Shown here: piece by piece, positions 1 to 64,000 of the stretch
Layout of the letters: every line of letters begins with the position of its first letter
Numbering within the stretch: the first letter of the stretch is position 1
Origin: a virus
Virus record (IMG/VR): IMGVR_UViG_3300015263_000944
Location: 107,395 to 171,394 of that record
DNA length: 64,000 bases
Direction: 5' to 3' (one strand)
Made by a program: the position numbers and the translations under genes
The notes under the pieces: generated by a model
What the model was told of the DNA's origin: nothing
What the model saw: the letters and a program-made list of their open reading frames with translations, nothing else
The model's database searches: none

Positions 1-1130
1 AGTTTTGTTGAAAGGTTCTTGGCTTTCCAATGGAAGGGGCTTCTCATGCGGCCCTGACGGTCCACCCGAGAGTGAATGCTTTCGGGCCATTCAAGCGGCA
101 TAATGGCTTTGTTATCGGCCACCTGCCACATCTTCTTCCATTTCTGACCTCGTGGGGGAAGCTCGGTTCCGCCGCCGACGTTCTTGCCTGCGCCCTGAAG
201 CAGTTTCCCGAGGAAGCTGTGGGTTGTAAGCACTTCAACGCCCTTGGGGAACTCAGACTGGCTCTCAAGCTGGTTCTTCTTGTTGAAGACCAAATACAGC
301 CACTTCTCGCCCGGCTTGATGAAGGACGACAAATGCTTCAACATCGTCGTCTTGCCAGTACCAGCCAGAGCGTCAATCATGATGTTGGTTGGCCGACCCG
401 TAGATTCATCCACGCCATTGATGAATTTATCCTCAATTGCTTGGTTGTATTGAGTCATGTGCTCTGGTGGCAATCTTACTTCTTCGGGAGAAGGTCGGTT
501 GCCACCATAGTTGCCGCTTTTGATCATTGGCGAATCGTCATGGTCGTCCGATTCAGGCTGATCGATTCCACCGACGTTTCCGCCATGACCTTGAAGCTCA
601 GCCCCCATCAATGCAAACAGTTCAGATGGGTCCATGGAGGACTGAGTATTGCCTTGTGCGTCTCTTTCAGATTTGACGGCCTGCATGATGGATGCACCGG
701 GAAGAACACCAGTGTTCCCCTGCTGATCCATATATTCCCAACCGTCACCGCCCTGAACCTTCGACATTACAACCGGATCACCCTGTTGGGTTCCGGGAAC
801 ACTGATAGATCGAGCGGCAATCCACTTCCTGCCGCCTGCTGCGGCTGATGGACGACGTTGAGTCGTCTGGGGACGTTGTGTGGGACGCTGGGCCTGAGAT
901 CGCTGAGGTTGAGCGGCTTGTTGAGGGGTGCCGCCCATGGGGACAATTTCTTTGGTCTGTGGATGCCAGTAGACCTGTTGGTTAGCATATGGGCCGAATT
1001 TGGCCGTAATGATCCTATATCCCTGATTCCGCAAATCGTCCGATTCGAACAACCAACGGATTTGCTCAGCGATTACATTCGTTCGTGTCTTGACTGATCC
1101 TATTAACCAGTGTCGAAATCTGTTTCCCAT
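1..1130 (-). CDS. Dda/RecD-like SF1B helicase, partial (C-terminus beyond window start)
   Basis: Hand translation of the minus strand from the ATG at 1130. It gives ...IDALAGTGKTTML (Walker A) followed by VLTTHSFLGKLL, matching Dda motifs I/Ia. There is no stop before position 1. It is absent from the ORF track because it is unterminated. The plus-strand ORF 30..848 is its antisense. Confidence 0.6.
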   Translation of the reverse strand, partial: MGNRFRHWLIGSVKTRTNVIAEQIRWLFESDDLRNQGYRIITAKFGPYANQQVYWHPQTKEIVPMGGTPQQAAQPQRSQAQRPTQRPQTTQRRPSAAAGGRKWIAARSISVPGTQQGDPVVMSKVQGGDGWEYMDQQGNTGVLPGASIMQAVKSERDAQGNTQSSMDPSELFALMGAELQGHGGNVGGIDQPESDDHDDSPMIKSGNYGGNRPSPEEVRLPPEHMTQYNQAIEDKFINGVDESTGRPTNIMIDALAGTGKTTMLKHLSSFIKPGEKWLYLVFNKKNQLESQSEFPKGVEVLTTHSFLGKLLQGAGKNVGGGTELPPRGQKWKKMWQVADNKAIMPLEWPESIHSRVDRQGRMRSPFHWKAKNLSTK

Positions 1131-1171
1131 CTTACAAGTATATAAGACGGAGGATCAAGTTTTGATCCGAA

Positions 1172-1324
1172 TCAGAAACCCCAAATTCTCAGATACTCGG
1201 CGAACATGACGAGCCAAGTTTCGATAGCATCCTCAGATGCAAACTTCAACATCAGGGGGACGAACAGTCCGGGGTAGGCCAAAAAGCCCAGTACAAAAAT
1301 TGCAACGCCTTTCAATTTCTTCAT
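1172..1324 (-). CDS. Small hydrophobic protein (~50 aa)
   Basis: ATG overlaps the stop of the upstream gene (ATGA). Hydrophobic MKKLKGVAIFVLGFLAYPGLFVPLML... Confidence 0.3.
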   Translation of the reverse strand: MKKLKGVAIFVLGFLAYPGLFVPLMLKFASEDAIETWLVMFAEYLRIWGF

Positions 1325-1581
1325 TGATTTTCTTTCTGCTTGTGGTCTTTCTCACAAGCTTTGACAGCCGGATTCTTCTTCCGGTGCCTACTTAAAATGG
1401 TTTCCGTGCGCCGATCTCCCGTGAGGTCAACACGGATAGCATAGTAAGTGTCAGGAATTGCTCCTTCACCAAGGGTGATGTGTGAGAAAATGACTTTGTA
1501 AGTTCCGCACTTCGTTTCCCAGATCTTTCTTTGGGAAACGATTGTTGTGTCGTTCTTACATCGCTTCTTCCACTCAAGCAT
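1321..1581 (-). CDS. Hypothetical protein
   Basis: 86-aa ORF, co-directional, in a tight operon. Confidence 0.4.
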   Translation of the reverse strand: MLEWKKRCKNDTTIVSQRKIWETKCGTYKVIFSHITLGEGAIPDTYYAIRVDLTGDRRTETILSRHRKKNPAVKACEKDHKQKENQ

Positions 1582-1584
1582 TTC

Positions 1585-1998
1585 CTACCCAAAGAAAATC
1601 GCCAATTCTCGTTGTGCCGCTTCCTCGCTGTCCGAAGTATGAACAACATTGGCCCTTACGGTGGTTGCAAAATCACCTCTGATTGTGCCGGGCCGCTGGC
1701 CGTCTGCTCCAATCAAAGATCGGGCCTTGATCACAGCTTCCCATGCTCCCAACATGACGACAATGCAGCTACCACTGCACATGAACTCAACAAGATCATT
1801 GAAGAATTCTTTGTCTTTGTGGGGATCATAGAGGAGAGAGGCTTCCCGTCTCGACATGGTGATCATCTTCATTTCGATGATGTCGAACTTCTTCTGTTCG
1901 AACCGAGTGAGTACCTCACCCACATGTCGATCTTGAAGGCAGTCGGGTTTGATGACTAGAAGAGTTGTTTGATAGTTATTCATTTTGACCAGATCCAT
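1585..1998 (-). CDS. ndk: Nucleoside diphosphate kinase
   Basis: LLVIKPD...GTIRGDF...NVVHTSDS: NDK fold and the active-site His motif region. Confidence 0.85.
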   Translation of the reverse strand: MDLVKMNNYQTTLLVIKPDCLQDRHVGEVLTRFEQKKFDIIEMKMITMSRREASLLYDPHKDKEFFNDLVEFMCSGSCIVVMLGAWEAVIKARSLIGADGQRPGTIRGDFATTVRANVVHTSDSEEAAQRELAIFFG

Positions 1999-2165
1999 GC
2001 CAAGGCAGTGATGAGTGCAAAAACGGCTACCGCCGAAACCGTTCCATAAGCTTTTCTCTCAACGGGATTGTTGTACTCGTCGAAAGCACAAACGGCACAC
2101 CCAATGGAGACCCATCCGCCGATCACAACGGCGATTGCTGTAAAAACCCATGTCCAAAACATCAC
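1980..2165 (-). CDS. Small membrane protein
   Basis: 61 aa with two hydrophobic segments. Confidence 0.35.
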   Translation of the reverse strand: MMFWTWVFTAIAVVIGGWVSIGCAVCAFDEYNNPVERKAYGTVSAVAVFALITALAWIWSK

Positions 2166-2752
2166 TCTTCCTCCTTGAAGAAGTTGCGAACCTTCGTGAA
2201 TCCATCCTTGACCCGAGTTCCCAGACTTGGCTTCTCTTCCTCCAAAGGCTTTGGCTTCAATAGCACGATTGGATCTGGTGGTGCTGGTTCTTCCCAGCGA
2301 AAGACACGACCGGGCAAATCGTCTTCTGTGCCAAGCTCTCCGTCTTTGCCTTTGGAATAGAACTGAACACCATTCTCTGGATCGTTCTGCACAAGAACGA
2401 AGCTATTGCCCCAAGGGTCAACATGTTCGCCCCGAGCCCAACTCATGGTGGCGGCAGAGTCATGACGAGCCACTCGTTGCCCAAGCTCATCCATTGCAAC
2501 GAGAGCCTTGCGATCCTCTTCTCTTTGCAGAAGATAAAGAGTGGTTCGATGAAGTACGACACCGATGATGATGGTGCCCAGTACGAACAGTCCGATGATG
2601 TTGGACAGTCTTCGTCTTCTGCTCATGATGTCCTCCTTTGACCCAAGCAGCGTCGAACCGATCAGGAAAGGGATCGCCAACAGGAAGATGATGATCCAAA
2701 TCGGCGACGTTCCTTTGTTACTCATTTGCGTCAGAAACCTTCTTGTTTCCAA
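2162..2752 (-). CDS. Membrane protein, hypothetical
   Basis: 196-aa ORF with hydrophobic N-terminal segments. The start is uncertain. Confidence 0.4.
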   Translation of the reverse strand: METRRFLTQMSNKGTSPIWIIIFLLAIPFLIGSTLLGSKEDIMSRRRRLSNIIGLFVLGTIIIGVVLHRTTLYLLQREEDRKALVAMDELGQRVARHDSAATMSWARGEHVDPWGNSFVLVQNDPENGVQFYSKGKDGELGTEDDLPGRVFRWEEPAPPDPIVLLKPKPLEEEKPSLGTRVKDGFTKVRNFFKEEE

Positions 2753-2880
2753 TCGAACTCTACTGGCTTAAACTCTTCCTCTGGTTTAGGCTTGATGAAG
2801 CTTATAACTAACAAAGCTCCACAGCACAAGATGTTTAAGATACCAAGAATGAAGATCCAGTCAAATAGCGTTTCATCCAT
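2731..2880 (-). CDS. Small membrane protein (~49 aa)
   Basis: Hand-found ORF MDETLFDWIFILGILNILCCGALLVISF... Confidence 0.3.
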   Translation of the reverse strand: MDETLFDWIFILGILNILCCGALLVISFIKPKPEEEFKPVEFDWKQEGF

Positions 2881-2893
2881 AGGTCTCCTTTCG

Positions 2894-2972
2894 AGTGGAG
2901 CCGGTGGGAGTTGAACCCACTGCCCGGCGTGGTCCCTTGTAGGATTTCATCACGCCCGCATTCCAAACAGCC
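2894..2972 (-). ncRNA. tRNA-like element, atypical
   Basis: Perfect T-arm GTGGGTTCAACTCCCAC plus an acceptor 3' strand. The acceptor pairs only with GU wobbles and the D/anticodon arms are non-canonical. Confidence 0.3.
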
Positions 2973-2987
2973 CCAATGACTTATGTA

Positions 2988-3224
2988 TCAGAATCCCTCG
3001 GATTTCCAGTCAACCTTTTTCTTCTGCATTCGGGGAAGGAATAGTAGAAGGAACGTCTTGCACTGACACCAAGGGCAGTGAATCTGAACCTCTCCACGGA
3101 AACGTCGTCGGACCCTGATATCGAATTCATGTTTGCAGTTGTCACACCGAGCCTTCATAGGAGAGTCAAGTCCCCAGTGATAGGATCGATCTTGTTCGAG
3201 TAATCCGGCCCAATTGCCAGACAT
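2988..3224 (-). CDS. Small CxxC zinc-ribbon protein
   Basis: CDNCKHE...CPWCQC motifs. Confidence 0.35.
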   Translation of the reverse strand: MSGNWAGLLEQDRSYHWGLDSPMKARCDNCKHEFDIRVRRRFRGEVQIHCPWCQCKTFLLLFLPRMQKKKVDWKSEGF

Positions 3225-3550
3225 GTGTTTGTCGGCACGCCGTGGAACTCTGTCTTCCCGCTATCTGTCACCAGATGAGCTTGAAGGCCCGCTTGTTTGG
3301 CTTTCTGGTAGATCTCCAGCAGTTGTTCTTCGCTGGTCGCTTTCACGCAGACCTTGGCGAAACTGGTCTCCAGCCACTCCTGTTCGGCCTTCGACAAGGA
3401 TAACTGAAATGAAGAAGGGTGACGCTCCAGTCTTCGAGTCATGAAGGCCAATGAAGCGTGCGCCCCTTGTGCGATCATCTTCCCCTTTCTCATATTGAGA
3501 TCGGTTCGCATCACGATCACTTGTTTGATCTTGTTTGGCTCGCTCATCAT
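3155..3550 (-). CDS. pth2: Peptidyl-tRNA hydrolase, PTH2 family
   Basis: VIVMRTDL.MRKGKMIAQGAHASL...HLVTDSGKTEFHG.PT.TCLAIGP. The likely start is MMSEPNK, overlapping the upstream stop. Confidence 0.8.
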   Translation of the reverse strand: MMSEPNKIKQVIVMRTDLNMRKGKMIAQGAHASLAFMTRRLERHPSSFQLSLSKAEQEWLETSFAKVCVKATSEEQLLEIYQKAKQAGLQAHLVTDSGKTEFHGVPTNTCLAIGPDYSNKIDPITGDLTLL

Positions 3551-4140
3551 TTGTCCTTCAAGTACCAGTAGTTGCTGACCTTCGTTGCCTTGCGATCCCA
3601 GTCCATCACCATGTGCATTGGGGCACAAAGGGCTCCCGGCTTCATCTGTTCGAAAATCCTCTCTTCCAAGGCATGTTGGAGAGGATCGTTCTTGAAGGGC
3701 CGGTAGAAATACAGCAGGTCGAAATCGCCGTAATTGTCATACTTCAAGGCATCGCCTTGAGAGACATTTTTCAGGCCCAACCGGTTCGCCATTCTCACGG
3801 AACTTTGTTTGATCTCAATGCCGTGAGCATCAAAAAGGACATTGGCAAGCATGACCTTTGTGCCGGGTCCGCAACCAATGTCCAAAAACTTCTTCGTGCG
3901 ATCCAGTTGGAAGTAGATCGAGGCTTCGATCAGCATATCCACGAACGCCCCGCTGGGAAACGGGATGAAATCGTAGTTGTCTGATTGCTCACTGACCGCT
4001 TTGAGGAATGTCGTCTCAAAGTTGTGAAACGACAGGTTGAAGACATGTAGCTTCGTCTTGAGAAAAGGAAGCGACTTGTTCTCATCCTGATTTGCCAGAG
4101 CCTCTGGCTTCATCAACTCGTTGACTTCATTGCCTCGCAT
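3547..4140 (-). CDS. Class I SAM-dependent methyltransferase
   Basis: Motif I LDIGCGPGTKVM. Confidence 0.75.
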   Translation of the reverse strand: MRGNEVNELMKPEALANQDENKSLPFLKTKLHVFNLSFHNFETTFLKAVSEQSDNYDFIPFPSGAFVDMLIEASIYFQLDRTKKFLDIGCGPGTKVMLANVLFDAHGIEIKQSSVRMANRLGLKNVSQGDALKYDNYGDFDLLYFYRPFKNDPLQHALEERIFEQMKPGALCAPMHMVMDWDRKATKVSNYWYLKDK

Positions 4141-4160
4141 CGCTCACTCCAAAATTTGTA

Positions 4161-4658
4161 TCACACGAGGCTCAATCTCGGATGGCGTAGATACCGACGC
4201 CAATCAATGTCGCCGTATTCGGTAGCACACGCCTCCTTGGCAAGCTCGATGTGCGACTTCTCCAATCGATAGAGAAGTCCTTCCACGGTTTCATAAACAC
4301 AGCAATCGGCGTTGACCCCACAGATCCGCAAACGGTGATGGGGGAACTTCCGCCGCCTCAGACAACGGACGACCTCAAGGCTTCCGTCGTCATCAGTCTT
4401 GCTGATGCGAGCCTTGGATGAGTATCCCTTCAGCATGTCGGCGAAAACATCATGTGTCTCGCCGCAGCCGGAATACTCGACCAAAACGATAGGCCACTTC
4501 TGCTGTTGGGCCATCCAGATTTGTTTGGCGACTCCAACAATGCACTTCGGGTCATTTGCGGCCTCAAACTCAGGTTGCATGTCGATGACGACAAGAGTTG
4601 TAGGCATCCTTGCCTCCTCCAAAAAGACTTCCAACAAACAGACTACCGTAGCTTCCAT
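4161..4658 (-). CDS. Isochorismatase-family cysteine hydrolase (nicotinamidase-like)
   Basis: TLVVIDMQPEF and RLRICGVNADCCV motifs. The likely start is MPTTLVV. Confidence 0.75.
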   Translation of the reverse strand: MEATVVCLLEVFLEEARMPTTLVVIDMQPEFEAANDPKCIVGVAKQIWMAQQQKWPIVLVEYSGCGETHDVFADMLKGYSSKARISKTDDDGSLEVVRCLRRRKFPHHRLRICGVNADCCVYETVEGLLYRLEKSHIELAKEACATEYGDIDWRRYLRHPRLSLV

Positions 4659-4666
4659 ACAACCGC

Positions 4667-4930
4667 TCAGTAGCGGCTCATTTCCTTGGGCTTCTCGCCC
4701 TGCTTCTTACGAAGTTTGTTGGTCTTCTTGAGGAGCTTCTTGTATTCCTCTTTCTCTTCCTTAACCTTCTTGTGCCAAGATTCGTAATCCCGCTTCTCCC
4801 CGAGACCCGCTTCCATTCGGTTCGCCAAGGTCTGGGCTTCTTCAATCAGCCCGTCCAAGTAGGAGTAGTTTCTGGTCTTGTGACATTTCCGCATTTCGTC
4901 AAGAACGTCACACAAATATCGATTGGGCAT
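4667..4930 (-). CDS. Hypothetical protein
   Basis: 87-aa charged ORF. Confidence 0.4.
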   Translation of the reverse strand: MPNRYLCDVLDEMRKCHKTRNYSYLDGLIEEAQTLANRMEAGLGEKRDYESWHKKVKEEKEEYKKLLKKTNKLRKKQGEKPKEMSRY

Positions 4931-4952
4931 CCTTGCACCTTATAGAAAGAAA

Positions 4953-5339
4953 TCACTTTCGGGTCAAAACCGTTTCTTTCAACGGCTTCACGCCCAAGGA
5001 CAACAATTCCATTTTGTTGCCTTCGAGCAGCTTGAAGGAGAATGCTACTTCATTTACCGGAACGTGTCCAGCCGGATTTTCCTCGCCAGAGTCGGTGATC
5101 AGAACCACCAGACTGCCTTCTTGCCAAATCTTATAGCTCATGGACTGACCTTCAATTGTGATCTTTGTGTCTGTAAGATCAATCTCGAAAGATCTGCCGC
5201 TTTCTTCATCTTCCCACGACCATGTTCCCACATAAGATTCCGTAGGTCGTCCAATTCCAGACATGTAACTCCAGCCCACAAGTGCCGTAACCCACAAAAG
5301 GCCGCAAATAACAGAAGCGATAACGTATCTCATTGTCAA
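4953..5339 (-). CDS. Secreted/membrane-anchored hypothetical protein
   Basis: N-terminal hydrophobic signal-like segment. Confidence 0.45.
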   Translation of the reverse strand: MTMRYVIASVICGLLWVTALVGWSYMSGIGRPTESYVGTWSWEDEESGRSFEIDLTDTKITIEGQSMSYKIWQEGSLVVLITDSGEENPAGHVPVNEVAFSFKLLEGNKMELLSLGVKPLKETVLTRK

Positions 5340-5977
5340 TTCCTTTTGATCGGCAAAATGAGTTTCTTGTCAGCATAGCGGCGAACGAGACTCAACATTG
5401 ACTCTCGGTTCTTCTCCAGACTACTGCTGGCAGACTCATCTACCTTTTGATCCATGTACTCAATATAGCTTGTTGGCAACCGTCTCTCATACTTGAGAGT
5501 GATTTGGTTCGTAACTTTGGTCTTTTCACCATCACGAACCATTGTCATATGAGTGCGGTATTCTTTAAGATTCCCGACTGGTTCTACGAGACTGCTCTCG
5601 GAAACCAGTGAGTTTTCGCCAATATGGATCACTTGCCGGAATCGCAAGATGAGCGGGCCTGCATCGGGATCATTGGTACGCACGATGAATTCACCATGCC
5701 CATTGATGTCCCAAGGCCCTCGCAAGCGGTCGGCACTGACATTGAGGTTGTGCCAACTTTGATGGAGGACTTCGCCGTGCTGATTTGAGACTATCTCTTC
5801 CAGCGAGTTTGTACGAACCAAGATGCGCCGCACCCGGTCGAAGTCTTCGTCGATATAGTAGATGTCCTCTGCGGCACCTTGCGAGCAATGACGTGGCACC
5901 AAAAAATAAAAGCCTGCCATCGCAGCGAACATCACTACGATCAGGCTCCCGAGGACGAGTTGCGTCCTGTTCATCAT
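5336..5977 (-). CDS. Hypothetical membrane-anchored protein
   Basis: 213 aa with an N-terminal TM segment. The start abuts tRNA-Gly. Confidence 0.45.
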   Translation of the reverse strand: MMNRTQLVLGSLIVVMFAAMAGFYFLVPRHCSQGAAEDIYYIDEDFDRVRRILVRTNSLEEIVSNQHGEVLHQSWHNLNVSADRLRGPWDINGHGEFIVRTNDPDAGPLILRFRQVIHIGENSLVSESSLVEPVGNLKEYRTHMTMVRDGEKTKVTNQITLKYERRLPTSYIEYMDQKVDESASSSLEKNRESMLSLVRRYADKKLILPIKRN

Positions 5978-5978
5978 G

Positions 5979-6051
5979 AGCGGCTGATGGGGTTCGAACC
6001 CACGACAACCACGTTGGCAACGTGGTGCTCTACCAACTGAGCTACAGCCGC
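5979..6051 (-). tRNA. tRNA-Gly(GCC)
   Basis: Hand-folded cloverleaf; anticodon loop TTGCCAA; T-loop GGTTCGAACCC. Confidence 0.8.
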
Positions 6052-6061
6052 CTAACGACGA

Positions 6062-6259
6062 TCAATCGTCGTCGTCTTCATCCTCGATGCCGGGCGTCGA
6101 GGGTGGGGGCCATCCACGGACGGCCACACTTATATAGTAAAAGATCGTCTTAATTAGCGTGAAAACGCCGCCCAGCAGAATGAGCAGAAAGAGGGCTTGC
6201 CCAAAAGGATGATCCCAACTGCGTACCACGTCCCAGAAATTTCGCCAGAAGCCTTCCAT
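6062..6259 (-). CDS. Small membrane protein
   Basis: Hydrophobic core with an acidic C-terminus. Confidence 0.35.
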   Translation of the reverse strand: MEGFWRNFWDVVRSWDHPFGQALFLLILLGGVFTLIKTIFYYISVAVRGWPPPSTPGIEDEDDDD

Positions 6260-6273
6260 GGCTTTCTCCTTTT

Positions 6274-6531
6274 CTAACCTTTCCAGATGTCTTGGTTATT
6301 CCAACTTCCGTGTTTTCGCCTCCAAGAACGCTGGCGAGCACGCCATTCCTTGAAGGTCTTGTCGGCGGATTCTTTGCAGATGTCTTCCTCGTGCAAGTGC
6401 TCTTTCTTTCCGAGGAAGATGGCGATGATCAGGTCTCCCCACCTCCACCATACCGGAATACCGACATAGAAGAGTATGAAGAAGATGATGTAGACGGCTG
6501 CAACGGCTTCGTTGGCTGGTTCGTGGTTCAT
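6274..6531 (-). CDS. Small membrane protein
   Basis: Hydrophobic N-terminus. Confidence 0.35.
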   Translation of the reverse strand: MNHEPANEAVAAVYIIFFILFYVGIPVWWRWGDLIIAIFLGKKEHLHEEDICKESADKTFKEWRARQRSWRRKHGSWNNQDIWKG

Positions 6532-7622
6532 ACAGGCCCTCCACTGCTGGTCCCAGCCGCAGCCAGCATAGGCTCTTCGGTTTCGCCGTCCTCGTCGATG
6601 ATGGTGATCGGCGGGCAGTTGTTCTCGTAGAACACCTTCACGAATTCAATGCCCTTGTGGACACCAGCGGCACCCCAACAGACAGGCATTGCGATTCCCT
6701 TGCCACACATGATGAAAGGCGGGGAAATGCCGACAAAGAAATCATAAGCGAACCCACCCAAGCGTTCCATGCCAGCCTCAAGAGTCGGTGACGCTTTCTT
6801 GAGGCCGATGCCAACTGAGATCGCAGTGGCACTACCAACAACGGCGATGCCTGTGTAGTAGCCGATATCGGCCCACGGAAGCCAACAGAGAAATTCCCAT
6901 GTTGCGCCGGGGAACCAACAGAGAAATTCCCAGACTGGGGGAGCCGCTTGAACAAGGCCATATCCTGCCGCCGCAAGAGCACCAACGCCACACACTCGCA
7001 AGCCGTTCTTGACGACGACTTCGCCGATGTGAACCAGCTTGACCATGAACGCTTCTCGCTGGGCACGGCGTCGGGCGGCGATCTCTTCCTGCTCGTCTAG
7101 TTTCTTGCAGATGCGGTCAAACCGTTCCTCACACTCCTCACGAGTCAGGTACTTGAAATTCAACTCTCGCTGGGCATACATCCAGAAGTATTCGAAGTCC
7201 CTTCTCAATGTGGGAGAAGTCCGCAAGAGATTGACAAGCTCGTCAATCTCCAATGATCGAAGTTCCGCTTCTGTGAGTGGCCGAGGTTCACCCTTGAAAC
7301 TGATCGAGTTGATGCCTCGGGCGATGTATTTCGCTGCCGCAATGCCGCCGCCAACAGTAGCAACTGTGGCCCGTACCAGCACGATGAGCGGCAGGCAGAC
7401 AGCGATGAGATTGGTGAGATGGAAGAGAGGGCAGTAGTGCGTGTAGAGGTATCGTGGAAGGCTGCTGTCTGAGACCTTCTTCACATCCTTCTCATAAAAG
7501 CACCAGTGCAACAGGCGATATCGCCAATGGTCGAGCGTGAGCTTGCGTTCGCCTTTGATGGCATCCAGAAGAGACATGGCTCCCTCCGTGATAGATGGTT
7601 CGTTTCCTCCATTCGATACCAC
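6528..7622 (-). CDS. Multi-pass membrane protein, hypothetical
   Basis: 364 aa. Contains an internal tandem nucleotide repeat (6896-6945) encoding PVWEFLCW x2. Confidence 0.45.
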   Translation of the reverse strand: MVSNGGNEPSITEGAMSLLDAIKGERKLTLDHWRYRLLHWCFYEKDVKKVSDSSLPRYLYTHYCPLFHLTNLIAVCLPLIVLVRATVATVGGGIAAAKYIARGINSISFKGEPRPLTEAELRSLEIDELVNLLRTSPTLRRDFEYFWMYAQRELNFKYLTREECEERFDRICKKLDEQEEIAARRRAQREAFMVKLVHIGEVVVKNGLRVCGVGALAAAGYGLVQAAPPVWEFLCWFPGATWEFLCWLPWADIGYYTGIAVVGSATAISVGIGLKKASPTLEAGMERLGGFAYDFFVGISPPFIMCGKGIAMPVCWGAAGVHKGIEFVKVFYENNCPPITIIDEDGETEEPMLAAAGTSSGGPV

Positions 7623-7765
7623 TTCAGGATAGCTGATCTGAGATGAGATGGCAAGCTCTGTTCAACGCAAGAAGTGAACAGCAAAGTAAATGGTGCCCAC
7701 AATCAAAAGGATCTGCACCAGAAGGAGCAGACAAGATGGCACCCAATCAAAGTCATTATTCATAG

Positions 7766-7838
7766 AGCGAACGACGGGACTTGAACCCGCAACATCCAGC
7801 TTGGGAAGCTAGTGCTCTACCAATTGAGCTACGTTCGC
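7766..7838 (-). tRNA. tRNA-Gly(CCC)
   Basis: Cloverleaf; anticodon loop TTCCCAA. Confidence 0.7.
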
Positions 7839-8010
7839 ATTGGGGGCTCTGGCATCGTACAGAGCCCCTCGGTGATTGCCCACCCTCCCTCATCCAAGAG
7901 GTTGCATGACCGTCGTTACACCATCGTCGAACCGGCATACATTGTCGGGTGCCCAGCCGCAAGACTGATGATCACCGTGTTCTCACAGTGTCGCTCCGTC
8001 ATCGTCTTGC

Positions 8011-8163
8011 TTATCTATTGGCACCAATAACCGAAATTGTGATTGTCACGATGATCCCGGTGAAAAAGATGGCGAGCCAGAATGCCCATCGGGGAGGTGG
8101 TTCGACAGCTTCGTTCTTTCGGGCAAAAAGATGCCACAGAACAAACAGAAAGATATTATTCAT
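8011..8163 (-). CDS. Small membrane protein (~50 aa)
   Basis: Hand-found ORF MNNIFLFVLWHLF... Confidence 0.25.
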   Translation of the reverse strand: MNNIFLFVLWHLFARKNEAVEPPPRWAFWLAIFFTGIIVTITISVIGANR

Positions 8164-8458
8164 GTTCGTCAGGGAACAACTTCTTGAGGATCAGGCCACC
8201 GGCTCCCAACCATGCCGCCGTCCATGCGGCCAGCCCCAGAAGTTGCAATGTGATCTTAAGCTTCTTGTTCATTCTCCTCCTTCGGAGTCATCGACTTCTT
8301 CTTTTTCTTGAGCTTTTTCCATAAAGCTTTGATTTCCTTGTAAGCATCGGCGGCAGAAATGGGATTCCCCGCATTGGACTCCAGTGCAACTATGATGCCC
8401 ACCTTGTGTGCAAAAAGCTGGAGATCGTCTTCAAATTCTTCATCCATCTGCCCTCCTA

Positions 8459-8545
8459 AAAGCAGCCGTGGCTGGAGTCGAACCAGCATCCCTTGGTTGA
8501 GTGATGAGTGCAACTATGAAGAGGCCAGTCTTTCAGACCTCACCT
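8459..8545 (-). ncRNA. tRNA-like fragment (T-arm plus acceptor 3' strand), 5' partner unclear
   Basis: GCTGGTTCGACTCCAGC followed by CACGGCTG. No convincing 5' acceptor strand within 90 nt. Confidence 0.2.
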
Positions 8546-8590
8546 CACCCCGGTATCCCCAAAGTGTTCCGACAAGCACGGCTACATTGA

Positions 8591-8938
8591 TCAACTCTTA
8601 AAGTAGTCGATCAGTCCTACGACGATTGCTATGACAAGCAACACGCCGAAAATGTTCGCTGCGACGATTGCCGCAAATCCCATCCCCATCTCTTTCAAGC
8701 GGGACGAGCCTTCTTTCGCCACCTCTTCGACGACTCGCTCACGAGCATGGCCTGCCCGCTCGCTCACTGTCTTAGATGTGTCCGATGCCACCTCCACACT
8801 CTCCAGCGTGAAAGAGGCAACTCGAAGCATGGTTCCTCCTGTCCTGAAGAACGTAAGGAACCACTTCCAGATTCCATAGCCACCACAAACAAGAAGACCA
8901 ATCAACCAGACCCACCAGTATGTAGCAATGAAAGTCAT
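8591..8938 (-). CDS. Membrane protein, hypothetical
   Basis: Two TM segments. Confidence 0.4.
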   Translation of the reverse strand: MTFIATYWWVWLIGLLVCGGYGIWKWFLTFFRTGGTMLRVASFTLESVEVASDTSKTVSERAGHARERVVEEVAKEGSSRLKEMGMGFAAIVAANIFGVLLVIAIVVGLIDYFKS

Positions 8939-8949
8939 CGGACTTCTCC

Positions 8950-9288
8950 TTAGAACGGATGATACACTTCTTTTGTCGCTATCCGAGTTGAGGCGATCTC
9001 ATCAGCTTCCGCCAACAACGCCGTTGCAATTTTTGCACTGGCCGTCTTGCCAGCCTCATCTCTGAGAGCAACTACCTGTTGATGCCATTGTTCCTTTCGA
9101 TGGGGGCAAGAGAAGTCATCGTAGGGCGACTTTCCGCCACACATTGCCTGTGCAAAGCCCCGTGGCCCATTGCAACCACGACGTTCATCCATCTGGTCCC
9201 CACAAACTCCACAGAAGACAGCTTCGCCTTCTGGCACCTCGCCCGGATCAGGCGTGTATCGAGATTGTGTTTTGGATTCGAGTTTCAT
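8950..9288 (-). CDS. Hypothetical Cys-rich protein
   Basis: 112 aa, CGVCGD...C.....C. Confidence 0.4.
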   Translation of the reverse strand: MKLESKTQSRYTPDPGEVPEGEAVFCGVCGDQMDERRGCNGPRGFAQAMCGGKSPYDDFSCPHRKEQWHQQVVALRDEAGKTASAKIATALLAEADEIASTRIATKEVYHPF

Positions 9289-9569
9289 TTGCAGCCCCCC
9301 AAAAACGTCTTGATGCGATGTTGAATTGGCCGTTCAACAGCATCGTAAGCTCGCAACGCACCTTGAATCAAATCCTCTGATGGATCTTCGCCGAACTCCT
9401 TTCGGTACTCCTCAATGAAGCGTTGGCGAAGTTCACTGGCACGCAGCTTTTCCTTCTGCATGACACGGATTTGTTTGTAGGCCCAAACACCAACTTGTCC
9501 CGCCAAGTAGATGTTCGACACTGTGTTGAATGTGCGAAAGACGAACGTAAAAGGTGTAAGAATTCCCAT
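9285..9569 (-). CDS. Hypothetical protein
   Basis: 94 aa; overlapping start/stop in the operon. Confidence 0.4.
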   Translation of the reverse strand: MGILTPFTFVFRTFNTVSNIYLAGQVGVWAYKQIRVMQKEKLRASELRQRFIEEYRKEFGEDPSEDLIQGALRAYDAVERPIQHRIKTFLGGCK

Positions 9570-9626
9570 GTCAAGTACCTCCTGTACTTTAAGATAGGAA
9601 AAACTTAGCAGATTTCACGCATTCGC

Positions 9627-10007
9627 TCAAGATGGATTACGGCAGGACGGACACAAGGCCCTGATCCAGCGGCCTTCCAATGTCACCCCTTCCTTGGTTC
9701 CGCAATTCTCACAGATGTCCTGAGATGCCGCTTCGGCGGCGTCAATCAGTTTGTTGGTCTCTTCATTGCTGCCGCTGGAATAAATGCGGAGAGTTCCGAA
9801 CTTCTCTTTGATTTGCTCAAATTTGAAGTCAGGCCCAGCGACCTTAGAGAGATCTTCGCAGAGCGTGCGAAGGAGATCGTGCCACCCCTCTCCAATGGCG
9901 ATTCCGCCATGAGCCGCAGACATACATGTCTTGGTGGGGTCGCCGTTGAGATCGACGAAGAATTGAGGGAAGTCCTCTTGAAATTTCTGTTGAAGTTCCT
10001 TCTTCAT
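9627..10007 (-). CDS. Hypothetical protein
   Basis: Start moved to MKKELQQ to avoid the tRNA at 10024. Confidence 0.4.
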   Translation of the reverse strand: MKKELQQKFQEDFPQFFVDLNGDPTKTCMSAAHGGIAIGEGWHDLLRTLCEDLSKVAGPDFKFEQIKEKFGTLRIYSSGSNEETNKLIDAAEAASQDICENCGTKEGVTLEGRWIRALCPSCRNPS

Positions 10008-10023
10008 GGTGCCATCCTTGAAA

Positions 10024-10113
10024 GTCGGAGCGGAGGGAATCGAACCCACATCTCGGATTTATCAGATCCTAAGCCGGGTATAAGCCGGGTGCATTTCCAT
10101 TATGCTACGCTCC
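10024..10113 (-). tRNA. tRNA-Ile(GAT)-like with a 19-nt insertion between D-arm and anticodon stem
   Basis: Canonical acceptor, D-arm, anticodon arm (GGAT CTGATAA ATCC) and T-arm. The extra CCCGGCTTATACCCGGCTT carries a 9-nt direct repeat. Confidence 0.5.
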
Positions 10114-10164
10114 GAAGAGTCGGTGCGTAGCTGCATATGAGAAAATGTGTCATGGTTACTCCAG

Positions 10165-10237
10165 TGCCCCCAGAAGGACTCGAACCTTCAACCGCCTGAT
10201 TAAGAGTCAGAAGCTCTGCCAATTGAGCTATGGAGGC
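10165..10237 (-). tRNA. tRNA-Lys(CTT)
   Basis: Canonical cloverleaf; loop CTCTTAA. Confidence 0.8.
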
Positions 10238-10256
10238 TTATTGTCAATTGAATCGC

Positions 10257-10739
10257 CTACGGAAGATACATCGGGAAGACTTTCTTCCCTTCTTTGATTT
10301 CGTCGAGGAACCCCTTGTAAAGATGCAGCGTGGACAACTCATCGTCCTTTAGTTCTATGACGTGCAGCTTGTTGTACTCTTCTTCGGCATCGAAGATGAC
10401 CGGCCCGAGATACTCCTTGTGCCTCAAAGGGTTGTCGGCCAGAGGATGGCCTTCAACCGTCTGATCGTCATGTAGTTGCTCTTCACAAAAGGCTGGATCA
10501 GTCCTCATGGACTCCATCTTGGCTTCTGCTTCTTCTTTGGAAGCAAAACGCCCAACCTCGATTCCACACTTTGATTTGATCTCGCTGCCCTTGATCACGA
10601 AGTCCAGTCGATGCCATTGCATCCCTCGGACGACCCAGTAGGTGGGCTTCGAATCCAAAGGCGGAAGGTTGTCCCAGTCCACATCTGGGAATTCTTCCTC
10701 GATCATCTTGAGGAAGCTTTCGTTTGTCCAACCAGCCAT
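10257..10739 (-). CDS. Hypothetical protein
   Basis: 160-aa acidic ORF. Confidence 0.45.
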   Translation of the reverse strand: MAGWTNESFLKMIEEEFPDVDWDNLPPLDSKPTYWVVRGMQWHRLDFVIKGSEIKSKCGIEVGRFASKEEAEAKMESMRTDPAFCEEQLHDDQTVEGHPLADNPLRHKEYLGPVIFDAEEEYNKLHVIELKDDELSTLHLYKGFLDEIKEGKKVFPMYLP

Positions 10740-10740
10740 A

Positions 10741-10964
10741 TCACCCTTGCTCAGCTATGACACGCCCAGATTGGTCCTTCACCTGAACGATGGTCTTGAT
10801 TTCATTTCCGGGGCCTTCGAGAAGTCGGAATCCTCCGTCTTCTCGCAACGCATCCTCGATGATCTGCTCCGCATTGAAAAAGTGGGCAGCAGTTGTGGTA
10901 ATGACTCCCTTTGCGACCAACGCATCACGAATCGCTGTCGCCTTGTTCTTGAGAACACTCATCC
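10741..10964 (-). CDS. Small hypothetical protein
   Basis: Internal start MSVLKNK of ORF 10741..11220. Confidence 0.3.
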
Positions 10965-11356
10965 ATGAACCTCCCGATTGTTTCGTTGAAGATTTTCTCC
11001 GCAAGTTCCGGGCCGGGTTGCTCGGAGGTCGTTTTGTTGTCGGCATACTCATTCGCATAACACAACGCAACCTCAAATGGGTCGCCTCCAAAACATCGTT
11101 GACCATGAGCGAAACAGATGGCTTCCTTCTCTTCGTCGCTTGCGCCCAATTCTCTGAGCGTCTTGGAAAGCCAAGAACCCGAGTCCCACATCTTGCCGAT
11201 GTGATCGTCAGGCTTCGCATGTTTCATGAACGAGGGGATCTCGTCACACTCTTGGAGCGACCGATTGAGATCTTCTCTGTTTTCGGCCACAAACTTCTGT
11301 ATGTCTTCGATGGTGAAGGTCATTCCGATATCCTTCCAATTCTCCATCGGTTCCAT
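10925..11356 (-). CDS. Acidic hypothetical protein
   Basis: 143 aa. Confidence 0.45.
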   Translation of the reverse strand: MEPMENWKDIGMTFTIEDIQKFVAENREDLNRSLQECDEIPSFMKHAKPDDHIGKMWDSGSWLSKTLRELGASDEEKEAICFAHGQRCFGGDPFEVALCYANEYADNKTTSEQPGPELAEKIFNETIGRFMDECSQEQGDSDS

Positions 11357-11541
11357 CGATCCGGGTAGTGTTTCTCGAACCCAGCAGACGGAATGATGTA
11401 GACGAAATACACATCCAACACTTCCTGCTCGATCCGAAACGATCCGGGCAACTCGTAGTACGGCTTAGTATAGTCGATGTCGAAAGTGGTTCCAATGAGG
11501 AAACACAGAAGACACGCCACAGGCCAAAAAATCCTTTTCAT
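11320..11541 (-). CDS. Small secreted protein
   Basis: N-terminal signal-like hydrophobic segment. Confidence 0.35.
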   Translation of the reverse strand: MKRIFWPVACLLCFLIGTTFDIDYTKPYYELPGSFRIEQEVLDVYFVYIIPSAGFEKHYPDRWNRWRIGRISE

Positions 11542-11558
11542 CTGAGAGTCCTTCTAAG

Positions 11559-11630
11559 AGCTACCTCTGGGAATCGAACCCAGCATCTCCTCCTTACCAC
11601 GGAGGCGTAATCCCACTATACCAAGGTAGC
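11559..11630 (-). tRNA. tRNA-Thr(GGT)
   Basis: Cloverleaf; loop GTGGTAA. Confidence 0.7.
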
Positions 11631-11705
11631 AAAATCCGGCCAACCCCGTTTTCTTTTCAGTTTGAAGGGGGAGGCCGGTTGTGCGGTTTGTTCGCCCCAC
11701 ACGGG

Positions 11706-11777
11706 GCAGAATGATGGGACTCGAACCCACAACTCACCGGTTCTTTTCCGGCTGCTCTACCATTGAGCTACATTCGG
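11706..11777 (-). tRNA. tRNA-like with atypical anticodon loop AAAAGAA (possible pseudo-tRNA)
   Basis: Good acceptor, D-arm and T-arm. The anticodon loop lacks U33. Confidence 0.4.
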
Positions 11778-11846
11778 GTGTCCGGTTTATTCGCCCCAGA
11801 CAGGGCAGGTTTCAAGATTGATTATCTTGTTGCAGATTTACATCTG

Positions 11847-11917
11847 CGGTGCCAGCAGGAATCGAACCTGCATCTCCTAAATTCCAATTAGGTGCTCTCC
11901 CTTTGAGCGATGGCGGT
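11847..11917 (-). pseudogene. Pseudo-tRNA-like (anticodon loop TTGGAAT; acceptor strands not complementary)
   Basis: D-arm, anticodon arm and T-arm are present. The 5'/3' acceptor halves do not pair. Confidence 0.3.
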
Positions 11918-12081
11918 ACACACGCAACCTCACTACAACATTCCGTCCACTTCTCCCTCTGGCACTCGGCAAAGAGGCTTCGAAGAAAGGTTTGTTGCAA
12001 TAAGCGTCCATGCGTCCCCAGATCCGTCCGCCTTGCTCGGTTCTAGCTAGTCTACCGTCAAGCTACGGCTTCTCTGAGAAG

Positions 12082-12156
12082 TCAGGATGAGAGGATTTGA
12101 ACCTCCGAACCTTCTGGTCCCGAACCAGACGCTCTACCAAGCTGAGCTACATCCTG
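12082..12156 (-). tRNA. tRNA-Pro(CGG)
   Basis: Loop TTCGGGA. Confidence 0.75.
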
Positions 12157-12161
12157 TTGAG

Positions 12162-12234
12162 TGGGCAATGAGGGATTCGAACCCCCGACTTCCTCCTTGT
12201 AAGGGAGGCACTCTAGCCGCTGAGTTAATCGCCC
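12162..12234 (-). tRNA. tRNA-Val(TAC)
   Basis: Loop CTTACAA. Confidence 0.8.
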
Positions 12235-12235
12235 G

Positions 12236-12841
12236 TTATGTTGGCTCTCCTGAACGAAGTCGTTGAAGCATCTCACGAAGTTCGCTCGTTTCGCCTTCTC
12301 GAATCATCTGCAATGGAACCTTCCCGTTGAACGCCGGATTGGGTCTCTCCAAGAACTCGTCAATCGCAGACTCTTCTATCACTTCTCTCAAGGCGGCTCG
12401 AAAGTTCTCTACCGCCAAGTAGAATTTCTCGTCGTCCGTCAATTCACGGACATCTTCGTGCTTCCCATCATCTGATGTTTTCGTCACCCATGATGAGATG
12501 CCATCCTTCCCTAGTTTTTCTTTGTCTTCAACAGTCTTCCATCCAGTTGCAATGGAGTAAAGCTCCTGTTGATCTCGTCCTCGATTTCGTTTCTGCCACT
12601 CTCGCTCCATGTAGCAACAACCGATGCTCGATGTGCGAGAGAATCGAGCCGAGGTTTCTGGTTTGATCGTTCCGCAGCCATAACAAAAATTGGACTGCCG
12701 ACCGTCTCTTTCCTTCAACCACGTCCCACACTGATGACACACGACCATTTCGCAGCGTTCGCAGCGATCTGGGGCTTTCTGAACATTTTCGGCAAGTGCC
12801 AAACAAAAAGCACATTCGTAGTCTTCAGTGTATTCGGCCAT
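12236..12841 (-). CDS. Cys-rich zinc-binding hypothetical protein
   Basis: Multiple CxxC pairs. Start moved to MAEYTEDYE to clear tRNA-Thr(CGT). Confidence 0.45.
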   Translation of the reverse strand: MAEYTEDYECAFCLALAENVQKAPDRCERCEMVVCHQCGTWLKERDGRQSNFCYGCGTIKPETSARFSRTSSIGCCYMEREWQKRNRGRDQQELYSIATGWKTVEDKEKLGKDGISSWVTKTSDDGKHEDVRELTDDEKFYLAVENFRAALREVIEESAIDEFLERPNPAFNGKVPLQMIREGETSELREMLQRLRSGEPT

Positions 12842-12853
12842 GTCTTCTCCAAG

Positions 12854-12924
12854 AGCTTCCACGAGGAATCGAACCCCGGTTTCCTCGGTACGAACGAGGC
12901 GTAATCCCACTATACCACGGAAGC
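12854..12924 (-). tRNA. tRNA-Thr(CGT)
   Basis: Loop TTCGTAC. Confidence 0.7.
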
Positions 12925-12977
12925 AAGAATTTGTCTCCCCTGCTTAGATAAGTTATACCCCACATGGAGAAGAACTT

Positions 12978-13154
12978 ATGTCAGAGAACAACTTTCGCAT
13001 CTTTTGCGTTGCGGCAATCATCGCTATGTTTGCCCTCATCGGTTGGGCCATTTATCACCATATTGAACACGACTACCACGAGCAGGACATTCGCATCCAG
13101 TCACCGTGGTTTGAATACAAAGGCGACGGCCATTACAAGGTCCGACCTTAAGAG
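12978..13154 (+). CDS. Small membrane protein (58 aa) on plus strand
   Basis: GGAGAAG RBS then ATG. MSENNFRIFCVAAIIAMFALIGWAIYHH... Confidence 0.4.
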
Positions 13155-13225
13155 CTACCGAGAGGAATCGAACCCCCAACCTGAGCTTTACAAAAGCCCT
13201 GCTCTGCCAGTTGAGCTACGGTAGC
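13153..13225 (-). tRNA. tRNA-Thr(TGT)
   Basis: Loop TTTGTAA. Confidence 0.75.
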
Positions 13226-13231
13226 ACTGAG

Positions 13232-13303
13232 TTGGGTAAGGTGGAATCGAACCACCGTTTTCCGCTTATCAGACGGATGCCTTTCCATTAGACGACTACC
13301 CAA
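13232..13303 (-). tRNA. tRNA-Ile(GAT)
   Basis: Loop CTGATAA. Confidence 0.7.
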
Positions 13304-13306
13304 TGT

Positions 13307-14014
13307 TTACATCTTAATCGCTGCGGGATTCCTTGCTTTGATAGTCATGCCGAGTTCATCGAAGATGTAGTTGAAAATCGGCTGCCATATCGCATAGCGA
13401 GGATACCTCATATCCAAAACAATAGAATGGCTATTGTCAGGATATCTCTCTGCATGTGCCTCAAAGACTTGAATTCGGAACGTCATCAAGCTGGGAATAT
13501 CATCCCATTTGTTGTCGGCCCAAACTGCGTCTTGAAACACGCACAAAACAAAGTCACGATTCTGTCGGAGGTCAGCAATGACATCATGCAAATACATCAC
13601 CTCTTCCAACTTCGTCGTGGGAGTATTGGTTCTGAGAATCAACGGGCGGTGAGCCGTTTTGATCCTGTTGACCAACTTGGACATATCGTGCGTTTTGATG
13701 AACTTTCTGTAACATTCATCTTTGTCGCTACCAACACGCCAATGGTGCGCCGAAATGATGCCGCTGATTTTGTCTTTGACAAACCATTTGGTGCCACTTC
13801 TGCACGTCCCATAAAAATCCAAGTCATCTAGCGAACCAAAAAACCCTTCGAACTCTTTGCTCAATGCGGTTGCGAGTTCTCCCAGATTGTTCGTCGCCAG
13901 ATCGTCAAGCTCATCCCGGCGTTTCATGATCCGCAAGTCGCTCAAAACCTTTGCGACAAAGCAGTTCTTGCCGAGTCCAATGATATCTCGTTCCATACGG
14001 TTTTCCTCCAGCAA
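13307..14014 (-). CDS. Hypothetical protein
   Basis: 235-aa ORF. Confidence 0.45.
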   Translation of the reverse strand: MLEENRMERDIIGLGKNCFVAKVLSDLRIMKRRDELDDLATNNLGELATALSKEFEGFFGSLDDLDFYGTCRSGTKWFVKDKISGIISAHHWRVGSDKDECYRKFIKTHDMSKLVNRIKTAHRPLILRTNTPTTKLEEVMYLHDVIADLRQNRDFVLCVFQDAVWADNKWDDIPSLMTFRIQVFEAHAERYPDNSHSIVLDMRYPRYAIWQPIFNYIFDELGMTIKARNPAAIKM

Positions 14015-14038
14015 TATCTAGGAGAAATAACCGTCAAG

Positions 14039-14112
14039 TGGGCGTGGGAAGATTCGAACTTCCGACTTCCATCTTATCAGGATGGCACTCTAAACCGCTG
14101 AGTTACACGCCC
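14039..14112 (-). tRNA. tRNA-Ile(GAT)
   Basis: Loop CTGATAA. Confidence 0.75.
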
Positions 14113-14113
14113 A

Positions 14114-14150
14114 TGGTGGCCGACTAGGGATTCGAACCCAAGCAGACGAC
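14114..14150 (-). other. Orphan tRNA 3' fragment (T-arm plus acceptor plus encoded CCA)
   Basis: ...TTGGGTTCGAATCCCTAGTCGGCCACCA with no matching 5' half. Confidence 0.35.
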
Positions 14151-14472
14151 TTCGCTAACTATGAACCCGCCGAAGCAGGGTTTTGTCTCCCGTCATCTGG
14201 TATTTCCGAAAACTCGGCCTCTAAATACCCTCATGAGATTCAAAGACTGGCTACTTTCTGAAAACGGCAATCGCACAGGAGCAAAGATCGGACTCTACGC
14301 TCCTATCGATGACGCTCTCGGCCAATATCCGCCACTCTATGGCACTCCATCTGCCGCCGATCTGATCACTTACATCGACATTCACTACGGCAAGAAAGGC
14401 GTGCCCGGCAAGAACGGAATCATCCGTTATCCTGAACCTCACCACGCTGTCGGCCAAGGCCGAAAACGCTAG

Positions 14473-14545
14473 TGGAATGGATGGGACTTGAACCCACAAC
14501 CCTCGGCTTGCAAAGCCGATGCTCTCCCAGTTGAGCTACCACCCC
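14473..14545 (-). tRNA. tRNA-Ala(TGC)
   Basis: Loop TTTGCAA; acceptor with two GU pairs. Confidence 0.7.
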
Positions 14546-14779
14546 TTATCTGTAATCGTCTCGATCATCATATTCCAGATGATCTTGATCCCAACGAGCC
14601 TTTCGGCTCTGGTACTGGCGATTGGCTTCCAGCCGTGCCGCCAGATCAACGCTCCGTTTCCGTGACTGTTCCAACTTTTGTACTAGGTCGGCGACACGGG
14701 CCTCCAACCATTGGACATACTCCTCGGTGTAGATGTTCGTGTCTTCAATCGTCTTCGGACCACGGAACTCTTCATCCAT
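14546..14779 (-). CDS. Hypothetical coiled-coil protein
   Basis: 77 aa. Confidence 0.4.
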   Translation of the reverse strand: MDEEFRGPKTIEDTNIYTEEYVQWLEARVADLVQKLEQSRKRSVDLAARLEANRQYQSRKARWDQDHLEYDDRDDYR

Positions 14780-14794
14780 CTGAGCTTCCTTGTG

Positions 14795-15172
14795 TCAGAT
14801 CCCTGCGCCACTATCCAGCAGTGCTTCTTCGTGACGCTTTCGCTGTTCCTCACACCACGCATCGTACACGGCCAGTTGTCGGTAGAACTCCTCGATCTGA
14901 GGAAGGAACTCCCGGTCCAGTTCGTGATTCAAAAACGGACGAGTCAGAAACAACTTGCAGTTCTCACATTCCATCCCCGCACCGGCAGAATGGAAAGCAC
15001 ACTCGGCATACTGCTCAATGTCTATCTCATCAACCTTGAGCGTCTGGTGCCAATGTTTTGCTTCCAAAACTTTTGGGCAGTGTCGCAAGAACTCCTTTGG
15101 AAATTCTGGCGGCTTCATGCCGTTCTCCTTATCAGCGTTTCCATCGTTTCCACAGACGTTCGAACAATTCAA
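14795..15172 (-). CDS. Hypothetical Cys-rich protein
   Basis: 125 aa. Confidence 0.4.
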   Translation of the reverse strand: MNCSNVCGNDGNADKENGMKPPEFPKEFLRHCPKVLEAKHWHQTLKVDEIDIEQYAECAFHSAGAGMECENCKLFLTRPFLNHELDREFLPQIEEFYRQLAVYDAWCEEQRKRHEEALLDSGAGI

Positions 15173-15244
15173 CCAAGCTCACGATCAGTATGATCCGACT
15201 GAACTGTAGCGAAAGTTCGCTCACCTTTGGTAGTTTCTTCATAG

Positions 15245-15316
15245 TGGACCGGAGGGGAATCGAACCCCACACACCGATGTTGCGAGCATCAGTCGCCCCC
15301 TTGGAACATGCCAGCC
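15245..15316 (-). tRNA. tRNA-like, anticodon CGC (Ala?), weak D-arm
   Basis: Acceptor with GU pairs; anticodon arm TGATG CTCGCAA CATCG. Confidence 0.35.
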
Positions 15317-15348
15317 CATAGTATGACTCATTCGATGAATGAATCAAG

Positions 15349-15421
15349 TGGAGGATAACGGACTTGAACCGATGACCTACTGGCTGCCAGCCAGTCGCTC
15401 TCCCAACTGAGCTAATCCCCC
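15349..15421 (-). tRNA. tRNA-Ala(GGC)
   Basis: Loop CTGGCAG. Confidence 0.75.
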
Positions 15422-15615
15422 GTCAATCAAAAAAGAACAACAACACATAAAGAACCAATGCGATGATGAAAGCGATTCCCGCAATCACACATCCTGTCAG
15501 TGCCGCTGTCCAAAGTGCTGCTTCCATGCAACCCTCAAAGTTTGTGAAAATGTTCGGTCGGGACTCGGACCCGATCCTTTGATCTCTCAATGTGCTTTAG
15601 AACACCCCCGAACAG

Positions 15616-15687
15616 TGGTCGCTATTGGATTCGAACCAATGACTTCCGCCATGTGAAGACGGCACTCTACCGCTGAGTTAAGCAACC
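15616..15687 (-). tRNA. tRNA-Val(CAC)
   Basis: Loop TTCACAT. Confidence 0.7.
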
Positions 15688-15695
15688 AGCATAAG

Positions 15696-15767
15696 TGAGC
15701 GAGGCAGGATTCGAACCTGCGACTTCCACCATGTCAGGGTGGCGATCTGCCGCTGATCTACACGCTC
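15696..15767 (-). tRNA. tRNA-Val(GAC)
   Basis: Loop CTGACAT. Confidence 0.7.
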
Positions 15768-15771
15768 ATAG

Positions 15772-15842
15772 TACCCAGTAGAGGAATCGAACCCCTTCTA
15801 ACACGTTCGAAGCGTGTCGTGCATCCATCACACTCACCGGGC
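15772..15842 (-). tRNA. tRNA-Arg(TCG)
   Basis: Loop CTTCGAA. Confidence 0.7.
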
Positions 15843-15879
15843 ATGTAGTGCCCCATGGTAGGGACACCACTTCACTTCC

Positions 15880-16425
15880 TTATTCCTCTTCAGGTTTTTC
15901 AGGAAGAGGGTCGTGTACGATTTCTCGTACAGCTTTCTCCATTTGTATGAGTTTGGCTCGGGTGATGGCTCTGACTAGGAAACCATCTCTCCCAACATCC
16001 AATGACAACTCATTTCTGATCGTTGTTTTGGTTCCATTCGCTTTGATGTGAGTGTGAAGCACATATCCTTTGATTTCGCTGTGTTCACTCACCAGTTCGG
16101 TGATGATCAAGACCTCGCCCTTCTTTCGAGTGACGACTTCTGTGAACTGCATCTCTTCGCCATTGCGAACAACGACTCGATGCCACACCAGAACCAGTTG
16201 CCATCCGCCTTTCGGCGTGAAGACAACACCAATTTCACGAACCTCCCTTTTCACCAACTCAGCACCGCTTCGTTCGACAATCCTTTTGTCGCTGCTCGGC
16301 AGTGCGAGCATTGAACTCACCAAGTCAAACGGTTTGTTCAATTCGTATTCGTTACTCACCTCAACAGCTTGGGCAACTGAAGTGAGCAGAAACAGGCTGG
16401 CAATCGCCAGCAGTAATGCTCTCAT
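15880..16425 (-). CDS. Secreted hypothetical protein
   Basis: Signal peptide MRALLLAIASLFLLTSVAQA. Confidence 0.5.
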   Translation of the reverse strand: MRALLLAIASLFLLTSVAQAVEVSNEYELNKPFDLVSSMLALPSSDKRIVERSGAELVKREVREIGVVFTPKGGWQLVLVWHRVVVRNGEEMQFTEVVTRKKGEVLIITELVSEHSEIKGYVLHTHIKANGTKTTIRNELSLDVGRDGFLVRAITRAKLIQMEKAVREIVHDPLPEKPEEE

Positions 16426-16451
16426 GTGAGACTCCTGTGGTTAGGTCTAGC

Positions 16452-16952
16452 CTATATATCCACAGAGTCTCTCAGTATGCCCAGTTCTACCAACTCGTCT
16501 TCTGTTAGGAGATCGAAACCCGTCCAATTCCGCCGTTTCAATGTCACTATCCAATGACATCGAACACAACGAACTTCACATTTCTCGATCTCATCCAGTA
16601 TTGCCTCCCAAGACCAACCATTCCAAACCATCACCGAGACATCATTTTCCTTATCTCTTAGATGGTCGAATTCCAAAAGAGCCGGATTTGTCTCTCCGCA
16701 ATCCACACAGGGATGCTCTCTCAGATATTCAAATAGAAGAACGAGATTCTGTTGGCGAACCACCTTGTTTCTCTTCTTCGCTTTGTCTTTGTAGTAATCT
16801 TGGTTGGCCTCGTAGTGTTTCTTGAGATATTTCTTGTGGCACTTTTTGCATTTCGACTGATACTTCTGTCTGCCGTCTGCATAAGAACCTTTCTTCGAAA
16901 ACTCAGAAACAGGTTTGTCGAGGTTGCAACCGGTGCAAAACCTTACTTCCAT
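16452..16952 (-). CDS. HNH endonuclease
   Basis: CVDCGE...LEFDHL...CVRCH HNH motif set. Confidence 0.7.
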   Translation of the reverse strand: MEVRFCTGCNLDKPVSEFSKKGSYADGRQKYQSKCKKCHKKYLKKHYEANQDYYKDKAKKRNKVVRQQNLVLLFEYLREHPCVDCGETNPALLEFDHLRDKENDVSVMVWNGWSWEAILDEIEKCEVRCVRCHWIVTLKRRNWTGFDLLTEDELVELGILRDSVDI

Positions 16953-16989
16953 GTAACCTGCCTTCGATCACAACATCATGTTGTGATAG

Positions 16990-17061
16990 TACACCCGGAG
17001 GGATTCGAACCCCCGACCGACTGCTTAGAAGGCAGTTGCTCTTCCACTGAGCTACGAGTGC
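16990..17061 (-). tRNA. tRNA-Arg(TCT)
   Basis: Loop CTTCTAA. Confidence 0.75.
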
Positions 17062-17068
17062 ATGTCAG

Positions 17069-17147
17069 AGGCCGCAGGCGGATTCGAACCACTTGACGCC
17101 AGATTTGCAGTCTGGTGCTCCACCACGAAGCTTTCGTCTCCACGGCC
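17069..17147 (-). tRNA. tRNA-Cys(GCA)-like with an expanded, palindromic D-region
   Basis: Anticodon arm CCAGA CTGCAAA TCTGG; about 7 extra nt around the D-arm (ACGAAAGCTTCGT). Confidence 0.5.
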
Positions 17148-17221
17148 AGTGAGTTGTTGGCGTCATGATTTACGACCTTTGCTCTTATCACTGGGACGGT
17201 CAAGCAGGGACCAACAACAAG

Positions 17222-17294
17222 CGAGCCATACGGGAGTCGAACCCGCAACCTCTTCCGTGACAGGGAAGTGAGCTACCATCTGCTCCTATGGCCC
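17222..17294 (-). tRNA. tRNA-Asp(GTC)
   Basis: Loop CTGTCAC. Confidence 0.75.
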
Positions 17295-17401
17295 TTAAAA
17301 ATCAACCGGTTTACTATCGAACGTCCCAGCTTAAGTGTACAATTCCACTGGGCACCTTCAACAAGGTTAGGCTTGTACTTTGCCACACGAGCCGGTTGAA
17401 G

Positions 17402-17474
17402 TGGAAGCGGTGGGAATCGAACCCACATGGTCCCGGTTAAGAGCCGGGTGCAATTACCTTGTCTGCCACACTTC
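17402..17474 (-). tRNA. tRNA-Lys(CTT)
   Basis: Loop CTCTTAA. Confidence 0.75.
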
Positions 17475-17666
17475 CATTTCCTACACCACCTTCAGCTTTC
17501 TTTCCTTGGGCTTCTGTGGTTCGTGCGTCTGGCGGATCGTATTGATCCCTACATCCTTGTATGCCAGATGCGTCGGTTCGCCCTTCTGGGCACGTTTCGC
17601 TGCTGCTTCATTCAAAGCGATAATCGTTTCCAAACACCACATTCTCAAGTTCCTTCTCTTCTGAGG

Positions 17667-17957
17667 TTAGTCATCCCAGACAGCTTCGAGGGACCATCCT
17701 ATTCGAAACCATACAACTCTGGGCTTTTCCCGGTAGTCGAGGACAGCGACCTTGTAGATTCGCTGGCCGTCGTTTTTGTACCAGAAAGGTCCGTATGAAA
17801 AAACTGGTTCTTCGATACTGACCACTTGGCAACGATTGTCTTCACACCATTCTTTGATCTCTTCACGATTGGATTGCCCTGTCCACGTCGCCAAGGCGAT
17901 GCAGAAGGCCAACACCAGCAAAAATCCGATTGCTGTAAGTATCCAATTCTTTTCCAT
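17667..17957 (-). CDS. Small membrane protein
   Basis: Start moved to MEKNWIL to clear tRNA-Asp. Confidence 0.35.
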   Translation of the reverse strand: MEKNWILTAIGFLLVLAFCIALATWTGQSNREEIKEWCEDNRCQVVSIEEPVFSYGPFWYKNDGQRIYKVAVLDYREKPRVVWFRIGWSLEAVWDD

Positions 17958-17979
17958 GATGAGATCCTTCACATCAGAG

Positions 17980-18053
17980 CGAGGATGACGGGACTCGAAC
18001 CCGCAACCACCGGCTCGACAGGCCGGTACTCTAACCAATTGAGCTACATCCCC
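17980..18053 (-). tRNA. tRNA-Asp(GTC)
   Basis: Loop CTGTCGA. Confidence 0.7.
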
Positions 18054-18088
18054 TTTTATATCATCCCAACCTTTCAGTCAAGATGAAG

Positions 18089-18159
18089 CTGCCCAACTTG
18101 GATTCGAACCAAGGCTAACTGAGTCAGAGTCAGTCGTGCTACCGCTACACTATCGGGCA
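18089..18159 (-). tRNA. tRNA-Gln(CTG)
   Basis: Loop CTCTGAC; U1-A72. Confidence 0.7.
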
Positions 18160-18180
18160 ATGTGTCGTGTATTCTTTAAG

Positions 18181-18251
18181 CTGCCCGGCAAGGGTTCGAA
18201 CCTCGGCCAACTGATTCAAAGTCAGTTATGCTACCACTACACCACCGGGCA
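18181..18251 (-). tRNA. tRNA-Gln(TTG)
   Basis: Loop CTTTGAA. Confidence 0.7.
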
Positions 18252-18267
18252 AAAAAATTGGGAGGAG

Positions 18268-18340
18268 TGCCCCCTGTAGGATTCGAACCCACACCTATCT
18301 GATTAAAAGTCAGAAATGCTCCCATTAACACCAAGGAGGC
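18268..18340 (-). tRNA. tRNA-Lys(TTT)
   Basis: Loop CTTTTAA. Confidence 0.75.
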
Positions 18341-18344
18341 AGAG

Positions 18345-18417
18345 TGGGACCGCTCGGAATCGAACCGAGAACCTACCGGTTAAAAGCCGGTTGCTCTGCC
18401 TGTTGAGCTACGATCCC
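18345..18417 (-). tRNA. tRNA-Lys(TTT)
   Basis: Loop CTTTTAA. Confidence 0.75.
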
Positions 18418-18489
18418 ATGTTTATGAGATCGTGCGTTTCAATCGTTGAGTGTTCATGGAAAAATCTCCTTCTATGGTTTGTGTATGAG

Positions 18490-18562
18490 AGACTCGGGTG
18501 GGATTTGAACCCACGACATGCTGGTTAACAGCCAGCCGCTCTGGCCTCTGAGCTACCGAGTC
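18490..18562 (-). tRNA. tRNA-Asn(GTT)
   Basis: Loop CTGTTAA. Confidence 0.8.
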
Positions 18563-18569
18563 AGCCAAG

Positions 18570-18641
18570 CTCCGGGAACAGGTCTCGAACCTATAATAAC
18601 TGGTTAACAGCCAGTCGTGATACCAATTTCACCATCCCGGA
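18570..18641 (-). tRNA. tRNA-Asn(GTT)
   Basis: Loop CTGTTAA. Confidence 0.7.
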
Positions 18642-18648
18642 ATGTAAG

Positions 18649-18719
18649 AGCGGGTGAAGGGAATCGAACCCTCATAGCCAGCTTGGAAGGCTGGAGCTTT
18701 GCCATTAAGCTACACCCGC
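18649..18719 (-). tRNA. tRNA-Gly(TCC)
   Basis: Loop CTTCCAA. Confidence 0.7.
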
Positions 18720-18728
18720 ATGTTTAAG

Positions 18729-18800
18729 AGCCGGTAGAGGGAATCGAACCCCCGACAAGTTGTTTACAAAACAACCACTCTGCCACTGAGTTACACCGGC
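18729..18800 (-). tRNA. tRNA-Thr(TGT)
   Basis: Loop TTTGTAA. Confidence 0.75.
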
Positions 18801-18900
18801 GTTCTGTTGAAGGCTGCGTTACGGCCACGGCTAGGTCCACACCACTGAGGGCTCGCCAAGTTCGTCCTCCGACTTTGGTTCATGCCGCTGGTTCAACAAG

Positions 18901-18973
18901 TATCCCCGAGAAGATTCGAACTTCTTCTTCCACCTTCGCAGGGTGACGTGCTTATCCATCACACTCCGGGGAT
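18901..18973 (-). tRNA. tRNA-Arg(GCG)?
   Basis: Loop CTGCGAA. An unusual anticodon for bacteria. Confidence 0.5.
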
Positions 18974-19062
18974 ATTACTGCGGATCGTGAATCGGATACT
19001 ATCCGAAACGACTAAGGCTAATTCCGCAAAGCCCCAACACTTTAGTTCTTGTGTTGTTTCAG

Positions 19063-19133
19063 CAGGAGCGGGAGGACTCGAACCCCCACCAACGGTTTTG
19101 GAGACCGACATGCTACCATTACACCACGCACCT
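19063..19133 (-). tRNA. tRNA-Trp(CCA)
   Basis: Loop CTCCAAA. Confidence 0.7.
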
Positions 19134-19138
19134 GTGTT

Positions 19139-19274
19139 CAACATGTCCACGTCGTGGACATGTTGGTGAAACGTGTCGAAGTTTTTGCATTTTTTCGACA
19201 CGTTTCTGGAACGTGTCGCAATTTTTGCATTTTTGCGACACGTTTTTGTGACATGTCGTTATCGGCGACATGTC
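19139..19274. promoter_or_regulatory. Array of four palindromes sharing half-site AC(A/G)TGTCG
   Basis: Palindromes at 19139-19165, 19168-19206, 19211-19243 and 19250-19274. Confidence 0.5.
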
Positions 19275-19278
19275 AAAG

Positions 19279-19409
19279 TCGGGGAGGTAGGATTCGAACC
19301 TACAATCTTCAGTTCCAAAATACTGATGCTTGTTTGTAAGTTTCGCATGTGGGGGACGCCGAGGCGTCCAAGTTTGAGAAACTGGTGTTAACCATTTAGC
19401 TTCTCCCCG
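19279..19409 (-). tRNA. tRNA-like gene interrupted by ~57-nt conserved hairpin element (copy E); anticodon loop 8 nt (ATTTTGGA)
   Basis: Perfectly pairing acceptor CGGGGAG/CTCCCCG; T-arm GTAGGTTCGAATCCTAC; insert between D-arm and anticodon stem. Confidence 0.45.
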
Positions 19410-19411
19410 AG

Positions 19412-19483
19412 TAGCGACGGCTGGACTCGAACCAGCACTAACCGGCTTATGAAACCAGTGCTTTACCTTTAAGCTACGTCGCC
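19412..19483 (-). tRNA. tRNA-Met(CAT) elongator-type
   Basis: Loop TTCATAA. Confidence 0.7.
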
Positions 19484-19486
19484 ATA

Positions 19487-19777
19487 TCAAACGATGAACT
19501 TCCCTTGCAGGATGAACATCTCAAGCTGGTCGATTTCCTTCTTCGCTTTGACCAGATCTTTCGTTCGCAATCCGTAAGGACAGTCTTCGACGAAGTACGC
19601 CATTGCTGCTGCCTTTGCATCGTGAACCGAATACTGATCGAGCGGATCGACATACCTTTTCGACAAGACAACCATCTGAACTGACCAGATTGCCCGACTC
19701 CGAATTTGCTCTTCGGTGATCGGTTCTTTAGGTTCAGGCGGCTTCCGTCTAAAGAGACGAACCAGCCAGCCAAACAT
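19487..19777 (-). CDS. Hypothetical protein
   Basis: 96 aa. Confidence 0.4.
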   Translation of the reverse strand: MFGWLVRLFRRKPPEPKEPITEEQIRSRAIWSVQMVVLSKRYVDPLDQYSVHDAKAAAMAYFVEDCPYGLRTKDLVKAKKEIDQLEMFILQGKFIV

Positions 19778-19827
19778 TTTGCCTCCGAGGACTTGCTATA
19801 CACATAGCTACTCCTCATAAGGCAAGG

Positions 19828-19901
19828 TCGGGAAGACAGGATTCGAACCTGCGACCCCCTGCTCCCAAAGCAGGTGCTCTACCAAGCTGAGCTACTTCCC
19901 G
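19828..19901 (-). tRNA. tRNA-Pro(TGG)
   Basis: Loop TTTGGGA. Confidence 0.8.
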
Positions 19902-20007
19902 ATTGTAACCATCCAAGTCGATGCAGCAGGTGTCCCCTGCGCCCATGGCAGGGGACAAACAAATCCGAAGTTTTGTTTGTAAGCTCCATCAGTAGGAGAT
20001 GGTCAAG

Positions 20008-20079
20008 TCCTCCCGGCTGGAATCGAACCAGCGTGTACGGTTCCACAAACCGCCGCTCTCGCCACTGAGCTACAGAAGG
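20008..20079 (-). tRNA. tRNA-His(GTG), no encoded G-1
   Basis: Loop TTGTGGA; a copy of the conserved element plus a GC hairpin lies in the 3' trailer. Confidence 0.6.
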
Positions 20080-20087
20080 ATAAAAAG

Positions 20088-20211
20088 TGGAGGTGGTGGG
20101 ATTCGAACCCACATTGCTTTCGCCAAAAGAAAGTTTTTTACCGTTTGTATGTTCCGCAGTTGGGGGATGGCGAACCATCCAAGTTTGAGAAACAGTGTTT
20201 TTTACACCCCC
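20088..20211 (-). tRNA. tRNA-like gene interrupted by conserved element (copy F); anticodon arm CTTTC TTTTGGC GAAAG
   Basis: Acceptor GGGGGTG/CACCTCC; degenerate D-arm. Confidence 0.4.
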
Positions 20212-20237
20212 GGTTGTTGAATGACACGAACCATAAA

Positions 20238-20258
20238 GAATGGTTCGCAGCATTCGAG
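20238..20258. other. Perfect 8-bp hairpin CGAACCAT-AAAG-AATGGTTCG next to tRNA-Pro
   Basis: Seen directly; possible processing or terminator hairpin. Confidence 0.4.
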
Positions 20259-20332
20259 TCAGGATGAAAGGATTTGAACCTTCGACCTTCTGGCCCCCAG
20301 CCAGACGCTCTCCCAAACTGAGCTACATCCTG
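20259..20332 (-). tRNA. tRNA-Pro(GGG)
   Basis: Loop CTGGGGG. Confidence 0.75.
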
Positions 20333-20519
20333 TTGTGATTGTGCTGGTGCATACAGCCAAGCGGGCTTCAAGGTTAGATCAGGGCAATGTTACATGCCAC
20401 ACCCTCTGGACCACACAATCATTGAACGATTTTCTCGCCCACCAGATATCACACCGAGCCGAATAGGCGTTGCTCATGACGGCTTGTTGGCCGTAACAGA
20501 TTTCTCTGTTGTGTGAAAG

Positions 20520-20664
20520 AGCCCCCGACTGGATTCGAACCAGTAACCTCTCGCTTAGAAGGCGAAATTGTTTGTAAGCTTCACATGTAGGGGACAAGCC
20601 GAAGCCCGTCCAAGTTTGTCAAGCGATTTAACAGTAGTGCTCTAGCCAATTGAGCTACAGGGGC
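20520..20664 (-). tRNA. tRNA-Arg(TCT) interrupted by ~71-nt conserved element (copy A) between D-arm and anticodon stem
   Basis: 5' exon GCCCCTGTAGCTCAATTGGCTAGAGCA. 3' part TTCGC CTTCTAA GCGAG plus T-arm plus CGGGGGC. Confidence 0.5.
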
Positions 20665-20700
20665 CTGTTGTTTTGCCCGTTTTCAAACGGAGCCGAAAAG

Positions 20701-20841
20701 AGCCCTCGACCGGATTCGAACCGATACTACCCCCTTGGAATGGGATTGTTTGTAAGCTTCACATGTAGGGGACAAGCCGAAGCCCGTCCAAGTTTGCCAA
20801 GCGAGTAAACGTAAGGTGTGCTACCATTGCACTACGAGGGC
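20701..20841 (-). tRNA. tRNA-Gly(TCC) interrupted by ~70-nt conserved element (copy B)
   Basis: Acceptor GCCCTCG/CGAGGGC; anticodon arm ATCCC ATTCCAA GGGGG. Confidence 0.5.
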
Positions 20842-20866
20842 AACTCGTAAGTCCCCGAAGGGACAG

Positions 20867-20937
20867 TGACCCGTGAGAGAATCGAACTCTCGTTCTCTGT
20901 CTGAAAAACAGTAATCCTACCACTAGACGAACGGGCC
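20867..20937 (-). tRNA. tRNA-Glu(TTC)
   Basis: Loop TTTTCAG. Confidence 0.7.
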
Positions 20938-21025
20938 GTAAAACTGAGATCGCAGAGTTTCAGTCAACGATCTCGGGACTCCTTGTACACATGGTACATG
21001 AGCTAATTGCCCCGCAAGGGGCGAG

Positions 21026-21098
21026 GGTGCCAGACCAGAATCGAACAGGCTCTTCCTCGGTCACAGCGAGGCGTGCATAACCATTACACTTCCGGCAC
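21026..21098 (-). tRNA. tRNA-His(GTG) with encoded G-1/C73
   Basis: Loop CTGTGAC; extra 5' G. Confidence 0.7.
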
Positions 21099-21106
21099 CA
21101 TATAAG

Positions 21107-21181
21107 GGTGTGCGAAGGGAATTGAACCCTCACCTTCAGCTTCACAAACTGACGTGCAGAAACCACTACACTACGCACACC
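21107..21181 (-). tRNA. tRNA-His(GTG) with encoded G-1/C73
   Basis: Loop TTGTGAA. Confidence 0.7.
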
Positions 21182-21188
21182 ATCTCGT

Positions 21189-21246
21189 AGTTTCACTGAA
21201 ACTGGCAGTTTCACTACGGAGTGAAACACCATGTTTCAGTGAAACA
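21189..21246. promoter_or_regulatory. Three palindromes with half-site GTTTCA(C)
   Basis: Palindromes at 21189-21203, 21208-21227 and 21232-21246. Confidence 0.45.
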
Positions 21247-21252
21247 TTGGAG

Positions 21253-21323
21253 TGACCCCACGGAGATTCGAACTCCGGTCTTCTGCCTGAGAAGCAGATG
21301 TCCTCCCACTAGACGATGGGGCC
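21253..21323 (-). tRNA. tRNA-Glu(CTC)
   Basis: Loop TTCTCAG. Confidence 0.7.
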
Positions 21324-21443
21324 AGTTGGCGATTCAATTGTCAAGGATCAAATTTCGGAGTGCATCCCACCCAAGTTCCTCACTCCCCGGCATTAGGCAC
21401 ATAGTCCCTCACCGGATACCAATCCAAATTTTGGACTGGCAAG

Positions 21444-21514
21444 AGCGACCGAAGGGAATCGAACCCTCGTCACCTGCATGGCAAGCAGGCGCATTACCAC
21501 TATGCTACGGTCGC
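21444..21514 (-). tRNA. tRNA-Gly(GCC)
   Basis: Loop TTGCCAT. Confidence 0.75.
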
Positions 21515-21521
21515 ATTTCAG

Positions 21522-21593
21522 TGACCCCACGGAGAGTCGAACTCCGGTTCTCAGATCGAAAATCTGATGTCCTAACCACTAGACGATGGGGCC
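21522..21593 (-). tRNA. tRNA-Glu(TTC)
   Basis: Loop TTTTCGA. Confidence 0.75.
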
Positions 21594-21644
21594 GTCTTTT
21601 CTTTCTCTCTTTCGTTTGGCCTTTCCTAGCGGGTGTTAGTCCAC

Positions 21645-21694
21645 AAAAAAAAGGCTCGCTCAGGCGAATTTCTCCACCTGAGCGAGCCTTTTAT
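21645..21694. terminator. Bidirectional rho-independent terminator
   Basis: A8, then GGCTCGCTCAGG...CCTGAGCGAGCC, then TTTTAT. Confidence 0.7.
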
Positions 21695-21980
21695 GGATTT
21701 GAGCGGCTCTTGAACTCAGGTGGCTTTGGGCCGTCCTGAGTTCTTGTGTGAACCAATCAGAACGGCGTGAGGGTTGGCATACCCTCGGCGGCTGCTGGAT
21801 TATCATGTCCTTGACGGACTACGATAATGGCGCAGCACGGGCATGTGGTCTGTTCGACCTTATGCCATCTACGTTCTGTGGTTCGTTTGCTCAACATTGT
21901 TTCTTGTCCTTAGTCCTTTGAGGTTCGAGGCTTTCGCAAATCCCCCCGGATCGCAAATGCCAAAAACCCTCATTCGGAAG

Positions 21981-22053
21981 TGGCAGGTGAAGGATTCGAA
22001 CCTCCGTCCTCCGGGTTATGAGCCCGACGAGCTAACCACTGCTCCAACCTGCG
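21981..22053 (-). tRNA. Initiator-like tRNA-Met(CAT)
   Basis: Loop CTCATAA; three G-C pairs at the base of the anticodon stem; unpaired 1-72. Confidence 0.65.
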
Positions 22054-22335
22054 TCATTATTAGCGTGTCTTTTATATAGACGCCGCAATTCAATTTTGGT
22101 TCACGGTTTTCGGGATTTTCCAAAAACTTTTTCGAGGGCCGGTTTTCCCGGCTGCACCCAATAGACCCGCCGTCGTTCGGAAAGGTTCGGGGCAATCTCG
22201 AAAAATTTCGGAAATGGGTCTCGCCGCATATGCAGGTCTGTTGCCTCGCCTGCACCCGTGAGCGTCCTGACCCTTCCTTCACGGTTGGAGTCCCGATCAT
22301 CGAGGAGGGAATCTTATCTCGTCCTCAAAATCCCG

Positions 22336-22620
22336 TCAACCCCTTTCTGAAGAAATTTTTGTCCCGAAGTAAGTTCCCGCAAAACCGCCGATCAAATAGG
22401 CGAGGATGTGCGGCAATGACTTCTCTACGACCGACAAGGTGAGCGTGAACCAGAAGACTGTGAACAACAATGACCAGTTCGCAGCCGTCAAAGCCCGTCG
22501 CTCGGCAATCGCCAACGTGTATCTGGCATAGATGAAGTCATTGGCAATGCCAATCACAGCCATCAGACAAACCGAGATCACGAAGTGCTCTCTTGCTAAA
22601 TTCGCCAATGCGTCAATCAT
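22336..22620 (-). CDS. Membrane protein, hypothetical
   Basis: Three TM segments. Confidence 0.4.
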   Translation of the reverse strand: MIDALANLAREHFVISVCLMAVIGIANDFIYARYTLAIAERRALTAANWSLLFTVFWFTLTLSVVEKSLPHILAYLIGGFAGTYFGTKISSERG

Positions 22621-22685
22621 CAGTGAACTCTACAAGAATACGACATTTGCGTCAAACTCTCTCCACAAACCATAGATAAAGGAGT

Positions 22686-25568
22686 ATGTCTACCACAGTC
22701 ACCCAATGGGTTTTATCCGCTGATTCTCTCGCTATCCCAGCAGTCAACTATGTTGGATGGACAGATACAACAAATGCGGACGGCTCCCCAGATACGTTTT
22801 ATGCCGTCGCCGATCTAACAGATGCGGAAGGCTGGCCTGTTGCCCAGCCAGACATCACCAAATACCTCTTTGCAAAATTCAACTTTTCAATTCCAACCAC
22901 AGCGACAATCCTTGGTCTGGAAGTCAAAGTTGTAAGAAAGGCAATCGGGAACATTGCAGATGCGGGTGTCTACCTCGGCTTCGCAGACAATACATCTGAG
23001 AATCTTTCGGCCCCAAAATCAAACTCAGGCGATTGGTCAACCACAGACCAGACATCCACATATGGAAGCTCTTCGGATCTGTGGTCTGAATCGTGGACAC
23101 CGGCCATCATCAATGATGCAGACTTTGGTGTTGCCTTGCGTGCTCGTCAATCTGTGTCCCCCGGATTCAATCTGGCATACATTGACGCCATCAAGCTTTC
23201 TGTCACATATCAGAACATCTATTCCGAGACTGGCTCTGGCGGTGTGGCATGTGGCGGATCGGCCACTGTTCAGTTCACAGATTACATTGATGCAACCGGT
23301 GGTGTGGCTGTCGGCGGACACGCACCGTACAACGATTTCGTCGATACAACCGGTGGTGTTGTCGCCGCTGGTTCCGCAGATGTGGTCTCATTCTTTGGGC
23401 CAACTGGTGGCGTGGTCGTCGCTGGTGATCCGGCCTATGGTGTGATCCGACGAGTCTACGAATGGAATGTTCCGCTTTCGCCCGACCAAGAAGTCACTCC
23501 GAATGATTCGACAGCCAGCGGTTTCGCCAGCATCGACGTGATCAACAACGTCCTGTATTGGAGAATCACATATGAGGGATTATCTAGCGGATTCACTGGA
23601 GCACACTTCTACCATGGAGATGCAGGTGTTAATGGAAGTTTCCAAATAGCCATTCCTCCCAATTCCCTCGACGGCACAATGTCGCCGATGGTTGGAAAAG
23701 CTTCGATCACAGGCACGCAGGCCACACAAATTCGAAACGGCGAATGGTACATCAACATCTTCACCACGTCGAATCCGATGCCGAACGGAGAAATCCGTGG
23801 GCAAATCTGGAACATCGGTGCGGCGGCTGGTGGCGTGGCTGATCTCACATTCATCGATCAAATTGATGGAACCGGTGGTGTTGTCGCTGGTGGTACTGCC
23901 CATGCGGAGCACGGCTTATTTGGCACTGGAGGCGTCACCTGTGCAGGCACAGCAGATGTCACGGTCAACTACAACATTGGTGGCGACGGTGGCATCGTTG
24001 GCTCTGGCTTCTCATTCGTTGATCCGTACATCGCTACTGGTGGTGTGGAAGCTGGTGGTTCTGCAACACAAACAACCTACTGGTCCGATGCCGCAGAAGG
24101 CGGCGGCGTTGTCGTTGGTGGCGAAGCTCTCATCCCTTGGGATTTCACTCCCAGCGGTGGTGCGGTTGCTTGGGGCGCAGCAACAGTTCAACGTGTCTTC
24201 ACCATCCCAGAATGGAGCGTTGATCTTGACACAGATCAAGTTGTTGGTGGCTCTGATTCAACTGCGACAGCCCATGCTGACTTTTGGTATGACCCCATCG
24301 AAAGTCGTCTCTCTTGGAAAGTCACCTACAGTGGTTTCGATGGTCCTGTCACTGTTGCCAGATTGAGAGTAGGAGCCCCCGGCCAGAACGGTCATGTGGC
24401 CGTCGAAATGTTCGACTACTCAGACGGAACGGCCAGTGGTTTTACCGGCATGGTTCAAGTCACAGATGACGAAGATCAATTGCGAGCAGGCAATTGGTAT
24501 CTGATGCTTGGCACCTCAACCGACAAGATAAGAAGTCAACTGTGGCACTTCGGCGTCCAGATTGGCGGCGAAGCTGTCGTCGAACCCTACTACGAAATTC
24601 CAAATGGCGGCGTCGTTGTCGGCGGTGAAGCACTCGTAGATCCAATCTGGGCTGAAGGCGGGGCCGTCACTGGTGGTACAGCGGGTGTTACAAGCCGAGA
24701 AACTCGCTCTGCCAAGGGTGGTGTCGTCGTTGGCGGCATCGCACTCAAGGTCGCAAATCTGGACACCACAGGTGGTGTAGTTGTCGGCGGCGATTCGATA
24801 GACTCACAGGTCGAGGCCAACATTGATGGACTTGGCGGCATCAAGGCCGGTGGCAAAGCCATTCCGGGCATCTCCTCTCCGGTCACAGGCGGCGTAGTCG
24901 TCGGCGGGGCCGCTGAAATCGAATTCATCTACAACCACTCAGTCACAGGTGGGGTAGTCGTCGATGGTTCTCCCAGCATTGCCTTTACATACAACCTTCA
25001 GACGAGTGGCGGGGTTGTCATCGCTGGCAACTCAATCATCGCCATCCACATTGTTGCAAGAGGCGGAATTGTTGTCGCTGGTGATCCGGGATTCGCATAC
25101 ACATCCAACCCAGTTCATTCGGGAGGTGCGGTTGTTGGCGGGGTCGCACGACAGACCTTCTTCGATTATGTTGATGGAACTGGCGGCATGGTCACTGGTG
25201 GTCGTGCCCGCCAAGAGAAGATCAAGTTCTTCCAGAAGTTCAAGCAAGGCTACTGCCGAGCAATGGCAAGTGAAAACATCTGCACCGTGGTTCTCGATAC
25301 AAGCGAGCAACTCATCATCCCACATGATGAGGTTTCACCGGATCTCGATCCAAATCGATTCCGTATCGAGCATGTGCCGACATGGTGCGATGTCAATGAG
25401 AAGCTGCAACCTTACAACAAGGTGGTTCCAGACAGAGATTGCGATGCCGCCTTGGCAGAAGTGATTGTGAAACGCCAAAACGGCATCGTCCCGAAAAAGG
25501 TGAGACCTTCTATCGTCCGAGAACGGCAAATAGCCGCCGCAGGAAACGAAGTCGCCGAAGCCCTTTAA
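22686..25568 (+). CDS. Giant Gly/Val-rich repeat protein with CHRD-like domains (fiber/adhesin-like)
   Basis: AAAGGAG RBS. Roughly 40 TGGVxVGG repeats, two CHRD-like AHFYHGDAGVNG segments, and stretches near-identical to the protein at 60501..64000. Confidence 0.7.
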   Translation: MSTTVTQWVLSADSLAIPAVNYVGWTDTTNADGSPDTFYAVADLTDAEGWPVAQPDITKYLFAKFNFSIPTTATILGLEVKVVRKAIGNIADAGVYLGFADNTSENLSAPKSNSGDWSTTDQTSTYGSSSDLWSESWTPAIINDADFGVALRARQSVSPGFNLAYIDAIKLSVTYQNIYSETGSGGVACGGSATVQFTDYIDATGGVAVGGHAPYNDFVDTTGGVVAAGSADVVSFFGPTGGVVVAGDPAYGVIRRVYEWNVPLSPDQEVTPNDSTASGFASIDVINNVLYWRITYEGLSSGFTGAHFYHGDAGVNGSFQIAIPPNSLDGTMSPMVGKASITGTQATQIRNGEWYINIFTTSNPMPNGEIRGQIWNIGAAAGGVADLTFIDQIDGTGGVVAGGTAHAEHGLFGTGGVTCAGTADVTVNYNIGGDGGIVGSGFSFVDPYIATGGVEAGGSATQTTYWSDAAEGGGVVVGGEALIPWDFTPSGGAVAWGAATVQRVFTIPEWSVDLDTDQVVGGSDSTATAHADFWYDPIESRLSWKVTYSGFDGPVTVARLRVGAPGQNGHVAVEMFDYSDGTASGFTGMVQVTDDEDQLRAGNWYLMLGTSTDKIRSQLWHFGVQIGGEAVVEPYYEIPNGGVVVGGEALVDPIWAEGGAVTGGTAGVTSRETRSAKGGVVVGGIALKVANLDTTGGVVVGGDSIDSQVEANIDGLGGIKAGGKAIPGISSPVTGGVVVGGAAEIEFIYNHSVTGGVVVDGSPSIAFTYNLQTSGGVVIAGNSIIAIHIVARGGIVVAGDPGFAYTSNPVHSGGAVVGGVARQTFFDYVDGTGGMVTGGRARQEKIKFFQKFKQGYCRAMASENICTVVLDTSEQLIIPHDEVSPDLDPNRFRIEHVPTWCDVNEKLQPYNKVVPDRDCDAALAEVIVKRQNGIVPKKVRPSIVRERQIAAAGNEVAEAL

Positions 25569-25878
25569 CACCAGCTTCCTTGACGAATTCCAGATTCATT
25601 CCGCCTTCGAGCACGAAGTCGTCGCCGACTTCTTTCCCGCTGATCAATGCGGAAGCATCGCCGGGGATGTTAAAGGCGTCTCGGAGAGATTTGCGGACCT
25701 GCCCCACTGATTTGCCTTCAAGATCGTAATACTCTTGGTTGGCTCCATGAACCACACGGACCTTATTCATCGCTTTCGATGATCGAGAGAGCGTGTCGTC
25801 AATGTCTGGGGCTCGATAGGTGTCGCCGCCAGTTGCCCTGCTTCCTACATCGGAAGAGTCCATTCGTTCCTGTCCCAT
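25510..25878 (-). CDS. Ubiquitin-like beta-grasp protein (ThiS/MoaD-like) with C-terminal tail
   Basis: AGGAGG RBS. ...ALISGKEVGDDFVLEGG.NLEFV..G.KG resembles the ThiS/MoaD C-terminus. Last gene of the E2-E2-JAB-E1 operon. Confidence 0.5.
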   Translation of the reverse strand: MGQERMDSSDVGSRATGGDTYRAPDIDDTLSRSSKAMNKVRVVHGANQEYYDLEGKSVGQVRKSLRDAFNIPGDASALISGKEVGDDFVLEGGMNLEFVKEAGVKGLRRLRFLRRLFAVLGR

Positions 25879-25888
25879 TGCTTCCTCC

Positions 25889-26584
25889 TTAGAAACGGTC
25901 TGGCGCAGGTCGCATCCGCTGCGTCAGTATGTCAACATAAACTTGCTCGAAGTTCACCTTGTCTTGCTCATAGGCGTAGTAGCAGTTGCACATCGCACTT
26001 GCTATCGCCAGATTGGTGAAGAGCAATTGAGGGTTTGCGTGAGCTTCCTGCTCACATCCCTGTCGCTCCACATCCGTCAGATCGCCGGGGTTTTTGTCTT
26101 CCGGCTGTGCGATCTTGGGATGCAAAGCTGTAGGTGGCTTCGTCACGTCCTTCCCATCCTTGCGGATATAGACGATGACGTTGCCATCGATGTAATCGTT
26201 TCCCCCACTGATCAGAGTCACATTGTCCAATTCTTCACAGCGGTCGGAAACCAATTTGCGTGTGGCATGGTTGTCCACACACAAAAACACGACATCTTCG
26301 TTTCTGATGGAAGTGATAATGTTGTCTTCGGTCAGGTACTCGCCCTTTGCTCGCAGGTGGATCTTTGGGAATTCCCCTTTGAGTGTATTGACGGTGTGTT
26401 GGGCCTTGTTCTCGCATTCTGTGAATCGTTGTCGTTCTCGGTTGCGTTCCTCAAAACGATCACCATCGAAAACAGTCATCTCAACAAAATCGTCGGAATG
26501 GCTCAGGTATCGGCACAACGGTTCAAGAAGATGTCCCCCAATACCGCCAGCACCGATCACTTTGATCTTTCGTGTCTTTTTCAT
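25889..26584 (-). CDS. E1-like ThiF/MoeB-family adenylyltransferase
   Basis: KIKVIGAGGIGG Rossmann motif; DGD..E..N..RQ; VVFLCVDN. Confidence 0.8.
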   Translation of the reverse strand: MKKTRKIKVIGAGGIGGHLLEPLCRYLSHSDDFVEMTVFDGDRFEERNRERQRFTECENKAQHTVNTLKGEFPKIHLRAKGEYLTEDNIITSIRNEDVVFLCVDNHATRKLVSDRCEELDNVTLISGGNDYIDGNVIVYIRKDGKDVTKPPTALHPKIAQPEDKNPGDLTDVERQGCEQEAHANPQLLFTNLAIASAMCNCYYAYEQDKVNFEQVYVDILTQRMRPAPDRF

Positions 26585-27546
26585 TCTGTGTGTCTCCTGA
26601 AGAGCTTCTGATCAAATTCGGCCAATCCAACATTTGTAATGACGGTGATTTTGCCCTGTCGCACACTGACGACTTCAAAAGGCCCATCACCACAAACCGT
26701 GCGGAAAGACACAAGTTTCAAGTCGCCTGCCCATGCCACTTGGTCGCCAGCTTGTAAGCCACGCTCTTCTTTCTTGGACGACCATCCCCAAAAAGAAGGA
26801 GTTCCGCTTCCAGTGACTTGCGACATCCATTCATCCAAGTCTGCGGCCCACTCGGCTTTTTCTTCTTCGGAAACACCAATGATGGCGTATTCCGAATCTC
26901 CCTTTCTCAACTCGATTCCTTCCAGAACATCTGCTGGATCAACTTGATTGCGTATGCCATTCACAACCACAGATGCACTGATCGTGAAGACCTCTTTGTT
27001 GTTGTGTCCGAAAGTGCAATGAAGTCCGTCGAAATCTTCTTCGTCATGAACGTCAGTACCAGAATGAAACGCCCCGAAGTCACAGTGAGAATGAATCGTC
27101 CCTACACGCAAATAGTCTTCCATGCCCTCGACGTGACTCAACCCACAACGCTCATAGTTGACGCCGCCGTGAGTTACTCTTTGCTGAGGAATGTGGATCT
27201 TGAAAGACTCATCCGATTTTCGGTAGTAGAGCGTGGTGGCTGCCTCAGCGTGATGCTTCTCGACAACACGTCGAAAGAACTCTTTGATTCGCCAGACGAG
27301 TCGAAGCGGAAGCTTGGGCAGTGAACACTCCACATACACATCAGCTTCCAGATCTTCAAGAACACTGATGTTCTCAACAGGAACAAAGGCTTTGACGATG
27401 CCTGTATCCTTATGGAGCCACATACCGTTCCCGGCGACGAGGTAGTAAGTGCCCTGCTTGGGCAACTCCATGCCGGGTTCATAGATGTGAATTGGAAAGC
27501 CGGGATTGAAAGCGTCTGTCATCTGAACTTCCTTGTTCAATCTCAA
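26581..27546 (-). CDS. JAB/MPN+ (JAMM) metalloisopeptidase
   Basis: HSHCDFGAFHSGTD JAMM motif. Confidence 0.8.
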   Translation of the reverse strand: MRLNKEVQMTDAFNPGFPIHIYEPGMELPKQGTYYLVAGNGMWLHKDTGIVKAFVPVENISVLEDLEADVYVECSLPKLPLRLVWRIKEFFRRVVEKHHAEAATTLYYRKSDESFKIHIPQQRVTHGGVNYERCGLSHVEGMEDYLRVGTIHSHCDFGAFHSGTDVHDEEDFDGLHCTFGHNNKEVFTISASVVVNGIRNQVDPADVLEGIELRKGDSEYAIIGVSEEEKAEWAADLDEWMSQVTGSGTPSFWGWSSKKEERGLQAGDQVAWAGDLKLVSFRTVCGDGPFEVVSVRQGKITVITNVGLAEFDQKLFRRHTE

Positions 27547-27552
27547 AGTAAA

Positions 27553-48219: not shown

Positions 48220-50306
48220 TACAGCATCTTCTCCAAGTCGCCCACGGTGAGGACCGGGATGTTCTTCTCGATGGCTTTCTTCTCCTTGCTGGAGATGCTG
48301 CCAGAGCCGTGCTGCTTCACGACGTAGTTGGTCTTGCTGCCGACCGACGACTGGCAGTTGCCGCCCAACTCAGCGATCCGATCTTCCCAGTGCTTCTTGC
48401 CGAGATCGAAATCGCCAGTGAGTACAAAATTTGTACCGGACAGCTTGCCGGTCTTCGGCATCTCCAGTTCGACGTGGTTCGCCAGCAACGTGCCAATGAT
48501 GCCATCGTTCGTCGAGAAATACTTGACGATGTTCTCGGCTGTGGTCTCACCGATGCCTTCGACTTCGAGCAGTTGTTCCTTCGTGGCCGTGACGATCTTG
48601 TCGAAGTCGCCGAAGTGTGGCACCAACGCCTTGCCTGCCGTCTTGCCCGCACCGGGAATCCCCAGCGACGAGAAGAAGACCCAGCCCTGCACCACCAGCT
48701 TCTCTGAACGGGCCTTCTCGATGGCAGCACGCAGTTTGTCATCGTCCTTCTGTGGCTTGACCTTGAAGATCGTCGCCAGAGCCAACACCGCTTGGCGTTC
48801 GGAGAACCCGGCGTCGAGCAGGTCTTGTTCGGTGAGATCATACAAGGTGTCGAGTGTCTTTACCTTGCCGTGATGGATGATCTGGGCCATGGCGGCTCCA
48901 CCCAGTCCCTTGCAGCCCAACTGCTGCAAGTAGAAGATGAAGCCCTTGATGTGCTTGGCGGCACATGCTTCGTTCTCGCACAGCAAGTCTTTGTTGCCGC
49001 TGGCACTGACTTGCAGCTTCAGCTTGGACTGACAGGTCGGACACTGGGTCGGTGCGCCAATGTCCTTGACCGGCGTGAGAACTTCCATGATGTTCGGGAT
49101 GATCTTGCCGCCCTTCTTCGTCTTCACCTTCGCTCCGGGGCCAAGACCCTGTGCTTCCATCCAACCGTAGTTGTTGCAGGTGGCACGAGTGTTCTCGGTG
49201 TCGGCCAGAACGAACGGTTCGTCGAAGATCGCCGTGGGCACCACACGACCGGTGCGGCTGGCGTTCCATTCGATGGACGAGACGACGGCTTCAGCGGTTT
49301 CCTCTTCGTACTTCCACGCCAACGCACCCCGAGGCTCATTGACCGGATCATCGCCGGTATGACCCAACTCCTCTTGGAGTTCGAGATCGTTGACCTTGAG
49401 CACCACACCATCGGTATAGTATGGCAACTTCGGAGCGTGTGCCTCCATCATTGCCAGATGTTCGAACTTGTGGATGCGGACCTGAACGAAGAAGCCCTTG
49501 CCCTTGTCGTCCTGAAGGTTCAGACCTTCCTCGCTGTTGGCCCACTTCGCCCGTTCCACTTCCGTCTTGTAATACTTCTGCCAGTCATCGAAACCGGTGA
49601 TTGAGTAGAAGCCAATCCGCAGACGTGCATTCTCGGTTTCCTTGGGGTCGTCACGGCCCAGACAGCCAGCCGTGTAGTTGCGGGGGTTCTTGTAAGTGTC
49701 TTCGCCTTCCTCTTCCCGTTCGGCGTTGACCTTATCGAAGTCGTCGAACCAACATTCGATCTCGCCGTTGAGCGATAGCGTGAAGGGGTGCGGAAGCTGC
49801 TTGGGCACACCGAGGATGTTCGGGGCGTGGCGAGTGACATCGGTGCCGTTGATGCCGTCACGGGGCCGCAGACCGGCACTGACGAGTTTGCCCTTCACAT
49901 AGTTGACACGGATGGCAACACCGTCTCGCTTGTATGAACCGGCGAGGGTGAGCTTCTTGGGATCGACGCCGAGACGCTGAGCACATGCCTCGATCCACTT
50001 CTGGTAGATGGCTTCCTTCTCTTCCTGCGTGCCATCCGCCTTGGAGATCGAAGTCATCGGCGGATCGTGGACGACAACATCGCCCTTGGTCTTCGCCGTG
50101 GAAGGGCTGGTGCCCTCGAAGGCGATTGACTTGGGCCGACGAGTCTTCAATTCCCGATGGAGAGCATCATATTCGGGATCGGTGATCTCCGTACCGTCGA
50201 AATCTTCGACGTAGCCATTGAGTTCATATTCGGTGGCCGCATGAATGACCAGCTTTTCGAGTGCGTCCACATCTGCGAATGTACGGCTACCGACTGTGAT
50301 GCTCAT
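48219..50306 (-). CDS. ligA: NAD+-dependent DNA ligase (LigA)
   Basis: KxDG adenylation motif (SYKRDGVAI); Cys4 Zn finger CPTCQS...C..EAC; HhH (GIPGAGKTAGKAL); C-terminal BRCT. Likely start MSITVGS. Confidence 0.85.
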   Translation of the reverse strand: MSITVGSRTFADVDALEKLVIHAATEYELNGYVEDFDGTEITDPEYDALHRELKTRRPKSIAFEGTSPSTAKTKGDVVVHDPPMTSISKADGTQEEKEAIYQKWIEACAQRLGVDPKKLTLAGSYKRDGVAIRVNYVKGKLVSAGLRPRDGINGTDVTRHAPNILGVPKQLPHPFTLSLNGEIECWFDDFDKVNAEREEEGEDTYKNPRNYTAGCLGRDDPKETENARLRIGFYSITGFDDWQKYYKTEVERAKWANSEEGLNLQDDKGKGFFVQVRIHKFEHLAMMEAHAPKLPYYTDGVVLKVNDLELQEELGHTGDDPVNEPRGALAWKYEEETAEAVVSSIEWNASRTGRVVPTAIFDEPFVLADTENTRATCNNYGWMEAQGLGPGAKVKTKKGGKIIPNIMEVLTPVKDIGAPTQCPTCQSKLKLQVSASGNKDLLCENEACAAKHIKGFIFYLQQLGCKGLGGAAMAQIIHHGKVKTLDTLYDLTEQDLLDAGFSERQAVLALATIFKVKPQKDDDKLRAAIEKARSEKLVVQGWVFFSSLGIPGAGKTAGKALVPHFGDFDKIVTATKEQLLEVEGIGETTAENIVKYFSTNDGIIGTLLANHVELEMPKTGKLSGTNFVLTGDFDLGKKHWEDRIAELGGNCQSSVGSKTNYVVKQHGSGSISSKEKKAIEKNIPVLTVGDLEKML

Positions 50307-50373
50307 ATGACGATCTCCTGTTGAATTTGGCGGACCTCTCACATTGTATGGCACGGGAGAGACCCGGTTTAGG

Positions 50374-50691
50374 TCATTTCTTCTTCAGGCGATAGACGAT
50401 CCGACCCCTTGTAATGTCGTAGGGACTGAGTTCGATGTTCACTTCGTCGCCGGGGACGATCTTGATGCCGAATTGACGCATCTTCCCAGCCAGATGTGCG
50501 AGCACTTCATGGGTGGGGCCGTCCTTCTGCAACTGAATTTCGACTCGAAACTTTCCCTTCAGGGATTCGGTCACGACGCCTTCGACGACAAGCCCCTCTT
50601 CTTTCTTGGAGCTTCCGCCGCCACCGCCTTTGTTTCCGCTGTTTTTCGTGTTCTGCTTGGGGGCTGGTTTGCCCTTCTGTTTCTTGGACAT
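50374..50691 (-). CDS. infA: Translation initiation factor IF-1 with N-terminal basic extension
   Basis: [60 protein letters not shown]. Confidence 0.8.
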
Positions 50692-50835
50692 CCTTGTACT
50701 CCGATACATAGAAATCAATGGGCGCATCCGCTGCACCGATCAAAGATTCTATGGCAAAAGACTGCAACTGTAAAGCTCAATGCAAATTTTGGATTGGCCT
50801 GAATAACTACCCTGTAGGACTTTTGCGAGGTAATC

Positions 50836-51276
50836 ATGGCTTCAATCCAATGGGAAGTTGGCTCAGACGCCAACGTAATGACGACTGAGTTGAACTCGTT
50901 GGCCGACGATGCCAACGCTCTCAGCAGCGAAATCGACAATTCGACCAACCTGTATCTCTTTGACGATGTGGAATGGCACAATGCGTCCTTGGGCTATACG
51001 CCCACTGCTGGAGCCGTGATCGAGTTGTACATCATCCAAATTCAGTTGGACGGAACTGGCTATGAAGATGGCGACGGCACCATTGATCCACCTGCATCGA
51101 ACCTCGTCGGTGTTTTCAACATCCGAGCCTCAACCGCCGCTCAAACTCACATTCTGAGACAAATCCCCATCCCACCAGACAAGTTCAAGTATCTGGTTAT
51201 TAACAAGACAGGTGGTACATTGCCGTCGAGCGGCAATACCCTCAGAAGACAGCCTTACAGATACCAGAGCAACTAA
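50836..51276 (+). CDS. Hypothetical protein (plus strand)
   Basis: 146 aa; GAGG RBS. Confidence 0.45.
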   Translation: MASIQWEVGSDANVMTTELNSLADDANALSSEIDNSTNLYLFDDVEWHNASLGYTPTAGAVIELYIIQIQLDGTGYEDGDGTIDPPASNLVGVFNIRASTAAQTHILRQIPIPPDKFKYLVINKTGGTLPSSGNTLRRQPYRYQSN

Positions 51277-51288
51277 CTCAGTTATGGC

Positions 51289-52131
51289 ATGTTGTATGCC
51301 AAACCGACATTTCTGGTCATTTCGGCGGTAGGAGACGATTCTCTTCACAGGTATTGGAGCAAATCCAAGAATTTCGATACCTGTTTGATCTACTACGGCG
51401 ATGGCAACGGCTATCCGCATGAGTCTCGATACTACCGGAAAGACAAAGGCCCCAAGTACCATCTCATCAAGCGAGCTTTGGAACAAATCCCAGAACTCCA
51501 CCGCTACACCTACGTCTGGATGCCAGATGATGACGTGTACTTGGATGCCAGCGGCGTCTCACGACTCTTCGAACTCAGCATGAGGTTCGATCTTCACATC
51601 AGTCAACCCTCTCTCATGGGTTGGTACGGACCCACAGTTCCACTCAACATAGCCGGGGCACTTCTACGATTCACCAACTGGATTGAGATCATGTGTCCGT
51701 GCTTCTCTCGTCATGCTCTGCATATCTGCAAGCAAACCTTCGATGAGAACCAAACAGGATGGAGCATCGATGCTGCATGGAATGTATTGTTGGGCCATCC
51801 TCAAGACAAGTTGGCTATCATAGATGATGTCGTAGCTGTTCATACAAGACCAGTGTTCGGTGGCGACATCTATGACCAACTCGGCCAAGACAAGTTGAAG
51901 GAAGCTTGGAAAGATTCTGACATCATTCGAGAGAAGTACGACTTGGTGGCAGAGACAGACAAGGATTGCGGCACAAAAATTGGACAGGGGGAAATCTACG
52001 GAGTTGTCCAATACTCCGAGATCCAAAAGAAAATGGAAGCAGATTTGCCGAGGAGTGAAAGGTTTTGGCCTCCCGTCCCCGCCCTTCACAAATTCATTGA
52101 AGGGCTCCGCAAACCCACCTCCTATCTGTGA
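51289..52131 (+). CDS. DUF707-like / possible glycosyltransferase-fold protein
   Basis: FLVISAVGDDSL...LIYYGDG pattern. Weak. Confidence 0.35.
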   Translation: MLYAKPTFLVISAVGDDSLHRYWSKSKNFDTCLIYYGDGNGYPHESRYYRKDKGPKYHLIKRALEQIPELHRYTYVWMPDDDVYLDASGVSRLFELSMRFDLHISQPSLMGWYGPTVPLNIAGALLRFTNWIEIMCPCFSRHALHICKQTFDENQTGWSIDAAWNVLLGHPQDKLAIIDDVVAVHTRPVFGGDIYDQLGQDKLKEAWKDSDIIREKYDLVAETDKDCGTKIGQGEIYGVVQYSEIQKKMEADLPRSERFWPPVPALHKFIEGLRKPTSYL

Positions 52132-52868
52132 GACTCTTCTGGGCCAGTCACTCGCCGTGGCGTGTGATGATCCAGAACGTGACCCGGCTTCTTGCCGAGC
52201 AACTCCAGAATGTCTTCCATGCTGAATGGCCGGTACTCACCGAAGATCTTGTAAGCGTTATCCACGCCCACGTCGATGCTTCGTCGTCCCGGAAAGTGCT
52301 TGTCCATTCCCGGTTCAGCCGTTGTATGAGAGTGCCCATACAAGTTGATGGCTCCCCGGTGGGACTTGTCCCAAACAGCGAAAGCGTAGTGGCACAGAAC
52401 AATCTTAAACCTCTGCCCCGGAACCTTCATTGTCACAAGATGGCGAGCCTTCTTGAACAAATGACGAATCTTGTAATCATCGTCACCCGGTTCGTCGCAA
52501 GTGGGTTCGTCGTGGTTGCCCCAGACGATATTCATGTTCTGACATCGAATGCGTCCACGGTAAAACTCGCACTTTCTCACATAGCTGTGTTCTGGTGCGA
52601 AAGCAAAATCGCCGAGGTGCCAGAGAATGTCGTCATCTGCAACATACTTGTTGATGTTGTCTGTGATGACATCATTCATCATGTCAACCGCATCCCGTGA
52701 CATGCGGTGGTTACTGGCGAATTCGCCTTTCCAATTACCGTCGTGCCACTTGCCTCCGTTGGCTTCCAAAGCCTCGATGTCAGGCTTCTTAAGGAATGGC
52801 CGATTGCAATACTTGATGATATTGCCATGGCCGAAGTGGGTGTCGGCGGTAAACCAAACTTTAGGCAT
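52122..52868 (-). CDS. Calcineurin-like metallophosphoesterase
   Basis: ADTHFGH, LGDF and GNHD motifs. Confidence 0.75.
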   Translation of the reverse strand: MPKVWFTADTHFGHGNIIKYCNRPFLKKPDIEALEANGGKWHDGNWKGEFASNHRMSRDAVDMMNDVITDNINKYVADDDILWHLGDFAFAPEHSYVRKCEFYRGRIRCQNMNIVWGNHDEPTCDEPGDDDYKIRHLFKKARHLVTMKVPGQRFKIVLCHYAFAVWDKSHRGAINLYGHSHTTAEPGMDKHFPGRRSIDVGVDNAYKIFGEYRPFSMEDILELLGKKPGHVLDHHTPRRVTGPEESHR

Positions 52869-52943
52869 CCTATGCCTCCTTTCAAAATAAAAAAGGGGAC
52901 AACATTGCTGCCGCCCCCTTATCCCTATGTAGTCCGCTGACTA

Positions 52944-53750
52944 CTAATTCTTCAGTTCCTTCTTGTTCAGAGCATCCGGCTTCACGCCGATGTTGGGCAG
53001 AGGGAGCTTGTTGTCTGGCTTGATCCGAATGCGTGGCTTATCTGCACGCTCGATTTCCCAGACAATGCTGACTGTCATGGAGAAGGAAAGCGATCCCCCA
53101 GAGACAGGTACGTCTGAAGCCGCTTCGGCAACCATCGCCATGCGGGCGTACTTGTAGTTGGGCTGATTATAGCTGCCGCTCTCTGTGATCGTCAAGACAT
53201 CTCCAAGGCTCACATCGAGTCCCTTGGTGTAGATCCTTGCTTTTCGCAGGGCGTCGGCCACCGCTCTCGCTCTGGCTTCGTCCAACAGTTCGTCTGCCTT
53301 GCTGGAACCAAATGTGATCCCATGAACAACATTGGCACCATTCTGAACCACCGCATCCAGCACCTTGCCGAACTGATCCAGATTGCAAACGGTGATGCGA
53401 ACCATGTTGGTCACGACGAACCCGTCAGGCACAGCGTTTCTGTTGCCCTGTTCGTCCTTGATGTACTTGTAGTTCTGCTGGACAGAGAACTGTGTGGTCT
53501 GCACATCCTTCTTCTGAATCTCGAAGACAGACAGTGCTTCGTACACACTCTGCATTGCCTTCGTGTTGTCCCGCACAGCTTCGGCGGATGTCGCCGCCTT
53601 CGTGTTGACGCCGAGGGTGATGTATCCCTCGTCTGGCTGAGCTTCTACAACCCCCGTGCCAGAAAGGGAGATTGTCGATTGGTCTGCGGCATTGACACTA
53701 CTGGTCAACAAGCCGAGAGCCGTTAGTACGGCAAGTGTCATTGTCTTCAT
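52944..53750 (-). CDS. Periplasmic SIMPL/DUF541-like protein
   Basis: Signal peptide. Overall similarity to the 26-kDa periplasmic immunogenic protein family, from memory. Confidence 0.45.
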   Translation of the reverse strand: MKTMTLAVLTALGLLTSSVNAADQSTISLSGTGVVEAQPDEGYITLGVNTKAATSAEAVRDNTKAMQSVYEALSVFEIQKKDVQTTQFSVQQNYKYIKDEQGNRNAVPDGFVVTNMVRITVCNLDQFGKVLDAVVQNGANVVHGITFGSSKADELLDEARARAVADALRKARIYTKGLDVSLGDVLTITESGSYNQPNYKYARMAMVAEAASDVPVSGGSLSFSMTVSIVWEIERADKPRIRIKPDNKLPLPNIGVKPDALNKKELKN

Positions 53751-54354
53751 GATTTACCTCTTCGTGTAACTCGAACCGGTAGGCATCTTCTTTGTACGCT
53801 TCATCCTGAAAGTACACATCTTCAAAGAAGTCCCGGCAAACCCCTGTTGCCTTAAATCCCAAGGACTTCAGGAAGAGATGACCTCCCAGATTCGATTCCC
53901 TTACATAAAACTTGATCGTGTCATATTGGGGCTTTGACATGAGGCGGTCAATCAGAATCTTGCCCAAGCCCTGTCGTCGATGATCAGAACGAATGACGAG
54001 GTTTAAGACACAAATTTCTCTGTCGGCTCTGGACGATTCATAAACAATGTATCCGACAGGATCGTCGTAGTCGCATATTACTAGACCACCCATACGTTCG
54101 TCAACCATCATTTGCTTAATGATTGCTTTTGTCCAAAAGTTTTCGCAACTCTCGCACTCCAACTCGGCAGCGGCAGCATACAGACCCGAGTGCAGCCATT
54201 TGATGAAGTAATGTCCGTTGATCGGCTTGATGATTGGCACGTCGAATCCTTTCTCAGAACCAGAGAACATCCTCCCGCTGGTAGGTGGGTTTGTAAAGAG
54301 TCTCTTCAGGCCAGACCAGAATCGTCTTAATGTATTCAATGTCTTTGCCTTCAA
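53698..54354 (-). CDS. GNAT N-acetyltransferase
   Basis: RRQGLGKILIDRL motif A. Start likely internal. Confidence 0.55.
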   Translation of the reverse strand: MKAKTLNTLRRFWSGLKRLFTNPPTSGRMFSGSEKGFDVPIIKPINGHYFIKWLHSGLYAAAAELECESCENFWTKAIIKQMMVDERMGGLVICDYDDPVGYIVYESSRADREICVLNLVIRSDHRRQGLGKILIDRLMSKPQYDTIKFYVRESNLGGHLFLKSLGFKATGVCRDFFEDVYFQDEAYKEDAYRFELHEEVNHEDNDTCRTNGSRLVDQ

Positions 54355-54862
54355 AAATCCTTACCCACCCAGTGGTTTCCAGCGTTCCTTCCGCAATGCT
54401 GGGACCGGTGTACTTGGTGAAACCGTGTAGAAAACGCTTCACCGCCCTTTTGGTTGGAGTCACATATTGTTGATTGAATAGGGCGTGTTCGTAATTGTCA
54501 TTCTTTAAGTCGTAGACCATACCAGCCCTGATCAAAATGGTCAACAGCGATCTCCTCATTCGACACGCCTTCCAGAACGGCGAAGGCTCTACCCACAGAA
54601 CCGTGTCCCTATTTGTCTCGCTGAATTTCGAGAACTGGGATTGTTTAAGGATCGCTTCGGTTTTGAGCACAAAACTTGCGACATCCACTGACTTCCGGGG
54701 AGGATGCTTAAAGAACCACCCATCTGTGGTTTCGTCCCACGCCCTGCCGAATCTCTCTCGGCAGGTTTCGAACTTCAGTGGCGACTTGTCCAAAGCAAAC
54801 GAACCATTCTCGGCGTCTACGTTTTGGGCATAGATGATTTTCTTGTCTTTGAATTCCACCAT
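54254..54862 (-). CDS. Hypothetical protein
   Basis: 202 aa. Confidence 0.4.
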   Translation of the reverse strand: MVEFKDKKIIYAQNVDAENGSFALDKSPLKFETCRERFGRAWDETTDGWFFKHPPRKSVDVASFVLKTEAILKQSQFSKFSETNRDTVLWVEPSPFWKACRMRRSLLTILIRAGMVYDLKNDNYEHALFNQQYVTPTKRAVKRFLHGFTKYTGPSIAEGTLETTGWVRIFEGKDIEYIKTILVWPEETLYKPTYQREDVLWF

Positions 54863-55974
54863 CAGTCAATCCTCATCCTGTGATTGCACCAATGTCGATT
54901 ATGATGGGCAAAAGGGTAGTAATCGTGATAATCGTCAGCGTCGAACCCATATGGATCATCGTCACATGGTTCACACGGGTTGTGTTGAAGCTGCACTGTG
55001 CGACCCGAGATCACCTTGCATCCCTCAAAAGACTGTTCGGCCAATACAACATCGACATCCATGACAACGGGCCAGATTGGTTGTTTCTTCTTTTTGGTCT
55101 TCTGTGGCTGCTGTGGTTTGTGTGGTTTGTCCCAGACATAAGGCGACGTTTCGTCTTTTGTCTTCATTGACAATGTGTTCTGTAACAACGAAGAACTATT
55201 TTTGCGACAATCCAAAAACAGGTCAATCACAAAATGAACAGAGCGTGAGTTTGAATCGAACCGGTTTGACTTACCATATAAGTGAATCTTGCCGCCATGT
55301 TCGATCCCGCAGCATTCGTCCGAGATAGCCTCGATGTCTCCGCAGAAACGAAACCAGAAATGATGTTGCTTGGGCCATGCTCCCTGCGGCGGTTCGACTC
55401 TTGGATACCTAGCGTATCGATACGACGCATCATCCAGAGCGTGGTCCCAATAGTTGTTCCACGAACGAAGACACAGATGATCGCTCCCCAATTGACCCAA
55501 TCCCAACCCAGAGATCGAGGGCTCCCACTCACAATGCCATTCGTCTTGGTAGCTGAAGCTTAAATCATACACAATGGCTTCGATGACGCTGTGTGGTTTG
55601 ACTCGAAGATCCACGCAGTCGGGATTGATGACCGTGATCTGGTCTGTTTTGTCAGCATTGGTGCAATCCAACAGAATGCCGAGCTTGGAGATTGACTTGT
55701 CGTAGTCAATCCAGATTTCTCCCAAGAAGACATTTGAGTATTCGCTCCACTCATGGATATCAGAACTGTGTGTGAAAAAATAGAGCGTGCGGTTGCCTTC
55801 CTTCTCTTTACGATCAAGCTTCAAATAAGAAGACGAGATTTGCACATCAGCTTTGCCGAAGTAAAAGTCATCTGACAACGATAAAACGACATCTTGGCCC
55901 GGCCTCACATGAACCATATGTTGCTGTGATGTCGGGTCTTGTACTCGTGCAGGGGCATATCTCTTAACAATCAT
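54862..55974 (-). CDS. Hypothetical Cys-rich protein
   Basis: 370 aa. Confidence 0.45.
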   Translation of the reverse strand: MIVKRYAPARVQDPTSQQHMVHVRPGQDVVLSLSDDFYFGKADVQISSSYLKLDRKEKEGNRTLYFFTHSSDIHEWSEYSNVFLGEIWIDYDKSISKLGILLDCTNADKTDQITVINPDCVDLRVKPHSVIEAIVYDLSFSYQDEWHCEWEPSISGLGLGQLGSDHLCLRSWNNYWDHALDDASYRYARYPRVEPPQGAWPKQHHFWFRFCGDIEAISDECCGIEHGGKIHLYGKSNRFDSNSRSVHFVIDLFLDCRKNSSSLLQNTLSMKTKDETSPYVWDKPHKPQQPQKTKKKKQPIWPVVMDVDVVLAEQSFEGCKVISGRTVQLQHNPCEPCDDDPYGFDADDYHDYYPFAHHNRHWCNHRMRID

Positions 55975-56560
55975 TGATCAACTTTTCCAACCAAGATGAA
56001 TGTCCTCTTGCCATTGGCAAAATCTGGTAGTTCAGTACATCCCATTCTCTTCGATGAAATCCCTCCAGATAGCGTCGTGCCTGTCGGAATGCCATGGACC
56101 TGACATTGAAATTGTTCTCAGTGTTGATGCTTTCTTCGATGAGCCGGTGGAAGTCTGGGGCGGTGTTGTGAGCAATCCAGCCATCATAGATGTGCAAAAA
56201 CATCTGCCACGCAACCAACTGCCTCTCCTTCTCTGGGACCACCTTCCAGTGCATGGCCTTCATGCACTTCGCATAAGAAATCATGGCTCGATCATAGTCT
56301 TCCAAAGGAACCACTTCCTCAGCCTTCGTCCACAGAGGAACAAAGAGTTCACCATCCCTATAGCCGTTGTGTACTGGCCTGTGATTCTTCATGTAGAATG
56401 AGCCGGGACTGGAATACATCTTGTCTGTTCTCCACTCAATCTTGCAGACAGCCCAAGAGATCGGGGGCTCCAAGATTTGCAGAAATAGGCTTGAGGGCTC
56501 ATATCGAACGATAGGAACCCTCAGCCTGTTTCTCAAGATGTACTCTTCGTGCAACCTCAT
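55964..56560 (-). CDS. Hypothetical protein
   Basis: 198 aa. Confidence 0.45.
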   Translation of the reverse strand: MRLHEEYILRNRLRVPIVRYEPSSLFLQILEPPISWAVCKIEWRTDKMYSSPGSFYMKNHRPVHNGYRDGELFVPLWTKAEEVVPLEDYDRAMISYAKCMKAMHWKVVPEKERQLVAWQMFLHIYDGWIAHNTAPDFHRLIEESINTENNFNVRSMAFRQARRYLEGFHRREWDVLNYQILPMARGHSSWLEKLINDC

Positions 56561-57102
56561 GCGAAACCAGATCTCTCCAGAAGCGGGGCCAACATGTGCT
56601 TGTTGTAATCGGGCACAATCAAGTAGTCAGGCTCAGGTTCAAGGATGTTATGAGGTTGTTTCTTCTGCTGATCTGGATTGAACGCCTTTAACTGCTTCTC
56701 CAGCTTGTCCAGCGAATCGATCACACGCTCAAGCTCTGGCGGTGGAGATGACTTCACATACGGCTTGGGCGCAGGCGGCAGGAGCTTCGGCATCTCCTTG
56801 AATTCAAGTTTCTCAGAAGGCTCGACCTTCTTGGGTGGTGAGTAGTAGGGCAGCTTCTCTCGATAGTCGTAGATCATGCCACCGTCTTCGCCAAAGTACA
56901 CGACAGGCATAAAGCCGTCGATGATGGGAACTGTAAAATACCGGATTTCACCGTTGGAACGCCTTGTGTATTCCAACGTCGCACAAAATCGATGATTTCC
57001 GCAAAGGTCTCCTAATTGATAGGTGTCGCACTTTGCTCCAGCTTGTAGTTGCGTAGGCAACAGAAACAACAACGTCAACAGCCCACAAACGAGCTTGTTC
57101 AT
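56557..57102 (-). CDS. Secreted hypothetical protein
   Basis: Signal peptide MNKLVCGLLTLLFLLPTQLQA. Confidence 0.5.
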   Translation of the reverse strand: MNKLVCGLLTLLFLLPTQLQAGAKCDTYQLGDLCGNHRFCATLEYTRRSNGEIRYFTVPIIDGFMPVVYFGEDGGMIYDYREKLPYYSPPKKVEPSEKLEFKEMPKLLPPAPKPYVKSSPPPELERVIDSLDKLEKQLKAFNPDQQKKQPHNILEPEPDYLIVPDYNKHMLAPLLERSGFA

Positions 57103-57432
57103 CTACTTCTCCTTAAGTTTTGCGTTCTCAGACTGCAAAAGGTCTGTGACAACCCATTCCCGGCGTTCCTCATCCCAGACGATGGGATATTCTTCCGGCA
57201 TGGTCTCCAGCATATCGAACAACTCACCGTTGGTGCGTGCTTTCTCACACGCCCTTTGAAACAGCAAAGGGTGGATATGCGGATATCTCTTTTTCAATGC
57301 TTCTTGTACTTCGTCCATTCCCATAAGGTATAAGAAAACGCAGTTCCAAGCAATAGATATCTGTGACATGACATTCAAAGAATTCTTACAGATCGCAGAA
57401 GACGGGCAAGGCGGGGGCGACAAGGGCCTCAT
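57103..57432 (-). CDS. Hypothetical protein
   Basis: 109 aa. Confidence 0.4.
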   Translation of the reverse strand: MRPLSPPPCPSSAICKNSLNVMSQISIAWNCVFLYLMGMDEVQEALKKRYPHIHPLLFQRACEKARTNGELFDMLETMPEEYPIVWDEERREWVVTDLLQSENAKLKEK

Positions 57433-57613
57433 GGGCTACGGCAAGTCGTCTAGCGTCAGAAAGCCCTCAGACGGGCAGCCCTTCAAAAATCTCGGCTCTG
57501 TAGCCGGTCAAGAGCCACGACCCAATAGCGGCGGCGGTGGCCCTGCTGGACCCATGATGGGTGGCCCAGCGATGTTTATGAAGAAGATGAAAAAACGGAT
57601 GAAGAAAGCTTAG
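57368..57613 (+). CDS. Small Gly-rich basic protein
   Basis: 81 aa, plus strand. Confidence 0.3.
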   Translation: MTFKEFLQIAEDGQGGGDKGLMGYGKSSSVRKPSDGQPFKNLGSVAGQEPRPNSGGGGPAGPMMGGPAMFMKKMKKRMKKA

Positions 57614-58667
57614 TGTCCTTCCCGTTGATCTGCAAATAGTGATCCGGCGTCTTCCCAGACAACACATCTCTCGTCAAGTCAAGCATGTATCGCTTGAAAG
57701 TTCGATCAAATTGCTCATAGTCGTTGAACTTCAGCACCTCTTTCAAGGCATCAAGGCCACTTTTGTCTGATGCTGTCTTAAGGAATTGGTGGAACGTATC
57801 CTGACCAAACTCCTTGCGGATCATCAGACAGAGACAGAATGCCGATTGGTCAAACAGTCGTTTGTTGGCTTCTGAGAGACTCGCATATTGATCACGGCTC
57901 ATGGTCAGCAGACCTTCGCTGAAATACATGGGCTGGTTGCCTTCCAATCGAGGTTTCAAATCCTTGAGTTCCTCTCGAATCTGACCAAGCGAACCATTCA
58001 GCACAGCAATCCCACGATCCGACCACCATCCAAAATTTGCATTGTACTTCTGCTGGAACTCGGCCATGACTACCTCCGTCAGAGGCACGGGCACAGTGTG
58101 GGACGGGGAACCATTGATGAGCAAAAACACAACAGTTTCCTTGATCTTACCTTCAGGGGTTCGACGCACTTCCACACGACTCGAAGTGAGCTTGAACAGC
58201 TTCTCGAACAAAGCAGGGTCATCGACACAGATCATCTTGCATTCTGTAGAGAAGTCGATGTCATAGAAGCCCCAGCGAGCCAGCATCCAAGTCTTGATTT
58301 GCTCAAGGTGCTTGTGCAAGAATTCCGCTTGAGTGTTGTTGAGAGAAAGCACAGTAAAGTTCTTGCTAGTCCAGCGGTTCCATTCCAGCCCTTCAATGTC
58401 CTTTGGGATATTGCTGGCATTGTGCATCTCGGTTGTGACTTCCAATGGAAGACGAACCTTGGTGATCGGAGTCTCGTCGGCTGCAAACGCAGAACAAGAC
58501 AAGAACAAAAGAATCAGTAGACTTTGCAAGAACTTCACTTTGTGCCTCCAGTGGTTAAGCAGCAAGTTCCCGGAGATCCTGTTCATTCCAGTCGCTCCGA
58601 ATTCGATCCTTGTACTGCTTGATGAGTTGGCTGATTCTGCTTTCGCTGACGCCAAACTTGGCCCCAA
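57576..58667 (-). CDS. Secreted hypothetical protein
   Basis: Internal signal peptide LLILLFLSCSAFA. The start is uncertain. Confidence 0.45.
   Translation of the reverse strand: MGPSLASAKAESANSSSSTRIEFGATGMNRISGNLLLNHWRHKVKFLQSLLILLFLSCSAFAADETPITKVRLPLEVTTEMHNASNIPKDIEGLEWNRWTSKNFTVLSLNNTQAEFLHKHLEQIKTWMLARWGFYDIDFSTECKMICVDDPALFEKLFKLTSSRVEVRRTPEGKIKETVVFLLINGSPSHTVPVPLTEVVMAEFQQKYNANFGWWSDRGIAVLNGSLGQIREELKDLKPRLEGNQPMYFSEGLLTMSRDQYASLSEANKRLFDQSAFCLCLMIRKEFGQDTFHQFLKTASDKSGLDALKEVLKFNDYEQFDRTFKRYMLDLTRDVLSGKTPDHYLQINGKDTKLSSSVFSSSS

Positions 58668-64000: not shown

What the first reader, a model, noticed from the sequence alone, without database searches (positions are those of the whole stretch)
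5979..22053. Very large tRNA array (~50 genes) with a skewed repertoire
About 40 tRNA genes lie in 16 kb, plus about 10 more in two distal clusters, all on the minus strand. They include an initiator-like tRNA-Met (C1·C72 mismatch, GGG/CCC anticodon-stem base), three tRNA-His (two with encoded G-1/C73), three Ile(GAT), four Lys and many duplicated isoacceptors. By hand I found no type-II tRNA (Leu/Ser/Tyr) and no tRNA-Phe. Leu and Ser anticodons appear only in atypical type-I scaffolds: AAG loops at 11706 and 40942, GGA at 11847 and TGA at 42326. Together with IF-1, PTH2, CspA and NDK, this points to extensive takeover of host translation.
Basis: seen in the sequence. Interest (0 to 1): 0.6.

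Follow-up and report, generated by a model that had tools for sequence, protein, structure and literature searches.

The report
Phage tRNA array plus Y-like RNAs
A very large bacteriophage carries about 40 ordinary tRNA genes in a row, and at least a dozen of the 'odd' tRNA-like units among and beside them carry a conserved RNA handle that sits next to a Ro60 protein gene, so they are probably Y-RNA-type partners of that protein rather than unusual decoders.

Summary
ARAGORN finds 47 tRNA genes and Rfam finds 49, all on the minus strand, with 44 in 5978-22053. About 40 are canonical type-I tRNAs for 15 amino acids plus a bacterial-type initiator. Neither scanner finds a canonical Leu, Ser, Tyr, Phe or Cys gene. 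None encodes CCA.

The window covers under a third of a phage genome of at least 221 kb. Related phages keep canonical type-II Leu/Ser/Tyr and Phe genes in separate clusters, so the "skew" may be a window effect.

The main new result concerns the atypical units. Twelve copies of a covarying two-helix RNA module occur in the window:
- seven are capped hairpins inserted in or replacing the D arm of tRNA-like genes;
- five are split into leader and trailer halves around a tRNA-like body or two small hairpins, which gives Y-RNA topology.

The module clusters directly upstream of a gene whose predicted fold is Ro60. The same arrangement occurs in 9 related huge-phage contigs and 29 bacterial loci, some of which give sub-threshold YrlA matches. 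The "Leu AAG" at 40942 and "Ser TGA" at 42326 belong to this class. Best reading: a known kind of phage tRNA array interleaved with a new architectural variant of YrlA-type Y RNAs.

The parts
5978..22053 (-). Main tRNA array. It holds 44 ARAGORN calls, about 40 of them canonical type-I tRNAs: Gly x4, Lys x4, Thr x4, Pro x3, Val x3, Arg x3, Glu x3, His x3, Ile x2, Ala x2(+1), Asp x2, Gln x2, Asn x2, Met x2 including the initiator, and Trp x1. Small ORFs and module-bearing tRNA-likes are interspersed.
   Evidence: ARAGORN. Rfam RF00005 at 45-72 bits. 46/47 have C74, 40/47 have U75 and none encodes CCA. Only one strong minus-strand terminator lies in the array, at 21649-21692.
21980..22053 (-). 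Bacterial-type initiator tRNA-Met, with a C1xC72 mismatch and three G:C pairs at the base of the anticodon stem.
   Evidence: Sequence and structure. Rfam 62.1 bits.
10024..10114 (-). 91-nt tRNA with two anticodon-like hairpins: loop CTTATAC (UAU) followed by loop CTGATAA (GAU). Both scanners treat the first as the anticodon arm and the second as a long variable arm.
   Evidence: Infernal alignment, 53.4 bits.
11704..11777 (-). Atypical type-I unit with anticodon AAG. It has A33 instead of U33 and a C2xU71 mismatch. No module is present.
   Evidence: Rfam 47.5 bits. Flanks.
11846..11917 (-). Atypical type-I unit with anticodon GGA. Only 4 acceptor pairs form, and Rfam matches model positions 4-67 only.
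15244..15317 (-). Ala(CGC)-like unit with G3:U70 and A73 but an aberrant D arm. ARAGORN calls it; Rfam does not at gathering score.
17069..17147 (-). tRNA-Cys-like unit (loop CTGCAAA, U73) with an extra helix and hairpin in the D region. Both scanners miss it.
   Evidence: T-arm scan. Fold.
19279..19409 (-). Module tRNA-like A. It has a Pro-like acceptor (C1:G72, A73), a 59-nt capped module in the D loop, and an 8-nt anticodon loop ATTTTGGA.
   Evidence: Rfam tRNA 47.3 bits with a 59-nt insert. R1 model 69.9 bits at 19332-19387.
19906..20005 (-). Mini Y-like RNA 1. The leader half starts right after N73-C of the GUG tRNA at 20007-20079. Two small hairpins follow, then the trailer half. The terminal helix is ACCATC/GATGGT.
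   Evidence: MFE fold. Partner search.
20088..20211 (-). Module tRNA-like B. The acceptor has G3:U70 and A73 (Ala/tmRNA-like). The module replaces the D arm. The anticodon loop is TTTTGGC.
   Evidence: Rfam tmRNA end-match 27.5 bits. R1 61.7 bits. 7/7 acceptor pairs.
20519..20664 (-). Module tRNA-like C. It has a full D arm, then the module between positions 26 and 27. The anticodon loop is CTTCTAA (UCU) and the discriminator is U73.
   Evidence: ARAGORN intron mode. R1 62.3 bits.
20700..20841 (-). Module tRNA-like D. Its module is nearly identical to that of C (one difference in 60 nt, in P1) and sits at the same position. The anticodon region can be read as UCC or CCA. The discriminator is U73.
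   Evidence: R1 64.1 bits.
34147..34237 (-). tRNA-like F. The acceptor and D arm are normal. The anticodon arm is replaced by a long stem capped with UUCG. The T loop is non-canonical.
   Evidence: Rfam 29.9 bits. Fold.
34322..34428 (-). tRNA-like M. Two hairpins (CCC-UUCG-GGG and a GCAA-capped stem) are inserted in the D loop. The anticodon stem is capped by UCCG, so there is no anticodon.
34436..34530 (-). Mini Y-like RNA 2, lying between E and M. The terminal helix is TTGACCGTCC/GGACGGTCAA.
34532..34654 (-). tRNA-like E. It has the same D-loop insert as M. The anticodon arm is extended and capped by UUCG.
   Evidence: Rfam 42.7 bits..
34659..34766 (-). tRNA-like L. It has a related D-loop insert. 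The anticodon arm is TTATCC-TTCG-GGATAA, with no anticodon.
39269..40837 (-). Ro60-like protein of 522 aa: a helical-repeat ring plus a C-terminal vWA domain.
   Evidence: AlphaFold2 model with pLDDT 84.3. The top 13 Foldseek PDB hits are all Ro60, with E from 8.7e-12 and TM 0.53-0.67. PDB profile search finds only TROVE proteins, E 0.0026. Homologues hit Pfam vWA_Ro60. The Pfam TROVE model itself is silent.
40911..41042 (-). Y-like RNA enclosing a complete tRNA-like body (40940-41014, loop TTAAGGA = AAG, A73). Leader TTTCCCACTC pairs with trailer GAGTGGGAAA. A hairpin and U-run terminator follow, and the Ro60-like gene starts 103 nt after the tRNA-like body.
   Evidence: tRNA body scores 68.3 bits.
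41045..41173 (-). Module tRNA-like K. The module replaces the D arm. The anticodon loop is GTTTTCG and the discriminator is A73.
   Evidence: R1 62.8 bits. 7/7 acceptor pairs. Fold.
41717..41839 (-). Y-like RNA enclosing a tRNA-like body (41744-41814, anticodon TCC). Leader TGTCCGCCC pairs with trailer GGGCGGACA.
   Evidence: Rfam 49.7 bits for the body.
41842..41976 (-). Module tRNA-like J. The module lies in the D region. The anticodon loop is CTCATAA (CAU) and the discriminator is A73.
   Evidence: R1 62.8 bits..
42231..42321 (-). Mini Y-like RNA 3. It starts after N73-C of unit I and ends in a U run.
42326..42453 (-). Module tRNA-like I, a paralogue of A. The module lies in the D loop. The loop is CTTGAAA (UGA) and the discriminator is G73.
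   Evidence: Rfam partial hit 30.3 bits. R1 53.5 bits. Orthologues with the same acceptor have loop CTGAAAA/CTGAATA (GAA).
50374..50691 (-). IF-1-like gene (S1-fold eIF-1a/IF-1 family).
   Evidence: tblastn E 8e-16. Pfam PF01176 on the JGI gene call.
3155..3547 (-). PTH2-type peptidyl-tRNA hydrolase gene.
   Evidence: tblastn E 8e-22. Pfam PF01981.
1585..1983 (-). Nucleoside diphosphate kinase gene.
   Evidence: tblastn E 2e-27. Pfam PF00334.
41992..42186 (-). CspA-like cold-shock protein gene, embedded in the Y-like RNA cluster between units I and J. The start coordinate is approximate.
   Evidence: tblastn E 1e-10 at 42004-42165.

Best explanation
The region is a genuine, co-oriented tRNA gene array of a huge bacteriophage. 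The genome is at least 221 kb and the host is probably a Planctomycetota bacterium.

About 40 genes are ordinary type-I tRNAs. They lack encoded CCA and share an N73-C-U 3' boundary. Inferred steps: they are probably cut from long transcripts by host RNase P and a 3' endonuclease, then completed by a CCA-adding enzyme, and they supplement the host tRNA pool.

Interleaved with them and beside them is a second class of RNA genes. These are tRNA-like bodies fused to a conserved two-helix module:
P1 - RACUUG - P2 ... P2' - CC-YAC-N - P1' - YWUACAAAC.

The module takes two forms:
- Capped. P2 is closed by a UUCG, CUCG or similar tetraloop in the window copies and by GNRA in relatives, and the module is inserted in or replaces the D arm (7 genes).
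- Split. The 3' half serves as a leader that begins right after the preceding tRNA's N73-C. The 5' half serves as a trailer. The RNA ends pair into a stem-internal loop-stem that encloses either a whole tRNA-like body (2 genes) or two small hairpins (3 genes).

The split form has the topology of Y RNAs. The module is most likely the binding site for the phage's Ro60 protein, encoded at 39269-40837. These RNAs are then YrlA-type Y RNAs whose tRNA-like part acts as the effector or tether domain rather than as a decoder.

Shown: the genes, the module, its covariation, the leader-trailer pairing, the Ro60 fold, and the conserved synteny in phages and bacteria.
Inferred: Ro60 binding, processing, and the non-decoding role.

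The apparent lack of Leu, Ser, Tyr, Phe and Cys tRNAs is most likely because those genes lie elsewhere in the genome.
For: tRNA array. Two independent scanners agree.

The module is real and structured.
- A strict pattern matches 5 times against 0 expected.
- In a 17-sequence alignment, 85.7% of cells are paired, against at most 48.7% when partners are slid. 14 of 16 pairs show double changes. G:U pairs are present.
- P2 is capped by stable tetraloops: UUCG or CUCG in most window copies and GNRA in relatives.

Model search.
- The R1 model finds 7 strong copies in the window.
- It finds strong copies (E < 1e-4) in 9 related phage contigs. In those contigs every copy lies on the gene strand, 0.1-4.5 kb upstream of the Ro60-like gene.
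- It finds hits in 29 of 80 bacterial or MAG loci that carry the same protein family, all on the gene strand and most just upstream of the gene.
- In 4 of the 5 such loci tested, including the isolate Gemmata sp. IIL30, the region just upstream of the gene also gives Rfam YrlA hits of 32-38 bits, E 1e-4 to 4e-3.

Architecture. The module RNAs have 7/7 acceptor stems and canonical T arms.

Split form.
- Minimum-free-energy folds pair leader with trailer in all 5 window cases.
- A partner helix of at least 7 bp exists at 46% of TACAAAC sites, against 2.9% after shuffling.

Ro60 identity. Foldseek's top 13 hits are all Ro60, with E down to 8.7e-12.

Precedent.
- Y RNAs that mimic tRNA are encoded next to Ro60 in more than 250 bacteria and phages (PMC4201824).
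- Phage phiLo has two Y-like RNAs upstream of its Ro60 gene (PMC12135203).
- The 3'-strand motif AACUUG is shared with the Rfam YrlA consensus (alignment).

Non-decoding role.
- Sixteen embedded tRNA-likes share one scaffold, and most of them also share the acceptor, the discriminator (usually A73) and a CC tail. Yet they carry 12 different anticodons.
- Orthologous capped-module RNAs differ in anticodon: TGA versus GAA, and TCT versus ATT.

Window effect. Relatives have canonical type-II Leu, Ser and Tyr genes and Phe genes. The source contigs total at least 221 kb.
Against: - No Rfam Y_RNA or YrlA hit occurs in the window itself, even at E <= 1 in the two distal clusters. The only hits are two weak ones (21-23 bits) in the main array, and at least one of them is explained by adjacent tRNAs.
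- The published Rsr-binding motif GNCGAAN0-1G is not present as such. Only GUCC...YGAAG fragments occur.
- Several module RNAs keep textbook anticodon loops (Y32-U33-NNN-R37). Several have discriminators that match their anticodons: Pro-like A, Gly-like D, Ser-like I, Lys-like K. This would also fit real, chargeable tRNAs.
- Four capped copies lie 19 kb from the Ro60 gene, inside the main array.
- There are no expression, processing or binding data.
- Whether the rest of the genome carries type-II tRNAs could not be checked.
Confidence: 0.7

Rival explanations
1. The module is an intervening sequence. It is cut out of the D-loop or 26/27 site, and out of inter-tRNA spacers, by a phage or host endonuclease. 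The halves are then ligated or stay annealed. This would yield functional decoding tRNAs: Ser-UGA, Arg-UCU, Gly-UCC, Met-CAU, Lys-UUU, Pro-UGG. On this view the array covers more codons than the scanners report.
For: In A and I, removing the 59-nt insert restores a canonical D arm. C and D have a full D arm plus a normal anticodon arm. Anticodon loops are canonical, and discriminators match in A, D, I and K. The same sequence also occupies inter-tRNA spacers, as archaeal bulge-helix-bulge motifs do in introns and in the leaders of split tRNAs.
Against: In B, K and many relatives the module sits 1-7 nt after the acceptor strand. No D arm is left to restore. No endonuclease-ligase tRNA splicing pathway is known in bacteria. 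The insert is too short for a group I intron, and no intron or ribozyme family matches. The strongly conserved internal loop and the tight linkage to a Ro60 gene are not explained. Anticodons are not conserved between orthologues.
Confidence: 0.12
2. The module is a cis-acting processing element for the tRNA array. It would be either a small self-cleaving ribozyme, comparable to the HDV-like theta ribozymes downstream of phage tRNAs, or a hairpin recognised by an endoribonuclease. Its job would be to define tRNA 3' and 5' ends.
For: The leader halves begin exactly at N73-C of an upstream tRNA. UACAAAC abuts or overlaps the 5' end of the next tRNA-like body. Theta ribozymes set a precedent for tRNA-linked ribozymes in phages with CCA-less tRNAs (PMC10879173).
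Against: Only about 5 of some 50 junctions carry it. The fold is a simple nested stem-loop-stem without the HDV double pseudoknot. No ribozyme family scores even at E <= 1, apart from one 14.6-bit hit on the opposite strand. Capped copies sit inside tRNA bodies, where cleavage would destroy the RNA. Synteny with Ro60 in bacteria that lack tRNA arrays is unexplained.
Confidence: 0.07
3. The phage truly lacks type-II tRNAs. It decodes Leu and Ser through unconventional short-arm tRNAs as part of a takeover of translation.
For: No canonical Leu, Ser or Tyr gene occurs in about 75 kb around the array. Leu, Ser, Tyr, Phe and Cys make up 23.6% of codons. More distant relatives (Tepidisphaerales and Phycisphaerales MAG contigs) have near-complete arrays in which tRNA-Leu is 73-77 nt long with a Leu-type 3-bp D stem and A73. 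Armless tRNA-Leu therefore does exist in this wider group.
Against: In the window only AAG, GGA and UGA anticodons are offered for 12 Leu and Ser codons. Two of the four units are degenerate. The other two belong to scaffold families with non-conserved anticodons. Relatives keep type-II Ser and Tyr, and often Leu. Two thirds of the genome is unseen.
Confidence: 0.1
4. The module is a selfish miniature DNA repeat. An example would be an IS200/IS605-type hairpin element that targets TTAC. It would have spread through the tRNA region and disrupted genes, so the module-bearing units would be pseudogenes.
For: There are many copies, hairpins and a conserved TTAC just before the 3' boundary. Copies C and D are nearly identical, differing at one position in P1.
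Against: All copies share the orientation of transcription. Helices are kept by compensatory changes, including G:U pairs that would be A:C on the other strand. Each split copy has its own specific 9-12-bp leader-trailer complement. Position and synteny are conserved across phages whose Ro60-like proteins are only 50-60% identical, and in bacterial loci. No transposase is nearby.
Confidence: 0.04

Closest known systems
YrlA-type bacterial and phage Y RNAs with Rsr/Ro60 (Chen et al. 2014, PMC4201824; Rfam RF02553)
   Same: The RNAs are encoded in clusters next to a Ro60 gene, on the same strand. The RNA ends pair into a stem-internal loop-stem. The rest of the RNA mimics tRNA. The 3' strand carries AACUUG, as in the YrlA consensus. 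Bacterial loci that carry this Ro60 subfamily give both R1-module hits and sub-threshold YrlA hits.
   Different: The tRNA-like part is in native gene order, with its own acceptor ends and a real anticodon arm. In YrlA it is the circularly permuted T-acceptor-D arrangement. A second, capped form of the module is inserted into the D region of otherwise tRNA-shaped genes. The GNCGAAN0-1G motif is absent. Rfam YrlA does not match the window copies. The protein partner is a divergent Ro60 that the Pfam TROVE model does not detect.
Thermus phage phiLo Ro60 with Yrl1/Yrl2 (PMC12135203)
   Same: It is a phage-encoded Ro60 with Y-like RNA genes immediately upstream. The solved phiLo Ro60 structure is among the fold matches.
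   Different: phiLo has two plain stem-bulge-stem RNAs with a CGAA motif. The window has 12 module copies in three architectures, most of them fused to tRNA-like bodies, and they sit inside a tRNA array of 40-plus genes.
tRNA arrays of huge and jumbo phages (up to about 67 tRNAs per genome in Al-Shayeb et al. 2020, cited from my own knowledge; jumbo-phage review PMC7824862)
   Same: There are tens of co-oriented tRNA genes interspersed with small ORFs and accompanied by translation-related genes. The review notes that a small subset of jumbo phages carry a TROVE protein with a tRNA-like partner.
   Different: Nothing I found describes tRNA-shaped genes that carry a Ro60-type module, or the N73-C-U boundary.
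HDV-like theta ribozymes next to phage tRNAs (PMC10879173)
   Same: It is a structured RNA of about 50-60 nt that abuts the 3' end of CCA-less phage tRNAs.
   Different: The fold is different: nested helices with no double pseudoknot. There is no ribozyme family match. The module also occurs inside tRNA bodies and is linked to a Ro60 gene.
Archaeal split or permuted tRNAs and bulge-helix-bulge introns (from my own knowledge)
   Same: One motif is found both inside tRNA genes, at D-loop and 26/27 positions, and in leader-trailer pairs.
   Different: The context here is bacterial: a 1:72-mismatched initiator, Shine-Dalgarno sites and bacterial IF-1. There is no bulge-helix-bulge geometry. In many copies, removing the insert would not restore a D arm.

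Membership tests
Canonical bacterial-type tRNA gene (about 40 units) | Cloverleaf with a 7-bp acceptor, a 7-nt anticodon loop with U33, and a T loop; score above the Rfam RF00005 gathering threshold. | tested here: met
   ARAGORN scores 105-126 and Rfam 45-72 bits.
Type-II tRNA (Leu/Ser/Tyr) | Long variable arm combined with a Leu, Ser or Tyr anticodon. | tested here: not met
   None is found at default or relaxed thresholds. The only long-arm tRNA (10024-10114) has an Ile anticodon.
Y RNA / YrlA | Encoded adjacent to a Ro60 (Rsr) gene. | tested here: met
   Five units lie within 1.6 kb upstream of 39269-40837. The same arrangement occurs in 9 phage contigs and 29 bacterial loci.
Y RNA / YrlA | The 5' and 3' ends pair into a long stem interrupted by an internal loop or bulge. 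| tested here: met
   Met for the 5 split copies. The 7 capped copies present the same two helices and internal loop as a closed hairpin.
Y RNA / YrlA | A tRNA-like domain. | tested here: met
   7/7 acceptor stems, canonical T arms and Rfam tRNA hits. The order is native rather than permuted.
Y RNA / YrlA | Match to the Rfam YrlA or Y_RNA covariance models. | tested here: not met
   No hit occurs in the window clusters at E <= 1. Sub-threshold YrlA hits (32-38 bits, gathering score 69) occur only in bacterial loci that share the module.
Y RNA / YrlA | Conserved Ro-binding sequence (GGUCCGA / GNCGAAN0-1G). | tested here: inconclusive
   The leader strand reads GUCC-CC-YAC-N-YGAAG and the other strand reads RACUUG-GAC. 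This resembles the known motif but is not identical to it.
Y RNA / YrlA | Physical binding to Ro60. | not testable with these tools
   Needs EMSA, RIP or structural work.
Ro60 / TROVE protein (39269-40837) | Ring of helical repeats plus a C-terminal vWA domain (Ro60 fold). | tested here: met
   Foldseek's top 13 hits are all Ro60, aligned over the full length. Model pLDDT is 84.3.
Ro60 / TROVE protein (39269-40837) | Match to the Pfam TROVE domain model. | tested here: not met
   No TROVE hit occurs even at E <= 1. Only vWA families match, and vWA_Ro60 matches in homologues. The PDB profile search hits only TROVE proteins, at E 0.0026.
HDV-like / theta ribozyme | Nested double pseudoknot with a catalytic C, and a match to HDV-like models. 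| tested here: not met
   The covariation-supported structure is a plain nested stem-loop-stem. No ribozyme family is found on the coding strand.
Group I or bulge-helix-bulge tRNA intron | Removal restores a canonical tRNA; intron-specific core or bulge-helix-bulge geometry. | tested here: inconclusive
   Restoration is possible for A, I, C and D, but not for B, K or many relatives, where the D arm is absent. No group I match. Splicing itself is not testable here.

The most novel reading that the evidence does not exclude
The module-bearing RNAs are functional tRNA mimics, possibly chargeable, that are physically tethered to a phage Ro60. The resulting RNP would couple Ro60 to the tRNA pool. 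It could act as a decoy or sensor for host anticodon nucleases, or as a platform that protects or repairs tRNAs during infection. The anticodon of one conserved scaffold would be swapped rapidly between phages (12 anticodons in 16 orthologues) as part of an arms race with host tRNA-targeting defences.
Probability: 0.2. Interest if true: 0.85.

Novelty: new variant of a known kind. Interest (0 to 1): 0.6.

Why it matters
Large tRNA arrays in huge phages are already known, so the array itself adds little.

What is new is that a sizeable fraction of the "odd tRNAs" in such an array are not tRNAs in the usual sense. They are Ro60-linked Y-type RNAs built on complete tRNA bodies.

Consequences:
1. 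Automated tRNA counts and codon-coverage arguments for these phages are partly wrong. Scanners both miss these units and mislabel them, for example as Leu-AAG, Gly-UCC or Ser-UGA.
2. It defines a candidate RNA partner for a large, divergent Ro60 subfamily. That subfamily has more than 2,000 detected homologues in huge phages, Planctomycetota, Chloroflexota and Cyanobacteria, and standard TROVE models miss it.
3. It offers a tractable system for asking what the tRNA-like half of a Y RNA is for. Here that half retains an anticodon arm whose triplet varies between related phages.

Tried and rejected
1. Loose module pattern in IMG/VR. All 120 returned loci were single chance matches with no T arm nearby. 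Discarded.

2. Strict module pattern in GTDB genomes. No exact match. The protein-guided search plus the covariance model was needed instead.

3. Sigma-70 promoter reading of TTGACC-N19-TACAAA. Rejected because the spacing changes by 12-16 nt between forms, and promoter-like sites are not enriched.

4. HDV/theta, hammerhead, twister, pistol and preQ1 readings. No Rfam support at E <= 1. The covarying structure has no pseudoknot.

5. Archaeal-virus or bulge-helix-bulge intron idea. Rejected because of the bacterial-type initiator, the Shine-Dalgarno sites, IF-1 and the NAD-dependent ligase.

6. Vault-like RNP idea (MVP-like protein at 30608-33346, plus a TROVE protein, plus the tRNA-likes at 34 kb). 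Three MVP relatives have no tRNA-like genes upstream, and the D-loop insert of E/L/M is absent from 15 related loci. Dropped.

7. Reaching the rest of the genome. Look-ups are limited to window proteins. Flanks from -5.3 kb to +6.1 kb contain no further tRNAs. The NDK look-up failed because the start codon differed.

8. Near-identical phages in INPHARED. None found; only tRNA-sized matches.

Full report

Yes. ARAGORN reports 47 tRNA genes in the window. All are on the minus strand and 44 lie in 5978-22053. Rfam's tRNA model gives 49 hits above its gathering score, also all on the minus strand. The window has about 50% G+C, a steadily negative GC skew, and mostly minus-strand ORFs.

- The initiator-like tRNA-Met at 21980-22053 has C1 opposite C72 and three G:C pairs at the base of the anticodon stem.
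- There are four Lys genes.
- There are three GUG tRNAs. Two have the extra G-1:C73 pair. The third (20007-20079) has A73 and no G-1.

Only two Ile(GAU) genes are called. ARAGORN and Infernal both read that gene as anticodon UAU with a 20-nt variable arm, but the loop of that arm, CUGAUAA, is a perfect Ile(GAU) anticodon loop.

No canonical type-II Leu, Ser or Tyr gene is found, nor any Phe or Cys gene. Relaxed ARAGORN thresholds add nothing convincing. Those five amino acids account for 23.6% of 10,454 codons in 28 window ORFs.

IF-1, PTH2, CspA and NDK are confirmed.

**2. What genome is this?**

No catalogued phage is close. Exact-protein look-ups place the window on two contigs of JGI metagenome 3300022562. 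One is 100,747 bp and covers window positions up to about 10573. The other is 120,310 bp and starts at about 11185. The genome is therefore at least 221 kb.

The flanks I could read, 5.3 kb to the left and 6.1 kb to the right, hold no further tRNAs.

Homologues of the window's Ro60-like protein lie on contigs of up to 693 kb. They also occur on many MAG contigs labelled Pirellulaceae, Gemmataceae or Phycisphaerae. That points to a huge phage of Planctomycetota. The host assignment is an inference.

**3. The array proper**

About 40 genes are canonical type-I tRNAs covering 15 amino acids plus the initiator. None encodes CCA. 46 of 47 have C at position 74 and 40 of 47 have U at position 75. 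This suggests a shared 3'-processing boundary and dependence on a CCA-adding enzyme.

Only one strong minus-strand terminator lies in the array, at 21649-21692. Promoter-like sites are not enriched. This is compatible with long co-transcripts but does not prove them.

The type is known: huge phages with tens of tRNAs.

**4. Is the repertoire really skewed?**

It cannot be said from this window. Fifteen related IMG/VR loci were fetched through the Ro60-like protein. Several carry canonical type-II genes, and these are grouped by amino acid:
- L128 has four Leu genes of 83-86 nt and five Ser genes of 88-94 nt.
- L130 has Leu, Tyr and Phe.
- L132 has Leu and Ser.

The window shows the same grouping habit for Ala, Val, Lys, Asn, Gln, Glu and His. 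The missing families may therefore simply lie in the unseen two thirds of the genome.

**5. The unexpected part: a conserved RNA module**

Running ARAGORN with introns allowed, Rfam with E-values, and a scan for orphan T arms exposed many tRNA-shaped units that standard scans miss or mislabel.

Seven of them (A 19279-19409, B 20088-20211, C 20519-20664, D 20700-20841, K 41045-41173, J 41842-41976, I 42326-42453) contain the same element of about 56-60 nt:
P1 - N - CA/RACUUG - P2 hairpin - CC-YAC-N - P1' - YWUACAAAC.

A strict pattern matches five times against zero expected.

Seventeen copies from the window and three related phages align well. The two helices are supported by covariation:
- 85.7% of cells are paired, against 32-49% when partners are slid.
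- 14 of 16 pairs show changes on both sides.
- The covariation score is 0.454, against at most 0.16 in the slid controls.
- No shuffle out of 500 reached the observed value.
- G:U pairs occur.
- P2 is closed by stable tetraloops: UUCG or CUCG in most window copies and GNRA in relatives.

This is therefore an RNA-level structure on the transcribed strand.

The host RNAs have perfect 7-bp acceptor stems, canonical T arms and usually a 7-nt anticodon loop. The module sits in the D loop (A, I), between positions 26 and 27 (C, D), or replaces the D arm outright (B, K and many relatives).

**6. A split, Y-RNA-like form**

The 3' half of the module (P2'-CC-YAC-P1'-UACAAAC) also occurs alone, starting exactly after N73-C of a preceding tRNA. 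Its missing 5' half (P1-RACUUG-P2) lies 26-105 nt downstream. Each pair has its own specific 7-12-bp complement.

The enclosed segment is one of two kinds:
- a complete tRNA-like body. These are the "Leu AAG" at 40940-41014 and the "Gly UCC" at 41744-41814, whose acceptor stems start inside ACAAAC;
- two small hairpins, at 19906-20005, 34436-34530 and 42231-42321.

Minimum-free-energy folds pair leader with trailer in all five cases. A partner helix of at least 7 bp exists for 46% of TACAAAC sites, against 2.9% after shuffling.

Ends paired into a stem-internal loop-stem is the hallmark topology of Y RNAs.

**7. Link to Ro60**

The 522-aa ORF at 39269-40837 has no Pfam TROVE hit. Other evidence identifies it:
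- A profile search of PDB sequences finds only TROVE proteins.
- Close homologues hit Pfam vWA_Ro60.
- An AlphaFold2 model with pLDDT 84.3 matches Ro60 structures in its top 13 Foldseek hits. These are human, Xenopus, Deinococcus Rsr and Thermus phage phiLo Ro60, aligned over the full length, with E from 8.7e-12 and TM 0.53-0.67.

Five module RNAs lie within 1.6 kb upstream of this gene. The nearest one ends in a terminator just before the gene's ribosome-binding site.

The covariance model R1 finds strong copies in nine related phage contigs. There, every copy is on the gene strand and 0.1-4.5 kb upstream of the Ro60-like gene.

R1 also finds hits in 29 of 80 bacterial or MAG loci that carry the same protein family. 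All are on the gene strand, and most lie just upstream of the gene.

Five of those loci were scanned with Rfam. In four of them, including the isolate genome Gemmata sp. IIL30, the region just upstream of the gene contains circularly permuted tRNA mimics that Rfam's YrlA model detects below threshold (32-38 bits). The YrlA consensus shares the 3'-strand AACUUG with the module.

Y RNAs next to Ro60 are established in bacteria and phages (PMC4201824). A phage example has been characterised biochemically (PMC12135203). Jumbo-phage TROVE proteins with a tRNA-like partner have been noted (PMC7824862).

I therefore read the module as the Ro60-binding stem and these RNAs as a new architectural variant of YrlA-type Y RNAs. 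Binding itself is inferred, not shown.

**8. Are the module RNAs decoders?**

Probably not, or not primarily. Sixteen embedded tRNA-likes from the window and relatives share one scaffold: a D arm UAGCUCAAUGGUAGAGC throughout and, in most of them, an acceptor AAACAWU...UGUUU, an A73 discriminator and a CC tail. Yet they carry 12 different anticodons: AAG, UCC, ACG, UGU, AUU, UGA, UAG, UCA, CAU, UUC, UAU and CCA.

Capped-module orthologues with identical acceptors also differ. Window unit I has CUUGAAA (UGA), whereas L122 and L121 have CUGAAAA and CUGAAUA (GAA). L122 has UCU where L121 has AUU.

Against this, several units keep textbook loops and discriminators that match their anticodons. A chargeable or decoy role therefore stays open; see the novel case.

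Unit 11704-11777 has A33 and a 2:71 mismatch. Unit 11846-11917 has only four acceptor pairs.

**9. Rivals**

Four alternatives were weighed and judged less likely, for the reasons given in their entries:
- an intron-like element;
- a processing signal or ribozyme;
- a selfish DNA repeat;
- a true biological absence of type-II tRNAs.

**10. Verdict**

The finding is real. Its core, a large phage tRNA array, is a known kind of feature. Its claimed skew is unproven. Its "atypical scaffolds" lead to something more interesting: a family of Ro60-linked, tRNA-bodied Y-like RNAs. This family is not in Rfam and was not described in the literature I could search.

Noticed in passing
window, all 47 ARAGORN tRNAs: Position 74 is C in 46/47 and position 75 is U in 40/47. 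No gene encodes CCA. The N73-C-U(U) boundary is also seen in related phages (tails ACTT, TCTT). This suggests a shared 3'-processing signal.
   Followed up: partly
window 10024-10114 (-): tRNA with two consecutive anticodon-like hairpins whose loops both spell isoleucine anticodons (UAU, then GAU). It is unclear which hairpin is the anticodon arm in the folded molecule.
   Followed up: partly
window 34147-34766 (-): A second family of tRNA-shaped RNAs (L, E, M, F). They carry two extra hairpins (CCC-UUCG-GGG and a GCAA-capped stem) in the D loop. The anticodon stem is capped by a tetraloop, so there is no anticodon. The insert motif was not found in 15 related loci, and the cluster is not linked to the MVP-like gene in relatives.
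   Followed up: partly
window 20088-20211 (-) and 2888-2975 (-): Two tRNA-like units with a G3:U70 pair and A73, the alanine identity set also used by tmRNA. One carries the Ro60-type module and a UUG-like anticodon loop. The other is an 80-nt acceptor/T-arm RNA near the NDK gene.
   Followed up: no
window 17069-17147, 14113-14235, 8455-8592 (-): Orphan T-arm/acceptor units that both scanners miss. The first is a Cys-like tRNA (GCA, U73) with an extra helix in the D region. The second is a unit of about 117 nt that ends in ACCA. The third is a unit of about 130 nt with G73.
   Followed up: partly
window 26581-29944 and 35464-37207 (-): Ubiquitin-like conjugation set: a ThiF-type E1 (35464-36114), a Prok-E2_D-like protein (28589-29944) and two JAB-like proteins (26581-27546, 36668-37207). 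In several relatives, small ORFs ending ...RPEAVFG lie upstream of the Ro60-like gene.
   Followed up: no
window 30608-33346 (-): 912-aa protein with a major-vault-protein shoulder domain (Pfam E 1.7e-18). Relatives exist in IMG/VR contigs of 17-254 kb.
   Followed up: partly
L150, L155, L158, L176, L194 (MAG contigs labelled Tepidisphaerales, Phycisphaerales or Pirellulales): tRNA arrays of 10-29 genes, three of them near-complete, lie next to the Ro60-like gene. In them tRNA-Leu is only 73-77 nt long, with no long variable arm, but keeps a Leu-type 3-bp D stem and A73. Where Ser and Tyr genes are present in these arrays they remain type II.
   Followed up: partly
L121 7396-7482 and 8011-8100; L122 2025-2108, 4189-4275 and 5101-5194; L128 6537-6620; L130 8095-8178: His, Asn, Lys, Cys and Arg tRNAs in related phages carry an extra stem-loop in the variable region, giving lengths of 84-94 nt. 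This is unusual for those amino acids.
   Followed up: no
window 41992-42186 (-): The CspA-like RNA-chaperone gene sits inside the Y-like RNA cluster, between units I and J.
   Followed up: no
window 10573-11185: The window bridges the ends of two separate JGI contigs from the same sample. The metagenome assembly apparently broke inside the tRNA region.
   Followed up: yes
window 11778-11800 and 11680-11703 (-): The degenerate AAG unit at 11704-11777 is flanked by a direct repeat of about 20 nt (TGGGGCGAAYAAACCG...).
   Followed up: no

Follow-up and report, generated by a model that had tools for sequence, protein, structure and literature searches.

An orphan palindrome array in the tRNA operon of a viral-record element is probably a copy of a widespread, SoFic-linked binding-site array

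What is the nature of a 145-nt spacer (19134–19278) that separates two tRNA genes and is filled by four perfect palindromes? The spacer lies in a 64-kb stretch of DNA from a viral record, the whole of which is referred to here as the window. On one side stands the gene for tRNA-Trp (CCA) (19062–19133, minus strand), the first gene downstream of the palindromes on the transcribed strand; immediately upstream is an interrupted tRNA gene (19279–19409, minus strand), whose 59-nt insertion is placed by Rfam in the D-loop (47.3 bits). A preliminary description, made from the sequence alone, had located the palindromes between these two genes, in agreement with the tRNA calls, and had judged an operator array for a dimeric DNA-binding protein, or else a region of RNA processing rich in hairpins, more likely than terminators. 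Comparison with public data suggests that the array is probably an orphan copy of a widespread double-stranded DNA binding-site array, for which the name 'SoFic boxes' is coined here, putatively bound by dimers of SoFic-type proteins.

A perfect-palindrome scan delimits the four elements. P1 (19139–19165) is a short palindrome with 13-bp arms around a 1-nt centre (CAACATGTCCACG-T-CGTGGACATGTTG); its half-sites, ACATGTCC at 19141–19148 and GGACATGT at 19156–19163, are 15 bp apart from start to start. The next two are long. P2 (19168–19206) has 13-bp arms and a 13-nt centre (GAAACGTGTCGAA-N13-TTCGACACGTTTC): 25 bp separate the starts of its half-sites (19171–19178 and 19196–19203), and the 17 bp between the cores read AAGTTTTTGCATTTTTT. 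P3 (19210–19244), with 12-bp arms and an 11-nt centre (AACGTGTCGCAA-N11-TTGCGACACGTT), shows the same 25-bp distance between half-sites at 19211–19218 and 19236–19243, the sequence between its cores being CAATTTTTGCATTTTTG. P4 (19249–19275) is again short, with 10-bp arms flanking a 7-nt centre (TGACATGTCG-TTATCGG-CGACATGTCA) and half-sites at 19251–19258 and 19266–19273, 15 bp from start to start. Arm lengths of 13, 13, 11 and 9 bp had originally been reported: the first two are exact, whereas P3 and P4 measure 12 and 10 bp. Only 5 nt lie between P1 and the 5′ end of tRNA-Trp, and 3 nt between P4 and the 3′ end of the interrupted tRNA.

The proposal that all four palindromes are built on one core, ACRTGTCG, is borne out. 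Eight copies of the half-site consensus ACRTGTCG(A/C) are present in the array: six match exactly and the two of P1 carry one mismatch each, the same variant standing in both arms, so that the deviation is symmetric. Forward half-sites start at 19141, 19171, 19211 and 19251 and reverse ones at 19156, 19196, 19236 and 19266; orientation alternates and the successive spacings are 15, 15, 25, 15, 25, 15 and 15 bp. Exact ACRTGTCG occurs eight times in the window, six of them inside the array. The window contains 21 perfect palindromes whose arms reach 9 bp or more, as against 1–6 in five shuffles, and the 137-bp array stretch holds five of the 21, the fifth being formed by the right arm of P2 and the left arm of P3. 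P2 and P3 constitute a 40-bp tandem direct repeat (19157–19236, two copies, 83% identity), the unit consisting of a long palindrome plus spacer. A possible 30-codon open reading frame across the array was dismissed, as 40 bp is not divisible by three and the number of units varies.

Both flanking tRNA genes are part of a minus-strand array that comprises more than 45 tRNA genes. Since co-oriented tRNA genes are only 3 and 5 nt away, the palindromes are almost certainly transcribed.

The preliminary description had called for a genome-wide motif search; a search across public data located the array in many other genomes. The scan pattern, TGTCG-N13-19-CGACAYGTT-N2-8-AACRTGTCG, was derived from the window and selects loci with one long palindrome and the next half-site; chance alone should produce about three matches in 596 Gb. 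It matched at least 120 loci in metagenome contigs and at least 120 in contigs of a one-genome-per-species collection, at least 240 in many phyla, and the family frequencies given below refer to samples of 120 loci per collection. The source taxa include Pseudomonas, Paracandidimonas, Phyllobacterium, Acidobacteria, Planctomycetota, Bacteroidota, Ignavibacteria, Cyanobacteria, Verrucomicrobia, Actinobacteria and one methanogen. Among the 234 unique matches listed, the first gap measures 17 nt in 175 and the second 5 nt in 168, neither value being imposed by the query; two other features beyond the query are ACR before the first core, in 129, and a partner half-site at +15, in 93. The resulting grammar consists of alternating half-sites at 25 bp within long palindromes and at 15 bp within short ones and between palindromes, with a canonical period of 70 bp. 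The short-long-long-short order of the window falls within the architectures of this family, and its four palindromes very probably belong to it. A full-text literature search for the motif strings returned primer coincidences only, and as far as can be told the grammar is undescribed.

Within the element itself the situation is different. Neither the window (motif and BLAST search) nor the 10 kb to its right contains a further copy of the motif, the array being the sole place with paired half-sites; the 74 kb thus covered seem to be part of a contig of ~239 kb. A motif found nowhere else had been named as part of what would refute an operator: this absence does hold within the 74 kb and would, taken alone, argue against an operator, but it fails across public data, and the outside loci change the picture.

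The centres of the family's long palindromes share a further property. The 17-bp centre is on average 77% A+T, rising to 96% at the central positions, independently of genome composition, and usually comprises two A- or T-runs at a distance of ~10 bp, whose arrangement shows no polarity with respect to the gene; the centres of P2 and P3 are likewise A+T-rich with A/T tracts. Phased A-tracts bend DNA, which would fit a dimer that reaches across half-sites separated by 25 bp. Among family members, 12% have long arms of 13 bp or more and 2.7% have short arms of that length, which places the arms of the window at the top of the distribution.

Which protein might read such an array? Clustering of the flanking open reading frames revealed one dominant family, composed according to Pfam of Fic_N, a Fic domain (HPFxDGNGRxGR) and a SoFic-like_C winged helix, and an array-linked member matches the solved SoFic structures over its full length (E 4e-145). 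A SoFic-like gene is present at 68 of the 120 listed metagenome loci and 56 of the 120 listed genome loci, typically 0–100 bp from the array. All 53 complete Fic genes of the metagenome set have an adjacent array, ~0–185 bp away, and on a Martelella plasmid (NZ_CP054860.1) the match lies 37 bp upstream of a 'protein adenylyltransferase Fic'. A putative recognition helix, A(K/R)RQTAxxYL, is among the best-conserved parts of the array-linked proteins. Half-site position 8 carries the same base in 60 of 76 loci, for which reason an analysis of co-variation with winged-helix residues was abandoned.

By our position criteria, with gene boundaries estimated from tblastn, the array stands only upstream of the gene in 72 Fic-linked loci, only downstream in 24 and on both sides in three. 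The downstream-only arrays (~24 loci, about a quarter of those linked to Fic) usually start 0–6 bp after the Fic stop codon; named examples of downstream or both-side arrays are L239, L315 and L352. About 40% of the listed bacterial loci have no Fic gene near the array, and the window array, which has no adjacent Fic_N–Fic–SoFic_C gene, resembles them. The neighbours at Fic-less loci are diverse, with none dominant (HipA_C, AbiEi_1, AAA_14-DUF4143, DUF6577, DUF6088, DUF2130), and none of 132 non-Fic open reading frames beside orphan arrays contains the SoFic-type recognition helix. Since about a quarter of the Fic-linked arrays are downstream and ~40% of arrays are without a nearby Fic gene, a simple picture of autoregulation is incomplete.

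The association was also approached from the protein side. Sixteen SoFic-like genes of PLSDB plasmids were picked by protein similarity alone, which avoids selection by motif, and their upstream regions were read. Of the seven genes with at least 53% identity to the reference, five carry RTGTCG...CGACAY palindromes in the 100 bp that precede the ATG, and six of the nine genes that are at most 49% identical display RTGTTA-N17-TAACAY at the same 25-bp spacing. Neither group of these 16 plasmid genes contains the half-site type of the other clade (Fisher p ~0.005 and ~0.01). In three rhizobial cases (Mesorhizobium, A. vitis and Rhizobium) the start codon itself is embedded in the final half-site, CGACATG. 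Half-site sequence thus follows the protein clade on an unchanged geometry, the behaviour expected of a protein and its own operator. Upstream of the SoFic-like gene of Neisseria gonorrhoeae (L371) there is neither an RTGTCG nor an RTGTTA palindrome; their place is taken by ACATATA-type motifs that recur over the 120 bp preceding the start codon and may represent a third operator variant. The record itself, listed in PLSDB as a 2.17-Mb 'plasmid', looks like a mislabelled chromosome.

Recent work has established that Fic enzymes with a winged-helix tail act as toxins or translation regulators and, at the same time, as autoregulators. SoFic of Shewanella oneidensis (SO_4266 / mloA) binds sequence-specifically, as a dimer and not as a monomer, to the 100 bp immediately upstream of its own gene, and AMPylates EF-Tu in a dimer-dependent manner; no binding motif was reported (bioRxiv 10.64898/2026.07.09.737422). 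The array-linked proteins are close homologues of SoFic and most arrays are situated in the region upstream of the start that SoFic binds; the window array differs in having no SoFic gene beside it. CccR of Yersinia pseudotuberculosis, a Fic enzyme with a C-terminal DNA-binding domain, represses its own promoter as a dimer, through an operator of two inverted 10-bp half-sites with an unusually long spacer of 26 bp (PMC9755527). Widely spaced inverted repeats bound by a dimeric Fic-HTH autorepressor are thus common ground, whereas the CccR half-site is different (AGATAATCAT) and forms a single palindrome in place of a periodic array of long and short ones. The only candidate structural match for a CccR-type protein, its identity putative, is PDB 7cb8, and it is distant (E 1e-11). 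The sopC locus of the F plasmid consists of ~40-bp tandem units, each with a dimer-bound inverted repeat, in variable copy number. The window array is analogous in its ~40-bp tandem units with an inverted repeat and in its variable copy number; however, no partition gene is near it, the sequences are unrelated and the family is tied to Fic, not to ParA/ParB-type proteins.

Judged on sequence comparison, the SoFic-box family is likely to be the operator of SoFic-type proteins. The original proposal of an operator array for a dimeric DNA-binding protein is strengthened by the association with SoFic genes, the clade-linked half-site, the absence of strand bias, the A+T-rich spacers and the published autoregulators. 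In the mechanism that we favour, a SoFic-box array would most likely be the operator of a dimeric protein that represses its own promoter. From the co-variation of half-site and clade and from the published promoter binding we infer that a SoFic-type dimer binds the window array as well; the protein would be encoded by the host or outside the 74 kb read. The array lies inside a co-directional tRNA operon, and tRNA-Trp stands where bacterial loci oriented alike have their SoFic-like gene. Once bound, the array might be a roadblock or operator to the tRNAs downstream of it; alternatively, it might titrate the protein as a decoy.

Several observations sit uneasily with this reading. There is no tblastn match to a SoFic-like gene in the window or in a second contig described below, and no Fic gene among the genes called in the 10 kb to the right of the window; as noted, the motif has no second copy in 74 kb. 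Orphan arrays can also be relics, the palindromes of the window are more perfect than the family norm, which hints at an additional force at the level of hairpins, and the number of units varies between near-identical contigs, so that the exact number of sites is not tightly constrained.

The second contig supplies a natural variant. A 96-aa ORFan (19487–19777, minus strand), which immediately precedes tRNA-Met, lacks homologues among 5.8 billion proteins and is also encoded on the 120-kb JGI contig Ga0247387_10000633 (L120), which is 99.9% identical to the window over 18.7 kb. A 114-aa open reading frame at 19474–19818, in a different frame from the ORFan, looks spurious, and relatives of the 96-aa protein and of a 166-aa neighbour were sought in IMG/VR and none found. 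The 40-bp long unit is present in three copies on the second contig (10560–10660) as compared to two in the window (19139–19258), and the centre base of P1 is A/T-flipped to its complement. Slippage, and template switching or inversion at the palindrome, could account for these differences. As copy number and P1 centre differ between otherwise near-identical contigs, the array is a hotspot of change.

The element to which the array belongs, as represented by the window and its right flank (L362), is characterized by the huge tRNA array, a majority of ORFans, and genes for DnaJ, PhoH and an NAD-dependent ligase. It further encodes an ECF-like sigma factor (Sigma70_r2/r4; ~58555–59103, minus strand), an eIF-1a-like protein, Amidoligase_2, a ThiF/E2-like pair, and CHRD and major-vault-protein shoulder-domain proteins. 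No PHROG or virion hallmarks were recognized among ten large open reading frames, and the 'phage' nature of the element is therefore unproven; among cultured phages the region has no near relative.

Among the 240 sampled loci, the arrays most similar to that of the window share ~90% identity with it over 49 nt of the P3 region, including the spacer tccagaa and the centre caaaaat.gaaaaattg, and belong to Pseudomonas azerbaijanoccidentalis (L279) and two metagenome contigs, one of them L145. In the same orientation, a Fic gene follows the array in the pseudomonad where tRNA-Trp follows in the window. The Fic genes beside the intact arrays of L279 and L145 are remnants of 116–123 aa (L279, 6730–7101; L145, 591–941), which keep the Fic motif and lack the N-terminal domain and the winged helix: arrays evidently outlive their gene.

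Viral sequences yield few parallels. The window array has no blastn match in 50,697 cultured phage records, and SoFic-like genes occur in only three records of cultured phages. The scan pattern matches IMG/VR nine times; perhaps half of these matches are genuine, and a Fic gene accompanies none of them. A pattern of three half-sites spaced at 40 bp has no match in IMG/VR, the element itself did not turn up in these IMG/VR scans, and a 16-base pattern gave only single matches at chance level in the viral collection. An unrelated phage-like contig (L155, with a GP88 domain) contains a long and a short palindrome as a pair 60 nt upstream of tRNA-Trp. Among the ~120 loci scanned for a general link between orphan arrays and tRNA genes, the window and this contig are the only cases.

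The most serious alternative is a non-functional relic: a fragment of a bacterial SoFic promoter would have entered a recombination-prone tRNA region by horizontal transfer, possibly from a pseudomonad-like genome, and would since have undergone neutral slippage, its palindromic symmetry being kept by template switching. The SoFic-type identity of the array would stand, and it would serve no function in the element. The missing Fic gene and second motif copy in the 74 kb favour this scenario, as do the change from two to three long units and the flipped P1 centre between contigs that are 99.9% identical, the decayed Fic genes next to the closest arrays, and a tRNA region interspersed with ORFans and an antitoxin-domain gene. 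A decaying fragment is harder to reconcile with eight half-sites out of eight within one mismatch of the consensus, with the symmetry of the deviation in P1, with a short-long-long-short unit that is intact, and with the recurrence of Fic-less arrays in several viral or phage-like contigs. On this evidence we consider a relic possible though unlikely.

If, on the other hand, the orphan array is a functional binding site, it could constitute a DNA device, either a decoy for host SoFic dimers or a switch coupling the tRNAs of the element to the SoFic state of the host; this specific proposal is doubtful. Because SoFic AMPylates EF-Tu and stops translation only as a dimer, capture by a decoy would blunt a Fic-based response to infection. 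In either version DNA itself, with no protein, would form the counter-measure or sensor, and the two SoFic activities, DNA binding and control of translation, would be tied to tRNA supply.

That the spacer is almost certainly transcribed invites a reading at the level of RNA: four hairpins in the tRNA precursor could insulate the tRNAs, guide or block ribonucleases, or yield small stable RNAs. Besides the co-oriented tRNA genes a few nucleotides away on either side, this reading draws on the fold of the minus strand, which forms exactly four hairpins (-68.8 kcal/mol, z -10.6; z ~-10.5 on either strand), and on arms that are longer and more perfect than those of the family at large. Strong hairpins also occur in other tRNA spacers (18054–18087, 15318–15347 and 19902–20006, all minus strand), the first of them containing four G.U pairs, possible on the transcribed strand alone, and thus structured at the RNA level. 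The window palindromes, on the contrary, contain no G.U among 48 base pairs and bear no strand mark. In the family, the paired R/Y position is Watson–Crick in 22 palindromes and G.U in six on the sense strand of the gene and seven on the antisense strand, hence without strand bias; the window shares its sequence, spacing and A/T-tract spacers with this family, which shows no strand polarity. Arm symmetry is significant only to about position 9 (z ~4 at position 8). Moreover, the family mostly resides in promoter regions of protein genes, and Rfam 15 run on the spacer retrieved only the flanking tRNAs, anything else being noise (E ≥0.3). The lack of strand bias, the limited arm symmetry and the A+T-rich centres point to recognition of double-stranded half-sites over a conserved hairpin, and a primary RNA function appears improbable; as the array is almost certainly transcribed and unusually perfect, a secondary role of the hairpins in the tRNA transcript is possible alongside binding by a SoFic-type dimer.

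That a REP/BIME- or MITE-type palindromic element, mobile or self-amplifying, inserted between the tRNAs is highly improbable. REPs are present in high copy number within a genome and carry GTAG/CGTC tags (PMC3733652). Intergenic clusters of short palindromes in alternating orientation are a shared trait, and one variant of the family does behave in a REP/MITE-like fashion: Fimbriiglobus MAGs harbour more than 20 dispersed ~80-bp elements of the same half-sites (GTGGCGACACGTT-N-AACGTGTCGG, loop, CCGACACGTT-N-AACGTGTCGCCAC), with compensatory changes in the inner spacers and no Fic gene nearby (L244, L249, L251, L258, L261, L266, L267, L281–L283, L289, L290, L296, L300, L307–L309, L316 and L319). 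The window array, in contrast, is a single copy in the 74 kb of the element read, terminal tags and target-site duplications are absent, and most genomes have just one array, tied to a single gene family.

Intrinsic terminators or attenuators can be dismissed: a consensus scan does find two terminator-like sites on the plus strand, where arms of adjacent palindromes are followed by T-runs, but all neighbouring genes are on the minus strand, no U-tract follows any hairpin there, the T-runs correspond to the A/T-tract spacers conserved in the family, and a genuine bidirectional terminator in the tRNA array (21649–21692) looks quite different. The earlier exclusion of terminators is accordingly upheld, while its premise that T-tracts are absent applies to the transcribed minus strand only: on the plus strand the long centres are T-runs and TTTTTG follows P3. 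Integron attC sites, parS, CRISPR repeats, type III toxin–antitoxin RNA repeats, LexA and DnaA boxes and ECF-sigma promoters were set aside, as the array does not match their defining features.

The array grammar offers a testable operator across phyla, ACRTGTCG at 15 and 25 bp with an RTGTTA variant in the sister clade, and has revealed many gene-less copies, including those in the tRNA operon of the window and in a few viral contigs. Should SoFic-type proteins indeed bind it, the SoFic regulon would be predictable in any genome and the persistence of arrays without the gene would be explicable; it could then be asked whether mobile elements use such arrays against, or together with, a host enzyme that targets EF-Tu.

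The surrounding tRNA cluster displays further peculiarities. A second cluster of three palindromes occupies a tRNA spacer at 21181–21251 (minus strand), built on a different core, GTTTCA(C)/(G)TGAAAC, with an RNA fold z of -8.4. The interrupted tRNA next to the SoFic-box array, which has an apparent 8-nt anticodon loop (AUUUUGGA), shares a homologous ~59-nt insertion with a second tRNA-like gene at 20080–20257 (minus strand) that ARAGORN missed entirely. The shared insertion reads ACAC..GTTTCTCAAACTTGGA, followed by a G+C hairpin and then CCCCCA..TGCG.AAC.TACAAAC; a search for ribozyme or intron families in these insertions gave no Rfam match. Other odd or over-long tRNA-like genes, all on the minus strand, are located at 17062–17220, 14113–14471, 34533–34654, 34147–34237, 33517–33616 and 10024–10114. 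Two of these, a Cys-like gene whose D region is odd and a 3′ half that ends in CCA, stand in spacers left empty by ARAGORN. Rfam tRNA matches of 91–122 nt are also among them, lengths that imply insertions.

What the first reader, a model, noticed from the sequence alone, without database searches (positions are those of the whole stretch)
19279..20841. Conserved ~55-70-nt structured element interrupting tRNA genes between the D-arm and the anticodon stem
At least seven tRNA genes carry this element between nt 26 and 27: 19279-19409, 20088-20211, 20520-20664, 20701-20841, 41045-41173, 41842-41975 and 42326-42453. Their acceptor strands, anticodon arms and T-arms are otherwise intact.

Minus-strand consensus: CAAACTTGGA, then a hairpin, then CCCC-ACATG-GAAGC-TACAAAC. 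The hairpin sequence differs between copies but always pairs (GGACGCC/GGCGTCC, GGATGG/CCATCC, and GGACGGGC/GCUUGUCC, which pairs only as RNA through G·U). This indicates selection on an RNA structure read from the tRNA strand. Short CAAAC direct repeats flank the core.

Intervening sequences at position 26/27 are not a known bacterial or phage feature. Known phage tRNA introns are group I in the anticodon loop; non-canonical positions are an archaeal or Cyanidioschyzon trait. Free-standing copies also follow tRNA-His and tRNA 42326.
Basis: seen in the sequence. Interest (0 to 1): 0.85.

Follow-up and report, generated by a model that had tools for sequence, protein, structure and literature searches.

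The report
Ro60-docking Y-RNA arm grafted onto tRNAs
The conserved ~55-nt element that interrupts seven tRNA genes is most likely not an intron but the docking stem of a Y-RNA family that partners with a divergent Ro60-like protein encoded nearby, which would make these tRNA paralogues protein-tethered tRNA mimics.

Summary
Exactly seven tRNA-shaped genes on the minus strand carry a 51-55-nt structured module between the D-arm and the anticodon arm. Five more copies exist in a circularly permuted, open form; two of them enclose whole tRNAs.

The module has two helices, P1 and Pa, around an invariant internal loop (RACUY / CCNAYN), followed by an invariant UACAAAC. Both helices covary strongly across 110 distinct copies.

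The same module is the terminal stem of free-standing, YrlA-like (permuted tRNA-like) RNAs. These lie directly upstream of a conserved protein gene in Planctomycetota, Chloroflexota, Cyanobacteria and Desulfobacterota, and in at least 10 huge-phage contigs. The window's copy of that gene (39269-40837) has a full-length Ro60 fold (TROVE ring plus vWA).

Capped copies inside tRNA bodies occur almost only in phages. They reproduce the YrlA architecture as a circular permutation.

I found no bulge-helix-bulge junction, group I core, known ribozyme, RNA ligase or splicing endonuclease. Six of the seven anticodons duplicate normal tRNAs in the array.

Verdict: a new variant of the Ro60/Y-RNA system, in the form of tRNA/Y-RNA chimeras, not a tRNA intron. 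Protein binding and non-excision are inferred, not shown.

The parts
19279..19409 (-). Chimera A: tRNA-shaped gene (8-nt anticodon loop, uuug) with the capped module at 19332-19382
   Evidence: Rfam tRNA 47 bits over the full length; module CM 52.8 bits; fold; deletion test
20088..20211 (-). Chimera B: D-arm-less tRNA-like gene (anticodon uug) with the capped module at 20143-20193
   Evidence: CM 46.7 bits; fold; deletion test gives Gln-uug; related copies in L224 and L225
20520..20664 (-). Chimera C: canonical acceptor, D-arm, anticodon arm (ucu) and T-arm, with the capped module at 20570-20624
   Evidence: CM 50.5 bits; deletion test gives Arg-ucu in 149 variants; its D-arm matches that of the normal tRNA at 7765 apart from one extra base in the D-loop
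20701..20841 (-). Chimera D: canonical tRNA body (ucc or ucca) with the capped module at 20748-20802
   Evidence: CM 49.0 bits; fold with GUUU/AAAC, Pa and P1 helices; deletion test
41045..41173 (-). Chimera E: tRNA-like gene (uuu) with the capped module at 41100-41154
   Evidence: CM 48.3 bits; fold; deletion test
41842..41976 (-). Chimera F: tRNA-Met-like gene (cau) with the capped module at 41900-41954
   Evidence: CM 49.1 bits; acceptor and T-arm nearly identical to tRNA-Met 19411-19483; deletion test gives Met-cau
42326..42453 (-). Chimera G: tRNA-like gene (uga, no long variable arm) with the capped module at 42377-42430
   Evidence: CM 42.0 bits; fold; Rfam tRNA partial hit at 30 bits
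19908..20003 (-). Open (Y-topology) copy H: the 5' strand (P1'..UACAAAC, 19975-20003) starts 4 nt after tRNA-His; two small hairpins form the cargo; the 3' strand (Pa..ACUU-P1) is at 19908-19927
   Evidence: Half-motif pairing 7/7; sequence
42232..42320 (-). Open copy I, directly after chimera G (halves at 42292-42320 and 42232-42251), followed by a U-tract
   Evidence: Pairing 7/7; sequence
34439..34528 (-). Open copy J, directly after the tRNA-like gene 34533-34654 (halves at 34500-34528 and 34439-34458)
   Evidence: Pairing 7/7; its cargo motif AUUACCAAUGACGAUG is identical in phage locus L224
41719..41837 (-). Open copy K, enclosing a whole tRNA (anticodon ucc, 41744-41814) whose acceptor 5' strand is the invariant ACAAAC
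40914..41039 (-). Open copy L, enclosing a whole tRNA (anticodon aag, 40940-41014; acceptor AAACAUC/GAUGUUU); it abuts the Ro60-like gene
39269..40837 (-). Ro60-like protein (TROVE-type ring plus vWA), 522 aa; the presumed partner of the module
   Evidence: AF2 pLDDT 86; the Foldseek top 12 hits are all Ro60/Rsr, E 6e-12 to 5e-8, TM 0.55-0.67; profile against PDB gives 9l5y/9kop at E 9.5e-4; homologues hit the Pfam Ro60 vWA domain
41309..41524 (-). Conserved 71-aa protein, possibly ubiquitin-like, that precedes the Y-like RNAs and the Ro60-like gene in bacteria and phages
   Evidence: tblastn hits in 43 of 82 bacterial and 12 of 15 phage loci; gene order
35464..38152 (-). Conserved operon partners downstream of the Ro60-like gene: 287-aa protein (37289-38152), JAB peptidase (36668-37207) and ThiF/E1-like protein (35464-36114)
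   Evidence: Pfam and PADLOC hits; conserved next to the Ro60-like gene in bacteria and phages

Best explanation
The element is the protein-docking stem module of a family of Y RNAs, distant relatives of YrlA.

Anatomy, 5' to 3' in the capped form:
- Pa 5' strand (8 nt, begins GCU or GUU)
- R-A-C-U-Y
- P1, which begins RGAC in phages
- a loop
- P1'
- C-C-N-A-Y-N
- Pa 3' strand (ends AGC or AAC)
- N
- UACAAAC

In bacteria the module is the terminal stem of stand-alone RNAs. Both RNA ends lie in P1, and the cargo is a permuted tRNA-like domain (T-arm, closed acceptor, D-arm). These RNAs are encoded in arrays just upstream of a divergent Ro60-like gene.

The huge phage in this window carries that gene (39269-40837) with its operon (71-aa protein, 287-aa protein, JAB, E1). 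It has multiplied the RNA partner in two ways:
- Five open copies use whole tRNAs or small hairpins as cargo.
- Seven copies have P1 capped by a tetraloop, with the module leaving a tRNA paralogue at the D-stem/anticodon-stem junction. This is a circular permutation of the bacterial RNA that restores natural tRNA ends.

Proposed mechanism, by analogy with Ro60/Y RNA and not shown here: the Ro60-like ring binds the P1/internal-loop/Pa region. It thereby carries a tRNA-shaped moiety that gates the ring or tethers it to tRNA-handling factors such as nucleases, repair enzymes or modification enzymes. On this view the module is a permanent arm, and the chimeras act as tRNA mimics rather than as spliced pre-tRNAs.
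For: Shown:
1. RNA structure. Across 110 distinct modules, 89% of cells are paired against 67% in shuffles and 31-48% in slid controls. All 15 pairs show compensatory changes. The Pa helix, which played no part in selecting the copies, is 83% paired. An independent covariance-model alignment of 40 capped copies gives 92%.
2. Linkage to the protein. My script found the module in 78 of about 101 loci fetched around homologues of ORF 39269-40837. In bacteria it lies 100-1000 nt upstream on the same strand. The covariance model found capped copies, all on the gene's strand and upstream of it, in 9 of the 15 IMG/VR loci and in LR756511.1. Independently, a DNA-pattern scan of 2.9 million viral contigs found true modules in only three contigs, and all three encode the protein.
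3. The protein has the Ro60 fold over its full length (Ro60 vWA domain in homologues).
4. The bacterial RNAs score as YrlA, significantly but below Rfam's threshold (32-40 bits, E 1e-5 to 1e-3). The match covers the T-arm, closed acceptor and D-arm. The helix/loop architecture is the same, and ACUUG abuts the terminal helix on the 3' strand, as in the YrlA consensus AaAcUuG.
5. The cargo is modular. It can be a permuted tRNA-like domain, a whole tRNA, a short hairpin or a ~290-nt RNA.
6. Capped modules inside tRNA bodies recur in at least 7 phage lineages, including Met-cau, Arg-ucu and Phe-gaa.
7. Six of the seven chimera anticodons are also carried by ordinary tRNAs in the array.
8. Chimeras C and F derive from ordinary array tRNAs.

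Inferred: physical binding to the Ro60-like protein, absence of excision, and the downstream function.
Against: - No binding or expression data exist.
- The 5'-strand motif known to contact Ro60 (GGUCCGA, or GNCGAAN0-1G; PMC4201824) is absent. This family has P1'-CCNAYN instead, and the protein does not reach Pfam's TROVE model. The RNA-protein pairing therefore rests on gene linkage, fold and architecture.
- About 20 invariant nucleotides, including UACAAAC, are more than typical Y-RNA stems conserve. That would also fit a catalytic or ligand-binding RNA.
- Another operon protein, for example the 287-aa one, could be the true binder.
- Chimeras C, D and F keep anticodon-loop signatures (U33, purine 37), and D keeps Gly-like acceptor and discriminator features. 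That would be unnecessary for a pure mimic and leaves room for a decoding role after excision.
- Twelve of the window's modules lie in two clusters, and one cluster is 18 kb from the Ro60-like gene.
Confidence: 0.66

Rival explanations
1. The module is a true intervening sequence. An unknown protein endonuclease and ligase excise it from position 26/27, yielding functional tRNAs. The open copies would then be processing stems that release the enclosed tRNAs.
For: After in-silico deletion each gene is called as a tRNA. C, D and F keep canonical anticodon loops. C and F derive from ordinary tRNAs. G carries an anticodon (uga) not otherwise present in the window. From established knowledge, an arm at 26/27 should clash with 23S rRNA helix 69 on the ribosome, so decoding would require removal.
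Against: In about 175 bacterial copies the same module is the terminal stem of stand-alone RNAs, with nothing to splice. The folds show no bulge-helix-bulge at the junctions. The linker between the D-stem and Pa varies in length and sequence. No EndA, RtcB or other RNA ligase was found in 54 ORFs of the window. Six of seven anticodons are redundant. B lacks a D-arm, A has an 8-nt loop, and the enclosed tRNAs have A-rich acceptor stems imposed by UACAAAC.
Confidence: 0.12
2. The module is a new small self-cleaving ribozyme, or a target for a host RNase. It would cut polycistronic tRNA-array transcripts at or near UAC/AAAC. Its circular permutations would be like those of hammerhead and twister ribozymes.
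For: Natural circular permutation with either helix open. About 20 invariant nucleotides concentrated in an internal loop and a 3' tail. UACAAAC coincides with the 5' end of the enclosed tRNAs. Phage tRNA-associated ribozymes exist, namely the theta ribozymes (PMC10879173).
Against: No Rfam ribozyme family matches any module even at E <= 10. The predicted tRNA start shifts by up to 4 nt relative to UACAAAC between copies. Cleavage at UACAAAC would split the seven chimeras into halves. Tight linkage to a Ro60-fold gene and a YrlA-like architecture is explained without catalysis.
Confidence: 0.1
3. The module is a docking site, but for a different protein of the conserved operon (the 287-aa protein, E1, JAB or the 71-aa protein) or for a host factor. 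The Ro60-like protein would bind elsewhere on these RNAs.
For: The linkage evidence cannot separate the co-transferred operon genes. The canonical Ro60-contacting 5'-strand motif is missing (PMC4201824).
Against: The architecture matches that of YrlA, whose terminal stem is the Ro60 site. ACUUG sits at the equivalent 3'-strand position. The Ro60-like gene is the gene immediately adjacent to the RNA arrays.
Confidence: 0.1
4. The module is a mobile DNA insertion with CAAAC target-site duplications.
For: CAAAC lies on both sides of the core in 5 of 7 copies.
Against: The upstream CAAAC lies in columns that vary across the family. G.U pairs and compensatory changes show selection on the RNA. The two halves can lie 30-450 nt apart around unrelated cargo.
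Confidence: 0.02

Closest known systems
YrlA / bacterial Y RNAs (Rfam RF02553; Chen et al. 2014, PMC4201824)
   Same: Encoded next to a Ro60-type gene, often several in a row. A terminal stem with a conserved internal loop is followed by a second helix and a tRNA-like domain (T-arm, closed acceptor, D-arm). ACUUG abuts the terminal helix on the 3' strand. Also present in phages. The bacterial members score 32-40 bits on RF02553.
   Different: All copies score below the gathering score of 69 bits. The 5'-strand motif is P1'-CCNAYN instead of GNCGAAN0-1G. There is an invariant UACAAAC. The partner protein is too divergent for Pfam's TROVE model and sits in an operon with E1, JAB and a small protein rather than rtcBA. 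In phages the stem is capped and grafted into un-permuted tRNAs, or it encloses whole tRNAs.
Metazoan Y RNAs bound by Ro60
   Same: A conserved helix-and-loop stem serves as the Ro60 site, with a variable effector module. The 3' strand contains ..ACUUGAC.. (human Y1, quoted from memory).
   Different: Metazoan Y RNAs have no tRNA-like module. Their 5' strand is GGUCCGA with a bulged C. They are Pol III transcripts.
Archaeal and Cyanidioschyzon non-canonical tRNA introns and permuted tRNA genes
   Same: The tRNA body is interrupted outside the anticodon loop, and circular permutation occurs in the family.
   Different: Those are defined by bulge-helix-bulge junctions cut by EndA and joined by a ligase. 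No such junctions or enzymes were found here, and the same element exists as a stand-alone RNA stem.
HDV-like theta ribozymes next to phage tRNAs (PMC10879173)
   Same: A small structured RNA associated with tRNA genes of uncultured phages.
   Different: Theta ribozymes have the nested double-pseudoknot HDV fold and lie 3' of tRNAs. The module is a two-helix internal-loop motif with no HDV-family hit.
Long variable arm of class II tRNAs
   Same: An extra helical arm emerges from the tRNA core at the level of the 26-44 pair.
   Different: It emerges on the other strand (44-48), has no conserved internal loop, and serves as a synthetase identity element.

Membership tests
tRNA (RF00005), for the seven host genes | Cloverleaf with a paired acceptor stem, T-arm with the GTTCRANYC loop, anticodon arm and D-arm | tested here: met
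   A scores 47 bits over the full model. All seven are called as tRNAs once the module is deleted (6 of 7). Caveats: B lacks a D-arm, A has an 8-nt anticodon loop, and A, E, F and G have weak D-stems.
Archaeal/eukaryal protein-spliced tRNA intron | Bulge-helix-bulge: two 3-nt bulges separated by a 4-bp helix at the exon-intron junctions | tested here: not met
   In the minimum-free-energy and centroid folds of all seven genes, the junctions lie in a multiloop at the base of a long rod (GUUU/AAAC, Pa, loop, P1). The only conserved loop is 5 nt against 6 nt and lies inside the element.
Archaeal/eukaryal protein-spliced tRNA intron | A splicing endonuclease (EndA) and an RNA ligase (RtcB or Trl1) available | tested here: inconclusive
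   None were found among 54 ORFs of the window scanned with Pfam. The rest of the genome and the host were not examined.
Group I intron | A catalytic core (P3-P9) of 200 nt or more, usually in the anticodon loop | tested here: not met
   The element is 51-55 nt (about 60-70 nt with linkers). Intron_gpI gives no hit in the window at gathering score or at E <= 10 in the two regions. The same model does detect two group I introns in L126.
Known small self-cleaving ribozymes (hammerhead, twister, twister-sister, pistol, hatchet, hairpin, HDV-like/theta) | A match to the family's covariance model or conserved core | tested here: not met
   No ribozyme family overlaps any module at E <= 10. The only ribozyme rows, Twister-P5 at E 7.2 and drz-agam-2-2 at E 0.76, lie outside the modules.
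YrlA / bacterial Y RNA (RF02553) | Encoded adjacent to a Ro60 (TROVE) gene | tested here: met
   Window copies L, E, K, F, I and G lie 80-1600 nt upstream of the Ro60-fold ORF 39269-40837. The arrangement is the same in 78 of about 101 related loci.
YrlA / bacterial Y RNA (RF02553) | Both RNA ends in a terminal stem that carries the Ro60 site, with a permuted tRNA-like domain (T-arm, closed acceptor, D-arm) as cargo | tested here: inconclusive
   Met by 75 bacterial and 4 phage copies. The five open copies in the window have the stem topology but carry whole tRNAs or hairpins. The seven capped copies are the circular permutation, with the ends in the acceptor stem.
YrlA / bacterial Y RNA (RF02553) | 5'-strand motif GNCGAAN0-1G (related to GGUCCGA), thought to contact Ro60 (PMC4201824) | tested here: not met
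   The equivalent position reads P1'-C-C-N-A-Y-N in 110 of 110 copies. Only the 3'-strand ACUUG is shared with the YrlA consensus.
YrlA / bacterial Y RNA (RF02553) | Reaches Rfam's gathering score (69 bits) | tested here: not met
   The best bacterial relatives score 32-40 bits. The window regions score 23 bits or less, and those hits fall on ordinary tRNA parts.
Ro60 / TROVE proteins (for ORF 39269-40837) | A ring of HEAT-like repeats followed by a vWA domain | tested here: met
   AF2 model with pLDDT 86. The top 12 Foldseek hits are human, Xenopus, Deinococcus and Thermus-phage Ro60, aligned over the full length with TM 0.55-0.67. The Ro60 vWA Pfam domain is found in homologues.
Ro60 / TROVE proteins (for ORF 39269-40837) | A match to Pfam's TROVE model | tested here: not met
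   No TROVE hit even at E <= 10. By sequence there is only a profile hit to the phage phiLo Ro60 structure at E 9.5e-4.
Ro60 / Y RNA ribonucleoprotein | Physical binding of the RNA stem to the protein | not testable with these tools
   Needs pull-down, gel-shift or structural work.

The most novel reading that the evidence does not exclude
The chimeras may be working tRNAs that carry a permanent or regulated Ro60-docking arm. In that case a phage Ro60-like/ubiquitin-like machine would hold, protect, license or release specific tRNAs (Met, Arg, Gly, Lys, Gln) during infection. Alternatively, the module may direct a new kind of excision at position 26/27. Either way it would be a previously unknown layer of tRNA control, or a new tRNA intron class, in bacteria-infecting viruses.
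Probability: 0.15. Interest if true: 0.9.

Novelty: new variant of a known kind. Interest (0 to 1): 0.62.

Why it matters
Ro60/Y-RNA particles are conserved from bacteria to humans, yet their bacterial roles and the purpose of the tRNA-like Y-RNA domain remain unclear.

This work points to a large branch of the system that appears to be undescribed:
- a Ro60-fold protein family invisible to Pfam's TROVE model, with at least 2000 members in Planctomycetota, Chloroflexota, Cyanobacteria, Desulfobacterota and huge phages;
- its own RNA docking motif;
- a conserved E1/JAB/small-protein operon;
- interchangeable RNA cargoes.

Huge phages carry up to about 16 modules per locus and have grafted the motif onto real tRNA paralogues. 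This gives natural, testable constructs for asking what a tRNA-shaped moiety does on a Ro60 ring.

It also warns annotators that 'interrupted' or odd tRNAs in huge-phage arrays can be Y RNAs. The covariance model built here gives a sequence handle for finding them.

Tried and rejected
1. Known RNA families. Rfam at gathering score over the whole window, and at E <= 10 over both clusters, found nothing but tRNA on the modules.
2. First viral DNA-pattern scan. It was too loose (120 loci, essentially all chance hits). A tighter pattern gave 13 stretches in 13 contigs, of which 3 contigs were real.
3. Ribozyme ideas (HDV-like/theta, twister, hammerhead). I could not thread the motif on those folds and no model hit it.
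4. Bulge-helix-bulge splicing motif. Not present in the folds.
5. Target-site duplication. The CAAAC repeat is not conserved.
6. AAAC of UACAAAC always pairing with an upstream or downstream GUUU. An exact GUUU within 14 nt of Pa is present in only 19-33% of copies, so I do not claim a universal helix. The invariance of UACAAAC remains unexplained.
7. Link to the major-vault-protein-like ORF. It is not found in the flanks of other loci, so I left it as a side note.
8. The rRNA-like cargo (GACGGUCCUAAGGUAG). Rfam LSU models do not hit it.
9. Literature. I found no paper describing this RNA motif, this protein subfamily or tRNA/Y-RNA chimeras. Two reviews could not be opened.
10. GenBank phages. 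Only one record, the unannotated 595-kb uncultured phage LR756511.1, encodes the protein.
Full report
**Setting.** The window carries 47 ARAGORN tRNA genes, all on the minus strand. The content looks like a huge phage. The one GenBank phage with a close homologue of the key protein is a 595-kb uncultured phage, and related IMG/VR contigs are 84-572 kb.

**Observation check.**
- The Rfam tRNA model spans 19279-19409 end to end at 47 bits despite a ~58-nt insertion.
- RNAfold gives each gene an acceptor stem, a T-arm, an anticodon-type hairpin and a long extra rod.
- Deleting the insertion in silico lets ARAGORN call a tRNA for every gene. The anticodons are A uuug (8-nt loop), B uug, C ucu, D ucc/ucca, E uuu, F cau and G uga.
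- C and D have canonical D-arms, B has none, and the others are weak.
- A covariance model of the element finds exactly these seven capped copies in 64 kb (42-53 bits) and nothing else above 23 bits.
- Gene F begins at 41976.

**Anatomy of the module.** Reading the RNA strand, the module consists of:
- an 8-nt strand (Pa 5', usually GCUU.. or GUUU..);
- R-A-C-U-Y;
- helix P1 of 6-9 bp (RGAC...GUCY in phages), closed by a tetraloop;
- C-C-N-A-Y-N;
- the Pa 3' strand (..AGC or ..AAC);
- one nucleotide;
- an invariant UACAAAC.

It is not conserved across the family.

**Permuted copies in the window.** Five further copies have the order P1 3' strand, CCNAYN, Pa 3' strand, N-UACAAAC, cargo, Pa 5' strand, RACUU, P1 5' strand. 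In these, P1 is open and Pa is closed by the cargo.
- Each starts 4-5 nt after the discriminator base of the preceding tRNA or chimera.
- In two copies the cargo is a whole tRNA (41744-41814 and 40940-41014), whose acceptor 5' strand is the invariant (AC)AAAC.
- In the other three the cargo is one or two small hairpins.

**Relatives elsewhere.**
- A tightened DNA pattern scanned over 2.9 million viral contigs gave 13 stretches in 13 contigs. The true modules lay in three contigs of 373, 390 and 84.5 kb, and those loci hold 7-16 copies each.
- ORF 39269-40837 lies next to the 40.9-42.5 kb cluster. It gave a weak PDB hit to a 'TROVE domain-containing protein', so I followed it up.
- It belongs to a family of at least 2000 proteins. 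Members hit Pfam's Ro60 vWA domain.
- A 37-sequence profile hits the Thermus phage phiLo Ro60 structure at E 9.5e-4.
- The AlphaFold model (pLDDT 86) matches human, Xenopus, Deinococcus and phage Ro60 over its full length as the top 12 Foldseek hits (E 6e-12 to 5e-8, TM 0.55-0.67).
- The three contigs found by the RNA pattern all encode this protein.

**The bacterial context.** Homologues occur in Planctomycetota, Chloroflexota, Cyanobacteria and Desulfobacterota.
- Two Planctomycetota loci show a 900-1100-nt gene-poor gap between a ~72-aa ORF and the Ro60-like gene.
- That gap is filled with 4-5 tandem RNAs. Each begins ..CGUAC-CCNAYN-..AGC-N-UACAAAC and ends ..GCU..-RACUY-GUACG, followed by a U-tract. 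Between the two ends lie a T-arm, a closed acceptor-like hairpin and a D-arm.
- Rfam's YrlA model hits these RNAs at 32-40 bits (E 1e-5 to 1e-3, gathering score 69) over exactly that tRNA-like core.
- A script that pairs 3' halves with complementary ACUY-plus-7-mers found 275 modules in 78 of about 101 loci. Of these, 232 are open and 43 capped, and the capped ones are nearly all in phage loci.
- 275 of 316 3' halves have a partner, where I estimate about 6% by chance.
- The covariance model finds capped copies only on the gene's strand and upstream of it, in 9 of the 15 IMG/VR phage loci and in LR756511.1.

**Covariation.** I put 110 distinct modules into one register, which gave a gapless 58-column alignment.
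- 89.3% of cells pair, against 66.8% in shuffles and 31-48% when the partners are slid.
- All 15 pairs show changes on both sides.
- 0 of 500 shuffles reach the observed score.
- Pa, which was not used to select copies, is 83% paired, with compensatory changes at all 8 positions.
- The model-based alignment of 40 natural capped copies gives 92%.

**Relation to YrlA.** Working outward from the tRNA-like core, the helices and loops correspond one to one with the YrlA consensus shown: a 4-bp closing helix, a small asymmetric loop, a 7-8-bp helix, a conserved internal loop and a terminal helix.
- ACUUG abuts the terminal helix on the 3' strand in both.
- The 5'-strand motif reported to contact Ro60 (GNCGAAN0-1G, related to GGUCCGA; PMC4201824) is replaced by CCNAYN.
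- UACAAAC has no YrlA counterpart.

The family is therefore a distinct variant that goes with a divergent protein.

**What the seven 'interrupted tRNAs' are.** Their order is acceptor 5' strand, D-arm, linker, Pa-ACUU-P1-loop-P1'-CCNAYN-Pa, UACAAAC, hairpin, T-arm, acceptor 3' strand. This is the circular permutation of the bacterial RNA, with the acceptor opened and P1 capped.
- The 26/27 'insertion site' is the place where the Ro60-binding stem leaves the tRNA-like body in YrlA-type RNAs.
- C and F clearly derive from ordinary tRNAs of the array. C's D-arm matches that of tRNA 7765 apart from one extra base in the D-loop. F's acceptor and T-arm are nearly identical to those of tRNA-Met 19411.
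- Capped modules inside tRNA bodies recur in at least 7 phage lineages, including Met-cau, Arg-ucu/ccu and Phe-gaa.

**Most likely mechanism.**
- Shown: a strongly constrained RNA module; tight gene linkage to a Ro60-fold protein across phyla and phages; YrlA-like architecture; modular cargo.
- Inferred by analogy with Ro60/Y RNA biology: the ring protein binds the P1/loop/Pa region. The attached tRNA-shaped cargo gates the ring or tethers it to tRNA-handling factors.
- Arguments against splicing: the bacterial RNAs have nothing to splice; there is no bulge-helix-bulge; there is no intron or ribozyme family match; there is no ligase or endonuclease among 54 scanned ORFs; six of seven anticodons are redundant; and the tRNA features are aberrant (no D-arm in B, an 8-nt loop in A, A-rich acceptor stems of the enclosed tRNAs).
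- From established ribosome structures, the D-stem/26 region contacts 23S helix 69. An unexcised arm there should therefore prevent decoding, which fits a mimic.
- The conserved neighbours are a 71-aa protein, a 287-aa protein, JAB and a ThiF/E1-like protein. They suggest the RNP works with a ubiquitin-like conjugation module, but I could not test that.

**Rivals.**
- A true 26/27 intron (0.12) and a new ribozyme or processing signal (0.10) are not excluded. The roughly 20 invariant nucleotides and the unexplained UACAAAC keep them alive.
- The binder could be another operon protein (0.10).
- A mobile insertion is refuted by the covariation and the split copies.

**Novelty.** Y RNAs that mimic tRNAs, including in phages, are known (PMC4201824). 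A Ro60 from a phage has been solved (PMC12135203), and jumbo phages with TROVE proteins have been noted (PMC7824862). I found no description of this protein subfamily, its RNA motif, its operon, or Y-RNA stems grafted into un-permuted tRNAs. I therefore rate it a new variant of a known kind, of moderate to high interest.

Noticed in passing
window 30608-33346 (-): A 912-aa ORF with a major-vault-protein shoulder domain (E 1.7e-18) and a vault repeat (E 2.7e-6). It lies about 6 kb from the Ro60-like gene. In eukaryotes, vault particles pair MVP with a TROVE protein and small RNAs. It was not found in the 3-6 kb flanks of the other loci.
   Followed up: partly
window 34325-34760 (-): Three tRNA-like genes (about 34690-34760, 34533-34654 and 34325-34432) carry a ~40-nt two-hairpin insertion in the D-loop (GGCCCUUCGGGG..UGCGGCAGCAAUGNCGUG). 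Their anticodon loops are replaced by hairpins. This is a second, different kind of tRNA chimera.
   Followed up: partly
window 10025-10114, 33517-33616, 34147-34237 (-): Over-long tRNA calls of 91-100 nt. 10025-10114 appears to have two anticodon-like arms (uau and gau).
   Followed up: no
window 25889-29944 (-): A second ubiquitin-like-system cluster: ThiF/E1 (25889-26584), Prok-JAB (26581-27546) and Prok-E2_D (28589-29944).
   Followed up: no
window 35464-41524 (-); L133, L134 and others: A conserved operon in bacteria and phages: 71-74-aa protein, Y-like RNA array, Ro60-like protein, ~290-aa protein, JAB, ThiF/E1. It points to a link between a Ro60-type RNP and ubiquitin-like conjugation.
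   Followed up: partly
L224 3420-3720 (same as L121 5226-5530); L138 2328, L152 4782, L157 4766, L163 2502, L169 1720: Some open modules carry a 100-290-nt cargo beginning GACGGUCCUAAGGUAG. From memory this resembles the 23S rRNA H69-H71 strand. Rfam LSU models do not hit it.
   Followed up: partly
window 34484-34499; L224 5662: The short cargo AUUACCAAUGACGAUG right after UACAAAC is identical in this window and in a phage whose Ro60-like protein is only 56% identical.
   Followed up: no
window 19140-19270 and 33900-34100 (-): A dense set of inverted repeats (gacatgtcg / cgacacgt) between tRNA-Trp and chimera A, and tandem repeats (gtgatcccacaagtgaagtc; cgaactaag..gatagcg) next to the odd tRNA-like cluster.
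   Followed up: no
L126 7988-8175 and 8980-9178: Two group I introns (65-67 bits) in the tRNA region of a related 84.5-kb phage contig.
   Followed up: no
window 48219-50354 (-), 58555-59169 (-): An NAD-dependent DNA ligase and a sigma-70-type factor encoded in the window.
   Followed up: no
L198-L214 (cyanobacterial loci): The cyanobacterial version of the module reads UACAUAC and CCYAAC, with GCGC-type P1 helices. It often encloses whole, un-permuted tRNAs whose acceptor stem starts in UACAUAC.
   Followed up: partly
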